Shown: positions 1 through 64,000 of the stretch, piece after piece
Layout of the letters: every line of letters begins with the position of its first letter
How positions within the stretch are numbered: the first letter of the stretch is position 1
Assembly: GCA_051294905.1 (NCBI GenBank)
Contig: CM119371.1
Span: forward strand, 31,188,001-31,252,000
Direction: 5' to 3'
From: Botryllus schlosseri
Lineage: Eukaryota
Length of the DNA stretch: 64,000 bases
Position numbers and translations under genes: made by a program
Notes under the pieces: model-generated
What the model saw: only the letters and a program-made list of their open reading frames with translations
Database searches by the model: none
Told to the model about the DNA's origin: nothing

Positions 1-2160
1 ATGTGTCAGGCTTGTCTGCAATTCTGGCCCAAGGTCCAAGCGCAAAGGAATCTAGTATTGTGGCGTTCGCAAGTCGATCCACACGACCGGAAGAAACACG
101 GTATCCGCAACTAGACTTGGAAGCCATGGCAGTAGACTTTGGTTTGAGAAGATTCCGCCACTACGTCACTGGAGGACCGGAAGTACTGGTTATAACGGAC
201 CACAAACCGTTAGAGGGCATATTCAAGAACCACAGGAAAGGCTCTATCCGTACCGACCGTATCAAGATGCGGCATCAAGATATAGCCTACAAGGTGGTGT
301 GGGAGAAAGGTGTTCTAAATCCAGCTGACTACCTTTCAAGGCATGCCCAGCCAATCGAGTTTGCCCCGCGTTCATGGCAAAATGAAGCATGCGAGTTGGA
401 ACGCACTGTTCTCATGATCCAACATGCACCGTACACGGAATCGCTGTGTATGGATCGCATCATCAAGGAGACAAAGAAAGATAGCCTCCTTAAGCGACTT
501 AGAAAAAGCATCCGGAAGGGTCACATATCGAAAAATGACCCAGATCTAAAAGTATTCCGTAAATTTCAAGATCAGCTAACCATCTCGAATGGTTTGGTGC
601 TGAAACAGGACAAGATCATTCTCCCAGAAAAGCTCTGGGAAACAGCTATCAACAAAGCACACCAAGGAGGTCATCCAGGAATGTGCAATCTGAAGCGACG
701 CATCCGCAGTCACTTCTGGATCAAAGGCTTGAATGAGTTGGTGGAACAGAAAATCAGATCCTGTACATTGTGCCAGCAATTTACACTGCCAGGCAGCAAA
801 CAGCCACAGAAACTCATTATGCCGCCTAAACAACCCTGGCATGAAGTCAGCATAGACTTGTTTGGGCCAATGCCGGATAAACGTCACGCAGTGGTGGTGC
901 AAGACCTGACGACACGGTTTCCTGATGCGACAATCGTCAAAAGTACCGCAGCTAAGCATGTTATTCCTGCAATAGCGAAAACATACGCTCATTATGGTCA
1001 ACCTAATACTCATAGGACTGACAATGGCCCTCCGTTCAATTCGAAAGAATTTGCTGAATTTTCAAGTAAGCACGGAATCGACCACAAAAAGACGTATCCG
1101 TACCATCCACAAGCCAACCCTGTAGAGACTTTTATGAAGCCTCTGGGCAAGGCGATGAAAATTGCATACGCGCAAGGTGTGGACAAACAAACGGCACTGC
1201 AAGATTTCCTCATTGGATACAGATCAACCCCCCACATATCAACCGGGGAATCGCCAGGGGACTTGATGTTGAAAGGAGGATTCCGAAACGACTTTCCAAG
1301 GAAAGTACTCAACAACAACCAAGTACAGAAGGCCTTGAACCAAGACCGTCAAACGAAATTACAAAGGCAACAAGTTACCAACAGTTCAAATAAGCGACAA
1401 CCGAAACATTTTCTAATGGGGCAGCAAGTCATGACCAGAAACTACAAAAGAAACAAATTTGACCCCATATTTGGCCCTGAGCTCTACACTGTCGCGGAGA
1501 TCTTCAGTGACGGCGTTGAACTGATCAAGGCATCAACTGGTAAGCGGTATCGACGTCATTTCAATGATATTAAACCTTACTATGGAAATGGAAATGCGCT
1601 CACAAAACATGTGCATGCCAATCCGCCCATTGAATGGTGGCATCCGACGACGGACGAAGTTGAACATTCGGTAAGCCAGCATCCTGAGGAACCAACAACC
1701 GTGCCCGAGCCGGTGATCGTCTCTCAGGAACCAGAGGTGAATGATGAGGAGCCAGCGATCATCTCTCAAGAGGCGAGCGACGACGGGCCGAACACTCATC
1801 CCGACCGCACGGCTTTGGCCCTAAGCCGTCTGGCCGATTTTAACGCGCCCGGTTTTCTGGAAATGTACTGAGCCTATTTGTCTTCCTAAAAGGGGGAAGT
1901 ATTGATATATCTCAACTTTCGTTTGCTGTATTATGTTTAGTTCCGCAATTATGGCTCATTATAATTGAACACTAGTCGACCGTGACAGACATCGCGCTTC
2001 GCTCGTAGTCGCCAGGCTTCACGCTTACGCGGGAGCTTAACGTTGTTTGCTGCATTTCTTTATCTTTTCAGATCATAGTGTGATTGGGGTTATTACCTAT
2101 TAGCTTGCAATAAAACTGTAGTCACACTCATACTGTGTATTGCGTGGGATTTATTAGGCA
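1..2160 (+). mobile_element. Gypsy LTR retrotransposon, 3' end including polypurine tract and 3' LTR
   Basis: Pol ORF, then PPT aaaagggggaag (1888-1899), then a non-coding ~260-bp LTR from 1900 with AATAAA at 2109-2114. The right boundary (~2156-2160) is inferred from where unrelated hAT coding sequence resumes; the 5' LTR is not in the window. Confidence 0.85.
3..1871 (+). CDS. pol: Ty3/Gypsy LTR retrotransposon Pol, 3' part (RNase H + integrase); 5' end lies outside the window
   Basis: Uninterrupted 622-aa ORF. RNase H motifs (YPQLDLEAMAV, TDHKPL, NPADYLSR) are followed by the integrase zinc finger (H..GHPG...C..C) and DDE core (SIDLFGP, RTDNGPPF, NPVETF). RH-before-IN order is Gypsy-type. 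Confidence 0.95.
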   Translation: MSGLSAILAQGPSAKESSIVAFASRSTRPEETRYPQLDLEAMAVDFGLRRFRHYVTGGPEVLVITDHKPLEGIFKNHRKGSIRTDRIKMRHQDIAYKVVWEKGVLNPADYLSRHAQPIEFAPRSWQNEACELERTVLMIQHAPYTESLCMDRIIKETKKDSLLKRLRKSIRKGHISKNDPDLKVFRKFQDQLTISNGLVLKQDKIILPEKLWETAINKAHQGGHPGMCNLKRRIRSHFWIKGLNELVEQKIRSCTLCQQFTLPGSKQPQKLIMPPKQPWHEVSIDLFGPMPDKRHAVVVQDLTTRFPDATIVKSTAAKHVIPAIAKTYAHYGQPNTHRTDNGPPFNSKEFAEFSSKHGIDHKKTYPYHPQANPVETFMKPLGKAMKIAYAQGVDKQTALQDFLIGYRSTPHISTGESPGDLMLKGGFRNDFPRKVLNNNQVQKALNQDRQTKLQRQQVTNSSNKRQPKHFLMGQQVMTRNYKRNKFDPIFGPELYTVAEIFSDGVELIKASTGKRYRRHFNDIKPYYGNGNALTKHVHANPPIEWWHPTTDEVEHSVSQHPEEPTTVPEPVIVSQEPEVNDEEPAIISQEASDDGPNTHPDRTALALSRLADFNAPGFLEMY

Positions 2161-2739
2161 CTGGCGAAGTGATCTCTTTTCATGATGCATGGAAGCCGGT
2201 TCGGCCCTCCAAAGATTTCTAAGCTCTGAAAACCTTTTGTGGATGACTGCCAACATTATTTCCCTCAACGGCTACTGTTGAAGCCGATATTTCTCAGATT
2301 CGCTGGGCGAGAACTGAATTTAGGAGAAACTTAGCTGACCTGAGTTTGGAAGCACTGTTACAGTGCAAACGATTTAAGTCTATTCAACAGCTGTAACAAT
2401 CAGCTGTTGACGGTGTTTGTTAGGCTTTTTTTTTTGCTTATTGGCACCGATTCCGATGGATACAGCACATTTTGTGGTTTCGTTTGATATTATTAACCTA
2501 TGAAATCGTTAGGTTTTTTCTCCTTATTATTGTTCGTTGGCACTGATTATACGTGGATGCTGCACATTTTGTGGTGTCTTTTGACAAACTAGCCCAAATA
2601 AAGCGTTTTTGTGACTTATTCGAGGCTGAAACGATCTATTTAGAGGACGATGCCAAAACTGCCAAAAATAAAAATCGAAAAATGCAAAAAATAAGTTATT
2701 TTTGGCAGTTTTGGCATATGCCAAAAATAACACGGCCTG
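2161..2739 (+). mobile_element. hAT DNA transposon remnant: decayed transposase C-terminus plus right terminus
   Basis: 2175-2396 translates SFHDAWKPVRPSKDF*ALKTFCG*LPTLFPSTATVEADISQIRWARTEFRRNLADLSLEALLQCKRF, resembling the hAT dimerisation region with two stops. It is followed by GCCAAAA subterminal repeats and a terminus ...cacggcctg at 2739. Confidence 0.7.
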
Positions 2740-2861
2740 GTCATATCCTTAAGCAAATGTCGTGTTTGAAATTAGTGCTGTGACGTTATGTGACGTCAAA
2801 GGTTCGTGTTCACATTTGCATTCACAGCAAACAATTTGTTAACATTTATTGTAATACGTAC

Positions 2862-5800
2862 TCGCAATGAGTAATTCCGTTGCAATACTGATTTTCTGGA
2901 ATACACTTCCTTCCGTTGATACAGGAGAATTCGCCTGGTTTGCAGGAGGATCCTGGAAACGATGAACCGGCACGATATTAAAATAAAATAGCATGTATTT
3001 CATTTATCGAAATTTCAAGACGGTAAACGCTGCATTCTCTAATAACCTGACCTGTGCTGTGACTCTCCGCTTTTAGCGTTGGCGTAACCATTATATTGGT
3101 GCTGGCGAAATTTCCATGTGTACGATAACTTGCTAAGTAGCAATATTGTGGTTGTCACTAACATTCTGCATTTTTACCGGAGTATGTAGGATGGATTTAA
3201 CATTGGACATGGCACATTAATTCATAGTACGAGAAAGTTAGATATACGCAGTAAAGCCGGGTTTTAATCGGCGATATACCCACGTATGCCGGCTTGTTGC
3301 TTTAACAAAGCTGCCAGGAATCATGAAGGCATCAGTGGCGTTATTATTTTGCTCTTGGGCCTCTTATAGCTTAGCTTCCCAAAAGGTACCAATCTGGTTG
3401 ATACATTGGGTTTCTGATCAGTGGTGCCGTTTTAGAATATCCAATTTGCCAATAATCGAGCATAAACTGACTTGGCAGCTATCATAGATTTACCACTGAG
3501 CGTGGTTCTGTGATTTGACTTACTTTTTTTGGTTTCCTAAATACGGAATGGAGAAGTAGAGTAGCCCCTCACCATCACACATTTCATCGTGATGCGGAAT
3601 AAGATTGACTGGTAACTCGCATAGAAAATATTGAAAATTGTCCGTCTTTTTGCGGCATAATGTAGCATTGGTGTCAATATTCTCGGATTTCATCCACGGT
3701 TCATCCGATCTATCTCTGTGAAGAAATATGTTACAAGTAAATTGCATGGATTTGAAATACGTGTCATTTTAATATAAGACGAGAACCGAGTTGCTGGGTG
3801 ACCACCGTCAGTAATATAACGTTATATTTTCGGGACAACTTCGAATGATTTCTGCCGATGATTGTGTTTTGATTTTGATAAATTAGCTTGACAAATTACA
3901 ACACTTTCATCGCGAGATGACGCGAGCGCTACAATATGAATAGCCGATACGCAGTTGAAGTCAATAACGCAATGGTAAATGTCGTAGATTGGGATGTTTA
4001 ACATCAACAAAGTATTTCTGCATCTGATAATATGCTGGGCTATACCGGCACTGATCAAATCCATCACAGAACCTTTTCCTTGTTACGCACGTTGACCCGG
4101 AGTCGCATGAGAATTCGAACAATAGACACGCCGAACCTGAACGGGAAATATTTATCTAGTGAGCGGATGAATTACAGGCATTCAATGGGACTCGGAAACA
4201 CTTATTTCGAATAAAAATTTCTAAATAGGATCAATTAGTATTTTCTTGCCCTTGGTCTTGAGTTGTTGTTAGCAGTCGTCGTACTTGGTGTAAGTGCTCA
4301 AGGCGGGTTTCCAAGAGATAGCAGGAAGCGTGCATGTAATTTTGCTACTGACTTTCTATAAAGTTAGGTCGAAGTCATCAACATTAAACATAATCGGGAC
4401 ATGTGATGAGTAAAATTCTGAAAATTCTCGGATACCTATATCGATGATTCAGTTGGACTGAAAGGCTTACGGTCGTGTATAGATCAGAATCTAGTGAATT
4501 TTCCCTCGATGATGAGCCATGGTGTTGTATCTAGAATAATAACTATCAACTCAAACCGCGCTACTGGTAATTGTAATTACAACGTCCAGACGAACGCTAC
4601 ATGCAGACGGTACATACCAAACATTGTGATGTCACCTACTTTCAGTTAACTCGACGTGGCTACTGGTATGACCATGGCGTAGTCACTCAAACACGCAGTA
4701 ACATAGACTTAAATTTTTACATCATGATACAGAAAGTATGTGCTACTACCAGACTTATCATATATCGCAGTGCTTCTCAACCTGGGTCCGCGGACCTCTT
4801 AATTTGCAAAATGGTTGATACTCTAATCTTTATTTTGGTAAATTAGGGAGTTCCCGACGCAGTTTCGCTTCATTACTGCTAAAATCTCATGACTCAAATC
4901 AACAGAATGGGCGTCTGAGAGGAAATACGCTGCTGTACAAACTCATTTTAAAATTGCAAAATTGCCAATAGCCTACTGATACAAACATATTTCTATTCAG
5001 AGATGTTTTTATTTGGAGTTTGTTAGGAAGATAAAAAGTTGGAGTAGAAAGGTCAATCACAATGAACTCGAAATATTTGCAAAAATCCATTTGTTTCCAC
5101 TGATATATATAACTGCGACTCCAGAATACCTTCAAGATGAATTGCTTGATAGAAACGAATAGGCTGGATGCTATATGTCCATTAAAACACCCGTTTCGCA
5201 ATTTTGGTGCCACATGTGTTGCGATCATATCCAAAGGTGTCGTCGGAAGTGCGACCCGTTATTGTTACATTCGCCACCATTTATCTTTGTGGAAATGACT
5301 TTTCGGCACTTGTTAATATCAACTCGAATGCGCGGAATTTCAAGACATAACCACGATTTCACGAAATACAGCTGCATTATTCAAAATAATATAAGTCTAC
5401 CCAATTTCTACATGAATGGTATGATGTTATTTTAAAGAAAAGTGATTTTACTGCTGTTTGTCACTAGGCTACAGTTGATACTTGCACATGAAAGAGCACG
5501 ATTGCATGACAATTGAGCTAAATTTGAATTAAAGCTTTGGGGTCCGCGGGGGCTGTGACGGTCGAAAAGGGGTCCGTGAAGACAAAAAGACTGAGAACCA
5601 CTGATATATCGGTTACAGTTCGTTGGTTGGATGAAGAGAAAATTGGTACACCAACTACGAAGTCATCTCGCACCTTGACTCAAGGCCCAGTTATGTAATT
5701 CATATTGTCAAACATTCAGAGGGCTAGTCTTATTGTGTTTTCAAATTCCGCTAGTTTTAGGCACATACTGGGATCGAATAAATATTTAATTATCTATTAC

Positions 5801-8800
5801 AAAACTGATGCCTAATTGATCGGCGGCTCCTTTAAGAGAAGTTCGATGGTCGTCGTATCTTTTGCACTGGACCAAGAAGTGTTCGATCGGTTACAGTTAA
5901 TTACTTTAATCGCATATTCCATGATTGCAGTTACCTTCGCAAAAGGTGTCTGCAATCACTGACGGACCGTCAGGCAGCATACAAAGACGTGACTTATCGT
6001 CATACTTCCTACGACAAAAGCTAACATTTGAGTTATACTCCATACTGCTGTTGAAATATTGCTCGTCAGATCCGTCACTGAAAAAGAAATGGATTTTCGG
6101 GTCGACTTATGTATGATTTAAATAGTATGAGAGATTGCAACCGAACGGTAGAGGATGTCGAGGATGGTACAAACGTTCGGTTTACGTACATGTCCGACAT
6201 GCACACATTGCACAACTTGGCTAATCACAAGTTTCTGTTCACAAAATACCCTTCATTGACAGACACGAAAGGATTTAAGCCAAACATGTATTGGTTCCCG
6301 AGAATTATACTGGAAATTGAGCGATATTCCGGTTGTAAACAATAAATCATTTCGCTCTTGTCACTATATTAGCTTGGCCCAGACGCTGGGGAGAACGAAC
6401 GCACGAACGTATCTTCAAGTGCAGTGGCAGATTTGGCTTCACAATATTATCAATATTAACATTACAATTTTCAAATGGGCACTTTTCACTTATTACACCC
6501 CGAAACAAAAGTATAAACAATAATATTTAAAATGAAATGAAAAGGAATAAAAAGTAAATTAAAAAAGGGGAAAAGTAACACTTGGAAGTTCAGGCGTCAT
6601 ATGTTTTCACTACGGAACAATGTATGCGGGATGTCTAATCATCGTTTTAAAACAGTCATGAACTTACTTCTGGCAACGCCAAGAGATACCAGGGACTAGT
6701 GGTGCGAAATTGATTCATAGGTTCCGAACCTTCTTCTAAGCAGTGCAAAAATACTAGGTGTTTGTGCACCGAAAACTGAACCCACATTTATCGGAAATTA
6801 TCGAACATTTTTTCAGATACGGGTCGAACTATTTCGATTCATTTACACTGTCATAAATGACATAATTTGAATGACTGCCGGCATATTCCGAATTCGAAAA
6901 CGAACGAGTATTTTAATGACTCGCACCATCTCTGATGGCAACATTTGTAAATCGGAAAGTGATCCTCTGATATAAAACTGGACGCACCTACATTCCGGAA
7001 ACCCGGTACAGAAATACCGATTCTGAAGACACGTCGATCCATCGATACACGGAAATTCATCATGTCGGCAAGTGGAGCCTTTGAATATGAATATATACTG
7101 TTGCATTGACGTGATTGATGGCAAATCTTTCAGAGTTCACAAAAAGGCGAGGCTCTGGCTGGAGGTGGTTCTTCTGACTTATCCCATGCTATTGATGTCA
7201 GTAGGACAAATTGGATCTTCGGTGGTCGTGTTACCACCCTACTACTCGTTCATTACATCGCGATGAGTGATATGTCGTGTGGTGCCCATTGTATGACTTG
7301 TGCAGAAGAACAGTCCAGGCATAGCCGCTTTTGTCGGTCAAATCAAAATTCTAATTATATACTTCAATCGAGAAACGACACCATGATGTATGAACTAGTG
7401 AGATTTGATGTTGTTATCAGAGGCGGCCAGCAACACATTACTTTTACATTTCAAAGGATTCACGTAATATGTTCTCAAGTTGTACTAAAGCACTATGGTT
7501 TTAGAGTTCTTCAGCAGTGTACGTACATGTTAGGCATTTATTCTATCGCAAAATCTTGGTGTTTTGGTCCGATCAAAATAAACAACATCCACTTGAATTT
7601 TAACCTCAAACAATTTACTTTTCTCATGTTACATAGTGAGTGCAAGTGGAATGAAGTTCCTGTATTGGTGGACATCAATTTTCTGACTGTGATTGTCATA
7701 AAAACCGGTTGATATAGCATCTGCATCCCTGCATAAAATGCAATTTAAATATCGCAACTATTTGTGACAGCAGTAGTAATTTGTCGCTGTTGATGGTATC
7801 TATGATTCTTGAAATTATCATAGATGTGGACATATTTGACGTGTCCCGTTATACGCGATTATTTACTTTTCCATTTCTGACGATCCCTATGTGTACTGGT
7901 GAAGTTTCAGGATAATCGCTACTTGGACATATAGGTTCACAACAATACTTCTACTTTTGTTCGAATATCAATCAGTATTGCTTTGATTACTTCACGTTGC
8001 TTCGTAGGTATAAGGCAAACCTCAACCCTTACCGTCGCATAATTTCTCTGCATATGGTACGTGGTCCCGTGGGAGCACACATACAGATCTATGATGAGCA
8101 AGGCGTCGACTTCGACAGAAGATGACATCATCGTCATAAGTCACTGAACTGTTCCTTAATGGCGGCTCGTCCGATCCATCCCTATAAGAAATTTCACCAA
8201 CGCATAAATCTTATTATTAATAATGAAATAAATATATCCATCGCATATCCTCCTAACATGTTGCTGTTGCAGGGCTGCAATTACATGACGTTATCGATCC
8301 GATATATCTATCTTCATGATGAGATACCTGGATAAGATTGTGATAGTATGGTAATTATGCTATGATTTGGGAGTAATATTGTCCATGCTCTTACCGCATC
8401 GCATATTACTCAAAATCAAGGACATGGTTAGAATGGGGACAGTGAATATCGCAACGTTTGCAATTTGCCAATGTGTAGTGTTATGGTCATTGTTAAAATC
8501 CGAACCGAAAACACCTCGAGAATCGGAATTTTCATCATCGTTCAAATCGCGTGGAAACATTTAACTATTTTGTCGCCATACTATGTTACGGTATGCGGAT
8601 GGAAATATGGTAACATCACAGCTGTGATATGCATCTCTACTAAAGGCGTCGTATAATCGGAAGAGTTATTTTGTGACATTGCTGAGTCAAACAATTACCA
8701 ATTACATTCGCATTCGCTTCAATGATAGTCGCAGTAGAAACTCTACCGATGTAGCTGATTCCCGGTATACAGAGTGCCGTGTAAATATCGATTCACAATG

Positions 8801-11800
8801 GTACGTGGAGATTTGCCTTTTAACAGGTTATCTAATAACATGCATAGTGCGCGAAGAGTTTTTTACTTTATAATTCAAATCTAAGCGAGGGAGGAAGCGA
8901 GTGCCTCAGTTGGTTAAGCACCATCGTCACGACTCCAACGGCAGTGGTTCGAATCCCGGTTCGGACCAACTTCTATGTGTCGGAGGTTTATCTGAGCTCC
9001 TCACCGCTAACCTTGCAGTGTATGAAAAAGCCCAGAATGAAGGCGAGCCGACCCAAAAATCGGAAGCAAGATTCGGACGCACGAAAACCGAGAAAAATAC
9101 CGATGGTGGGGGAGCGCGTGAATGGAAGTCGTCCGAAAATTTAACGCAAAGAACTCGAAAGACTTAATGAAATTACTGTGCGGGCGTAAATCACTGAATA
9201 AGTTGATAAGCGTCAATGTTGTGAAATAAGCAAACAAACCCACAGGCAATCGACCCGTCTATCGCAATAATCTTCTTCGGCAATGCATTTGGAGCCGTCA
9301 GAACAAGAAAATTCGCCGGATGAACATGATGAACCTAGAAAACAAAGAGGATATTTGTATCTTGTCGACAGGAGTCACATCAAATCCAAGCTTCATGTCC
9401 AACGGCATATGTTACGAAGGACAAATAAATCTCTCATTGATACTTCAGAATATTATATTATCAAACAAAGCCATATACATATCGGGGAGGAACATTTACA
9501 TTAATACAAATAACATGATGATGTGTGGTTATGATAATCATTTTCTAGAACCAGCTCGAGTCATACGATGGGATCAGTAATGAATCCGTTTAATTTTTCG
9601 AAGAATAGTCGTGAGAGTTTATTACTTTAATTACTACCAAAGTCGTGTTATGTGTTATACAGGTTCTAGGTGTATTTCGAAAGTTTTAACTCAAATTAAT
9701 TACTTTAATAATTAAAATCCTGTCACGATGAAAGTATTATTTGGATTGATGATCTCACCATCGCACAGCAGCCCTGATTGTGACAACAGAACCGAAGGCA
9801 ACACACACACTAGGCGTCCATCTGTAGAACTGGTTCTCCCACGACAGAAGGTGTCATTGCGACTGTACGATGCCTTGTAGTTTCTTGACGGCGGTTCATC
9901 TGACCCATCTCTAGACATGTATACAATAATCCGGTTATAGAAGAAGATAAACGTTAAACAGTTTTGTATCAGCAGGCAGCTACTTTATATCGGCGGTTCT
10001 TAACCAAAGGGTTCGCTGAGTCAGTCACCATGGGTAGGTAAACTGCATCCATCACTTGTTACTGAAGGTTACGGCAGTCTTGGTAATATCTATAAATCTA
10101 ACACGCCGCTAACTAAACCGCGGGTATCATTCGACGTAATGGATATTTAGCAGTTCTGTGTTCACAATGAACACATGAGAATGAGTGATTATAACTTTAA
10201 TAAGTGGGTTATATATTTTGGTGCATTTTAGCATCTTACTTAATGTTTTCAATAGTATGTTTTAGTTACATCGATACCCGCCAACTACACCCTATTTATT
10301 TATTAGCGTTTCTTCATTTCACTGGATTCGTGGTGTGAGGTAGGCTACATCGCGTCAATGGGACGAAGGGTAAATAATATACACGGATTATAGCTTAACC
10401 ATTTTTCTTTCAGCGCCCCGTTTCAAAAATTGGGTAGTTCTGGACGGTTGTAAAAACAAGGGGTAAGAGTTCGAAGTCGGGTCGGTCTTTTCGGGTTGAG
10501 ACTTCACTTTTGGAAATAGCTTGGATCGCGCCCGAGGACCACTCGACAAATTAACGCTATGCTAATTGTATGTGTTATATTCGGGATCTAATCAAGGTTG
10601 TTATAACAACCATTGGGTACGGGCTCGTGACATCTGGTCAATTACCTTTAACATGAATGTCTTCCAAACATAGCAGTTCGCATTATTTAACGTTCATGTG
10701 AGGTTGCGAGTCACAACAGTAAACAGTATCTTCCTTTATGATACGATGAAAGAATATTCCGAAGATTTAATTTTGTAGGTCTCACATACAAATATATTTC
10801 GTAAATTATTTTGATCAAAAAGCTTCAAAGCATCTTTCATGTACAAAGGGCTCTTACTCTTAAAATCGGTTAGACACGTCTTTCATCGATTTCTACACGC
10901 TGCCCGCTGCCGGATAAAATACCTAGTTCGAAGCATTTTGTGAAAAATAACCTGAGGTAGCTTGATGGTAGTATTATAGCGGGGAATAGGCGATCTAAAA
11001 GTACGTGCAATTGGTTTTATACAAATTATAATAAACCACTGCACACATGCAAACATGTTGCAAACATTGTCGGCATATATTTCGCGAAAATTTTCGAAAT
11101 TTGACAGATTTTGTACAACGTTAATTTGCAATGAGAACTCACGAATATAGAGAGCTGTTGTTCTACTATATAATCATATCTCCCTACTGCACCCTCTGCT
11201 GTGACGCCATAGTTCTCCAGCCCCCCCATATCACCCAGAGCCCCCCCCATCGCCCGTGAGCGTTTCCGCCCCCTTCAAAATCGAAGTCATCCCTTGGGGG
11301 GCGCTGAAGACAAGGTTAGGAAACACTGGTTTAAACTTTTCCGATTTATGATACACTACGCCCGACATGGGCGCAAACGAGGTTGATTATACAGTGCCTA
11401 TATCTCACGCCTGTTGATGGTATATAGTTACACCAGACTGTTGACAAATAATTGAGTAGAACGTCCGAGTATCTTCGATCGTGTGTAGCGCATTTAGCTT
11501 GGTGCGTGCCAACATCTAGTCCATTTGTTCGATATTCCGTGTTCGTGTAGGATTCTTACGCGAATACAATTACAGAACAAGACGCAAAATTGCCGAATTA
11601 AATGAAGAGACACTGCCAATACAGCGTAGGACACATTATTGCTGCAACAAATCAAACGCGTAGCGTTTTAAATATTATTCCGGACATCCGTTTCCTTTGC
11701 GTATGCAAAGTAGCCTGTGGGAAAGTAGCCTAAAGCTTTTATGTTTGAAAGCAATTACAATCATACTCAACCTGCACTCACGATTTCCATTACAAAACAT

Positions 11801-14800
11801 CCAGGACGGAATGCATCTCGAACCATCCGAACAAGCGAACTCGTCATTTCTGCATGACGAACCTAGGTCGAATCGGACATATGGTAAGTCGACATGGATA
11901 GCTCAAATTAACAACGGTGTCACTACAAAACCAATTGCTTCAAGCAAACCCTTTCGTTAAAATAGAAAAAAGTTACCTTCACAAATCTGATCTTGAAGCG
12001 TCGCCAGATGAGGTGGTAGTTCGCACATTAAAGGCAGATGAACACCTACGAAACGAGGATCTCTTTGTCGACAAAATGTAGCGCTTGCGGCATAATCATT
12101 GGTATAGTTTCTCAGTGGTGGCTGATCAGACCGGTCGCTAAAATATACGATGGGAAACTATACTCATTTCTTTCTGACGTTAACAGTTGCCTTGGTAGCC
12201 TATCTAATTCTATCAGGCCACTGAATATATATTTTTTTGGGGGGGTGGGGGGGTAAACGTTTGAGCAGTCTAAAACAATTCTACCCTGACAGACCGTGAA
12301 CAAACGCATCCGCAATGAATGTGCACTTGACAGTATCGTTTCCATACGTTACGATTCTACTTGAAAGCCTTTTATTGACATATAGGACTTCAAAAACAGA
12401 TAACCCAAATACTAATATCAAATATAACTCAAACATAAAAACGACAACCAGTAACGACTTTTCTTCACCGAGGTGATCCAAGGTGATCCTTTATGTTTAC
12501 AAGGAATTATTACTGGATTAACTAATCATTAGCGATGACTAACCCTATCGACTAAATTTACTACACATCGACTGTAACGAAAATTCATTTATCCCACTGA
12601 ATTAAAGTAACTTTTTAAGCAAATACCGATGTAAAATAGAAGAACAAAAGGACAACAAATTAGCAATTTCTTCCGGAAGTCCAATACCCCAATCAATGTT
12701 ATAACGGAATACATCATACTGCAATGACGGCGCAAGTCAAACAGGCTGCAGACTATATACGCGTGAAGAAAATTGGATAATGTATTACCAGACCTAAGAC
12801 GAATATAGACATTGGTATCTCAATTGCATTCAGTTATGTACAAGCTACGGAAGGTTCGACATCACAAGTAATTTAATTGGTAACTCAGTCCTAGGTCGTG
12901 ATTCTGCGCAGAATACATGGAGATATACACTCACATATCAGCAGTTTCTAGTTGAAATAAGCGCCGAAGACTCCTAAAAGTCTCATTTTACCGATAGTTC
13001 CGTGTACGGCTGGGCACAATGATTCGAGTACTCGAATCTGAATCGAGTAATTTTTTTTTCATTCGGGTCGAGTAACTAAATACGATTTTTCGAGTATTGA
13101 AATTATAGGCTCCTCGCTACAGAGTGTTATTTTATCAACGAGAATTATGGTTTCGATACTGATTTCCACTGGGGAAACCCAGAAAGCGTAATTGGTCGTA
13201 TCGCAGCATACGAAAAATATAGTACAAAGCTACGACGGCTACTAGAAAAACATTTCCGAAGTCATGATCCTCCCACCATATTGTAACAAAGTGGAATGAA
13301 ATCGGCAGGGTCGAAGAAATACCAAAGTATCTTTATTGTGATGGATAACAGGCATTATATTCTTTGTGGTGGTATAAAAGGTTCATATTTGAACTTTGAC
13401 ATCTCAGATTTTGTTGTGACGTCATAATCGGTAATACTCAAATCAGTGTTGGGATGACTCGAGTCATGACTTGACTCGAGTCAGACTCGAGTCACCTTTT
13501 TCGTATGACTTGACTTGACTCGAGTCACTTTGCTAAAATGACTTGACTTGACTTGACTCGGCGTATCAGAAATGTGGATTGACTCGTGACTCGGAGCAAA
13601 ATTCACGAGTCAATTTCAAGTCATCAAGTAATCGGTGTCGATAAAAATCTGTATCTGTAATATGTTTGGATTTTCGCGAAACGCTTGTGTAACCCATGAG
13701 AGTGACCACATTTAAGGATCGTGCGTTTTGCTGAGCCTCAATTGTATTCTCACAAATAAATTGGCCGCAAACGAAGGTATCGAAACTTATGGCTTACGTT
13801 GTCGTAAACTAGTAGTAAAGTAATTGAATGACAAAATGTATATTTATGTTCTCACCTTAATCAAACCTCTTGTATTATTGAAATTGAATTGGAATAAATT
13901 TCATATAGTACCCAACCATTGGCGCAGGCTCGAATTGTATCATGGGTAATGTATTGCGTCTTATCAATTCGTTCTCAATCAATTCTCTATTCTCTATTTT
14001 GGCTGGTAACTATCAACTGAGGCTATGTAATTACTTACGTAGTTTATCAGTTCTACATAGATGTGAGCGATACAGCGCCTTCTTGCGTGTTATACAACTC
14101 TATATTCGTTTAGCGATTCAGAATCAATGACCTCTCAATATGTATCTCAGACAGCTAGGAAAATGCAATGACGTAATCATGCCTCATACTTCGAAAAGGC
14201 AATTTGACTTGAATTATGACTTGACTCGTGACTTGACTTGACTTGACTCGACTTGACTCGAGTCACCTCCCAAAATCGAGTGACTTGACTTGACTCGAGT
14301 CACATTTGAAAATCGATTGACTTGACTTGACTCGAGTCATAATGTGCCATGACTCGGAATGACTCGTGACTCGAAGGTAGTGACTTGATCCCAACACTGA
14401 CTCAAATACGCGACTTGAAGCATAATACCTGATTCGAAATCGAATCAGTCAGGTACTCGATTTTGCTCAGCCCTAGTTTCGTGATGCAAACCTATATGGG
14501 CGTGTACTCCTAAAATTGAACATAGGCTATACGCGAATACTCTCATCAACTCCACAACGTAACTGTGTCAGGTGGACAAATACGCATTGGAAGCAGTAAC
14601 AATCGTACGTCTGTTCATTTTAAACACAAATATCATAAATGCGACCGAGGTCAGGAGTCAGCCAAACCTTATTAATATCAATACATTAAAGTAGGCCTTA
14701 CACTTCCAGTGTTAGAAATTTCACCGCTATGTCAATAGTTTCAACGGCTAGCTCTAAAAGCAACTCGCAAGAACCAGCGCTTGTTGACAGGGAAGGAGAT

Positions 14801-17800
14801 GAGAAATCAAAATATTCGATTGATTCCGTATCAGATTATTCAAATAGTGCGGGCCAAATAATACTTATCATTATGTAGACCAGTGGTTCTTAACCTTTCC
14901 TCCAGCGCCCCCTAGGGGGCGCTGGCGATTTTGAAGGGGGGCGGAAACGCTCAGGGGGCGATATGGGGGGCGCTGGGCTCAGGGGGGCGGTATGGGGGGG
15001 GCGCTGGAGAAAAATGGCTTCGCAGTATAAGATGTGGTAGTAGGACATATCCTCAATGTGTATATTCAGAGCGAATTAACACCGAAAACTTCGTTATTTA
15101 TAGCCTAAAAAAGACATATAGGTTTTAATGTCCATATAGGCGCCTAAATGACTGGCACCGAATGTTCCTGTCTTGGGAATCTGAAACTCAGAAGACGAAT
15201 TCCATCTGGCAGGGAAAAATAATATGCCCGTGAAGAAATACCAATTTGAAATCGTGTGCGTCTTTTAGTACGCTTGGACGACAGGGATATATATAACTAG
15301 ATATCCCTGTTGGGCGATATCCCTGTTGGGTAATTCTATATTTTTTGATATGGCAGACAGGAGGTCAGGAAATAACATCATGCTACGAAGTCATATCAAA
15401 GGGTCCGCCCGCCCGGCTATGTTTAATTATTACTTACGGGCCCTACAGTTTCCAAGACACCTCACAATGTTCCCTCTACGTTTTGACGAGTCTGCGCACA
15501 CTCACAAACTCACTGCGCAGACCCTTGGACAACAGTGCGTAACGACTAAAAAAAGGTCATAACTTTGGATTTTTTGTGCGCAACGTAGATTTTCTGTGCG
15601 CAGAGACCGTGTCAGCACTGCGAACGTGCGCAGCTTAGAGGGAACGTTGCACCTCACTCAGCTCTACCGGTAAATCTGGTAACGTGAGCAGAGAGGACAA
15701 AAAATTGATAGCACCATATATGCAATTCCCGATCGTATTGACCGATTTTATCGTGAATTATCGAAAATTTTCGCGCTTCGCACTGTCTCGCTAAACAGTA
15801 CAGCTGATTTCGTGGCAAAAGCGAACAACGTGATGGGGGGCGGGCGGTTTATCACCCTATGGAAGCCCAAGACCAAATTTTTTTTCGGCGGGCCTGACGT
15901 AGTGTCGTTTCGTTCCTGCCAACGGGTATACGCCCTAAGATGTATAATTATTATTGAGGGGTCCTACCCTTTCAAACACACATCACTCAGCTCTACCGGT
16001 AAATCTGTTTACGTGAGCAGAGAAAGGATAAAAATTGATATTAATATATATGCACTTTCCCATATTGACCAATTCAATCAATAATTATTGAAATATTTCG
16101 CGCGTCTAGGCGAGAATAGCTGGCTCAGTAAATGCACTCCCAATGTAGATGACCACGACCAGTATTAATAAATAGCGGACCGCCGAAGGGGGCTCTGGGG
16201 GCGGAGCCCCCCGAAAGTTTGGTTTATCACCCTACGGGGGGCCCAAGACCAACGTTTTTTTGGGGGCTGACGAAGTGCAGTTACGGCCCTGGTAAGGAAT
16301 TAATTATACCTACGGGCACGCCCGAATATGTTTATTATTAATTACGTGCCGTTTATTTTCCAATACAACAGCTCAGTCAGCGCTACTGGTAAATCTGGAT
16401 ACGTGGGCTGAGAGGATAAAAAGTTTATAGCGACATATATATGTAATTACCACCTATTCATTCATGCATTATAGAATATTTCGGCACCTAAAGCGACCAG
16501 GCCTAGGCCACACAAACTTTGCTGACCATCGAAATCACGCTACGGGGTTCTTGGGGCGAAGCCCTCAGAAGTTTGGTTTATCACGCTATGGGTGCGCAAG
16601 GCAATCGTTTTTAGGGGGGTTGACGAAGTTCTGTTACGGCCCTCCCTCTTACTCATTGTCTTTGGTACATTCCTTACAATATGAGGTTGGGGGGCGCTGG
16701 AGCCCGATAATCTTTGAAAGGGGGCGCTGGAGGAAAAAGGTTAAGAACCACTGATGTAGGCCATGGATGGGCAAACTTTTGAGCTCGCGGGTCGCATTCA
16801 ACAATTGAATCCAGTCGCGGGCCGCACTATATAAAATTGGGATTATAAACCAAAACCCAGTATAGGTATTTGATTATATAGTAAGGACATGAAGATAATA
16901 TATATACTTATTTAAGACAAAACCAACATTGCTTTGATGATATCGTACATGCGTAAGAAACAGTGGCGAGATTTCATAGGTGGATCGACTTCAATAACCA
17001 ATTTGTCATAACTATGGAGATGGAAGTCGGTTGTCCCAATTCTTAGAGCAAGATTGAAATTTAAATCTGTGAGCAGCGATCTGCTCATAGATTTACTAAT
17101 TCCACTTTTAGTTCAATTCCAGGACACACAAAGCTGACAGCATCATAACACTGTTATCTTCAAACACGCTTCTACTATTTGTAGATAAAATATAAATACC
17201 CTAATTCTACGCATACAAAGAACGAATCTACCTAATACACGCGCTAGTCGTTTTTATAAGCACATCACTAAGATATTGAAAACTCGAGTGGCCAATCTGA
17301 AATCACGCTCGTGATCCGAATTATGTCAATCTCGTTTAGGATTTCTCTGATATTTGGCAGTTGAAACCTTTCAAACTGCGTGGGCCTTGAGATGGTCGCG
17401 CCAGAAATTAAACATAAAAAATATTATGGAAAGTATATTTACTTTGAAACAGTGCTTCTCGAACTTTTTAAGACACGCCCTCTCCTTATGATGGTGAAAA
17501 ATCTCGCGCCCTCCTTATCGTCATATCACAAAACGCAATCAGGATGCTAGCAAATCTAACGGATAGTCTGATGGCATTAAAGCAGTGGTTCCCAACCTTT
17601 TTCCACCCACGTACCATTTCGAGGTTTTATGCAGTGCTCGCGCACCACCTACATAAGTTACGCGCACCGAAGGCGGTCAAAAATGTTTCCACCGTGTTGA
17701 GCTGCCGAAGGAAACGAAACAGAAAATAAGCTGCCCATTATAAGGCGCAGTATATGATTTCTGTAGTAGATCCATTTGGAATTCTTGTGGTCAAATATAT

Positions 17801-19415
17801 TAAAACGAAATTTGGTGAGGTAAGAATCCCAATGATTTACGACTAGATCTCTTACCCGTGGGCCGCCATTGGTGGGATTGCGCCTACCCACAACTACGAC
17901 CTTACCACGACGACGACGGCTTCAAAAATCTCAAAACCAGCCCTACCTGAACTAATAACTCCCTTCGGTCGAAAAAAAAAACTGATTCTACTCGCGTACC
18001 ACCTGGAAGACCTTCACGTACCACTAGTGGTACGAGTACCACAGGTTGGGAACCACTGCATTAAAGGTTACGACTGTGGATGAGAGATTTATAAATATGA
18101 AATTCAGACTAAGTACATAGCAACTATTAGGAATCAGGTGTAAATCGACCACCATAGTTTGAGAACCTGTGCCTTAGAATTATCATGGTATAATATACTA
18201 AGAAAAAGTTTATTCAAGTCCCTGCAATAATTCGACTTTTAGTACGCATTTTATCAATATTTTTAATAATTTTCTCAGACCGTCGCGGGTCGCACAGAAC
18301 GGTGTTGCGGGCCGCATGCGGCCCGCGGGCCGTAGTTTGCCCATCCCTGATGTAGGCCCATATGGACTTAATTTGGTACTGCTAGAGAGCTCCCCGGTCT
18401 TCTTATAGTATGATACTTCTTGGTTTCTGATGAAAACCCATTTTAATACGTACTTGCAATCTGTATGTCCGTCACAAAAGGCTGTATTTGGTATGCATTG
18501 AGACCCATCTGAACATGAGAATTCGTCTTGTAGGCAGGTTGATCCTGTACAATATTAATAAGAGAAACTAATGTGAATTTACTATCATCATTTTCAAACT
18601 GTTGCCATACTATAATAATAGTTGTTTATATAATAATGTTTATTTCATTCTGGGGATTTCGAATCGACCAATTATTTAAAATACTGGCCACTAAGGTGGA
18701 CTGCGTGGTGAAGATTTATGAAGTGCTCACCTTCACATAGTTCGCCTTTAACTGGTTCAAGACTCGGTGGTAGGACACAAATAAAGTACACTATGATATT
18801 GACACCATGAATCCATCCGGGATAAGACGATTGCCCTGCCGTACCGCGGCAAAAAGTGGTGTTAGCGTCGTAGGTGATGTTGTTGTACCCCAAAGCCGGC
18901 TCGTCAGATCCATCCCTGTCCACAAGCATGGATTTTAGTAATATATAAAAAAATATCCAATTCTGATAGTGCTTGAATCCTTTGGCTTCAGGGCGGGATT
19001 TCAAAGGCGAGGTACTACATACTAGGTACTACGAGATACTACAATAGAAATTAAAAATACAATCGTTTCTACAACTACTATATAAATATACGCGCGCCAA
19101 ATTCCCAATACTATCTGCTGACATGTAACCTTTCCACCACCAACATGTTGCTATACTTCGAATGTGCGCTACTTACGCGCAATCCTTTTCACCATTGCAA
19201 AATTTCCATGCTGGAATACATGCTGTCCCATCAGAGCACGGGAATTGATATAAATCACCATTTTCGCATGTAATACCTAAACAACATATTATCTGATATA
19301 TCGCAATGTCAGCACTCAACAGACTAGCACTACCTTCGCCATTGGAAAACCATACCACCACAGACGCTGCCATGTAAAAATATAGCGTCTTGAATTTTAT
19401 ACCGAACATCGTCAT
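2862..19415 (-). CDS. Gene A: LDLa-repeat GPCR paralog, 5' part (signal peptide + 7 LDLa-like modules); continues left of the window
   Basis: 14 GT-AG exons, open frame throughout: 19334-19415, 19177-19276, 18731-18915, 18454-18544, 11977-12137, 11772-11862, 9759-9910, 9244-9334, 8033-8181, 6988-7078, 5935-6077, 4046-4136, 3573-3715, 2862-2952. All but two exons have a collinear homolog in gene B. GPCR identity is inferred from that paralogy. Confidence 0.88.
4768..5603. mobile_element. Non-autonomous hAT-type element
   Basis: Termini cagtgcttctcaa / tgagaaccactg; perfect 8-bp TSD atatatcg. Confidence 0.88.
8895..9165 (+). mobile_element. tRNA-derived SINE (degenerate)
   Basis: Pol III A-box-like gtgcctcagttggtt and B-box ggttcgaatcc (8946-8956). 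No good cloverleaf. Absent from the paralogous intron of gene B. 3' boundary approximate. Confidence 0.55.
10394..11328. mobile_element. hAT-type MITE with truncated left end, same termini family as 14881-16753 (inverted)
   Basis: 11221-11328 is the reverse complement of 14881-14990; 10394-10430 matches the other terminus. Confidence 0.65.
13005..14475. mobile_element. Non-autonomous TIR element with TCGAGTA subterminal repeats (host of 13444-14399)
   Basis: Termini tacggctgggcacaat / attttgctcagcccta; TSD gttccgtg / gtttcgtg (7 of 8). Confidence 0.75.
13444..14399. mobile_element. hAT-type element with GACTC/TTGAC subterminal arrays
   Basis: TIR cagtgttgggat / atcccaacactg; perfect TSD actcaaat. 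Further copies at 50710-51543, 22348-22790 and 28348-28420. Confidence 0.92.
14881..16753. mobile_element. hAT-type non-autonomous element with internal tandem repeats
   Basis: TIR cagtggttcttaacctttt / aaaaggttaagaaccactg; TSD atgtagac / atgtaggc. Confidence 0.88.
15465..15649. mobile_element. Small MITE nested in 14881-16753
   Basis: TIR caatgttccctcta / tagagggaacgttg, flanked by the 7-bp duplication cacctca. A second, inverted copy lies at 55139-55310. Confidence 0.75.
17450..18171. mobile_element. hAT-type MITE, second level of nesting; same family as 43435-43732 and 59079-59382
   Basis: The sequence on both sides of the 17583-18058 insert aligns continuously with 43435-43640. Degenerate termini cagtgcttctc / gagaacctgtg. 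Confidence 0.7.
17583..18058. mobile_element. hAT-type MITE, innermost nested element
   Basis: Perfect TIR cagtggttcccaacct / aggttgggaaccactg; perfect TSD cattaaag; GTACCA subterminal motifs. Confidence 0.92.
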
Positions 19416-19711
19416 CGTTTTAAAATGTGCAACGTATGCTAAATTGCTCGGCGGTTAAGCTTTTTTAGAATATTAAATCCACCAATTTACCGTAGCCACT
19501 ATTTTCGAATCGAGCTCGAAATTGATGACTAATATAAAGTCATGCCTGACACCATGTCACGACTATGAACAAGCCAATCATATACACAGCAAACGTGCAG
19601 TCACCGCTATAGATCTACGATAACACAAACAAATGCTGATTGGCACAGAATTATATATTTAATTATTAGCGGTGGTCCGTGCAGGTATATCGTGATATTA
19701 TCAGAGGTCGA

Positions 19712-19800
19712 AGAATTTACAGAGGAAATGCGTGATTACAAGCAACTGCCAAGCTCGTTGCATTTCACGTTTATTTAGGCGACACCTGAAACCGTTAGAG
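19712..19800 (-). promoter_or_regulatory. Candidate promoter block of gene A
   Basis: Non-coding block conserved with 54872-54960 upstream of gene B. On the minus strand it reads CAGGTG (E-box), TAAATA (TATA-like), then CAGTTG (E-box), ~350 bp upstream of the ATG. Confidence 0.45.
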
Positions 19801-19856
19801 TAATCGATTAACAGGTCGTTGCTAGTCAGAAACGAAAATTGCAAATCTCACTAAAC

Positions 19857-20293
19857 TAGGCTTACCATGCGTCCTCGTTTAAGAGGATTTGTCCTCTTTT
19901 TTGACTTTTTTTAAAGTGTCCTCGGAGGACGCCCTTTTGTCCTCTTTTTTGAGATTTTGTCCTCTTTTTTGAAAATTTAGGTCAGAGCAAATTGCGAGTG
20001 ATATGCCGTAAATTATTACAGAAGTGACGCTGCGGAGGGTATTTCGGAGCGACAAACGCTATATTGAGCTCCGAGCGTAAAGATGACCTTTTTTTTTAGT
20101 CAACCACCTAGCATCATAGAGAGAAAAACGGTATTTTGAGGTGTGAACGGAAAGTTGACCTTTTTTTTTATTAGTCAACCGGTCACAAAGTGGGAAAAAT
20201 TCACCGGTTTTTGAGAATTCCACTCCGGTTTTGCAAGTCTCCAATTTCTGAAAAACTGTCCTCTTTTTAGATTTCCAAAATATGGTAAGCCTA
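19857..20293. mobile_element. MITE, TAGGG(T)TACCAT family with GTCCTCTTTT repeats
   Basis: TIR taggcttaccat / atggtaagccta; perfect TSD cactaaac. Confidence 0.9.
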
Positions 20294-20971
20294 CACTAAA
20301 CGATGCCCGATTTAGCTGCAGAAAATAAACATGTTGAGTTGGCGACATGTCATGTAGCAAGTATTGTTTTCAGAGAAGTGTACTGCCAACATAATGATAC
20401 ATCCAGTCATGATCAGATTTTTCGCATTTAGATTGAAGTATTGTGTTTACCATTATATACGTTGCGTGATTCCAAGAAATTGAAGTTGAACTGATTAGAA
20501 ATTGTTCGCCCCAAAGTTTCATATCTGCTTTATCACATATCTCGACATGACTTGCAGCATTTCTTATGTCACTTGTCCGTGAACAATGCAAGGCTTCAAG
20601 ACTGCAGCTGATTGCAATTGAGAATAGGTCACGCCAATGAATGAAATTGTCGTCTAAACGTCATTTATGGTACTACATATTTAAGTTGATACTTTTTTTT
20701 TTCTTGTATTCTCCAATAAATTTGAGAGTTTCAGGAAAACCAAATGTAACTTACCAAATCTATAAACCACATTAGTGTACTATCAATCTTGTCAATTTCT
20801 ATATTGCTGTAAAAGTGTCATGAACGGCATTTGTGTTCTACTAGGCTCAATTAAGACAATTGGATGCTAGTCTTCAAACTTTTCGGGAATATAATATGGT
20901 TCTAGTGAAGACAACTGTAATACTTGATAGCAGAACGACATGTCTTGATTTTCAACCAAGTTATGGTAGGC

Positions 20972-21359
20972 TAGGGTTACCATACGTCCTCTTTTAAGAG
21001 GATTTGTCCTCTTTTTTGACTTTTTTTTAAAGTGTCTTCGGAGGACGCGCTTCTGTTCTCTTTTTTGAGATTTTGTCCTCTTTTTTTAGAATTTTGGTTA
21101 AATATAGAGCAAAATCGACCGAGATACAGTAAATCATTACTGAAGTAACGCACCGGCGGATATTCCGGGAGCTGAGCTGGGAAGTTGACCTTTTTTTAGT
21201 CAACCGACGGATAATGTGGAAGAGAAACTTTATTTCGGGAACTCAGCCGGGAAGTTGACCTTTTCATTTACCATTTTTTAGGCTTTTTCACCACATTTTC
21301 AAGTCTGAAAATTTTGCAAAAGTGTCCTCTTTTCAGATTTCCAAAATATGGTAACCCTA
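20972..21359. mobile_element. MITE, same family as 19857-20293
   Basis: TIR tagggttaccata / tatggtaacccta; perfect TSD tggtaggc. The empty site is visible in the paralogous intergenic DNA near 60930. A third, truncated copy lies at 47518-47830. Confidence 0.9.
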
Positions 21360-21664
21360 TGGTAGGCCAATCAGAATCCTCCAACATGCTATCGTTACAT
21401 CACACGAATTCGATGCATACAAATGCTACTAGAGGAAAGCGGGAGTCTTAAAAGGGCTCTGCACTCCAAAAATGATTTGGTCTCAAATGAAAGATAAAAT
21501 CGGGAAGAAATTCTGTAATCCACAAACCACCTAAAGAAATGATGTGACTAGAATGTGGAGTTCACGTCGAGCAAGTGCAAATGAAGATATCGTGCAAACT
21601 ATCTCCGACGGGTTAAGCAGTGGAGCTCGCTGCAACGCCACTATTGAACACTATCAATTCAACT

Positions 21665-23298
21665 CAGAGATGGAAGTCGGGCCGGGCTTTTCGGGTTCGG
21701 GCCGGGTTCGGGCCGGGCTCGGGCCGGGTTCGGGCCCAAAGTTATAAAAATTATCGGGATTGAATCGGGCCGAATAGTCACTACGAAAAGCATTGACTTC
21801 ATATACAAATTTGATTTGCAATTTTGTTCGAAAGTGGCACAACTACATATAAGATACACCAATACCGTATCACGTATAAGTATGGCAATATCTGTGAATA
21901 AATTTTATACGAAGTACGAACCCAGATAAATTTCATTATAAGACGGCCCGAAGACTATGATTGAATAATGAAACAATGTCAGCTAAATAGTAAACAAGTG
22001 TCCCAAAAACGCCAGACATTGATCATTGTTCAGGCCACATTGTGACGAAAACATGACTTACGGATGGATGGATTACCATGCTGGAGTCTGGATTACTACC
22101 AATTTAGTTTTAATTTCGATGACGCATGCTGAACTGAACAGCTAGAAGCAGGTGATGAGACGACGGCTTCCGTTGTGGCACAGCAGAATTGATCGATAGA
22201 TGTGTTACGGCGGTGTTAATATTTATTAAAGAAAGCTTTTAGATGCGCCATAGTGATTTTGTCGTCCATGGTGAATTGCTTTAGGTCTATACGGAAACTA
22301 ACTTATATTGTATTAGGCTATGTGACAGCGGTAGTATTGTTATATAGCAGTGTTGGGATCAAGTCACTACCTTCGAGTCACGAGTCATTTCGAGTCATTG
22401 CGCATTTTGACTCGAGTCAAGTCAAGTCAATCGATTTTCAAAGCTGACTCGAGTCAAGTCAAGTCACTCGATTTTTGGAGGTGACTCGAGTCAAGTCGAG
22501 TCAAGTCACGAGTCAAGTCACAATTCAAGTCAAGTTGCCATTTCGAAGTATGAGGCATGATTGCATCATTGCATTTTGCTAGCTGTCTGAAATACATATT
22601 GAGTGGTCCCTGATTCTGAACCACTAAACGAATATAGAGTTGAATATACACGCAAGAAGGCGCTGTATCGCTCACATATACGTAGAACGGGTAAACTACG
22701 TTGATAGTCACCAGCCAAAATAGAGAATAGAGAATTGATTGAGAACGAATTGATAAGATGCAATACATTACCCATGTACAAATTGAGAGACGAACCCGAC
22801 TGTATCCAGTAACTGTTGAGGCTATTGAAATAATCAATTCTTCGTATAACGTGTGAATGCAACGCCCTTTGTATGGATGACAGTTGACTTGTATTTTGAA
22901 CACACTATTTTTTCTCATCTTGGCCAATTTCATTCCTTTATTTCTTTAATTTAGTTTAATATTGAACCATTTAATACAGTTCACATTTTGCAAAAAGGAT
23001 GGTGGAACTAAGTTAACAGTGGGGCTGTTTTCAGCGTATTCTCATTCAGATATATTAAGTTCTCTTGCCATATGCAAGATTGCTATCGAAAGAAAACAAA
23101 GTGAGAGCATTGAAAAGCTCGAAATTTGAATCGTATATCAGCTTATTTGCTCGCAACAGTTGAAAATTGCTATTTGAACTTGGTTTCGGGCCGAAACGGG
23201 CTCAAAACTCGACCGCCGGGTTCGGGCCGGGTTCGGGCTGAACTTGTCGGGTTCGGGCCGGGTTCGGGTCCGGCTCACCCGGCCCGCTTCCATCTCTG
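21665..23298. mobile_element. hAT-type element with CGGGT/CGGGC subterminal arrays; contains a truncated GACTC-family element (22348-22790)
   Basis: TIR cagagatggaag / cttccatctctg; perfect TSD attcaact. Confidence 0.9.
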
Positions 23299-23740
23299 AT
23301 TCAACTGGCGAGCAATGGGGATAGTTATTATTTCTGTTTACTGGCAGCTCCATTACGGTGACTTTCTGATAAAAATGTCTGCGGCAAAAAAAAAATTGAG
23401 ACCACAGGATATTTAGAGTGCGCTGTCCCTTTAATAAGCAAAAAGGGTATTGCATTGTAATGAAAACAACCACAATCTTCATTCTGATTCCGTGAAATCT
23501 ACACTAGATCGGAATAATATATTTCTAGACATTGATATTATATCATCATCGTTTTTACGAGGCCGTCTTAATGAAATTGACTATAATTTTAATTCATTTC
23601 TCAGCATCATCGCTGTTTTCAATAATTAGCAATGCCATTATCGAAATGCTTTCACAGGACCCTCTCAAGATAAAAACGCTCGTAAAAGCATCACTGAGAA
23701 ATTGAACATATGTTTCGACAACAAGGTCATTGCATGGTCA

Positions 23741-23746
23741 TTTATT
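23741..23746 (-). terminator. Candidate polyadenylation signal AATAAA of gene B
   Basis: About 110 nt downstream of the stop; conserved at the equivalent position in gene C (61327-61332). A second AATAAA lies at 23769-23774. Confidence 0.45.
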
Positions 23747-23854
23747 GCGGGTGCTCCACGATTGACATTTTATTAACTTGAAATATATACATCAGTTGAT
23801 TAACTCAAACTGTTTGGTCATTTTAGATCACAGCTCCTGTCGCGACAATGCACT

Positions 23855-26800
23855 TCATCTGTCTGTCATTTCCACTGCCTCGGTTTCTTCCGGAGCGGAA
23901 GCTGGTAATGGTCTTCCGATTCTCTTCATCTTGTGCCAAATGATTTCAGGAAGATCCGAATAGAGAAGCGGATTCAACGCACTATTAATTGGTACGATCA
24001 GCAAACCAGCCGGCAGGTATACATCTTTCGGTACGACAACGCCTGCACGAAATTTAGAAGTTATGTGCTGGTTTATCAGCAATTTATTTATTAATGATTA
24101 GGTAACTAAATGAAATATTCATGCCCAGTGTTGATTAATACATAGGGTATTCATATGGTTTACGTAAGGATACACTGTCATAGTCATGATTGATTTATGC
24201 GGAAATTTAAATGGGGAAAGATTTTGGTATATTTTATATATATTCACAAATATAATATAATACTTTTTGTTCAGCAAAAATGCATATAAGGAACAAAGAC
24301 ATGTATTCTCATGCACGTTAAATCGTTCATCGCAGTACAATCTGACGAAAAATGTTATCTTTTACTTGCAATATGTCCATGTAATCCTGACCAGGTTGAA
24401 GTTTATCAGTCATGGTAATGATTTATTTATACTCCACCAAACACATGTGAAAATCAAATTTCGTAGTCGTAAACGGTTAATATTCCTAACAAGATCTGGC
24501 GTTTTAAACGAATCAACTTTCGTAATCGTGTGAGAAAACTGACATGAGCATATTTTTTACTCTAAAATTCACAAGCTATATTAGGAAGCACGTACCGTTT
24601 AGCACTATTTTCCACTCCGGAAAATATGCTACACATGTTCTACTCACCGTTAAAACTCAAGAAACCGATGATACAAATCGGTATCCAGCAGAGGAAGTCA
24701 GATATCACGATTCGTGTCAGCTTGCGTTGTAGTCTGTTGCTTTCCTTATTATTCTTTTCTTCGCTGGCGTTAATTTCAATCGCGGTTGAAGTGACCATGG
24801 CGTGTCTACAAAAATTAGAGTTCCGTCTGGGGTAGTCGAACTAGAACATCAAACCGGATAAGTCTTTAACCATGCCCACGGTTAGTAATTTGGTTAGTTA
24901 GTTGGTTAGTCCAGTTAGCCCGGAACGACAACCGCTTACCTGAACAACAAAACGTAGCAAACGAGCATGTAGAGAAATGCTACAAAATTCAGAAGCAGCA
25001 GAAAGAATGAATATCCCCAAGCCCTGTCCACGGATGGGTCAGGAAAAAATGTCGGCAGACAAACGCCGTGACTTGAATAGTAGCCGAATTCATACGCCAC
25101 TGTCATGTTCGGGTTTATGTCCAGAATCATATCCTTTAACTGGCTCCAATCAGTAAATCTGGAAATTATTTTTACTACCTTTGTAAGCAGTTAAATTGTT
25201 ATTTGTTTGTGCTACTATACGTACTTATGTTGAGGCTGGGTGGTAGTTTGAATTAGGCTGAGCCACTTATTCATGTACTGAAGATCTTGATACTTCAAAA
25301 CCTTGAACATTTGGTTTTCGGTGAACCTTTAAGATAGGAATGTAGGAGCAGTCAAGTTGAGAGAAATTTGATTATCACAAACAAGGTGACCTTGCTTCGT
25401 CAGGATGACTTTATATCGTAACGACTTCATGTTTGTAACTTCTCGCCATTATTGGTAAATCGGGTATTGCTGGATATGGTTAAGGTTTCCATATTAATTA
25501 ATGAAGTAATTTTGAATAGTGTTGGAAGTGTTGTCGGAGTAATGTAAGCTTGGCAATTTCGTTATGCCATAACAAAGAAGATTGTAAACGATGGGAAGAA
25601 TTTATTTACCCCCGTAAAAATTCAAAAGTTTTGAAACACATTATGTACCAACCGTTACTCATAAATAAGCGTCAATCATAACTTTTTGGAAATGCTGGAA
25701 TTTCCTAATCTGCTGAATTATGACTTATGGTATTTTCGGTCGCGTCAATGGTTTTATTTGCAGCAGTAACGAAATAGATACCGAAATAGTTTTCGATGTT
25801 AGCTGTCGAATGACTCACAACATTTCTCGAAACCTTCCAATGGGGCCTCCGCAATAAATTAGAGCTAGCTTGCAGTGATCATAAACCGCAAAAAAACAAA
25901 ATTGAAAACATTATTGTCACAGATGTTCCCATGCAATCGCAAGTATATAAGCGTGTTCAGTCACGCAAAAATTAGTGGATACTTACGAAATGCTGCTCAC
26001 AAAATAATCTTCGATAAGTGGAATGAGAGGGATTATACCAAGTAATATCGATACAAACCATGAAATGGAAACTGCTATAGTTGTTACAGCAACGCGCGGC
26101 CGAGAAAACGGTCTGAAAATAATCACAATCTGCTGAAAATTATGATTGTGATATTAGACGATTGACCAAACCATGCACTTGAACGATATAGTGGTGTGGT
26201 TGTGGAACATCATTAAATTGAGAAACTGCAGTGAAGCAGTATCCGTGAACGGGAATGAACTTGGCATATTTGCTGCTGAATAGAGATTTACGACCATTTT
26301 GATGATTATTCTCCGTGATTTGCTTACACTATACATGTGTATATGTATTATGGCTGCAGCACCACAGCTGCGTTGACTCTAGATACGAATCGTGTCACAG
26401 TGAACACGGTGAACTCGTATGCAAATGAAAAACAAATATCGAGCGGATTTATTTTTTAGATGGAGCTTATGTGACCTCAGTTATGGTAACACGCTACACG
26501 TTCGACGTATAACGTATATGACTCGCATCTAAGGTGGGAACTCATAGTTGATTGATTTTTCGGTACGTTGTTACTTCATAGTGTATAACAGAACGACTAA
26601 ACTACTCAAATCAGAGTCAAATATCTATTGTAATATGTCTTGGCTCTGCCAAGTTTCCATGTATCAGAAGTTTGTCTGGGCTCCCTCAAAAGTCTTCAAA
26701 AGCCAAGAGGAGGAGGTAGTCGAACTCGAGAAAGTTGGCAGCATAGATACGATAAAGGGCGCAGGAAAGCGACAGTTTATGAACAGAGTTAGTGCGAGAG

Positions 26801-29800
26801 AATGACAAGTCGTCCGTGAAGGCAAAATACACTGAACTTTATCAAATACATCGTAGTGGCGAACCAGGCCTGAATATGCAATAAGCGATACTGTCGTCTT
26901 CGTGTAATAATGATTATAATATTATTTGTAATAATTCTACACGAGCAGTGATTAGTGAGAGTATAGATTTTTGTTCGAGGGTGCGCCATTGCGCTAAGAG
27001 TTATTTTATTGGCGAACAAATATAGTTTCGACACTTGACTCCTTGAACCGTGAAAACTAGGTCGGCCATAACTCAACATCCAAAACATATTGCAACCGGC
27101 TACAGTATTTCAGTGAGTTCAGTGGGCGAACCCAAGCACTAACATTGTTTCGCTTGTTGCGAACACGGAAAATATCTCAAATTCTCTGGTCAATATTGCA
27201 TTTACGTCGCCATCATAGCAGTGGTACTCAAACAATCGTCTTGAACCAAATTGGAATATTCGAATCGTGACCAAATTACCCATGCACGCCAATTAAAATG
27301 GGCAGAGATACAACCTTATGCAACAATCATCTCTTTTTCAGAGATGTCTCACCATTTCAGCTTAATAACAGCATGACAAACCTCATTACAGAGTATAGTC
27401 TGTGGCTTGCGATGATTGCCATTGTGAAGACGGATTGCTCGGACCCAATAACCATGATCGCACCCAAGGCGGAACAAGTGCTACTGGATCTCCATGCGTG
27501 ATCGATTTGACAATAGTCGGTGTTAGTTTGCGAAGCCTTTAGTGAGATCGAAAACGCATAAATCTGAAAATTGCAAAGCTCATTGTTAATTTCTGATAAT
27601 AAATGTAACCCACATCCAACTCACCCCCACCAGTAAATCAGAGACTGATAAGCTTAATATCAATCTGCTAGTGAGGTTGGTGCGTATCGAAGATTTTGCC
27701 ACATTATCGGATAAGAATGGTTTGATCGCCGACCATACGGTTATCATTATCACTGCCGTACAACCGATCATTGCCCCTAAGCCTGAGTAAAATAACCATT
27801 ACTGCAGTGCTGCCAGCATTTTTCTGTATACTCGTGGCATTTTGATGATGGTTTGTACATCAAAAGCAGCATAGTTGGTTAACTGAGCTTTATATAACAT
27901 ATTTTACTGTACTGTTCTAATATAAAAAATTGACATTAGTTCCAGCTAGAAAAAGATGCATTGATAATGATTTTGTACGATCAAGCACAGCCAGCCGTTT
28001 TGGATCCGACGATTATAACAGAAACGTGGCGATAACAAACCAATCGGCTTACTTATTATCCAGCTGAGCGCAAGAATCGCTTTACTCGTTATCATCGATT
28101 TTTCGTCGGAAAAAGCGCTGTCGATGCATCCAGGCTGACATTCATCGATTCCGGACTTGCAATCTTTAATTCCGTCGCATACCTGCATGTGATCGACGGA
28201 ATTCGATTGGTGTTGAAGTAAATGTCACGTCATCTGACACTGATAAAACAGGCTTAATCTGAATATCTGGTTCGTATCTCGGGGTATACCGTGGCCAGAA
28301 TATCGACACTACAGATATTTACTCCAGTAAATATACCAGCATAATATCAGTGTTGGGATGACTCGTTTCATGACTTGACTGATTCGAGTCACTTTGTAAA
28401 AATGACTTGACTTGACTCGGCGCTGCAGTACTATATATCGATGAAATATCGTTGCAAAATTCATTCATTCATTCCAAAGAAAATTGATCAATTATCCAAA
28501 ATTTTCGTTGCGCCTTGCGCGAAATATACCGACGATGTATTTTGTGTTTCCACGAATGCAGTGGTTAGTATATTTCGCTTAAAATGTGTTTCTGATATAT
28601 ATTGCAGCAAACAGCGTCCCGAAATCTGAAAGCGTGGTTCAATAAAAGTGAGAGCCATTAGTAGGCTTGCAGTAGTCATGGTTTGAAGCTTTCTGACCAG
28701 AATGATCTTTGTTTTCGAGAGATACAAAATGCAACGTCACCGAATTGGGGTGTGTACATTCGGCTCAAACGCAATAGGTATAACAGTTGTTATAAGAACC
28801 TTGATTTGATCCCGAAAATAGTCCATACAATTATCAGATTGGTAATTAGTCAAATGCTCATCAGGTGCGATTCAAACGCGAAATATTTCCAAGAGTCGAG
28901 TGTAAACCCGAAAAAATGCTCCAGACTTGGGCGTCTACGACATCATCTTTAGTACAGTCCTCAAAATATTGTTAGCGCCAAACTATGAGAATTTCCGAAA
29001 GGAGCGTTAAGGGGAAAAAGGTCAAGACCCACCGATTTAAAGTATGAAACGAACAAAATTAATGCAAATTATGATGGTCAGCATCGGGTCAGATCGGGTT
29101 GAGAGATCCGTTGAAATGAAAATGTATCTTTCATTATCTCAGTGTCACGAACGAATTGAGAAAAAATTAATATTACAACTCAAATCTCACGGAATCTAGT
29201 GAAATATACTGCAACGCTCCATCGTCTTCGCAGTTGAAATGGGGACATCCTTCCTCGTCTGCTCCATTATCGCAATCCTAAAATAATGAGTCGAATTTTG
29301 CATTACATGCGGTTGCTATAGCATCTGGAGGTATATCTTTAAATCCCTGTCCTAGAGCAGAGCGCGACTGCGATTTATGTCGGTACAGTAATAATCAACC
29401 AAATGACCGCATGTAATTGAGCGATGGCAATGTTCATAAATCAAACTACTATACTGATACGGCAAAAGGCCCTCAATCAATATCGCCGCATACTGATAGT
29501 GCATACTGTCTACATGTGCGGAAAAACGACTGATATCCCACTGGACTCCAAGCATGTTTCTCAAAAATGGAATCCCAGTCAGATCAGACTCCAAGGTCGG
29601 AATTTTGAAATAAGCAAGATGCGATCATTTACGAGTAGCAATACCTAGTATACTGCAAATATATTAGACCATACGTTAAGGTGGGTTTATATTATGACTC
29701 GTTTATGATCGGATTAACTCGGTGGATAGTGGCTGGTGGCTACTGGCTACAATATAGTCAGTAGGTACAATGGCGCCACTACGGCGGCCCGATAAGACTC

Positions 29801-32800
29801 TGACAGGTAGAAAAAACATATTATGAATCTGACTTGGATCCGAGTCCGGCCTAATCAGTAAAAGTATGAATTCGGAATTCGGAAAACAATTGAAGGTATC
29901 CAGTCCATGGATAATCCATGCCTCGCACTACTCTGTGTCTGTATACAGACCTGTTTTACATGCTCGTTAGAAATGTTCAAGGAACATTGATAATTCGTAA
30001 TACAATTATACTGCCTGTTTGTCGCACTTCTTTTCGATCGGGATATTGGGAGTAGGCTCGTCTGTACAGTAGAACCTGTAAAGAATGGCAAAGACTGTAT
30101 ATTATATTGCTCGCCAGGCTAGTAAATCCGATTATTCGAAGAAAGGTGGTAAATAATTTCGAACACCGGGGTTTCGTCATGCAGGCTATATTCAACAAAA
30201 TCGAGGTGGACATACTGCTAAGATTTTACTTATTTTACGTCCCTCATTCATTTTATAAGTACTATACCGCCTTCTATCGGTTTAGAAGAGCAATGTAAGT
30301 GCATGCCGAGCCCCGAATGTAAGCAAAACCTCATCCCAACTCCTATTTGCGATAGACCAATGAATTCACCTTGAATTGCAGCCACGCTCGTCGCTATGGT
30401 TGTCGCAAATGACAGTCCCGTCGCACATCATATCCAATGAAAGATGTAATTGTTGTCCAGTGTCGTAGTGGAGGCAACTTTTAGGAAAAAGTTATGCGAC
30501 TGTCACATATGCTTGGGGGGGGGGTCAGTTGCGCGGTACCTATAGTTTTGTGGGGTAAAAATGACTTAGACTTTCAGACAACATCTACTTGGCTATTATT
30601 TAGGAAAAACTTCTAATATTTAACACTTTAAAGTTTGTATGGTAGAAAGAAAGTTTGGAACATGTTGTATCAATTTTATGAATGAAATTGTCAATTAAAA
30701 GTACGAAATAACCCCTGTATTACGGTAACTGAATATATATTAGAACATCGCTCGATTCGTAATGTCATTAGTTGCATCCACACTGCCGGAAGTAACCATC
30801 TGCTGCTGAGATGTGGCATGTTCTTACAGACGTCATTGTGTGTCACAATACCAAACTTCATTACGACGCAAAATTTGGGGCTGATTCTTTTTCTATGACC
30901 ACGAGCAGAATATAATATATATTATCGGCATTAGTACTGCCATAGCTCTCGAATATTAGCCATTTATCAAATTTCGCGCTCACCGAGCCCGTGTAAATAG
31001 TGTCGTACATTAGCTTTGGTCAAATGGAAAGAATGAAGTGAGCGAGCAGATAGAATCACATTAGCCGGGAAATTTGCTAGTGTCCACACCACTGTAGGGC
31101 ACTATCCCACAGCAGTGTAGAGCTGCCTGGTAGAAAAGGACAAGAAGCGATGACCTGTGACCTCGGCACTATAGAGATAGCTCGATTGCAATGGTATATT
31201 TCGTAAAAATCGTTTAACTGCAATTCGAATATGGTTGCCTTCTGAGAAAAATGGTTGTTGACAAAATGTACACTTGCACAGTGCACAGTGATGCAGTTGC
31301 CATTATCGATTACGACATAGCCTGGATACTGGCCGAAAACCTCGTATTCCAGGAAATTAGATATGGAAACTCACGCCCCGTAGAGAAAGCCGCTGTATTC
31401 CTCAAACAATGTATATTGGTAGCCATATACATCCATAGATTCGCAGAATTCTGGTGCCGTCTCACAATGGCATTCTTCGTCCACGAAACTGTCGCATTCT
31501 GGTATCCCATCACACTTCGTGGCATCTGAATACCAATCCAATACCCTATCACATTCATCACAAGGTAGAGAGCGTTTTATAATTGGACCAGGTATACGTG
31601 GCTTACTTCTGCCGACCGGATCTCCGCATTCGTAGTCCAGCGTCTTGTTGCGTTGAAAGGCATTGTCTCTGGGCTCTGAAGTAAACAACAAATGACCACG
31701 CCTCATCGCAAATTACGTTTAGTAAAAAGTAGGTATTGCCAGCATATCCCCTCTACAGAAGGATTCAGCAGCAGCGGCAAGGCTCATAGTTGATGAGGCA
31801 CTGACCCTTTTAGGGTCATATTCACAAATATGAATCCATACATAAACCCAAAACGGTAGCTTAATCGAGTAGTGACATATTTATTTTCGCAATAGCACTT
31901 TTCGCATTCAGGATACGTACGAAGGTACTACATACAATGTACTACCATGCCAACTTACCTTCATGTATGCAATGAGCTTCATCTTCCATTTGCAGACAAT
32001 CCAACCTATTTGTATGGATATACAATACATATGTGTATTATATGTATACAATACATATGTGATATGGCATAATAATAAAATTAGGTAGTCCTGAACATTC
32101 GTGATGATGATATGAGCAATGCTGGAAAACATTTCTAAAAAATACAACATTTAAGCAGAGGTGGTCAGTAACGAAGTACTTCTACTTTTTCGAAGTACTC
32201 AAGTAGTTTCCCTCTACTTCTGGTACTTACTCAAGTATATATATCTTTCACTACTTCTACTTCTACGTCGTATTATCTCGTGAATTACTTACTTACTTTT
32301 CGCTATTTTCAGTTTGTCAAGTAGAAGTAGTTTAATCCCCCAAAAAGAAAAAAAAAGCTTAAGTAATTCGAACTGTTTTTACGCAATAATACCAAGATTT
32401 AATTTTCATAAAAGTCATGCAATGCCCCGATTTTTCGTTGCGCTTCGCGTACATTAGATATGGAGTGTCAAATATGTTTTAACAAAAGTATCGCTGAATA
32501 TAATTTACATACCGGTTTGCGTGGTTCCATTCACACCACGTTGTCGCCTATATCAAATATTTCATCACAGCAACGATGGCCCCCCATAACGTTTGAAACT
32601 ACCGTTTGGCAATCTAGCAATTACCTATTATACCTAGCAGTCTATAGCAGACCACCGGTGAAACTTTCTGGAAAAAAGATATGAAATATATTTTCCGTTG
32701 TTTAGAAGTAGTATTTGTATTTTTATTTCAATTGCGAGTATTATACGTTGAATTCTAATTATAGTTTCAGTTTTTTTTTTTGTCTGGAGAACATACATGT

Positions 32801-35800
32801 TGAAGTATAAAAGCAAGTGTAGTAATGCCTTATATTTTCCGTAAATAAAGCTATACACTATATGGCATTTTACAATCTGCCATAGTTTTAGTTCACGTAT
32901 AGTAATCGCGCAAAGTGTTAAAGCCGTATCCGACACAACTTCTCCGTATTGCTCTTCGACTGAAATAGTTGCCTTATAATATGGGGAAGGGCGCCATGCC
33001 ATGATATTGGCTAAAACGGGGTCTTCGAGTAAACAAAGGATTAGTAGGCTATCGCATTTTCATATCAATACTATCATTTACATCCCATGATGTGAACGAA
33101 TGCTTATTACGGCAAAAATTGACACCTCCTGATATGCCTCAATATGAATTAAGCTCTCTACACCTTCCGCATAACTCCATTTGCAGCTTTTGACTGTCCA
33201 TGCGAACGAATAACGATCGTTTTCACAACTATTTACTTACTTGAGTAGATTTAAAGTCAGTCAATTCTACTTCTACTTGAAGTAGTTTTAGGTTGCTTAT
33301 GTAAGAAGTACTTCTACTCGTACTTGAGTAGATATTTTCGTCGCTACTTCTACTTCTACTTGAGTAGCGTTCGTGACTACTTTGACCACTTCTGCATTTA
33401 AGTGACTGGTTCTTGACCTTTCTCCTTATTACTACCGCTGAGAAGAACCTGACAATGGCCTCAATAAATTATCCGTGGTACAGATCTTGAAAATCATTCG
33501 TACTGAATGTTTCATCGCAATATATTTCTTCACATTCTCCGAGGCTTTTCGATTAACCGTCGTCTGGAGAAATCTCCATTACGAAGTTAAAATACAAACC
33601 ATAGAATTGAACGAAGTAAAGTCAGATTTAACGTTGAATGTTGTTATATTAAGATTTCAGATGACGAAATAGTTACCACGCTTGCAATTGAAATAGGGAA
33701 TCCAGTTAAGTCGAGTGATTTGATTGATTAACATAACATCAACTGTCGATCGACATTATGAAACTATAAAATAATTCTTTTCACCAGCAGGAAGTTGTTT
33801 AAGGCTTACGGTGAAAATTGTGTCTGATTGTCCAATACAGTGTTTCTTAACCATTTGAATTTTCAATGTCATTTCTCTTATCCTCGTTTATTTTGACACA
33901 CCTTCTGATACGGCCATTTCATTAACACCCTTTATTACCATTTTTCGCAATCAAATATGCTATTTATGAAGAAATCCGGGGTTGTCCAAGACCTATCTGA
34001 TGATTTCCTTTGGCCTATCAGGCATTGTCTCATTTTTCAAAAGTTAGTGAATAAATTTTGTCAGTAATATAACGCAAGACTGGAATCAAGTTATAGAGAA
34101 TGTCTCGAGTCATATGATTTAACCGAGTCAAGCGCAATGACTCGAGTAAAGGTCGAGTCGATACACAAAATGCCTCAAGTCGAGACGAGTTATTTTTCAT
34201 TTTTCAGAAAATCGAGGCAACGAAAAACTGTGACACGAACCTCTGTCATATCAATTCGCATGTCAAACTGCGACACAGACTCCTGGTGAAGAACCCTCGG
34301 TGTCATGTATTTAAATGGGATGCTGAGTGACAAGTGAAAAATGGAAAACGTTCAACACCATATAGTTAGCAGGATATTGTTATAGTTGTTGTCTTATCGC
34401 GGAGGAGCGTGTTAATGGCTAATCAGATTCGTTTAGTCTTCGCTATCATAGCGTTCTTGCTTTGGTTTGCACAAGCTGCAGAGATTGTCTGACATGATGG
34501 AAACGAATAGGATTAAGCATTGCTATACTTCTGAGCCATAAAAAAGCTCCCAATAACAGATCCTAATTTTGCTGCTAACCATAGCATTGGCCGTTACTCC
34601 ATTATATCAATTTGTCACTAGACATTCGAATTGAATGCATTTGAGATAATTTTCATCAAGACCCTAATACTGAATTCATGTCGATATGAAGAATTCATTT
34701 ACTAGGGCTGGTGTGAACCTCTGGAAGGTTCAGGTTTGTGTGAACGCGAACCTTTTTGATAGGTTCTGTGAGAACGTGAATTTCATGACGTCACGTGACG
34801 TCATATTGCTAATTCTACATTTCAGCGATGTGATAGCCTATATTGATGAACACGATAGCTATAGCGAAGACTCGGGCCACATAATGCCACAATGCTGAAG
34901 TACATATTGAAGTTTTAAACGTCGCCGAATGTATCAACTGGAGCAATTAAATGATATAATATTACCATAAAATCAATACCTTCCGTCGCTTTGCCAACAA
35001 TTTCGACTGGGACTCGCAAAGAATATAAGCTCACGCCCTTACGGTCTAGGCCAGACCGAACAATATATTCGGCGTCTGAGTATTGTTACGCTGATATTTA
35101 GCAGATATAGATCCATTCTTTATATCGATATCATTGATTGGTTGAATAATCATCAGTTGCTGACTACCTACATGTAGTGTATTTCGCTCTTGTTGTTGTG
35201 TGATTGCGGGTCAAGCTCACTGCAAAGAGTCCCTCAGTGTTCGAGCAAACATTTGTAACAAAGCAAGTAATTTTTTTAGATAGCCAAGCTGCATGCTCGT
35301 TTAGTGTTGATTATGTTCTGCCGCCAACACCAACCATATAGTGGCCAGCAGTCGAAATATAATAAATTTCATCTAAAGATGTTATAATGAAGTCAAAATT
35401 GAAATATATGAAAAAGGTTCACAGTGCAGAACCTACCAAGGTTCAAGGAACATCTAAATTTCTGAGGTTCGTACACAGAGCTCGAATGTGAACTTCACGT
35501 TCACACCATCCCTGTTATTAACAACCAGCAATGATTCTAGAAAATCACGGAAAATCTGAATTAACACGCTGGTCGACACTACGTTGATCAGTATGTTGAA
35601 AATGAGCTTATGTCCAATTCACACCTCCATAACTGATCTGCATAGCCGGAATGAGATGAGTAGCATAATTTGAAGACGTCATGCAAGCATTGTTACCCAA
35701 TGCAGAAGAACGGCAAAAACAAGTCCAATAAAAAAGTAGTGATTGTTTAATAATTATAAGTTGTTGCAAAGAAACTACTAGCTTTGCATAGGAAATCCTA

Positions 35801-38800
35801 ATTATGCAGAGATCATTGATTTCGAGAAATTTCATAAAACGTTGGTACGACATTATTGCAAGGTGGACAACCTGTTGTCACATACGCTTGTAACGTTAAT
35901 CTGTACTGTAGTTCCATTCCCCTCACATCGAATTGACAGTAAATTTGATTTTCCCGTAACGCCCGTAGCTGTGATTGAGATTTAATCAATAGCATTGAAG
36001 TAATTCGAGATCAAAAATAAACGTCCCTTACCAAACATGACATTTTCGCAAAGTTTCGGCCGAGTTGTTTCCTGGCAGAGGCACTCGTCGGTGAGGTCTG
36101 GGCAGTCAAATACGCCATCACATAACTTGGAAATCGGTAAAACGACAAATGGTTCTGTCAGGCATTGGAAACATTTGCTGTCCGATCGGTCTGGTTAGTT
36201 ATGGGATAACATAAACCAATACTCATAAAATTCAAGTAACCTTTTGCTTACATTTTCCGTCCCCAGGACAAATGCACTCGTCTATATCTGCAAGATATAG
36301 ATTATCATTAGAAGGGGAAACTTAAAATGTATAACGAAACATATCTCTTGTGACCTGCATGACATGCGATCTAAAGAATTGAATTCGACTATACTTATTC
36401 CGCAGACAGTGTGGTCGTCTTGTCGTTGCTATACTCTACATGACCGTCAGATTAGGATATCTAGCATTCTTCCGAAACCATGTACTGAATAATGAGACTT
36501 TGGTGATTTTACATACATATTACAATTCGGGTGTTGCACAAAACTACAGCAAACATTGTCGAGTAAAACAAAACCAAGAATGGAAAACTAGTTGAGCACA
36601 CGCATCTGTGCACGAGATGAAATGGTATTTCCAATCCTTTTTCCGATGTTGAAATCCAAATGCATGTTCACATCCAGATAATTTTTCGCATCCCATCAAG
36701 ATCACCAAGATCAGCATTGAGGAAGGACTGATTCATTATTTTCAAATGTCCTAATTAAAATGGTATAGCAGGGATGGTGTAGCGTGGTATTTATCAGAAT
36801 CTGATATATTATTATAAATGAATTGTTATCGAAAATTGTTGTGATCTTGCGACTTAAGTCAAAATCTAATGGGCTAGGTCGACAAATTTTGAATGTGGAT
36901 GTCTAAATTACAGTTCTGACGCAGTGGCGTATCCAGACGAGGAGGAGGGGCCATACATCCACATTTTTAGTGATTATTTGTACGTTACCATCAATTAGAG
37001 TACTCCGCCGCAGACTTATTCAATTCTAAGGTTTTCTTCTAGTGCCACTGGATTTCTTGCTTTAAATTGGTAGTACCGCTCAGTTAAATTAAAACTGCAC
37101 GTAATTTAAAAAATATTCTTTGATTCGCAATTATGTGAGAACGGAATATCCTCAGTATCGCTTCAGGCTGCTGGGATGCTTCTGTTTAATAGTGTGCGCT
37201 TCCAGAAGGATTCTAGGCGATGAAACCTGTTCATAAATGATCGACTCAAATTGACAGAAAATATAGATATTGATATGGTCAGGCGCCGTTTATCATCCCC
37301 TTAACAATCTGAGTACTGCGGTACAAATGCGACCCATATTATGTGCAATATAGGCAATTACTAATATTATCGACCGAATTAATTCATTACCTTAAATAAA
37401 TTTCGCGGGTCTAAAAACTAATGCACGCCAGCCTTCCATGACGCCATGGAATCATAACCCAACAGTTCAGAAATCGATATTAAAGAGCTGTCATTCCCGA
37501 TATAATTTCAATCAACTCCGTGGTGATAACAGCTTGTCTAGATCGGTTGTATAAGAGGGTCTTATCAATGATTTCACCAGCATTCTTTGTGGCGCAATCC
37601 ATGCAGACCATCAATTTTCATCAATTTTGTGCATATGAAGATAGATCCACCGTTCATCGCTATATACCTAATATGGCTCGCACGACGGTTCGTTAACCGC
37701 ATGTGGCCCTTTTGCCCGATAGGTTATCAGGCCCTGTTGTAAAGTATCAGAAATTCCAAAAACAAGCCCAAAGTCAAATCCAGCATAGAAAATCCTAAAT
37801 ACAAATTTTCTGCTAAATCTAAATCAATCAAGCTCTGTAAATCCATTTGATTTTCTTGTCTAAATCTGAATCCAAGCTCATATCCGATAAATACATGGCC
37901 GATATTGTAACTAGGACGTCCGAATCTACCATGGATCCACAATATGGCGATGACACCACCGGCATTCGTTTTTTAAATGCCCGTCTTAACAACGAGATAG
38001 GTGTTGCGTTAAAAAGTGGCAGATATAATGTGATCCTACACTGGACTTACTGTGGTCACACAGTGGAACCCCATCGCATAGATTCGAGTCAGATATCATG
38101 CATTGCCTCCCGTTTCGATGGCATATTCTTCCCGTAAAATTAGCCATTTCTGACTGGCTAATTTCGTCGCTCCCATCTCTGAAATTAAAAAGCTTTGAAT
38201 AAGGTATCTAACAAGATGTTTACAGGGATTCTTAATTATTATGAAATTGTGTGTGTCCAATATCACGGTGAAAACAGAACTTGCATTTTCGGCAGCTCGG
38301 TTTTTGTAGCACTACTCATATCCCTAGCACGTTACCCAAATTTATCCTCATGTGGTTTCTGAGAGAAACCCAGACTGTGACTGCGAACGAATTATAATAT
38401 AAAGAATAAACCATTCTCTACATCATATAACACTTCGATACGCTAATCGTAGTGGGGATATTACCAGTGACATCTTCAGCGTGATAATTAATACAGTTAT
38501 ACGCTGGTCATCATAATGAAAGAAAATATTTTGGGGCATAACATGTAACAATGTTTTGAATGTTGAAGAAGACGAATTTGATAAAATTGTTGCCTGATTG
38601 ACTCTAGTTTAGAAGATAGATATACCGCGAAATAACCCAAAATAATGTATTTCCTCCATAAATGCATAAACTACTAGGAGTAATTCGTTGCTTTTTCCAC
38701 TTTATACTTCACATAAATAGAAAACTGACTATGAATAAAACTCATGTTGTCCATGGTTATTCGATGAATATGAACTTGATGACCTGGTGTGAACTATTTT

Positions 38801-41800
38801 GTTTTTATATAAAATGAGTATTGGACCTAGTCCAAAATTGTAATTTTGCACAACGGAAATATACTTGCTCCTGTACCAATTGGGCACTCTATCAAGATGA
38901 AAGATGAGTATGGAGCCCTTAATTTTGTCTTTACCTAGAATACTCATGTGGCTCGTGTTGACACGAAAATGAGAAATTTTCTGCTGTGCTTAAAAGTGGC
39001 TATTAGGGTTGTCCAAAATTTGGAAAATCTTACAAATCCTCCGTTGTAATGTCTTATTCTATAGATTATTGATAAAAAACGACATTAGGCCTAAAAGAAG
39101 CTCACAAGGAGGCCGTTAAGATTTCGTGCAAAGCGTTTGAAAGTAGCTGCTGAAGAATGGGCGTGCCACCGACCATAGAACGGCGAGAAGACTAGTAATC
39201 ACGAAACCACGGCTCTTGATTGGCTAATCTGCTATGCTTCAATGACCTTGACAGCAGCAGCTTGCTGATAAGGTGATCAAGGAGTCTGCTACCGGCGGCG
39301 ATTCTGAAAGCGCATTGTATGTAGGTTGACAGATTATGATTCAGGATTGATTCAGGGTATGTTGAGGTACGAAATACATGATGAACAAACCACAGCTGCT
39401 TCACAAAAACGTCTAAAGCATGACCGCTTTACTGTGAAGGAAACCGCCGTAGCCTAAATGCCTTGTTTTCAACGAGGGAAAGCGGTGCTTAGGTGCTTAT
39501 GCAAGTGGCGATGGATTCCTAGTTTCAGAACGGATATATCATTATTGAATACAAATATAAAGCTTAACAACGACACTATAATTTGTATGATCTTATTGGG
39601 CTCAAGTTGTAGTACATAGTTGAAGTTGTGAATGCTCTAGGGATCGGCTGAATCAGACGGTTAGGCCTGGCACTTATCAGATGTTTACAGCAAATTGAAT
39701 TCACTTGTAAGTGTTTTCAAAGTCCCAAATGATGCCGCAGAAACGAGGTGTAAATGTAAGCACACACATACTGTGCTTGATATGATATACAAACTATGCT
39801 GGATACTATGCTCTATGCAGTATTTTCTGTGCTTACCTTTGCATTCCTTTTCTGCGCGTTTATTAAGGACTTTGCCATATCATTGACATATCATATCCAG
39901 CATAGTATGTGCTTACTATTACACCGCTTTCCTGCGTCATCATTAAGGACTTTGACAACACTTGCAAGTGAATACAATTTGATGTAAGCATCTGATAAGT
40001 GCCAAGCATAACCCGCCGATTCTTAGAGCATTCAAAACTTCAACTATGTACTACCACCTGAGCTCGATAAGATCACACAACTAATAGTGTCGTTGTTAAG
40101 CTTTATACTTGTATTCAATAATGATATATCCTTTCTAAAACTAGGAATCCATCGCCACTTGCATAAGCGCCTATGCTTTCCCTCGTTGAAAACAAGGCAT
40201 ATAGGCTGCGGCGGTTTCCTTCACAATAAAGCGGTCATGCTTTGGTTTTTGTGAAGCAGCTGTTGTTTGTTCGTCATGTATTTCGTACCTCAACATACCC
40301 TGAATCAATCCTAAACCATTATCTGCCAACCTACATGCAATGCGCTTTCACAATCGCCGCCGGTAGCAGACTTCTTGATCACCTAATCAACAAGCTGCTG
40401 CTCTCGTGGCCATTGAAGCATAGCCGATTAGCAAATCAAGAGCCGTGATTTCGTGATTACTAGTCTTCACGCCGTTCTATGGTCGGTGGCACGCCCATTC
40501 TTAGGCAGCTACTTTCAAACGCTTTGCACGAAATCTTAACGGTCTTCCTGTGAGTTTCTTTTAGGCCCATTGTCGTTTTTTATCAATAATCTATAGAATA
40601 AGACATTACAACGGAGGATTTGTAAGATTTTCCAAATTTTGGACAACCCTAGTGGCTATACTAAGTTCCGATATTTTCTATATGTTTATGCGGCAGAAGA
40701 GCAACAATCCAACACTGACGCAAGAAAGACTGGTTAGAATGACCCAGTGTTCAAGTTGGAATACCCAATGTACTCAATGAGCCCAATGGTGCATACCCAG
40801 GTATAGATAGAATTGTCATTCCTACTCATAAAGCAGTTCGTCAAAGCATTAAGCGAAGAGTGGAATTGCTTCAAGAACATCTGCAGACAACTTCGAGAAC
40901 TCTCAAAGTGGAAACTTGAAGCTAGTATCTTCGAGAGACCTCGAATTAGAATGCGGGTGAAAGATTTAAATTTCACGCAGACAGAAATGGGCTCACGGCA
41001 TGAAATAGCTTCAAGGATGTAGTAAAAAACTTCTTGCAGAATCAAAAGATCTCAACTACAAACAGTTGATTCAAAAATTGTTTTCTGCATATGGCAGAAA
41101 GCAAGTGGCAAGTGAAATGGTTCAACCAAGACATCAAAATAATTAAATCAATGCAGATTAGATGAACATATGATGGTAGAGCATTGTTGGAACATGTTGA
41201 GTGACTGCATTCCCAAAATTGCTCACAAGCGAAATGGTGTTACAACACTTTGTATCTCAAGATTAATAATAACTATCCTTATTGTGTTTCATGTGACTAT
41301 TTTGAATTCGACTTATATCAAACATGGATAATGGATTTATTGGAACAAAATCTCAGTAGTTCATGTGGACACTTATCAGAAAAAGTCATCAACTGGGATA
41401 TATCTAATGCTCCATAAAATTTATGAAGTTGCTGTATTATGACATAAAAATCTCTTCATTATGACAAAAAACGATTAGGTTGAATTTCCGAAATTTGTAG
41501 TACGAGTGAGCTGTTTTTTGTTAACTAGCCAATAATGCGTAAATATGAGATTTTAGTCAAAATAGCCCAAAACCATAAACTAGGGCAAATTTGAAAATCT
41601 AAAGTCATACTTGATATCGGTGTCCTTCAGAGACCCATAAGCACTCTTACTTCGTCTTTCATTGGATACAGAAATACCAAAGCACACATCGACTAAAATA
41701 GATCACCGATTGTTGTACGTACTTGCAGTCAGTAATTCCATTGCAATACTGATTTTGAGGAACGCACATCCTTCCGTTGGCACAGGAAAATTCACCCGGT

Positions 41801-44800
41801 TTGCAGGAAGAGCCTGGAAACGGCGAAACGACACATTTTGAAAATGTTGGGCATAAAATGAATTGACAGTTGTCACAATTAGTCAGTGCATTTTTGTGAA
41901 TTGACAAACCAGTGTCGATTTTCCTAATCAGAAATGAAAAAGAGGCACCAAATTCATACCATCACACATTTCATCGTGATGCGGAACCAGTTCGGCTGGT
42001 AATTCGCATAGCGAATATTGGAAGCTGTCCGTCTTTTTGCGGCATAATGTGGCATTTATATCAATATATTCAGATTTCCTCCACGGCTCATCCGATCCAT
42101 CCCTGTGACGAGACAAATTACAATAAAATATCATGTATTTGGTATATGTGGCATTTGGTAATGGACAAGAACCAAATTGTTTGATTTTCCTAACCTAAAA
42201 CATAACGTGATCGTTTCGCGTTCATGTCAAATGCCCGTGTTTATATGTCGATAAATTGGCTTCGCTAGTTACAACAAAATGAACAGTTTCATTTCCGATC
42301 TGATGGAAGTGTCCGCAAAAATATCGTCAAATGTCAGTAAATATCAATACTAGTATACAACGTATGTTGGTACCTCAAACTTTAGCAAAGTAAATCAGCA
42401 ACAGATAACATGCGATACTACACACCTGCACTCGGACCTTCCATCACAAAAATTTCTCTTTTCTATGCATGTTGACCCGGAGTCGCACGAAAATTCGTTC
42501 CAGTGGCACGCCGAGCCTGAACAGAGCATATTTATTTAGTGAATAGACGAAATCAAAATTTATAGTCATGCATTATAACTCCATTACGCAGTAACATGAA
42601 CAGAAATTAGATCTCTTGACATAAAAGCTTTTATGTGCTATTACCAGACTTTTCATACAATTTCCATTCTGCTACCGTCTTCTTCAGTGGTTCTCAACCT
42701 CTTTGTCTTCGCGGACCCGTTTTTGACCGTCACGGACCTCCGCGGACCCCCCGATGTTTTAGTTCAAGTTTACCTCAATTATCGCACAATCGTATTCTGT
42801 CTTGTGCAAATGATAACTGTAGGCTAGTGATAGACAGGAACAAAATGACTTTCCTTGAAAATAACATCATACTATTTATGTAGAAATTGGGTCGATTTCG
42901 AAGCAAATTCTGCAACTGAATTTCTTGAAATATGTGGTCGTGTCTTGAAAATCCGCGCCTTCGATTTCATATGAACGAGTGCTGAAAATCCATTTAGACA
43001 AAGAAAGGTGGTGGCGAATGTAATAATGAAATATATCGCTTCCTAGGAGACACTTGGGTATGGTCACAACAATGATGGCACCAAAATTGACAATTTTTTA
43101 TTGAACGTTATTATGAAAAAATGGCTCTGGAGGCCTATATCACAGGAGAAAATGGATTTTTGTGAACATTTCGATGTCACCGTGATTGACTTTGCTAATC
43201 CAACTATTTAATTTTTACATAATCCCCAACAAAAGATCTGTATACAGCAAAATATTTGAATCAGTAGGCTATTGACAATATAGCAACTAATGTGAGTCTG
43301 CACAGCAGGATATTTCATCTCAGACGGCGATTCTATTAATATGAGTTCTACTAGTAATGAAGCGAAACTGCCTCGTGATTTTCCTAATTTAAAATAATAC
43401 AAATTAGGTTATCAACTATTTTGTACATTTAAAGCAGTGGTTCCCAACCTTTTTTAAACACGCCCTCCTTTGTGGTAGTGAAAAATTTTGCGCCCCCCTT
43501 ATCTTCAAATCACAGAATCGAACCGGGATGCCAGCAACCCCAACAGATTGTTTAATGGCATGGAAGGTTATGACTGTTGATGAGAGAATTCAAAAATATG
43601 AAATTCGGTCTACACAGAGAGAAACACGCGTGAATTTGAGGTAAATCGTGCAAAGGTCGCAAGAAAATCAGTTGTCCGATTCGTCGCGCGCCCCTTGAGA
43701 TTCTTTCACGCTCCCCAGGTTGGGAACCACAGATTTAGAGGCTTCGCGGACCCCCGTTAGAGAACCACTGGTATATTTCATAATCGCATATTCCACTATT
43801 GTCGTACCTTCGCAAAATGTGTATCCATCCACAGGCGTTCTTTCAGGCAGCTTACAAATGCGTGAACTATCCGGATGCGCCTTACGACAGAAGCTAACAT
43901 TCGAGTTATACACCATACTGCTGTCAAAATATTGCTCGTCTGAACCGTCTCTGAACAAGAATTGCACATTCTGGCCAACTTATGTATGATAAATAGTATC
44001 ACAGATTGGAACTCGGTGGTTAGTATGATGGCCTGGAGGGTAGGATCATTCGGTTCACGTTCGTGTTAGGCGAGCAAACCTTGAAAATACAGTAGTTTCG
44101 CTTGGTTCAACGCCCCTGATAGGCATAAAAGGAAATACAACACACTTTAAGATGGACCTTGACGCTAAACAAGCTTGAAATATCGCGCTATTCCGATCAT
44201 AACTAAATATTTATTATAATAAATCACCTCACTCTGGTCAATATTAAACGTCTCCATGGTTGATGGAATTCAATGGACAATAAGGTCAGACACATGCAAA
44301 ACAAGGTCAGTCGCTACTTGCGCAATAAAGTAAGTGCGCGTATAAACTGTAAATGTGTGCTTCAGATCCAATTTTTAACTCCAATTTCGGGTTAGGGTCA
44401 ATGGGATGGGCTGGTAAATGATTGTTATTAGGGTCGGGGTGAGGTTTCTTAGGGTTAGGGTACTTATAGCGTTAGAGGGCTAGCATCCTTTTTGTAATGT
44501 CATTATTGTGCAAGTTCTGTCCTTCTTGCGTACCTAGCGAATGACTGTATTGTGCATTAAATCGCACCCCCCCCCCCCCCCCCCATTAAGCTTGGGCCGG
44601 AAGCGAGCTTGAGCGAGAACACAAACGTAACTTTCAGTGCAGCGGCAGAGATGGGTATGACCTATTATCTCATGGGCCTGATGGATTCACGGGCGCTACG
44701 AGTGGATGAAAAGCGCCTTCAACAACCCTATTCGCTTTACAGGAAGCTGAAAATAAAATAAAAAATGTGAAAAATTGGACATCGTATGTTTTCTTTACGG

Positions 44801-47800
44801 AACAAGGGATCTGTGATGCCGCATATTCTTATAAAAAAAAACTCCTCATTATCATTCGATCGAGCCCAATGAATGTGTGGTAGGGTTGTTCAACAATACC
44901 AATTTTTCGAATTTTCGCGGCTATTTCATGAAAGTGTTAGGTTGGCTGAAAAACGTTACCCACCAAAGTTGGCTCACTTCGAACAGCAGAAGTGAAGCTT
45001 TGGGAGTTTAAAAAACAAAAAGTCTAATCACATCATGTGATGTAATAACTAATTATTGTACGATTGTTTTTATTGTGTGTTGTATTTCTATCATCTAACT
45101 AAAGGTTACTGCATGAATCTTTTTTTTTTCAAATAACATACCTTTTTTTAAAACTTTTTCAAATGCTTCTGAAAGTCAAAAGGGGTATTGGTTTTTCAAA
45201 ATTTTCAACGGCGAGCTCTGTTTGACAAAACTAAAATTCGCTACAGTTAATCTAGTTGAGGAGATTTAGGGTACACAGCGGTAAGATCATAAGGGTTTAT
45301 GCACTATAGGTAGTAACCTTAAACATTTTTTCTCGCTTCGTACATAAGCATTAAAATGGTTGCGGCCGAATATTTTCACAGTGCCTCAAAAATGAAACTG
45401 CTGGCGTACCGCAGATTCAGAACCTTTGATATAAGAACGGGAGCATTTCCAAGAAGTCCCAAAGCGAACGAAAACATTTAAGGGACTCGCACCATCCCCA
45501 ATGGCTACATTTGCAAATATGAAAGGCAACCCAAAATATCTAAATCTATATAGACGCACCGACATTGCGGGTCCGAATCGCAGAAGTACCGATTCCAAAG
45601 ACACGTCGATCCATCTAGACACGGGAATTCATCATGTCTGCAAGTGGTTCCTGTGAACATGAATATGTAGAAATGTTATATTGACGTAATGGATGGTACA
45701 CCATCAGGAGTTCTTCATCAGCCACGGCGCTGACTGTTTCTGGTTCTGCTGACTTATACTGTACTAGTAATTAAGCTACGTAGAAAAAGTTGGATGTTTG
45801 ATGGTCGTTTTGCCCCTTACTGGATCGCAATGACTGCAGAGCAATATCTTTTTTGCTATGTAGAGGAAAATCATATTATCGCCACTTTAGTCGTTGGATT
45901 TAAAATTCGAATTATATATTTCAGCCAAAAGAAGACATCATGGTACGTGAACTTGTGAGATTTGATGTTGCTATCTGAGGTGACCAGCAACACAGTACTC
46001 GTCCAAGAATTCAAATATTACTCTGTGAACTTGTATCTATAAGTGTTCTATTTGTTACGGTTTGGACCAGTGGTTCCCAAACTTTTTCGGTGTGAGGGCC
46101 AAATTTAGAATTTCAGAGTACGGTCGGGGCCGCACGAATACTACGGCTATGAAACGGACCCAAACAGTCATCATGGCTATTTCGGAGTAGTTTTATTGCC
46201 CTGGCGAGATTTCAGATCTGTACACTGTTTACCGCTACTTATCTGCTGCATTGGGTGTATGTTGAGGGAATCAGCTTTTCTCGTCTAAACGCGCGAAGCG
46301 CGAGAAATTTCTTTAGTTTCATGACTGAATCGGTCAATATGATCGGGAATTGCATGTATTGCTATCAATTTTCATCTTGTCTCTGTTCACGTAATCTGAT
46401 TTACCGGTAGAGCTGAGTGAGGTGTGTTTGTAAAGGTATAGGCCCCCTCAATAGGAATTAAACATATCCGGGGTATACCCGTTGGCAGGAACGTAACGGC
46501 ACTTCGTCAGGACCCCGGGCTCCCATAGGGTGATAAACTGACCATGACCACGCATGACGTTGTTCGCTTTTGCCACGAAATTAAAGTTGTACTGTTTATT
46601 GAGACAGCGCGACGCCCGAATATTTCGATAATTCATGATAAAATCGGTGAATAAGATCGGGAATTGCGTGGTTGTCCTCTTTGCCCACGTAATCCGCTTT
46701 ACCGGTAGAGCTGAGTGAGAGGTGTCTTTGAGACTGCAGACCCCGTAAAATTAAACATATTCGGGCGGGCAGACCCCTAGGTATGACTTCTTCACATGTT
46801 GTTATTTTGTGACATCCTGTCTGCTATATCAAAAAATTTAGAATTGCCCAAACTTACTAAACTAGAAGATCACACAATTTCAGATCAATTGGTATTTCTT
46901 CGCTGGCATATAATTTTCTTTCCTGCGATATGGTATTTGTCTTGTGAGGTTCAGATTGCCAAGACAAGAATATTCGGCGCCAGTCATTTAGGCGCCTATA
47001 TGGACAAATAAACCTATATGTATTTTGTATATATAACGAAGTTTTTGGTATTTCGAAGTTTTAGGTCAGCATAAAAGCAGTCCTTTACGGCCATGGCTTT
47101 CTCGCTGCCGATCGTTCACACTTCTTGGAGTCACATGTTACATGGCCTAAAACTTTATATGTCTTGGTGCGTTGTGGTGCGGTCATGACCAACGCTGATA
47201 TGCCCATTTCTATGAATCTTGCGTATTTTTACTTGGGGAAGAGTACCCAATAAGATATGCGGCGAATTGAAATCGCGCCCAGCGCGAAAATTTTTTGAAG
47301 AAGTTGCATAAATTTTCAGAAAATACTCCATAATTTATGCCAATTCACGAAATGATTTTGGGCCCATTCGAGCTCGGCCCCCTCAATTGGAGGGGTTTGG
47401 GGTGCGGCAGTAACGGCCCTGAAGATAGGACTACCAATTATGCTTCTTTTACCCGACTAAGCAGTATGCATCTCGGCGTATTCAACCGTGAGTCACGTGT
47501 TGCACATCTAGTTATCATAGGGTTACCATACGTCCTCTTTTAAAATGATTTGTCCTCTTTTTGATTTTTTTTTAAAGTGTCTTCTTTTTTGATATTTTGT
47601 CTTCTTTTTTGAGGATTTTGGTTACATATAGGGCCATATTCGACTGATATGCATTAAGTCAGCACTGTAAGAACGCTACGGCGGCTATTTCGGAGCTGGA
47701 CCGGGAAATTTTTTTTCAGTCAACCACCTGTTAATGTGAAAGAAAAACCGTATTTTCCGGGAGTTGAGCCTCTTTTTCTTTTTTAGTCAAGCGACCACGA

Positions 47801-50800
47801 GGAAGAGATTTTCCCCCGGTTTTGAAAGTTATCAATACCTATTTATATCTATAGCTACTGCTCGTTCAACTGGAAAGTTAGGGCACATTGCATTGAAACA
47901 GCAGTGACATAACGTTAGCAGTCTATACTCACAACTTTCCTGCAATTCTATAATTAAAAACCACAAGCCAAGCAAGAGTATTTTATAAATATAAATTTTA
48001 TTTTTGTCATAAATCGATTTATTAATATATTTTGGGGGCCGCAAGAAGGCTATCTGGGGGCCGCGCTTGGGAATCACTGGTTTAGACTAAGGTCGTGGTG
48101 TTAGCATAGTCGCATATGTTAGGCAAGGGTTGATATCTGGTTGAAAAAGTACTTCGAGCCGTTTTTACTCCTTTCAATATTTTCATTCAATCACTATCTT
48201 GTGGTGTTTTGAATCTACCAAAATCAACAAAATGCATCTCAATTTAGTCATCTGACAATTTATTTTACAATTTTACACAATATCCAGTCAAAAGAATTTC
48301 TTGTGTGAATTGAAATGTCTTTCTGACTGCTATCGACATTTAAACCGTTCGATATAGACACTGTATCCCTGTACAGAAAATAATTTAAAAATCGCAAGTA
48401 TTTGTGACTGCGGTAGTAATTTATCACTATTGCGAATGTATCGGTGTCTTGAAATTTTCAACGCTGACGACGCATTTCACGTATCCCATTTTATGCGACT
48501 ATTTACTTGAGTAATTTTCATTTCTGCTGAAATGTCTGAAGAATTTCTACAAAGACACGTAATTAGTTACCCATTCATAGTTCTACTTTTGCTTGAGCAT
48601 CAATCAGTATTGCTTTAATTACTTCGCGTTGCTCCGTAGGTATAATGCACACCTTAACCCTTACCGGCGCATAACTTCTCCACATATGGTACGTGGTCGG
48701 GCGGGAGCACACATACAGAGTATGAGCTAATGTGGGTAGTGCGGTGACTTCGACAGAAGATGACGTCATCGCCGTAAGTCACTGAACTGTTCCTCAGTGG
48801 CGGCTCGTCCGATCCGTCCCTATACGAAATTTCACCAACGAATAAAACTTATCTACGGCGTAAATCGATGCACCTCATAGCCTGCTAACATGATGCAATT
48901 GTAGGACTACCAGTAGGGTCTTTATAACGTTGTCGATCCTATAAAACTATATTCACGATGAAAGACTGGAATATGATATTATTGATATGGTCACTATACT
49001 ATGATCGTCGAGTATAGTGTCAGCGTTTATACTGCATCCGCGTATTACTCGAAATCCACGACATGATTAAATGGGACGGTTACTATCGATTATTTTGAGA
49101 TAAATTAGCAACTCTTTAGTTAACATTAAAGATATAGGGACAAAATACGGTAACGAAACGATATCGCGGAACCATTTGAAATCATATGCGGCCGTTGCAA
49201 ATCCATGATCCTTCATACCGCAAAAAAGGCCTTTCATGAGACTTGCTATAACGTGTTTCTTGTCACGATATGCAGACGGATAGAGGGTGACACCACCGGT
49301 ATGGTAATTAATTGGTGATCAATATTAATATTATTCGCTTTCTCGTCAAAATACGCGTAGTAGAACTTCTAAGTTGGTATCTAATTCCCAGTAGTCAATG
49401 CAAAGAGCCCTGGCAATAGATTTCAATGCAACATCGATTGTAGTAAAATATTTATTCAACTCGAAGAGTTTTCGGGTACCTCTTTTCAAGAGTTAACGGC
49501 ACAGTAAAGGACTTCATGGTATGTCATTGTCATGGTTACGTCATACTTCGCCTTTTTGGTTTTGCTTTTCATTCGGTTTAAATCCCTTTAGTGTGCCGTT
49601 AACTCTCAAAAAGAGGCAATCGGAAAGTCTTCGAGTTGAATATATATAATATATGTATTGAGCTCTGGAGCAGTGGTTCTCAAACTCTTTCGATCTCGCG
49701 GACCGGTAAATCATCAAGATAAATTCTGCGAACCTGTGAACCTTTAGTGATCAACATTCACAGGAATCGCTATTACAATAAGTGTATGCCACTGAAATGA
49801 AAATTTGGAATCTTCATTTAATGATGCCTTTTGATACTACGCGTGTTTGGGCTGGCTCTATTGAAGCTTCTGCAAGGCGAAGTGCTGTAAAATGCGAGTT
49901 TGCTTTTTGATTTTCTCTATTTTACTGCTAATTGTGGCTAATTTGTACTGTCGAAATTTAACTAGATTTCCTAAACATGTCTTTATAGCTTTAGCATATA
50001 ACAGTTCCGAAACGAGTGATAGGATACTTTTAAACAGTTTCGTGCAGCACTTGCAGCATTGTGACGTACGCCAATCCAAAGCACACCATGCACCATATAT
50101 TGTGATATCACCCATAAGGATATAAGTTCCAAATTTTTTAAATCATTTCAAAAATTGATGTTTAATTTCAATAATTAATGGTAAAGAGTCCAACTTCCTG
50201 CATTCTAGTATTGAGATATGAAATTCCAAATAATTTGGCAGCCCAACAGGAACTTTGCCAGAGACTAGCACCGGTCCGTGGACCGCTGATTGAGAACCAG
50301 TGCTCTAGAGATTATGAAATTCAAATCAAATACGCACAGGCAATCGGCATATCTATCGCAATAATCTTCCCCGGCGATGCACTTGGACCCGTCAGAACAA
50401 GTGAATTCACTGGCTGAACATGATGAACCTAGATAGCAAAGAGGATGCTTCTAACTTTGCAACGGGAGTAAAATCAAATTCAAGCATATATCGGCTTTGT
50501 GTAAAACGGTAAGTTACCAAGAACAAATGCATCTCCCGTTGATGTGCCAGAGGAATAGGATTGAACAGAGCCCCACATATGTATAGAAGAAGAACCTTTA
50601 CGATACAACAAATCCCAAGATGATGTCTGGGTTTGGTAAATAATTCCCAGATCCTGCCGAGGTCAAGGTGAAGTATACTCGAAGGAGTATTCATACTGTC
50701 ACTATACAGCAGTGTTGGGATCAAGTCACTACCTTCGAGTCACGAGTCATTACGAGTCATTGCATATTTTGACTCGAGTCAAGTCAAGTCAAAATTCCAG

Positions 50801-53800
50801 TCAAGTTGCCTTTTCCTAGTATGAGGCATGATTACGTCATTACATTTTGCTAGCTTTCTGAAATACAGATTGAGTGGTCATTGATATCGAACCGATGAAC
50901 GAATATAGAGTTAAATATACACCCAAGAAGGCGCTGTATCGCTCACATATACGTAGCCTCAGTTTATAGTTACCAACCAAAATGGGCAATAGAGAAACGA
51001 ATTGATAAGATGCAATACATTACCCTTTAACCATTTATACACATTGATATGATACAATTCGAGTTTGCGCCAATGGTTGAGGTGTATGTAAACCATATTC
51101 GAATTCAAAATCAATAAAACAAGAGGTTTGGTTAAGGTAGATAATTTTCTATTACATTACTGTACTATACTAGTTTACGACAACGTATGCTGTAAGCTTC
51201 GATCGCTTCGTTTGTGGTCAATTTATTTGTGAGAGAACAATGGAGGCTCAGTAAAACGCACGATCATTGAATGATTGGTCGCTCTCACGGGTTACACCAG
51301 CGTTTCGCGAACAATCCGAACATATGCAAGATACAGTGATTTTTATCGACACCGATTAATTTATGACTTGAAATTGACTCGTGAATTTTGCTCGGAGTCA
51401 CGAGTCAATCCACATTTTTGATACGCCGAGTCAAGTCAAGTCAAGTCATTTTAGCAAAGTGACTCGAGTCAAGTCAAGTCATGCGAAAAAGGCGACTCGA
51501 GTCTGACTCGAGTCAAGTCATGACTCGAGTCATCCCAACACTGCTATACAGTACTTACGAAAGTGGTGTCTGGTTACATTACGTTTCAGACCAGTGGTTC
51601 TCAACCTTTTTGACTTCGCGGACCAGTAAAATATCAAAACAAATGTTGGGAACAGTCGAATCTGAAGGAATCAAAATTAACACTCAATTCCATTACGACG
51701 ATTATATGAAACTGAAATGTAATATATCGGAAAGTTCATTTACTGCTTCCATTTTCTAGTAGATATGTATAGGTAGTTTTATTGAAGTTTCTGCAAGGCG
51801 AAACCCGTGAGGTTCTGGTAAATACCATTAATTTGTTTGATTGTTGCATTTTATAAACATTTTGGTAAAACACTTGCATCATTGCAGCGCACGCCCAAAG
51901 TAGGCCAGGGTCAACTCAACATACAGAAAAATAGGTTTCAAACTGACGAATCACTCTAAAATATGAGGTGTTATTTCCCTAATTAATGGACAAGGGTTCA
52001 ACTTCTTGCTTTTGGAATTAGGATATCAAATTTGGATTTACTCAGCGGACAGGAAGGAAACTTGCCATGGGCCTACACCGGTCCGCGGACCGGCTGTTGA
52101 AAACCAATGTTTTAAACAGGTTTGACGTCTACTTAAACTTAAACTTACTTTCACGATATAGATTTTGTCATGAGGAAAGTAATAATTGATGAGACACTTG
52201 GAAGTAAGGAAATTAAATATAAAATTGAATAATACATATTCATACAGGAGGAAACCCGGTGTTAGACGAAAATATAATTGTTTATTTCTATATCAATGTA
52301 TTTCTCAACAGTATACAGGAATATTTTGATTGACTATCTCACCATCGCACAATTGCGCCGATTGTGACAATAGACTCGACGGTAACAAGCACACGTAGCG
52401 TCCACTTCCAGAACGGCTTTTGCCACGGCAGTAGGTATCATGGTGATTGTACGATGCCGTGTAATTTCTCAACGGCGGTTCATCCGACCCATCACTTAAT
52501 ATTAAGACAATATTCAGTCAATTGAAAAAAGCTAACGGTAAACTATTAGATATCAGCCAGATTACATTTTGATAACTATATATCATTTGTGCTTACACTG
52601 GATTCAATCGACCCTAGGGCTTCCGTGAATGAGGATATCAAGATACACACACCCGAGTCATATGATTTTAATGACAAACTGAACTTGTCCATTGGGTGCA
52701 GGGGATTTGGCGCGCTTAGTACAATCGAATTACGACTGTCGTGATGGCAAGTCCCGAGATTTCTTTCTTGATATTTCAATAACTTCATAGCAACTATGCT
52801 GAACGATAAAATAAAGTGGTCGGACGAATATATACCATGGTGAATCACATGTATAACCAGAAGTGATGAGCGAACTAACTGCATGATTTACAATGCCAAG
52901 TTCATCAATTCTCGTGGTATACCGATCAACCAAGAGAGAGCATTGCCTGGTGAATGGTGATCTATAATAAACGGACACCATTATTGCTTAAGTAGCAGAC
53001 AATGTAGCAAAAAAGATGAGAATGACATTTAACAATTTGAAATCGCGCAATCATGAAGTAGTCTCTCCCAAACAAATGCTAAACCACGTCCAGACGCATT
53101 GAAAGGAAAGGACGTAGTTTATTTTTTTCGTTGATGTTTTTGCGGCATATACACCGACTCATTATAGAAATACACACGATCTGTGAATATGCATACCATG
53201 AATGCATGATGTGGATATGCCGCTGGACAAGGAAGATGCAGATATACCCTTGTACGGCTTTCCCAGTCATGCACCACCCCTCCATGCTCTCCCAGTAATG
53301 CATAAGCTCCAAGCAGGAAGTTCACTGCGATGCCAGTGTTAATAATCACGTCTTTGGTCTGACCCGGCCGGGGATCGAACCCACGACCTACCGACCAAGA
53401 AGCCGGACGCTTCACCATTATTCTATCTTGTCATTATAGACCCTTATGGATTTAAGAGTCGTAATTTCTGAAGCTATTGAATAACTAATTTAGTTTTGTG
53501 TAGGGTATTGCTCGGAATCATGTGATGTTTTTACAGTATGATAAATCTTCTGAATTTTGTTTATGGAGTCTAAAGCTAAATTATTATCTTTACTTACTCG
53601 CAATCTGGCTTTCCGTCGCAAAAGTTTTGTTTTGGTACGCATTGAGAACCATCCGAACATGAGAACTCTCCGTCTCTGCATGTTGATCCTGTGAAATAAC
53701 AGTGATAAAAATGAATGTCAATTTGATATCATGTATTTTTATTTCTCATCTCTCATAGTGGTTGCGAGGCGAGGGGAAGACTTTATGATATGCTGACCTT

Positions 53801-54506
53801 GACATAGTTCGTCCTTGTATGCTTCAAGACTCGGCGGCAGCACACAAATCGAGTATACCAGAATACGAGGATATCTTGAATCAGAGTATTGCCCTGTCCC
53901 GCGGCAAAAATTTGTGTTAGCTTCGTAAGTGATGCTGTTGTTCCTCAAGGCAGGCTCATCAGATCCATCCCTGTCCACAAGCACGGATTTTACTAAGGTC
54001 GTAGGACAAATGATGTATATTCAAAAAATGACACTTCAGTCGATTTGATTCAGGGCCGTCTTTATTTTAAAATCGTTTCCAACAAGATCATACACAACAT
54101 AAAGATACACAGGAACAATTTGAGTCAAAAACCAAATCGTTATCCGCATCAAACATAGAAATATCGGCTCACCAAATTCCCATCTTACCAGCTTGCAAAT
54201 ATAATTTTCAAGTCCAATATTTTGGCCCACTACAATGTTGCTATTCCCAATGTGCTCTACTTACGGGCAATCCTTTTTACCATCGCAAAATTTCCGTGCT
54301 GTAATACATGCTGTCTCATCAGAGCACTGGAATTGACCTATATTGCCATTCCCACATGTAAAGCCTGAACAACATCTTATCTTACATGTCGTAATATAAG
54401 AACCCAATTGATTAGCACTACCTTCGCCATTGGAAATCCAATCCACCGCGGCCGCTGTCATGTAAAAATACATCGTCTTGAACTTTATACCGGAAACTTT
54501 CATCAT
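23855..54506 (-). CDS. Gene B: complete LDLa-repeat, LRR-less G-protein-coupled receptor (LGR/RXFP/GRL101-like 7TM), ~1183 aa, 27 exons
   Basis: Exons: 54422-54506, 54265-54364, 53798-53970, 53598-53688, 52343-52494, 50338-50428, 48665-48819, 45560-45650, 43808-43950, 42426-42516, 41960-42102, 41723-41813, 38051-38178, 36252-36287, 36032-36190, 31375-31675, 30370-30477, 30012-30075, 29191-29277, 28053-28182, 27625-27782, 27382-27563, 25987-26112, 25225-25326, 24940-25158, 24648-24805, 23855-24042. Sum 3552 nt; all GT-AG; phases match. About 12 CDG..C..DE LDLa-like motifs, then 7TM with [37 protein letters not shown] and [12 protein letters not shown]. Confidence 0.92.
32156..33394. mobile_element. 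hAT-type element with AGTA/TACTT subterminal arrays
   Basis: TIR cagaggtggtca / tgaccacttctg; perfect TSD catttaag. Confidence 0.9.
34703..35514. mobile_element. TIR element with GAAC/GGTTC subterminal motifs
   Basis: Termini tagggctggtgtgaac / gttcacaccatccctg; TSD tcatttac / ttattaac (6 of 8). Confidence 0.7.
38940..41220 (+). pseudogene. Decayed DNA-transposase, Chapaev3 (CMC)-like, interrupted by the foldback element
   Basis: Fragments [86 protein letters not shown] and EHMMVEHCW occur in the order recalled for this transposase family. Many frameshifts. Family assignment is from memory, not a search. Confidence 0.6.
39004..40651. mobile_element. Foldback element with ~780-bp inverted arms
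   Basis: 39004-~39789 is the reverse complement of ~39888-40651 (the first ~80 nt are essentially identical); 8-bp TSD gtggctat (38996-39003, 40652-40659). Confidence 0.93.
42685..43770. mobile_element. hAT-type element, same family as 4768-5603 (inverted), with nested MITE
   Basis: Termini cagtggttctc / gagaaccactg; 42685-42900 aligns to the reverse complement of 5400-5603. No clear TSD. Confidence 0.8.
43435..43732. mobile_element. hAT-type MITE nested in 42685-43770
   Basis: TIR cagtggttcccaacct / aggttgggaaccacag; TSD atttaaag / atttagag. Confidence 0.85.
44294..44584. repeat. Degenerate inverted-repeat element with internal TTAGGG-like repeats and a poly-C end
   Basis: tgcaaaacaaggtcagtcgcta..cttgcgcaataa pairs with ttattgtgcaag..tagcgaatgactgtattgtgca; several ttaggg between 44388 and 44461. 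Confidence 0.5.
46068..48079. mobile_element. hAT-type composite non-autonomous element
   Basis: TIR cagtggttcccaa / ttgggaatcactg; TSD gtttggac / gtttagac. Internal 46290-47040 matches 15090-16100 inverted. Confidence 0.85.
49453..49642. mobile_element. Palindromic MITE (~190 bp)
   Basis: Arms tattcaactcgaaga..gagttaacggcacagtaaagg / cctttagtgtgccgttaactc..tcttcgagttgaata in AT-rich flanks. Confidence 0.8.
49671..50302. mobile_element. hAT-type MITE, GCGGACC family
   Basis: TIR cagtggttctcaa / ttgagaaccagtg; TSD ctctggag / ctctagag. Relatives at 51592-52109 and 59954-60609. Confidence 0.85.
50710..51543. mobile_element. GACTC-family hAT-type element (inverted relative to 13444-14399)
   Basis: TIR cagtgttgggat / atcccaacactg; perfect TSD ctatacag. 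Confidence 0.92.
51592..52109. mobile_element. hAT-type MITE, GCGGACC family
   Basis: Termini cagtggttctcaac / gttgaaaaccaatg; TSD tttcagac / ttttaaac (6 of 8). Confidence 0.75.
53118..53422 (-). mobile_element. tRNA-derived SINE
   Basis: The minus strand reads aatggtgaagcgtccggct..ggtcgtgggttcgatccccggccgggtcagaccaaagac (A/B-box head), then a body and the A-rich end aacgaaaaaaataaa. Confidence 0.65.
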
Positions 54507-54871
54507 TTCAGAATGTGCAATACAGGATCAATTAAACGTTAGCTATGCAGCTTTAGATCATACTGCTGTCGACTAACAGGTGCTGTTGTATCTGAATAGA
54601 ACTTGAAATATTTAAATAATAAAACGCCACGTCGAAACTACTGAATAATGTCACGAATGCTATACTCGATTCGTAGCAGCTAACATTTGAAATGATCGCA
54701 GTCACAAATAACACCGCACAATAATCTTTCATTCGACTGTGGCTTCATTGTGCCCGCAGGGTTTTGCTGTATCATTCTTCATATCTCACCGAAGGTTGGA
54801 GGTATTGTGGTATGATCATGAGCACCAATGCCGCGATGGCAACACAAATTGTGATGCTATCAGAGCTTGGG

Positions 54872-54960
54872 GAATTTACTGAGAAATGCGTGATTGGGAG
54901 CAACTGCCAAGCTCGTTGCATGCCACCTATATTTAGGCGACACCTGAAACCCTTGGAATA
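54872..54960 (-). promoter_or_regulatory. Candidate promoter block of gene B
   Basis: Paralogous to 19712-19800; shares agcaactgccaagctcgttgcat and tatttaggcgacacctgaaacc exactly while the flanks diverge. Confidence 0.45.
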
Positions 54961-55800
54961 TTCGATTGACATGCCATAGCTGGTGAATATGAAAACTGCA
55001 AATCCCAGTTAATAACTGCTTACCGGTAATAGCAAACCGTTCGCAGATGTAACAGCAGGATATGTGACATAAAAGGTGTTCTTTTCAGAACTGTGTACTG
55101 CCAACAGACATGAGGTAACCGTGGTTAGTAATCGTAATCACTGTTCCCTCTACGATGCGCGGGTTCGCGATTGCGCAATGCTGACACGGTCTCTGCGCAC
55201 TGAATATCTAAGCTGCGCCCCCCAAAAAAGTGATGACCTTTTTTTGTCGTTACGCACTGTCGGTGAGCTGGTGATTGCGCGCAGACTCGTGAAAAAATAG
55301 AGGAATATTGATCATAAATCGATTACGACGATTATAGTATTTTTAGGTAGTCGTGATCGCAATCGATAACATTCGAAAGAAATTCGAAGTTATCGTAATC
55401 GAATATTTCGAATATCTAGTCGATTTCGTTATAAAAGAACGATGACTTAGTACTTCTGCTATGACTATCACAATACCTGAACATCTGTGAACAAGTAATA
55501 GTGCGTTATTATATCAGATTTTTTCTTGCAGAAGCGTCTGGTTTTTAAACTCCACTGTTCATCGCTCGTCGAAGCGTCGATCGGTGGTTCTAACCGATGT
55601 TTTCTGGAGTTTAGGAGGACACAAACTCACCTCATGCAGCCATTGGTAGTAGACCTAGTCGAATTAACACTGTTAGTGGTACGACGTGTGTAGTGGCATA
55701 TGCTGGAAAGTTTAGTATTAGAAACCGAAACCTCTTCCTTCCGAAATGCCAATTCTATCTCTACTATTTAAAAGAACCTTTGCAATTACCCAATTTGTAT

Positions 55801-56313
55801 CAGTGATGAGCGGATAGTGCTTTTCGAGACTCCGAATCCCTCCGACAACTTTAGTGTCTGAGGAAAACTCTCTCCGACTCCGAAGAGTTCAATCCCAGAC
55901 TCCGAGATACTCCAATGAATCTCGTCAAGTATCCGAAACAGTGGCAAGCATGGTACATGGTCCACATAATACATATGATAATCTGGTTGGCCTCATAGTA
56001 TTGTTTACTCTCCTGTACCCAATTGCAGTGCAGATGGATGATTTTTATGTACTTGGCAATCATTTCTGCATGTTACCCGTCATGTTACAACTTTACAAGG
56101 TGTCAACTGTCTGTGTTTTGGTTTGTAATCATAATCAAAAGTGCATTCTGGTCAGCTCTATCTAAAGATATCGGAGACAAGAGTTACAATACTCCGAAAT
56201 TCTCCGAAAAAATATCTGTAGTAAACTCCGACTCCGCTCCGACTGTCTCAAAATCGGCAAAACTTCGCTCCGAATCCACTCCGACTCCGACTCCGCTCCG
56301 ATGCTCATCACTG
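55801..56313. mobile_element. MITE with ACTCCG subterminal arrays
   Basis: TIR cagtgatgagc / gctcatcactg; no recognisable TSD. Confidence 0.75.
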
Positions 56314-56528
56314 CTAACAATACACAATTGCCAAGTTTATTCCTTGCATTTCTGAACTGGTGTTTGAAAGGCAGTAGCAGCAGTCAAACATACTACAATA
56401 AATATTCATTATAATATTTTCGGTTTGTTTGAAAATCATATTTTAATAGTTTTGTTTTATTAACACTCTGTTGATGTACAAGTACAGTTCATTTTGTGCG
56501 TCAGGAATCTATAGCAAGGCATCAGATG

Positions 56529-57216
56529 CAGTGACGCGCGGTGAGGTTCGTCGCTGGTGAGCTATGTACTGACTGACTTTTTTCGAGTCAGATTTACAAA
56601 TCTATGAACGCAAAATGGAGGGTGATTTAGTTGACAACTTGTTTCGTTACACGTTAGGACTGTTCAAACGCAGGCTACGTAAGCAGCTAATACATACATA
56701 TTATGGATCAACAATTGAATGTAGACATGGATTGAAAATACATAACAGTAATACATAAGCGAGGGCATGTTATACTGTACTATTTAGATTTGAATTGTTA
56801 GCCAATAACCGAGGAATAATATTAATCTGATATCACCTGGATATTGTTACTCTACGTACGCTGTCCATTGCACGTAGCAAAGCCGGTGTGATTTACTTGC
56901 TGTGATTTAAATTTTCGAAGTAAGTGCGACAATAGCGTTCGATTGATTCCAGTCGTTGTATATTATGGGCTGCTCATGATGAATTGCGCTATCACAGGTG
57001 AAACTGGCCCTGTCTATACCTCGCTTATCCCTTCGCGCTTTAGTTGAACAATAAATAAACTATTTCCGTGATTTTGAGTGTGTCATTCATAACATCCATA
57101 GAAAATTTCAACATTTATTTGTAGTATAATCATTGAAAACAAGTTTTCTTTGCTCATCGTGATAACATGTGATGCTCTGCCCTGCTTGCCTCCCCGGGCC
57201 GCACCGCAGGTCACTG
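56529..57216. mobile_element. hAT-type MITE
   Basis: Termini cagtgacgcgcggtg / caccgcaggtcactg; TSD atcagatg / attagagg (6 of 8). Confidence 0.7.
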
Positions 57217-58347
57217 ATTAGAGGAGTAGTTGGGCGTGGTGGTAGATTTGTGTTTTTATTATTCAGCCAAAAGTTGGGTTTAATAAAGATTAGGAACCAC
57301 TGAAACAAATATTCGATGTAGTAGTATCATTGAGAGAACTACCGTCATGCCGTATGTCAGGTTCTCAATACACAAAACACACCGCTACCTCGCAGGAAAA
57401 AAAGTCAGCAGCACTCCGCCTAACAGTCTCAAACGGTAACATAATTATTGATTTTTGAGAATGCTTAGTTAAACGCAGTGTGAACGTATCTTCTTGCCTA
57501 GGAGTATTTACGGCTACACAGACAAAGATTTGTAATTTCGTACACGTCAAATAAAACACGACGACTTCCTCATCGAAGCATTAGAAATCATCGACCTCTG
57601 ATATAACTCATAACAGAGCTCTTCTTTGCCGTTATCCGTAACAGCAGTCCGCCAGTGGACTAGCGTGGATTGTTGCTACGATTAAAACCGATGGGGTCAA
57701 GAAATCGTCCGCTATGCAGTTGAACAACTGATGTATTGTGACGTACAACGCAAATGACGTCACCTTCAAAAGAACAATGTTCATTCACGAGGCCTTCTCA
57801 TCGCAATTGTTGTATTGTCTTCCAATTTGTAATCAAGTTACAAGTATCAAAATAAATGTAATCGTGATTACTTTTCCATTCTAATCGTAATCGCGATCGA
57901 CTACTTCGAGATTACGCTATAATCGTGATCGTAATCGCGTTATTCGAAAGTAATTGTAATCGCAATCCATTTCCGACTACCAATTCATCCTATAATGATC
58001 AGAGCTAGTAAAGATCAAATAGAGGATTGCGTTTACAATTTTACACGTTGTGTGTAAAGAGATGAGGCCTATGTATTTGTTTTGCAAGTGCGTCTGTTCC
58101 CCACAAGTAATCCCTGGATTCCCCGCCGTCTGTAATTTCCCACCACTGTCATGGAACGGGTAAACTATGGCAAAACAACTTTAATATCCGACAGACATCA
58201 GTGCATCCAGAACGAATGCTAACGATGACGAACGAACGATTTGTTCGTGGTTCGATGAAACATTAATCTACGGTATGGCTGTTACTTGTCCTGCTATTCC
58301 ATACAAAGTTTGAATATACCTTGAGCGATGATGCCGTTAAGTTAGAT

Positions 58348-59666
58348 CAGACCTGGGCAAAGCGCGGCCGGCGAAGCTTTTCTGTGCGGCCCGCGAAAGG
58401 TTGATTGCAATTCAAAACATAAAACTTGCTTGTTGAATAAATAAAATCATAGGCTGAATCAACTGAGCTGGAACTTTATTTACTTCGAAACCCGTTCATT
58501 GATACGCCTCTATTACGCTGCCTACATACCTGGCATGCGTAATCCAGATTCAAAATAAAGGCAATGGGCCAAAGTATGAGTAATAATTATAGTCATTCTT
58601 TACATGTAGTTCAGCTCAGACCTTTTTTGTTTCCATTGTCATATTGCGAGTTTTACGGTATGTGTTTCAAATTGTTACGTGATACGTTTCCAAATCCCTA
58701 ATTTGTAAAACAAGTCAATCAGTGCTCGCGATTACTACATGGCTGACTAATCATATCCATCACCATAAAGGATTAACCGGTATGCCCAAAAAAAACGAAA
58801 ACTGAAATTCAAAGGTTTAAAATTTAGAGTACTTAATAGTTGCATACAGAAGTCAAAGGTAAACCCGTCCTTTTAGTTTTTACCGAGCCTGTCGCCGAGA
58901 TTGAGGATTTAAATTACACTCGGTCTTACGACAAAAACACGTAACACTCGGTCAAGGAAGTGCGAAGTTCAGAAAAACTGCAAACTTCCCTCAACATCAA
59001 AGCTATTTGAGCTGCTTACTGCTCGAAATGCAGCGACCAAGAAAATAAGCTTTGTACTATTGTATATACATTTCAGTGAAGTGGTTTTCGAACTGGGGGA
59101 TTGCAAGCATCAGATGGGGGCGTAAAGTCGAAGTTAATTGAAAAAGTTTTCGCGCTCCGAGGGATTTACCCTCAGCTAATAGTTGTTGCTGAGTGTATTG
59201 TGACTTTAACATTTCAAAATTCTCTCATCAACAGTCATAAACTTCCATGCCATCAAGCTATCCATTTAGATTGCTGGCATTCATGTAGCACATTTTTATA
59301 GTTTGTAATATAATGATAAGGGGGAGCAAAATTTTTCACTATCATGAAGGGAGGCACCCCTAAAAAAGTTTGAGATCTACTGTTTTAGCGTCTTATTGGA
59401 AGAACGTGGAAAGGGGTTTAAAGAGAGTTGATAATGTATCATGTTCAACATTGTTTCGAATCATGATGGCAAATAGATCTTTTTAATTTACCATCATTTT
59501 CTCATTACGTAATATCAAGTCGGTCACTGAGCAGGATTTATTAACAGTGTAATTTAGAAATAAAATGAAGATTTGAAGGAGAATAGCTAAAAAAAATTCA
59601 CACGCCCCCCCAACGTATTTTCTACTTCTCATCTGGCCCGCGGACGAAAATAATTGCCCACCCCTT
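58348..59666. mobile_element. hAT (Charlie-like) non-autonomous element with a nested MITE at 59079-59382
   Basis: Termini cagacctgggcaa / ttgcccacccctt with GCGGCC motifs; TSD agttagat / aattagat. Confidence 0.75.
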
Positions 59667-59953
59667 AATTAGATGGTGATTAAGGCTGACTCCAAGCAAA
59701 ATACGTGTTATGTTGAAAGATTTGTGCCATTTTATGGTCGGGGCAACTTACCCGTGAACGCTTTTAGTTGGTCTCACACTTTAAAATGATTAAAAATGTT
59801 CCGTCACGAAGTTTCAGACCTGCTTCGTGACTTACTTAACATGGCTTGAAACATTTATCCTGCGTCGCGCCCTAGAACGATTTCGGGTTGAAAAACTGAG
59901 GCTGATTACAATTGGGAATATGTCACACCAATTATGGAAAGTATTGTCTAAAC

Positions 59954-60609
59954 CAGTGGTTCTCGACCGCGGACCGAAGCAGGTTCGACGACAGTTTCGT
60001 GCCGATGCGCCATATGTAAGCATTTTATATCTTTATTATACCATTAATTAGAGAAGTAAAAGATGAGATTTTAATTTGATCAGGAAGTTTGTAACATATT
60101 TTTGCATGGTGTTGTAATAGACAGTTAATGGTCCCCTTTGACCGTAGGTCACAATGGTGCAAATGCTGTACGAAACTGTTTAAAAGCAGTCTACGTCTGG
60201 CTTCCGACAAGTTATGTGTGACGGCTACGGATATTTTTAAACAAACTTCGGTAAATTTAGCCGGTGCAATTAAACAACGATTGTGAGTATAACAGAGACT
60301 ATACAGGAAACAGACAAGTAGCAATATCTTTTACACGATACCGAACCAACAACAGCATCAGTTCAAGTTATTGCTCCTTAACAGCTGACTTCGCGAGCTT
60401 CGCTTTGCAGAACCTTCAATAGAACAACGTTAAAACACGTAATATCTTGATAGCAGCATTAAGCGAAGTTTCCAATATTAAATTTGAGCTGCATACATTT
60501 GTGGTAGGCTACTTAAATTTAGGTTTGGGATTTTCAAAGCTTCACCGGTGCGTAGCATTTATTTTGAAGTTTTGTCGGTCCGCGAGGCCAAAAACGTTAG
60601 GAACCACTG
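59954..60609. mobile_element. hAT-type MITE, GCGGACC family (inverted)
   Basis: TIR cagtggttct / ggaaccactg; flanks gtctaaac / ctaaac. Internal similarity to 49960-50060. Confidence 0.78.
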
Positions 60610-61326
60610 CTAAACGGCATTTATGGTACTCCATATAAGCGTTTATACTTTGCTTTTTCTTGTATTCTGCAACTGATCTCCAGGTCCCAGAAAAACCTAA
60701 TGGCAACTCACGAAATCTATATACCATATTGGTTAACTTTCGGTTTTTCAATATCACATCAACCTCTTGCTGTGAAAGTGCCCCAAAAGGCATTTGGTTT
60801 CTACTAGACTCGATGAAGATAATAATTAGATATTAGTCTTCAAACTTTTCGGGAATATGACATGGTTCTATTGATGAAAACAGTCATATTTGATGGCAAA
60901 GATTTATGTCTTGATTTTCCACCAACTGATGGTATCAGATTCCTCGAACATACTATCGTTCTATGACCCGAGTTTGATACATGCAAATGATGCGAGAGAT
61001 AGGTGGGGTCCTAATAAGCAAACAAGATATTGCATTGGAAAGAAAACAGTTACAAACTTTTTTCCAATTTCGTGAAATCTAAATTAGCTCGGGACAAATA
61101 TATTTATAGACATTTAAGAGATGTTAAATCATCATCGTTATAACGAGGACATCTCGACGAAGGTAACTATAATTTCCATTTATTCCCCAGTGTCATCATT
61201 GCTTTCATTAAGTGGCATTGTCATTATCGAAACACTATCACAGGACCCTATCAAGATGAAAACGCCCGAAAAAGCATCACCGAATAATTGAACAAATGTT
61301 TTGACAACAAGCTCATTACATGAATA

Positions 61327-61332
61327 TTTATT
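61327..61332 (-). terminator. Candidate polyadenylation signal AATAAA of gene C
   Basis: About 100 nt downstream of the stop, within a 3' region alignable to gene B. Confidence 0.45.
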
Positions 61333-61431
61333 ACGTGTGCTCCACGATTGGCATTTGATTAGCATGGGATATATACATCAGGTGATTATCTCAAACTGTT
61401 TGACCATTTTCTCTTGTCCAAACGATACACT

Positions 61432-62951
61432 TCATCTCTCTGTCATTGCCACCGCCTCGGTTTCATCCATAGCGGAAGCTGGCACTGGTCTCCCGATCCT
61501 CAAAATCTTGTTCCAAATGATTTCAGGAAGATCCGAATAGAGCAGCGGATTCAACGCACTATTAATGGGCACGATAAGCAAACCCGCCGGCAGGTAAACA
61601 TCTTTCGGTATGTCAACCCCTATACGAAATTAAAAAGATATGTACTGGCTCATCAGCACTTTACTTAATGATTATGAGTTGACTAAATGATAGAGCCGAA
61701 ATATCGTTAAACGTGGAATCAAGTGCAGTAGTGATTTTCACATTCGATATTCACGAGATTTACGTGATGATAGATTTCCATTGTCATGAGTGGCTTATGC
61801 AGGAATTAGAATGGAGATAATATTTTGGATATATTACGCATTTTTATCCACAAATAGAATAGAATAGAATACACTAAATATGATGAATTTTACGAATAGT
61901 TACTTCATTAAAAACCATTTTCGTTCAGCAGAAATGCAAATATGGAACTAAGACATGACGTCTCATTAGAATGTATCGTTAATAAGAGTACAAGATGACA
62001 ATAAGAGTATCTTCTCTTTGGAAAATTCCCAAGCTGAAATTTATCAGCAATCGTAAAGATATTTTCTGACTTTACCAGACACATGTAAAATTAACACTGA
62101 AAAGTCGCTACCAACTTTTGTAATCGTAATCAGTTAATATTCATGAGATAATTTGGCATTTCAAAAGAATTGACTTTCGTAATGATGTGAGAAAAGTGAA
62201 AAGGCGACAATTCCATGATTTGTGTTTATTATATAAAAATTCACTCTGTTGTATTCAGTAACATATGACAAGAATGTTCCGCTTACCGTTAAAACTCAAG
62301 AAACCGATGATGCAAATCGGTATCCAGCAAAGGAAGTCAGATATCACGATTCGTGTCAGCTTGCGTTGTATGCTCTTGCTTTCCTTATTATTCATTTCTT
62401 CGCTGGCGTTAGCCTCAATCACTGTGGAAGTGCTCATGGCGCGTCTACAAAAATTTGACGTGCGTGAATAAAAAGTTCAACCCGAACGTCAAACCAGATA
62501 TATCATGCTCACACTTCGTTGGTTAGCTATAGCTAGTTAGTGCAATTAGCTGGCATCGACAACGACTTACCTAAACAACAAAACGTAGCAAACGAGCATG
62601 TACAGAAAAGCTACAAAATTCAGAAGCAGCAGAAAGAATGAATATCCCCAAGCCCTGTCCACGGATGGATTCGGAAAAAATGTCGGCAGACAAACTCCGT
62701 GACTGGAATAGTAGCCGAACTCGTACGCCACTGTCATGTTCGGGTTTACGTCAAGAATTTTATTCTTCAGTCGGCTCCACTCAGTAGATCTGCAAATAAT
62801 ATTTGGAGAAATCAATAAATGCTCAATTCACATGTTCTACTATACGTACCCATCTTGAGGCTGCGGAGTAGTTTGAATAAGGCTGAGCCACTTGTCCATA
62901 TACTGAATATCATGGTAATTTACCACTTTGAAAATTCGGTTTTCATTGAAC
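61432..62951 (-). CDS. Gene C: third paralog, last four exons (ECL2 to TM7 and C-tail); upstream exons lie right of the window
   Basis: Exons 62850-62951, 62571-62789, 62287-62444, 61432-61619 have the same lengths (102, 219, 158, 188 nt) and phases as the last four exons of gene B, with near-identical TM5-TM7 protein. Stop TGA at 61432-61434. Confidence 0.92.
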
Positions 62952-63248
62952 CTATAATGCACGAATATGAGCATTCAATTCGGTAGACTTTCAATTTACG
63001 AACAATGTTGTCCCGGTTCTACATCAGGATGTTTTAATTGTAACGTTATTATATTTTTATAGTCTCGCTATTCGTGAAATATCATACATCAATCTCATGC
63101 TGAATCTGATCTTACGTCGACAAATCGACGTGTCGATGGGCATCATCAACGTTCTATGGAATAGTGATAGAAGGGTTTTCGCAGACATGTGATAGCCTTT
63201 ACCCATCGGGATATCCCAAAGTTTGAAAAAGAAATATATAACACTGGT

Positions 63249-63396
63249 CAGCAATCTTGCTATTTAGGGGTATAAAATATTTGCTCGAACAAGAGCCAGA
63301 TCTGGAAGGTCGGTGATTACGAATATCAGATTAGTTTTTCCAGATTGGCTCTTGTTCGAGAAATATTTATACCCCTAAAATAGCCCAAGATTGCTG
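63249..63396. mobile_element. Palindromic MITE (~150 bp)
   Basis: Arms cagcaatcttg..ggggtataaaatattt..ctcgaacaagagcca..tctggaa and their reverse complement. Confidence 0.8.
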
Positions 63397-63439
63397 TATT
63401 TACCCATGAATATTTCAATTGATAGGAAGAAAATCGTAG

Positions 63440-64000
63440 TTTTTTCTAATTTTATAGTGCGCATGAATAGATAATTGACTATGAAGAACCCTCATGTCGT
63501 TCTCAGCCATTCTATCAATATTAACATGACCTGGTGCGAAATATTTGTTTGTCAAAAAAGCAGTTTGTCTAGCCTAAAAATTGAACTTTTGAACAACGGA
63601 AGTACATATTCCCCTGTATCACTTGGTCATCCTACGAACATTAAAGAGGAGTATAAAGCTATAAAATTTGTCCCTAAAAAAGCTTGAATACAATACTCAT
63701 ATGAGTTTCATTTCTTTTGACCTGTAAATAGATAATTTTCCGTTGAATCAACAAAGTGGGTATACCCCTAGTGTCCCTATCAAACGAGAAGCTTAAATCT
63801 GGTGTCTTTGATAGATTTACGATTCAAATACTGATGAAAGAGTCCAATTTCATATTAGGAAGGAGTTAACTGCATGGCATTCATCCTAAGATGTCGTAAA
63901 TAAAACTTTTCAGAGGATCACTGATCACAAAACACTCAACTACAAACAGTTGGTCCGAAAATTCGTATCTGCATATGGAAAAATCGGAACGATCATAGAA
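63440..64000 (+). pseudogene. Second decayed Chapaev3-like transposase remnant
   Basis: SSLSSLKIELLNNGSTYSPVSLGHPTNIKEEYKAIKFV, LNQQSGYT, EKLKSGVFD and NYKQLVRKFVSAYG. Nucleotide similarity to 41010-41095 (ctcaactacaaacagttg, tctgcatatgg). Confidence 0.6.

Follow-up and report, generated by a model that had tools for sequence, protein, structure and literature searches.

Three putative tandem paralogs of the ascidian LDLRR-GPCR family in Botryllus schlosseri and an eight-cysteine module of their ectodomains

The window analyzed here, a 64-kb stretch of the Botryllus schlosseri genome, contains three paralogous receptor segments (A, B, and C), all located on the minus strand and 35-39 kb apart. 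Judging from their sequences, they most likely (with a probability of about 0.9) represent tandem paralogs of the ascidian LDLRR-GPCR family. Homologous exons are separated by 37,625 bases (A-B) and by 35,088 and 38,861 bases (B-C), in agreement with a preliminary description of this DNA, which had noted three same-strand paralogs with a period of ~35-38 kb. The gene type, an LDLa-GPCR without leucine-rich repeats (LRRs), was already known and has been in print since 2008 in the form of orphan receptors. The added detail is a module with eight cysteines (8-Cys module), which is encoded by a frame-symmetric exon pair and is common to Styela proteins.

Gene B is the only copy that is complete within the window. 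Its 29 coding exons encode 1231 amino acids in an uninterrupted frame: 28 exons have GT-AG introns with matching phases, and a signal-peptide-like exon (54422..54506; minus strand, as for all features below) stands first. Behind the phase-1 donor of the latter lies an in-frame intron of 57 nt, and a homologous exon exists in gene C (19334..19415); its splicing in gene B is predicted. A 1-nt frameshift, considered for the 5' end of gene B, was ruled out by this exon (54506-54422). The array of five 8-Cys modules (41960..54364) consists of one LDLa exon and one extension exon each: module 1 (54364-54265 / 53970-53798), module 2 (53688-53598 / 52494-52343), module 3 (50428-50338 / 48819-48665), module 4 (45650-45560 / 43950-43808), and module 5 (42516-42426 / 42102-41960). 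It is followed by a complete LDLa doublet (36252..41813; exons 41813-41723, 38178-38051, 36287-36252), which also occurs in Phallusia, Ciona, and Styela proteins, and by a membrane-proximal core of divergent LDLa units (29191..36190; exons 36190-36032, 35968-35872, 32005-31959, 31675-31375, 30477-30370, 30075-30012, 29277-29191), which is colinear with the proteins P0001 and P0002. A junction exon (28053..28182) leads to the RXFP/GRL101-type 7TM domain and the C-tail (23855..27782; exons 27782-27625, 27563-27382, 26112-25987, 25326-25225, 25158-24940, 24805-24648, 24042-23855), with an ECL2 insert of ~60 residues. Thus, the order in the protein is signal peptide, 8-Cys array, LDLa doublet, divergent LDLa core, short hinge, and RXFP1-type 7TM. 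Among 14 receptor exons scanned, one (53688-53598, E-value 1e-7) matched Pfam family PF00057 above the cut-off and three matched weakly; for the core, two of the four exons scanned gave weak matches. MARF1_LOTUS, Toxin_29, and PRKCSH-like scored below the cut-off and were taken as chance matches.

Gene A is represented by its last four coding exons (62951-62850, 62789-62571, 62444-62287, 61619-61432), which encode the ECL2 insert, the ECL2 core, TM5-TM7, and the C-tail, with 78-91% nucleotide identity to the matching B exons; its remainder lies past the right end of the window. Of gene C, 14 ectodomain exons are present. Besides the signal-peptide-like exon, these are 13 exons (2862..19276, 71-85% nucleotide identity to B exons) encoding six 8-Cys modules and the first doublet exon; the remainder lies past the left end. 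An LTR retrotransposon was found in the intron beyond the last visible C exon.

In the junction exon of gene B (28182-28053), the last LDLa half, an RXFP1-like hinge, and the first half of TM1 follow each other in one frame; the rest of TM1 is encoded by exon 27782-27625, beyond a 270-nt intron. The earlier claim that the last LDLa runs straight into hinge and TM1, leaving no room for LRRs, holds with the specification that this exon contains only the first half of TM1. No LRR motif was found in the gene B model, and an LRR regular expression gave 0 matches in the three minus-strand frames of the window. A tblastn search with six LRR-bearing relatives produced 151 matches, 5 of which fell into the LRR regions of the queries, all with E-values of 5.4-8.7, whereas the 7TM and LDLa parts of the same queries reached 6e-7. 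Among the RNA joints listed, which did not include the one from LDLa to TM1, there was no transcript with LRR exons. At the level of the sequence, gene B has no LRR between the LDLa array and TM1, and the LRR domain of the type C LGR ectodomain (RXFP1/2, GRL101) is not found in it. This statement applies to gene B, because the window holds the last four exons of A and 14 ectodomain exons of C.

The lack of LRRs, together with end-to-end alignments to LRR-less proteins of Styela, Phallusia, and Ciona, places gene B among the LDLRR-GPCRs. Single alignments cover 1133 columns for Styela P0035 (35% identity) and 839-896 columns for P0001 and P0002 (33-35%). In a 7TM tree, whose rows excluded human RXFP1/2 and Lymnaea GRL101, A and B belong to an LRR-less clade of 13 rows (100/99), from which the 7 GRL101-type rows stand apart as another clade, and group with Styela rows (91/97); the named close relatives are all ascidian. 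These alignments and the tree confirm the assignment to the orphan, LRR-less LDLa-GPCRs of ascidians made beforehand. Among solved structures, RXFP1 (PDB 7tmw) was the best 7TM match, both for the family profile and for P0006; tree and match indicate an INSL3/relaxin-receptor-like 7TM in A and B. The N-terminal LDLa units are evident from PF00057 and from the Cys and SDE patterns. According to the available text of Kamesh et al. 2008 (PMC2396169), the LDLRR-GPCRs of Ciona intestinalis likewise combine LDLa repeats with an INSL3/relaxin-receptor-like 7TM without LRR and form a lineage-specific expansion of 14 orphan members. They differ from gene B in having 1-10 mostly classical LDLa repeats, whereas we counted by eye about 13 LDLa-like units in B, five of them within 8-Cys modules; moreover, most of the Ciona loci listed there are scattered, one pair being neighbours on 8q, whereas three tandem copies are found here.

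The architecture of B recurs in two Styela clava proteins, LOC120346100 (P0035) and LOC120327042 (P0003, XP_039249356.2), both automatic annotations. Like B, they consist of 8-Cys modules, one doublet, core, hinge, and 7TM and carry an ECL2 insert, at 33-35% identity over about 1130 columns, but they have fewer modules (4 and 3, respectively). Human RXFP1 (7tmw) and RXFP2, which are type C1 LGRs, share the 7TM type; they possess, however, one LDLa, relaxin-binding LRRs, and a short ECL2. The GRL101-type receptors (type C2 LGRs; Pecten P0012 and P0013) resemble the genes studied here in having many LDLa units, a related 7TM, and tandem clusters, but they keep LRRs, form a separate clade, and contain no 8-Cys module or doublet detectable by pattern. 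LDLa-plus-7TM clusters of the ESM Atlas, mostly from ctenophores, and P0011 combine LDLa and 7tm_1 with no LRR family listed, and P0011 also has a long ECL2 insert; given about 27% identity and a very long tree branch, they are a lead only. The accessible parts of PMC11797021 and PMC4079206 make no mention of LRR-less forms.

The 8-Cys module is an LDLa unit without the sixth Cys joined to a truncated second unit and occupies two exons; in gene B, the LDLa exon has 91-100 nt (phase 1-2) and the extension exon 143-173 nt (phase 2-1). Six N-terminal units of B lack the sixth Cys at its usual place, and five of these belong to 8-Cys modules; hence the majority of classical six-Cys repeats described for the Ciona family does not recur in the N-terminal units of B. 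The numbers of modules are 5 in B, 6 in C, 3-4 in the two Styela proteins, and 9 in one further protein; single pattern matches in P0049, P0051, and P0053 were left out by eye, being doublets minus one Cys. A profile comparison matched the extension half with the second unit of the doublet but linked neither to the N-half of the classical LDLa, so that an LDLa origin of the extension unit rests on its C-terminal motif. A phmmer search with one extension exon gave three matches, one of which (P0020) is genuinely exon-like; the other two are repeat proteins and were set aside. AlphaFold models were too poor for deducing module fold or disulfides (mean pLDDT 41 for P0003, 38 for P0027), and Foldseek with the P0003 model retrieved LGR-family 7TMs weakly (TMq about 0.2). 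In the literature searched, no description of the module was found.

Modules of B have single counterparts in C, and nothing points to shuffling, but C contains one additional two-exon cassette (11772..12137; extension exon 12137-11977 and LDLa exon 11862-11772) with phase-2 introns at both ends. This bears out the expected change in module copy number. The cassette exons are 50-65% identical to each of the other module exons, and the matching B intron yielded no remnant. By sequence, the cassette predates the B/C split, so that a loss in B is more probable than a new gain in C. P0035 and P0003 have modules that cluster separately from those of B and C (88/86, not starred), which suggests separate amplification.

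For the function of these receptors, we give about even odds to a combined mechanism, in which an RXFP1-type switch is restrained by the ectodomain and released by a large extracellular protein. The residues of the RXFP1 switch are Y556/Y557, C563, F564, P565, L566, I396/S397, and L402/L403 (available text of bioRxiv 10.1101/2022.01.22.477343). The corresponding residues of gene B, located by way of P0006, are YY, C, L, P, T, F/S, and M/I. The hinge/ECL2 residues thus appear mostly kept: C, the first hydrophobic, P, YY, the hinge Ser, and two hydrophobics are present, whereas the second hydrophobic is Thr. At the equivalent of L566, A and B have Thr, and relatives have Arg, Asn, Lys, Gln, Thr, or Leu; the equivalent of S397 is Ser in B and in all but one of the 14 family hinges listed. 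The 7TM would keep the self-activating switch, with ECL2 in the orthosteric pocket and the hinge restraining it. Without LRRs, restraint would pass to the last LDLa unit next to the hinge, perhaps aided by the 60-residue ECL2 insert. A large extracellular protein bound multivalently by the module array would then lift the restraint and allow G-protein signalling, most likely in blood cells by analogy with Ciona, and differences in module number and loop sequence may tune reach or specificity between copies. Several observations count against this mechanism: the Thr of A and B at a position where, in RXFP1, Asp kills signalling, the finding that the RXFP1 LDLa module is not inhibitory (10.1101/2022.01.22.477343, as far as available), the small number of first LDLa units with a full acidic set or aromatic residue, and the low confidence of both folds.

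A possible though less probable alternative is a diversifying non-self recognition system (immune, gamete, or chemosensory), in which the module loops are positively selected for new ligands. For one gene pair, dN/dS values of the loops C3-C4, C4-C5, and Ca-Cb are 1.12 (0.33-5.43), 1.08 (0.43-3.85), and 0.83 (0.40-1.64), as compared with 0.07 (SDE motif) and 0.20 (linker); in addition, the Ca-Cb loop of B and C comprises 10-23 residues, and module number varies from 3 to 9 across proteins. Yet all three loop intervals include 1, so that no loop class is significantly above 1 in a comparison of little power, and against pooled dS the values drop to 0.57, 0.82, and 0.86. ICL3 and C-tail (0.66 each) evolve nearly as fast as the loops, and the one-to-one pairing of modules likewise speaks against such a system. 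A link to immunity is indirect, by analogy with the Ciona ESTs, which stem mostly from blood and haemocytes (PMC2396169, available text), and with a 12-gene GRL101-like cluster in the schistosome-resistance region of a snail, Biomphalaria SudRes2 (PMC12297450, likewise). We conclude that the three ectodomain loops seem to evolve near neutrally. Overall, pairwise dN/dS is 0.36 for the ectodomain and 0.27 for the 7TM, and the comparisons show that the genes have evolved by duplication and by gaining and losing frame-symmetric two-exon cassettes, with purifying selection prevailing. Of the diversified recognition system suggested in the preliminary description, tandem duplication, copy-number change, and loops of different length between copies stood as observations; the recognition system itself is a possible reading of them, and the label "diversifying" is only partly supported.

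It is improbable that the receptors are constitutively active, with LRR loss having removed autoinhibition, the array serving as spacer, anchor, or trafficking handle, and expression level setting the output. Without its LRRs, RXFP1 signals at 70% of the maximum, as does its 7TM alone, and the smallest construct with inhibition required LRRs and hinge together (10.1101/2022.01.22.477343, available text); however, the available text of a structure paper published later (bioRxiv 10.64898/2026.06.10.731386) attributes autoinhibition to the hinge loop as such, whose inhibitory Ser is retained here, and the ectodomain is under purifying selection.

The full acidic set (both Asp residues plus SDE) is present in three of the six first LDLa units of B and in one of six in C, and an aromatic residue at the presumed usual ligand-contact position in one of six each; so few units make ordinary LDLR-type ligand binding by the N-terminal units of B and C doubtful. 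Hence, sensors of lipoproteins or protease-inhibitor complexes using classical LDLa binding, or receptors of insulin/relaxin-like peptides, are quite unlikely. Several units do keep the acidic motif, and lipoprotein or large-complex ligands were proposed for the Ciona family (PMC2396169, available text), with similar speculation on snail GRL101, but the N-terminal units are non-classical 8-Cys modules, and relaxin binds to LRRs of RXFP1 (10.1101/2022.01.22.477343, available text) that are absent here.

RNA runs X1 and X7 show splicing of B-like 7TM exons at the joint 24805/24940 (CT..AC ends), so that B-like transcripts exist; run X11 hardly covers the 7TM exons. Compared with B, the transcript with the best coverage has 42 differences in 1099 exonic bases, as against 34 in 2636 (about 1.3%) in non-coding pieces of the RNA runs, and may therefore originate from a sister copy. 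That a single real gene is accompanied by assembly duplicates or dead copies is very improbable: A and C are incomplete in the window, the first C exons have no coverage in four runs, and a retrotransposon lies in C, but exons differ by 10-29% between copies, which excludes assembly duplicates, dS is 0.32 for A-B and 0.50 for B-C as against the about 1.3% of the non-coding pieces, and reading frame and splice sites are intact in all 4 exons of A and all 14 of C, whose dN/dS is well below 1.

It is a speculative and rather unlikely idea that the truncated-doublet 8-Cys module replaced the LRRs in one ascidian lineage as an expandable, variable ligand-binding array, copies with 3-9 modules and rapidly evolving loops forming a recognition repertoire on an RXFP1-type switch. 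If true, close relatives of the vertebrates would possess an innate or allorecognition system based on GPCRs, which would also be a natural LRR-free test of RXFP1 autoinhibition. As most of the RXFP1 switch is kept and the LRRs reported to restrain RXFP1 are absent, basal activity of these receptors would be informative on how relaxin-family receptors are silenced; given positive selection across copies and expression in blood cells, they would constitute a candidate GPCR recognition repertoire.

On the minus strand of the window, six-frame reading and self-comparison revealed three segments related to each other, whose exon models were built by hand. Gene B (54506-23855, minus strand) comprises 29 coding exons for 1231 amino acids including the signal exon; the 28 exons other than the signal exon form a single open frame with GT-AG introns of matching phases. 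Gene A (62951-61432, minus strand) is represented by its last four exons only and gene C (19415-2862, minus strand) by 14 ectodomain exons; the array may extend past the window. Homologous exons are 37,625, 35,088 and 38,861 bases apart, in agreement with the trio of same-strand paralogs with a period of ~35-38 kb given in the preliminary description. As nucleotide identity of matching exons is just 78-91% (A-B) and 71-85% (B-C), the copies are not assembly duplicates, a possibility raised there as well.

Ahead of the signal exon, B and C share a block of 80% conservation (54848-55007 and 19689-19850). It includes an ATG and a potential donor that would continue the frame into exon 2 of C but is one base short in B; it is a candidate 5' UTR exon or alternative first exon. 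An LTR retrotransposon with an open RNase H-integrase frame of 622 amino acids (3-1868, plus strand), beyond which lies a purine tract near 1887-1898, sits in antisense orientation in the intron that follows C's last exon within the window. Gene B introns contain two further features. One (38999-40656; 1.66 kb) has long inverted arms of 412 nt at 93% as well as inner arms, resembling a foldback element or a non-autonomous DNA transposon; the other is a fragment of the ATP synthase gamma-subunit mRNA 3' end (37450-37612, minus strand; PF00231, E 4e-15). The latter is probably a retro-copied piece; highly expressed contigs show 6 differences and a 3-nt gap relative to it and extend on both sides into other sequence.

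Exon 28182-28053 of gene B had been described as running from the last LDLa through the hinge into TM1; it contains the last LDLa half, the hinge and half of TM1. No LRR motif was found in the gene B model, and an LRR regular expression had no match in the three minus-strand frames of the window. A tblastn search of the window with six LRR-bearing relatives gave 151 matches; the five within the relatives' LRR regions all had E-values of 5.4-8.7, whereas their 7TM and LDLa parts matched at E-values down to 6e-7. Moreover, B aligned in one piece with the LRR-less proteins P0035 of Styela clava (LOC120346100; 1133 columns, 35% identity), P0001 of Phallusia and P0002 of Styela (33-35% over 839-896 columns), and tblastn with P0035 gave matches in 20 of 28 B exons. 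The proposed lack of LRRs is thus borne out, for B alone.

With the 7TM region of P0002 as query, 18 proteins were retrieved: ten with LDLa and 7tm_1 but without LRRs, six with LRRs, and two with 7tm_1 only. The named LRR-less proteins stem from Styela clava (five), Phallusia, Ciona intestinalis and Ciona savignyi; a later search added four further Styela clusters, of which some may represent the same gene. In a 7TM tree of 20 rows, which leave out human RXFP1/2, Lymnaea GRL101 and the four Styela proteins found later, A and B fell inside an LRR-less clade of 13 rows (100/99) including the long-branch database protein P0011, and grouped with Styela rows (91/97); a GRL101-type clade of seven rows was separate. 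The host is thus probably an ascidian close to Styela. This clade and the architecture, which the available text of Kamesh et al. 2008 (PMC2396169) reports for 14 Ciona LDLRR-GPCRs, confirm the assignment to the orphan LRR-less LDLa-GPCRs of ascidians. According to the same text, EST matches of the Ciona genes are mostly from blood and haemocytes, and the listed loci are mostly dispersed, in contrast to the tandem copies in the window. In the ESM Atlas, LDLa-plus-7TM clusters were found with no LRR family listed and Ctenophora as the commonest phylum. P0011, which has a long ECL2 insert, and these clusters suggest that LRR-less LDLa-7TM proteins with such an insert also occur outside ascidians, through common ancestry or convergence; this is a lead only.

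Each N-terminal repeat consists of two exons, the first encoding LDLa cysteines 1-5 and the second a DxSDE motif, then 14-17 linker residues and the three additional cysteines Ca, Cb and Cc. At the position of this 8-Cys module, the Phallusia, Ciona and other Styela members have a doublet of complete LDLa units, the second of which ends CDxxxDC...DE. Because the extension half matches this second unit by profile (score 22.4; 5.4-10.0 for 20 of 20 Cys-fixed shuffles), we infer that the module is a doublet shortened at a phase-1 intron. A scan of 127 sequences identified true modules in B (five, then one doublet), C (six), P0035 (four), the database protein P0034 (nine), and P0003 of Styela clava (LOC120327042) and its cluster members (up to three); single matches in P0049, P0051 and P0053 were discarded on visual inspection. 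The LRP/VLDLR-type proteins retrieved by our searches had no such module, and no description of it was found in the literature searched, whose coverage excludes most subscription papers. The record of P0034 (794 amino acids) shows its modules after a signal peptide and no 7TM; since its C-terminus resembles intron read-through, it may be the front part of a longer receptor.

The modules of B and C pair one to one, four pairs being starred in our analysis. The extra cassette of C consists of an extension exon and the next LDLa exon, between phase-2 introns. Because its identity to any other module exon is just 50-65%, below the 71-85% of B/C pairs, it is by this measure older than the B/C duplication and was thus probably lost from B, where no remnant of it was found.

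The tandem copies and the difference in module number, from which a diversified recognition system had been proposed, are real. Pairwise dN/dS values (Nei-Gojobori, bootstrap intervals, one gene pair per region) were 0.27 (0.17-0.43; 221 codons) for A-B and 0.36 (0.26-0.49; 435 codons) for the B-C ectodomain. Constrained ectodomain parts are the SDE motif (0.07) and the linker (0.20); the loops C3-C4 (1.12), C4-C5 (1.08) and Ca-Cb (0.83) cannot be told apart from neutrality, no value being significantly greater than 1. In the 7TM part, ICL3 and C-tail gave 0.66 each, and identity is 95-98% in TM6-7 and in the ECL2 core together with TM5. Both Asp and SDE are kept in 3 of 6 first LDLa units of B and 1 of 6 of C, and 1 of 6 in each gene is aromatic at the second position ahead of the fourth Cys; in LDLR, residues at these places bind Ca2+ and the lysines of ligands. 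The divergence is in line with relaxed constraint on the surface loops; positive selection at a few sites may be compatible with the single gene-pair data. A recognition repertoire under positive selection is a less probable alternative. In its favour, a snail resistance region holds a 12-gene GRL101-like cluster, though its proteins carry LRRs and a lectin domain (available text of PMC12297450). Thus, the observations of the preliminary description (paralogs, LRR-less B) stand, and its interpretation is only partly supported.

Among solved structures, RXFP1 (7tmw) was the best 7TM match. According to the available text of a preprint (bioRxiv 10.1101/2022.01.22.477343), ECL2 of RXFP1 (Y556, Y557, C563, F564, P565, L566) fills the orthosteric pocket, signalling requires L402 and L403 of the hinge, and I396, S397 and the LRRs restrain it; a 2026 preprint (10.64898/2026.06.10.731386), in the text available, also describes the hinge as autoinhibitory. 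Mapped through the relative P0006, B has YY, C, L, P and T at the ECL2 positions and F/S and M/I at those of the hinge, residues alike in kind throughout save the Thr at L566. The ECL2 insert has ~60 residues across the family (59-70 in nine proteins measured). We propose that B would retain an RXFP1-type switch, that the last LDLa unit or the ECL2 insert would restrain it in the LRRs' stead, and that a large extracellular protein binding the module array would release it. The 7TM of RXFP1 alone reaches 70% of maximal signalling (same preprint); that the receptors studied here are constitutively active seems improbable. Lipoprotein or large-complex ligands were speculated for the Ciona proteins (PMC2396169, available text), and we consider a role in lipoprotein or peptide sensing slightly less probable still.

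Four of 24 listed sequencing runs matched part of the window (share 0.06-0.08), none recorded as RNA in that listing; runs X1, X4, X7 and X11 were compared over 18400-38390, the read-outs being from the best-supported rows listed. The predicted 134-nt 7TM intron 24939-24806 (CT..AC ends) is spliced out in an X1 contig and four reads of X7, an RNA-Seq run; in one X1 contig 23732-24041 is joined to 24647-24805, and further run pieces stop at predicted exon edges. This splicing rules against a lack of expression of all copies, and dead or false copies can practically be discounted. The LDLa-hinge to TM1 joint was absent among the best-supported rows listed, the C exons at 18400-19066 had zero coverage in the four runs, and X11 coverage over the 7TM was near zero. 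Counted from the 16 best-supported rows listed, two ATP-synthase pieces omitted, the differences from B amount to 42 of 1099 bases (3.8%) in five exonic pieces and 34 of 2636 in nine non-coding ones; of 21 run variants within the last four exons, ten have A's letter. Because of these differences and letters, the main transcript appears to be a sister copy or divergent haplotype. The best-covered transcript (23732-27781, X1 and X4 contigs) is nearer B than A and matches B's 3' UTR, yet has the exonic differences given above; it suggests another young copy, a divergent haplotype, or conversion between exons of the 7TM. At position 24972, six of seven X7 reads have B's letter.

To the explanation by a restrained, ligand-released switch as a whole, in which restraint, ligand and tissue are the conjectural parts added to a demonstrated anatomy and family, we assign a probability of about 50%. 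At the locus itself, members of a known orphan receptor family form a tandem cluster, with an apparently undescribed module variant.

What the first reader, a model, noticed from the sequence alone, without database searches (positions are those of the whole stretch)
41960..54364. Non-canonical 8-cysteine 'extended LDLa' repeat unit
Canonical LDLa has its sixth Cys 2-4 residues after DGSDE. Here DGSDE is followed by ~14-16 residues, usually carrying N-x-S/T sites (NTTFC, NDTFC, NVSFC, NATLC). Then comes FCR-[loop]-CxLP-x9-10-C. The unit is ~80 aa with 8 Cys and occurs five times in gene B and six times in gene A. I do not recognise the C-terminal half as a named domain; it may be an undescribed LDLa-fused mini-domain with an extra disulfide.
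Basis: partly seen in the sequence, partly recalled or inferred. Interest (0 to 1): 0.7.

Follow-up and report, generated by a model that had tools for sequence, protein, structure and literature searches.

The report
Sea-squirt receptor's fused LDLa repeat
These are tandem repeats in the outer part of a known kind of sea-squirt membrane receptor, each probably made by fusing one LDL-receptor module to the cut-down remains of a second; the receptor family is known, but we found no description of this fused repeat.

Summary
There are 11 eight-cysteine units on the minus strand, 5 in gene B and 6 in gene A. Each is two exons: LDLa C1-C5, then DGSDE plus a three-cysteine tail. The host is an ascidian LDLRR-GPCR (LDLa repeats, relaxin-receptor-like 7TM, no LRR seen), colinear with a Styela clava protein.

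The tail matches no Pfam family but is not a new invention. Relatives show a series: a 10-Cys twin (LDLa lacking C6 plus LDLa lacking C1), then twins that lost C4', then the 8-Cys unit. Tail versus twin scores 90% by profile comparison, twin versus canonical LDLa 97%. Spacing makes C6, C7 and C8 the second module's C2', C3' and C5'.

It is not mere decay: dN/dS is about 0.3, the pair is amplified as one unit (up to 13 copies in Styela), and an aromatic residue before C4 marks 65 of 68 tail-bearing modules versus 5 of 163 ordinary ones. AlphaFold gives one compact domain (pLDDT 91.5) with a helix replacing the second calcium cage.

Disulfides 1-3, 2-5, 4-7, 6-8 are inferred, not seen. Ligand and splicing are not shown. 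Verdict: a new variant of a known kind.

The parts
54422..54506 (-). gene B first coding exon, probable signal peptide (inferred; no signal-peptide predictor run)
   Evidence: paralogous to the gene A start
54265..54364 (-). gene B unit 1, exon A (LDLa C1-C5)
   Evidence: Pfam PF00057 25.7 bits, cut-off 24.1
53798..53970 (-). gene B unit 1, exon B (DGSDE + three-Cys tail)
53598..53688 (-). gene B unit 2, exon A (paralog of gene A unit 2 exon A)
52343..52494 (-). gene B unit 2, exon B (paralog of gene A unit 3 exon B; unit is a natural chimera)
50338..50428 (-). gene B unit 3, exon A
48665..48819 (-). gene B unit 3, exon B
45560..45650 (-). gene B unit 4, exon A
43808..43950 (-). gene B unit 4, exon B
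42426..42516 (-). gene B unit 5, exon A
41960..42102 (-). gene B unit 5, exon B
41723..41813 (-). gene B 10-Cys twin, exon A (LDLa C1-C5)
   Evidence: PF00057 32.9 bits
38051..38178 (-). gene B 10-Cys twin, exon B: DGSDE, C2', C3', C4' (CDG), C5'; same phases as the tail exons
36236..36287 (-). short exon supplying the twin's C6' (D-E-C); 3' end approximate
28054..36194 (-). further LDLa-type exons of gene B up to the start of TM1; no LRR match seen
   Evidence: tblastn with Styela P0017, P0034, P0035, P0036
23855..28053 (-). 7TM exons of gene B to the stop codon
3573..19276 (-). gene A: six 8-Cys units (exon A/exon B: 19177-19276/18731-18915; 18454-18544/11977-12137; 11772-11862/9759-9910; 9244-9334/8033-8181; 6988-7078/5935-6077; 4046-4136/3573-3715)
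2862..2952 (-). gene A exon paralogous to the twin's exon A; the rest of gene A lies outside the window

Best explanation
The unit is a fused one-and-a-half LDLa domain in the ectodomain of an ascidian LDLRR-GPCR. Step 1 (sequence series shown, order inferred): two neighbouring LDLa modules lost C6 of the first and C1 of the second, giving a 10-Cys twin. Step 2 (inferred): the second module lost C4', C6' and its acidic calcium-binding end, and the stretch between C3' and C5' became a helix. The two-exon, phase 1-1 cassette was then duplicated in tandem. Fold (predicted): module 1 keeps the LDLa fold and mostly its calcium cage; a glycosylated linker loops out; the tail's hairpin and helix dock on module 1. 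Disulfides (inferred, about 0.6): 1-3, 2-5, 4-7 across the old module boundary, 6-8. Function (inferred, about 0.45): a chain of rigid, glycosylated beads that captures a large extracellular ligand for the receptor, with the variable C6-C7 loop (10-23 residues) as the likeliest specificity surface rather than the LDL-receptor lysine pocket.
For: Host: gene B is colinear with Styela clava P0017 (4 units, twin, LDLa, 7TM), and Pfam finds only PF00057 and PF00001 in it. Series: 17 twins, 13 intermediates and 28 non-window 8-Cys units parsed from 31 family proteins. hhalign: 8-Cys tails vs twin second half 89.8% (E 1.8e-6), twin vs canonical LDLa 97.5%, intermediate vs twin 97.2%, window tails vs other 8-Cys tails 93.8%; reversed and EGF controls all under 2%. 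C3' to C5' is +14 in 17 of 17 twins, 13 of 13 intermediates and the window's twin; C7 to C8 is +14 in 11 of 11 window units and 23 of 28 others. The window's twin exon has the same intron phases as the tail exons. F/Y just before C4 occurs in 65 of 68 tail-bearing modules versus 5 of 163 canonical modules of the same family (related sequences, so not independent). dN/dS between genes A and B is 0.37 for exon A (165 codons), 0.30 for exon B (248) and 0.33 for the tail alone. AlphaFold on one Styela unit gives pLDDT 91.5 and pTM 0.77, with tail strands 47-51 and 59-63 and helix 64-76. Residues 1-35 superpose on solved LDLa modules at 0.6-0.8 A. In many VIA rows the C-terminal end of a canonical module falls on the tail hairpin (ends at residues 49-64); in 3a7q_B, chain 47..81 maps to model 2..60 at rmsd 1.1, and 60 is C7 (that residue 81 is canonical C6 is recalled, not from a call).
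Against: The 8-Cys tail has no direct profile match to canonical LDLa (0.5%), and the window's 11 tails alone match the twin at only 9.5%; homology is transitive. No coordinates or disulfides were returned with the model. Its strand limits (47-51, 59-63) also fit C6 and C7 lying directly across the hairpin, which would allow 6-7 with 4-8. VIA end points scatter between the C6 and C7 strands, and the same 3a7q_B chain ended at residue 37. The model's alignment included twin and intermediate rows, and the query was a Styela unit, not the window's. The parse only accepted C5' at +11 to +15, so the spacing count is partly preselected. No natural variant lacking C4 or a tail cysteine was found to test pairing. 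All four calcium-site acidic residues are kept in only 5 of 11 window units. The missing lysine-binding aromatic is family-wide (27 of 163 canonical tunicate modules have it), not special to this unit. The unit tree is short and unrooted. Splicing is inferred from splice signals and uninterrupted homologs, not seen.
Confidence: 0.7

Rival explanations
1. Extended single LDLa: the first tail cysteine is a delayed C6 (4-6 bond), and C7-C8 close a separate new loop or mini-domain unrelated to LDLa.
For: No direct tail-to-LDLa profile match (0.5%). No Pfam or PDB match for the tail. Some VIA rows end near residues 49-53, the C6 strand. The tail's helix is unlike LDLa.
Against: In the 17 twins the same linker, G-x-x-C and C-x-LP lead straight into CDG..C..DEC, an intact LDLa second half (97.5%). 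Intermediates bridge the two, and the +14 spacing and exon phases are shared.
Confidence: 0.12
2. Same LDLa-derived origin, but re-paired: C6-C7 closes the variable loop across the hairpin and C4 pairs with C8.
For: The model's strands 47-51 and 59-63 would place C6 (50) opposite C7 (60) in the simplest register. The C6-C7 loop is the most variable part (10-23 residues).
Against: It needs the canonical C2'-C5' bond to be abandoned although its spacing is kept. In module 1 the homologous hairpin (6-8, 15-17) offsets C2 and C3 by one. One close superposition puts a canonical C-terminus on C7.
Confidence: 0.12
3. Simply alternating intact and decayed LDLa modules: the tail is a drifting spacer with no fold of its own.
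For: The tail descends from LDLa and has lost its calcium ligands. Identity among units is low (mean column identity 46%).
Against: Three tail cysteines and LP are invariant in 11 of 11. Tail dN/dS is 0.33. The same pattern recurs in Styela and two unnamed proteins. The model is confident across the tail, and module 1 carries a matching aromatic signature.
Confidence: 0.06

Closest known systems
LDL-receptor class A module (Pfam PF00057; complement-type repeat)
   Same: C1-C5, DGSDE and most calcium-site acidic residues. PF00057 covers profile positions 2/3 to 34/35 of 37. Model residues 1-35 superpose at under 1 A.
   Different: No C6 after DE. A 14-16 residue glycosylated linker and a three-Cys tail follow. 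F/Y sits before C4 (11 of 11), and the lysine-binding W two before C4 is absent (0 of 11; aromatic 2 of 11). The unit is about 80 aa, not about 40.
LDLRR-GPCR family of Ciona intestinalis (Kamesh et al. 2008, PMC2396169)
   Same: Tandem LDL-A repeats on a relaxin-receptor-like 7TM without LRR. Gene B has this layout.
   Different: The paper says a majority of Ciona repeats conform to the classical structure and describes no 8- or 10-cysteine form in what I read. The Ciona proteins fetched carry twins or intermediates, not tandem 8-Cys units.
Styela clava XP_039271686.2 (P0017) and XP_077966781.1 (P0016), annotated uncharacterized or LRP-like
   Same: The same 8-Cys unit in tandem, 4 and 13 copies. 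P0017 has the same order of units, twin and 7TM.
   Different: The window's 11 units form their own clade (99/94), so they were amplified separately. They have longer C6-C7 loops.
GRL101 / type C LGRs (RXFP1, RXFP2)
   Same: LDLa in front of a related 7TM (as stated in PMC2396169).
   Different: They have LRRs; none was seen in gene B or in P0017.

Membership tests
LDLa module (PF00057) | six cysteines with C6 within a few residues after DE, three disulfides | tested here: not met
   No Cys for 14-16 residues after DE in 11 of 11. Definition from PMC2396169 section 14 and PMC9804390 passages.
LDLa module (PF00057) | profile match over C1 to DE | tested here: met
   Two window exon A translations tested, both above the cut-off. 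7-14 stretches in each homolog that carries the unit.
LDLa module (PF00057) | four acidic calcium ligands | tested here: inconclusive
   All four acidic in 5 of 11 window units; D/N after C4 in 10 of 11; D/E/N/Q before C5 in 11 of 11. Binding not measured.
LDLa module (PF00057) | conserved aromatic residue for lysine binding | tested here: not met
   W in 0 of 11, aromatic in 2 of 11, against 561 of 1351 in non-family canonical modules. The position, two before C4, is recalled.
LDLa module (tail as a second member) | profile match and calcium-binding acidic end | tested here: not met
   Pfam 0 of 11; hhalign 0.5%. Homologous through the twin, but no longer a member.
LDLa module (tail as a second member) | LDLa fold of the tail | tested here: inconclusive
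   Fold searches were filled by module 1. The tail was not modelled alone.
LDLRR-GPCR (host gene) | tandem LDL-A repeats at the N-terminus | tested here: met
LDLRR-GPCR (host gene) | rhodopsin-class 7TM like that of family members | tested here: met
   TM exons match Styela P0017 at 33-63%; P0017 hits PF00001 at 70.2 bits. No tree against RXFP1/2 was built.
LDLRR-GPCR (host gene) | no LRR between LDLa and 7TM | tested here: met
   An LDLa-type exon runs straight into TM1 at 28185-28054, colinear with P0017, which has no LRR hit. A full spliced model was not scanned.
LDLRR-GPCR (host gene) | expressed, signalling receptor | not testable with these tools
   No ligand or signalling data; one search gave no splice joints.

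The most novel reading that the evidence does not exclude
A new composite domain arose by losing the two cysteines between neighbouring LDLa modules, bonding their orphaned partners across the boundary, and refolding the second calcium cage into a helix. All stages survive in living ascidians. The resulting bead, with an exchangeable tail exon and a variable loop, serves as a diversifying recognition unit of blood-cell receptors.
Probability: 0.25. Interest if true: 0.65.

Novelty: new variant of a known kind. Interest (0 to 1): 0.4.

Why it matters
If the pairing holds, this is a clean, staged example of a new extracellular domain born by disulfide rewiring between tandem modules, with the ancestral, intermediate and derived forms all present, two of them in one gene. 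It also corrects annotation: about half of each repeat is invisible to Pfam, so these ectodomains are read as LDLa plus linker. The reach is narrow. It concerns an orphan receptor family of ascidians, and no ligand is known.

Tried and rejected
No whole genome is held, so copy number in the genome was not counted.

The word-based homolog search with the tail alignment found 0 hits among 5511 candidates. The full HMMER search gave 15 hits; I dropped 3 by eye as low-complexity or canonical (P0001, P0003, P0005).

ESM Atlas gave only LDLa clusters under 0.9. The PDB sequence search with the tails gave one chance LRR hit at E 0.087. The first profile comparison held five mis-parsed rows and was redone.

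Expression: no RNA holder was listed. I laid 4 of 24 runs. None of the 15 joints shown, of 151, joins this gene's exons. Bins without repeats had about zero depth in two RNA runs read at 6% and 13%. One guessed-RNA run has contigs crossing introns, so it is probably DNA.

The match 63319-63672 to 38572-38929 first suggested a deletion in gene C; I set it aside as a probable intronic repeat.

Literature: 8 searches (listings only, except two papers) found no description of this unit. Subscription papers, bioRxiv supplements and SMART/CDD/InterPro were not available. Figure 4 and the domain cartoons of PMC2396169 are pictures I could not see.
Full report
Observation. The region is animal DNA with short exons. 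Six-frame scans show 11 units on the minus strand, 5 in gene B (41960-54364) and 6 in gene A (3573-19276). Each is an exon with LDLa C1-C5 and an exon starting at DGSDE with three further cysteines. Splice sites are GT-AG with phases 1-2-1 in all 11. E to C6 is 14-16 residues, the C6-C7 loop is 10-23, and C7 to C8 is +14 in 11 of 11. Every tail has a sequon. A motif written from the tail occurs 11 times in the window and never in 100 shuffles.

Host gene. Downstream, gene B continues through more LDLa-type exons directly into seven transmembrane segments. It is colinear with Styela clava XP_039271686.2 (P0017), with no LRR seen. This is the layout of the Ciona LDLRR-GPCRs in PMC2396169 (I read 12 passages, section 14 and supplementary file 3). 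[quoted passage not shown] Genes A and B are tandem paralogs with exon-by-exon matches, and the 3' end of a third paralog lies at 61-63 kb. The organism is inferred to be an ascidian from its closest named relatives.

The unit elsewhere. A profile of the 11 tails found 15 proteins among 1.84 billion representatives. They include spliced-looking proteins with tandem units: P0006 (6 units) and P0012 (8-9), both unnamed. Follow-up searches added Styela P0016 (13 units) and P0017 (4). Among 143 stored proteins, modules lacking C6 and followed by this tail type were parsed only in 28, all of this family or fragments of it. Only the best 120 of 591 hits were available, so the range is not settled.

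Origin. Relatives from Ciona, Phallusia, Clavelina and Styela carry a 10-Cys twin: C1-C5, DGSDE without C6, a linker, then C2', C-x-LP (C3'), CDG (C4'), C5' and DEC (C6'), without C1'. Gene B has one itself right after its five units (exons at 41813, 38178, 36287), with the same intron phases. A second form has lost C4' but keeps an acidic end (13 examples). Profile comparisons gave: 8-Cys tails vs twin 89.8%, twin vs canonical LDLa 97.5%, intermediate vs twin 97.2%, 8-Cys vs intermediate 63.7%, controls under 2%. Against this, 8-Cys vs canonical is 0.5% and the window's tails alone vs twin 9.5%, so the link runs through the Styela-type tails (93.8%). C3' to C5' is +14 in 17 of 17 twins and 13 of 13 intermediates; C7 to C8 is +14 in 11 of 11 window and 23 of 28 other units. 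So C6, C7, C8 = C2', C3', C5'. A 57-row tree (76 columns, rough support, unrooted) separates 22 twin or intermediate rows (99/84; one long-branch intermediate fell outside) from the 8-Cys rows and groups the window's 11 units (99/94). The direction twin to 8-Cys is inferred from the wider spread of twins and their closer likeness to LDLa.

One domain, not decay. dN/dS between genes A and B is 0.37 for exon A, 0.30 for exon B and 0.33 for the tail alone. F or Y directly before C4 marks 65 of 68 tail-bearing modules but 5 of 163 canonical modules of the same proteins (kin, so not independent), which suggests a docking surface. Gene B unit 2 joins the exon A of gene A's unit 2 to the exon B of its unit 3, so tails appear exchangeable. 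AlphaFold on one Styela unit (50-row alignment including twin rows) gives pLDDT 91.5 and pTM 0.77. It shows an LDLa half, a tail hairpin (47-51, 59-63) and a helix (64-76) where the twin has its calcium cage. Residues 1-35 match solved LDLa modules at 0.6-0.8 A. No solved structure covered the whole unit well, but module 1 filled the lists, so the tail's fold is barely tested.

Disulfides. The canonical pattern is 1-3, 2-5, 4-6 (established knowledge; three bonds and four acidic calcium ligands stated in PMC9804390, passages read). Losing C6 and C1' leaves C4 and C3' free at the module junction, so the simplest pattern is 1-3, 2-5, 4-7, 6-8 (inference, about 0.6). One superposition agrees (3a7q_B ending on residue 60, rmsd 1.1; the identity of its last residue as C6 is recalled). 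Other rows end anywhere from 49 to 64, and the strand limits also allow 6-7 with 4-8. The tool returned no coordinates, so this is open.

How it likely works. Inferred: a chain of five or six rigid, glycosylated, calcium-stabilised beads extends the receptor's N-terminus and captures a large ligand multivalently. The LDL-receptor lysine pocket looks weak (W in 0 of 11, all four acids in 5 of 11), though that holds for the family's ordinary modules too (aromatic in 27 of 163). The C6-C7 loop is the most variable surface. No ligand, expression or splicing evidence was obtained.

Novelty. The receptor family and the LDLa half are known. Eight literature searches showed no description of the twin or the 8-Cys unit; papers outside the library, bioRxiv supplements, figures and InterPro were not seen. 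Verdict: new variant of a known kind, interest 0.4.

Noticed in passing
window 52343-53688 vs 9759-18544: Gene B unit 2 is a natural chimera of gene A's unit 2 exon A and unit 3 exon B. The two exons between them in gene A (11772-12137) have no remnant in gene B's introns.
   Followed up: partly
window 3-1871 (+): Open 622-codon frame with RT-RNase H, integrase zinc-binding and rve domains: an LTR retrotransposon, apparently inside an intron of gene A.
   Followed up: partly
window 54848-55007 and 19689-19850: A 160-bp block, 80% identical, about 350 bp upstream of both start codons; perhaps a 5' UTR exon or promoter.
   Followed up: no
window 61012-63072 (-): 3' end (later TM exons) of a third paralog, 93% identical to gene B over 107 codons, dN/dS 0.10.
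   Followed up: partly
window 54365-54421: The presumed 57-bp first intron is open and in frame in both paralogs, so retention would not break the frame.
   Followed up: no
window 53180-53450, 50700-51550, 45850-47850: High-copy intronic repeats with heavy read depth from other loci; 53180-53450 is abundant in both RNA runs, possibly a SINE.
   Followed up: no
P0015 (Styela clava XP_039271181.1): About 800 residues of unrelated low-complexity sequence are joined to units 99% identical to P0017; probably a gene-model fusion.
   Followed up: no
P0066 and P0119: LDLa-bearing proteins labelled as bacterial. P0066, an LDLa-7TM from a Planctomycetota MAG, is probably host contamination. P0119 has its own run of LDLa modules lacking C6.
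   Followed up: no
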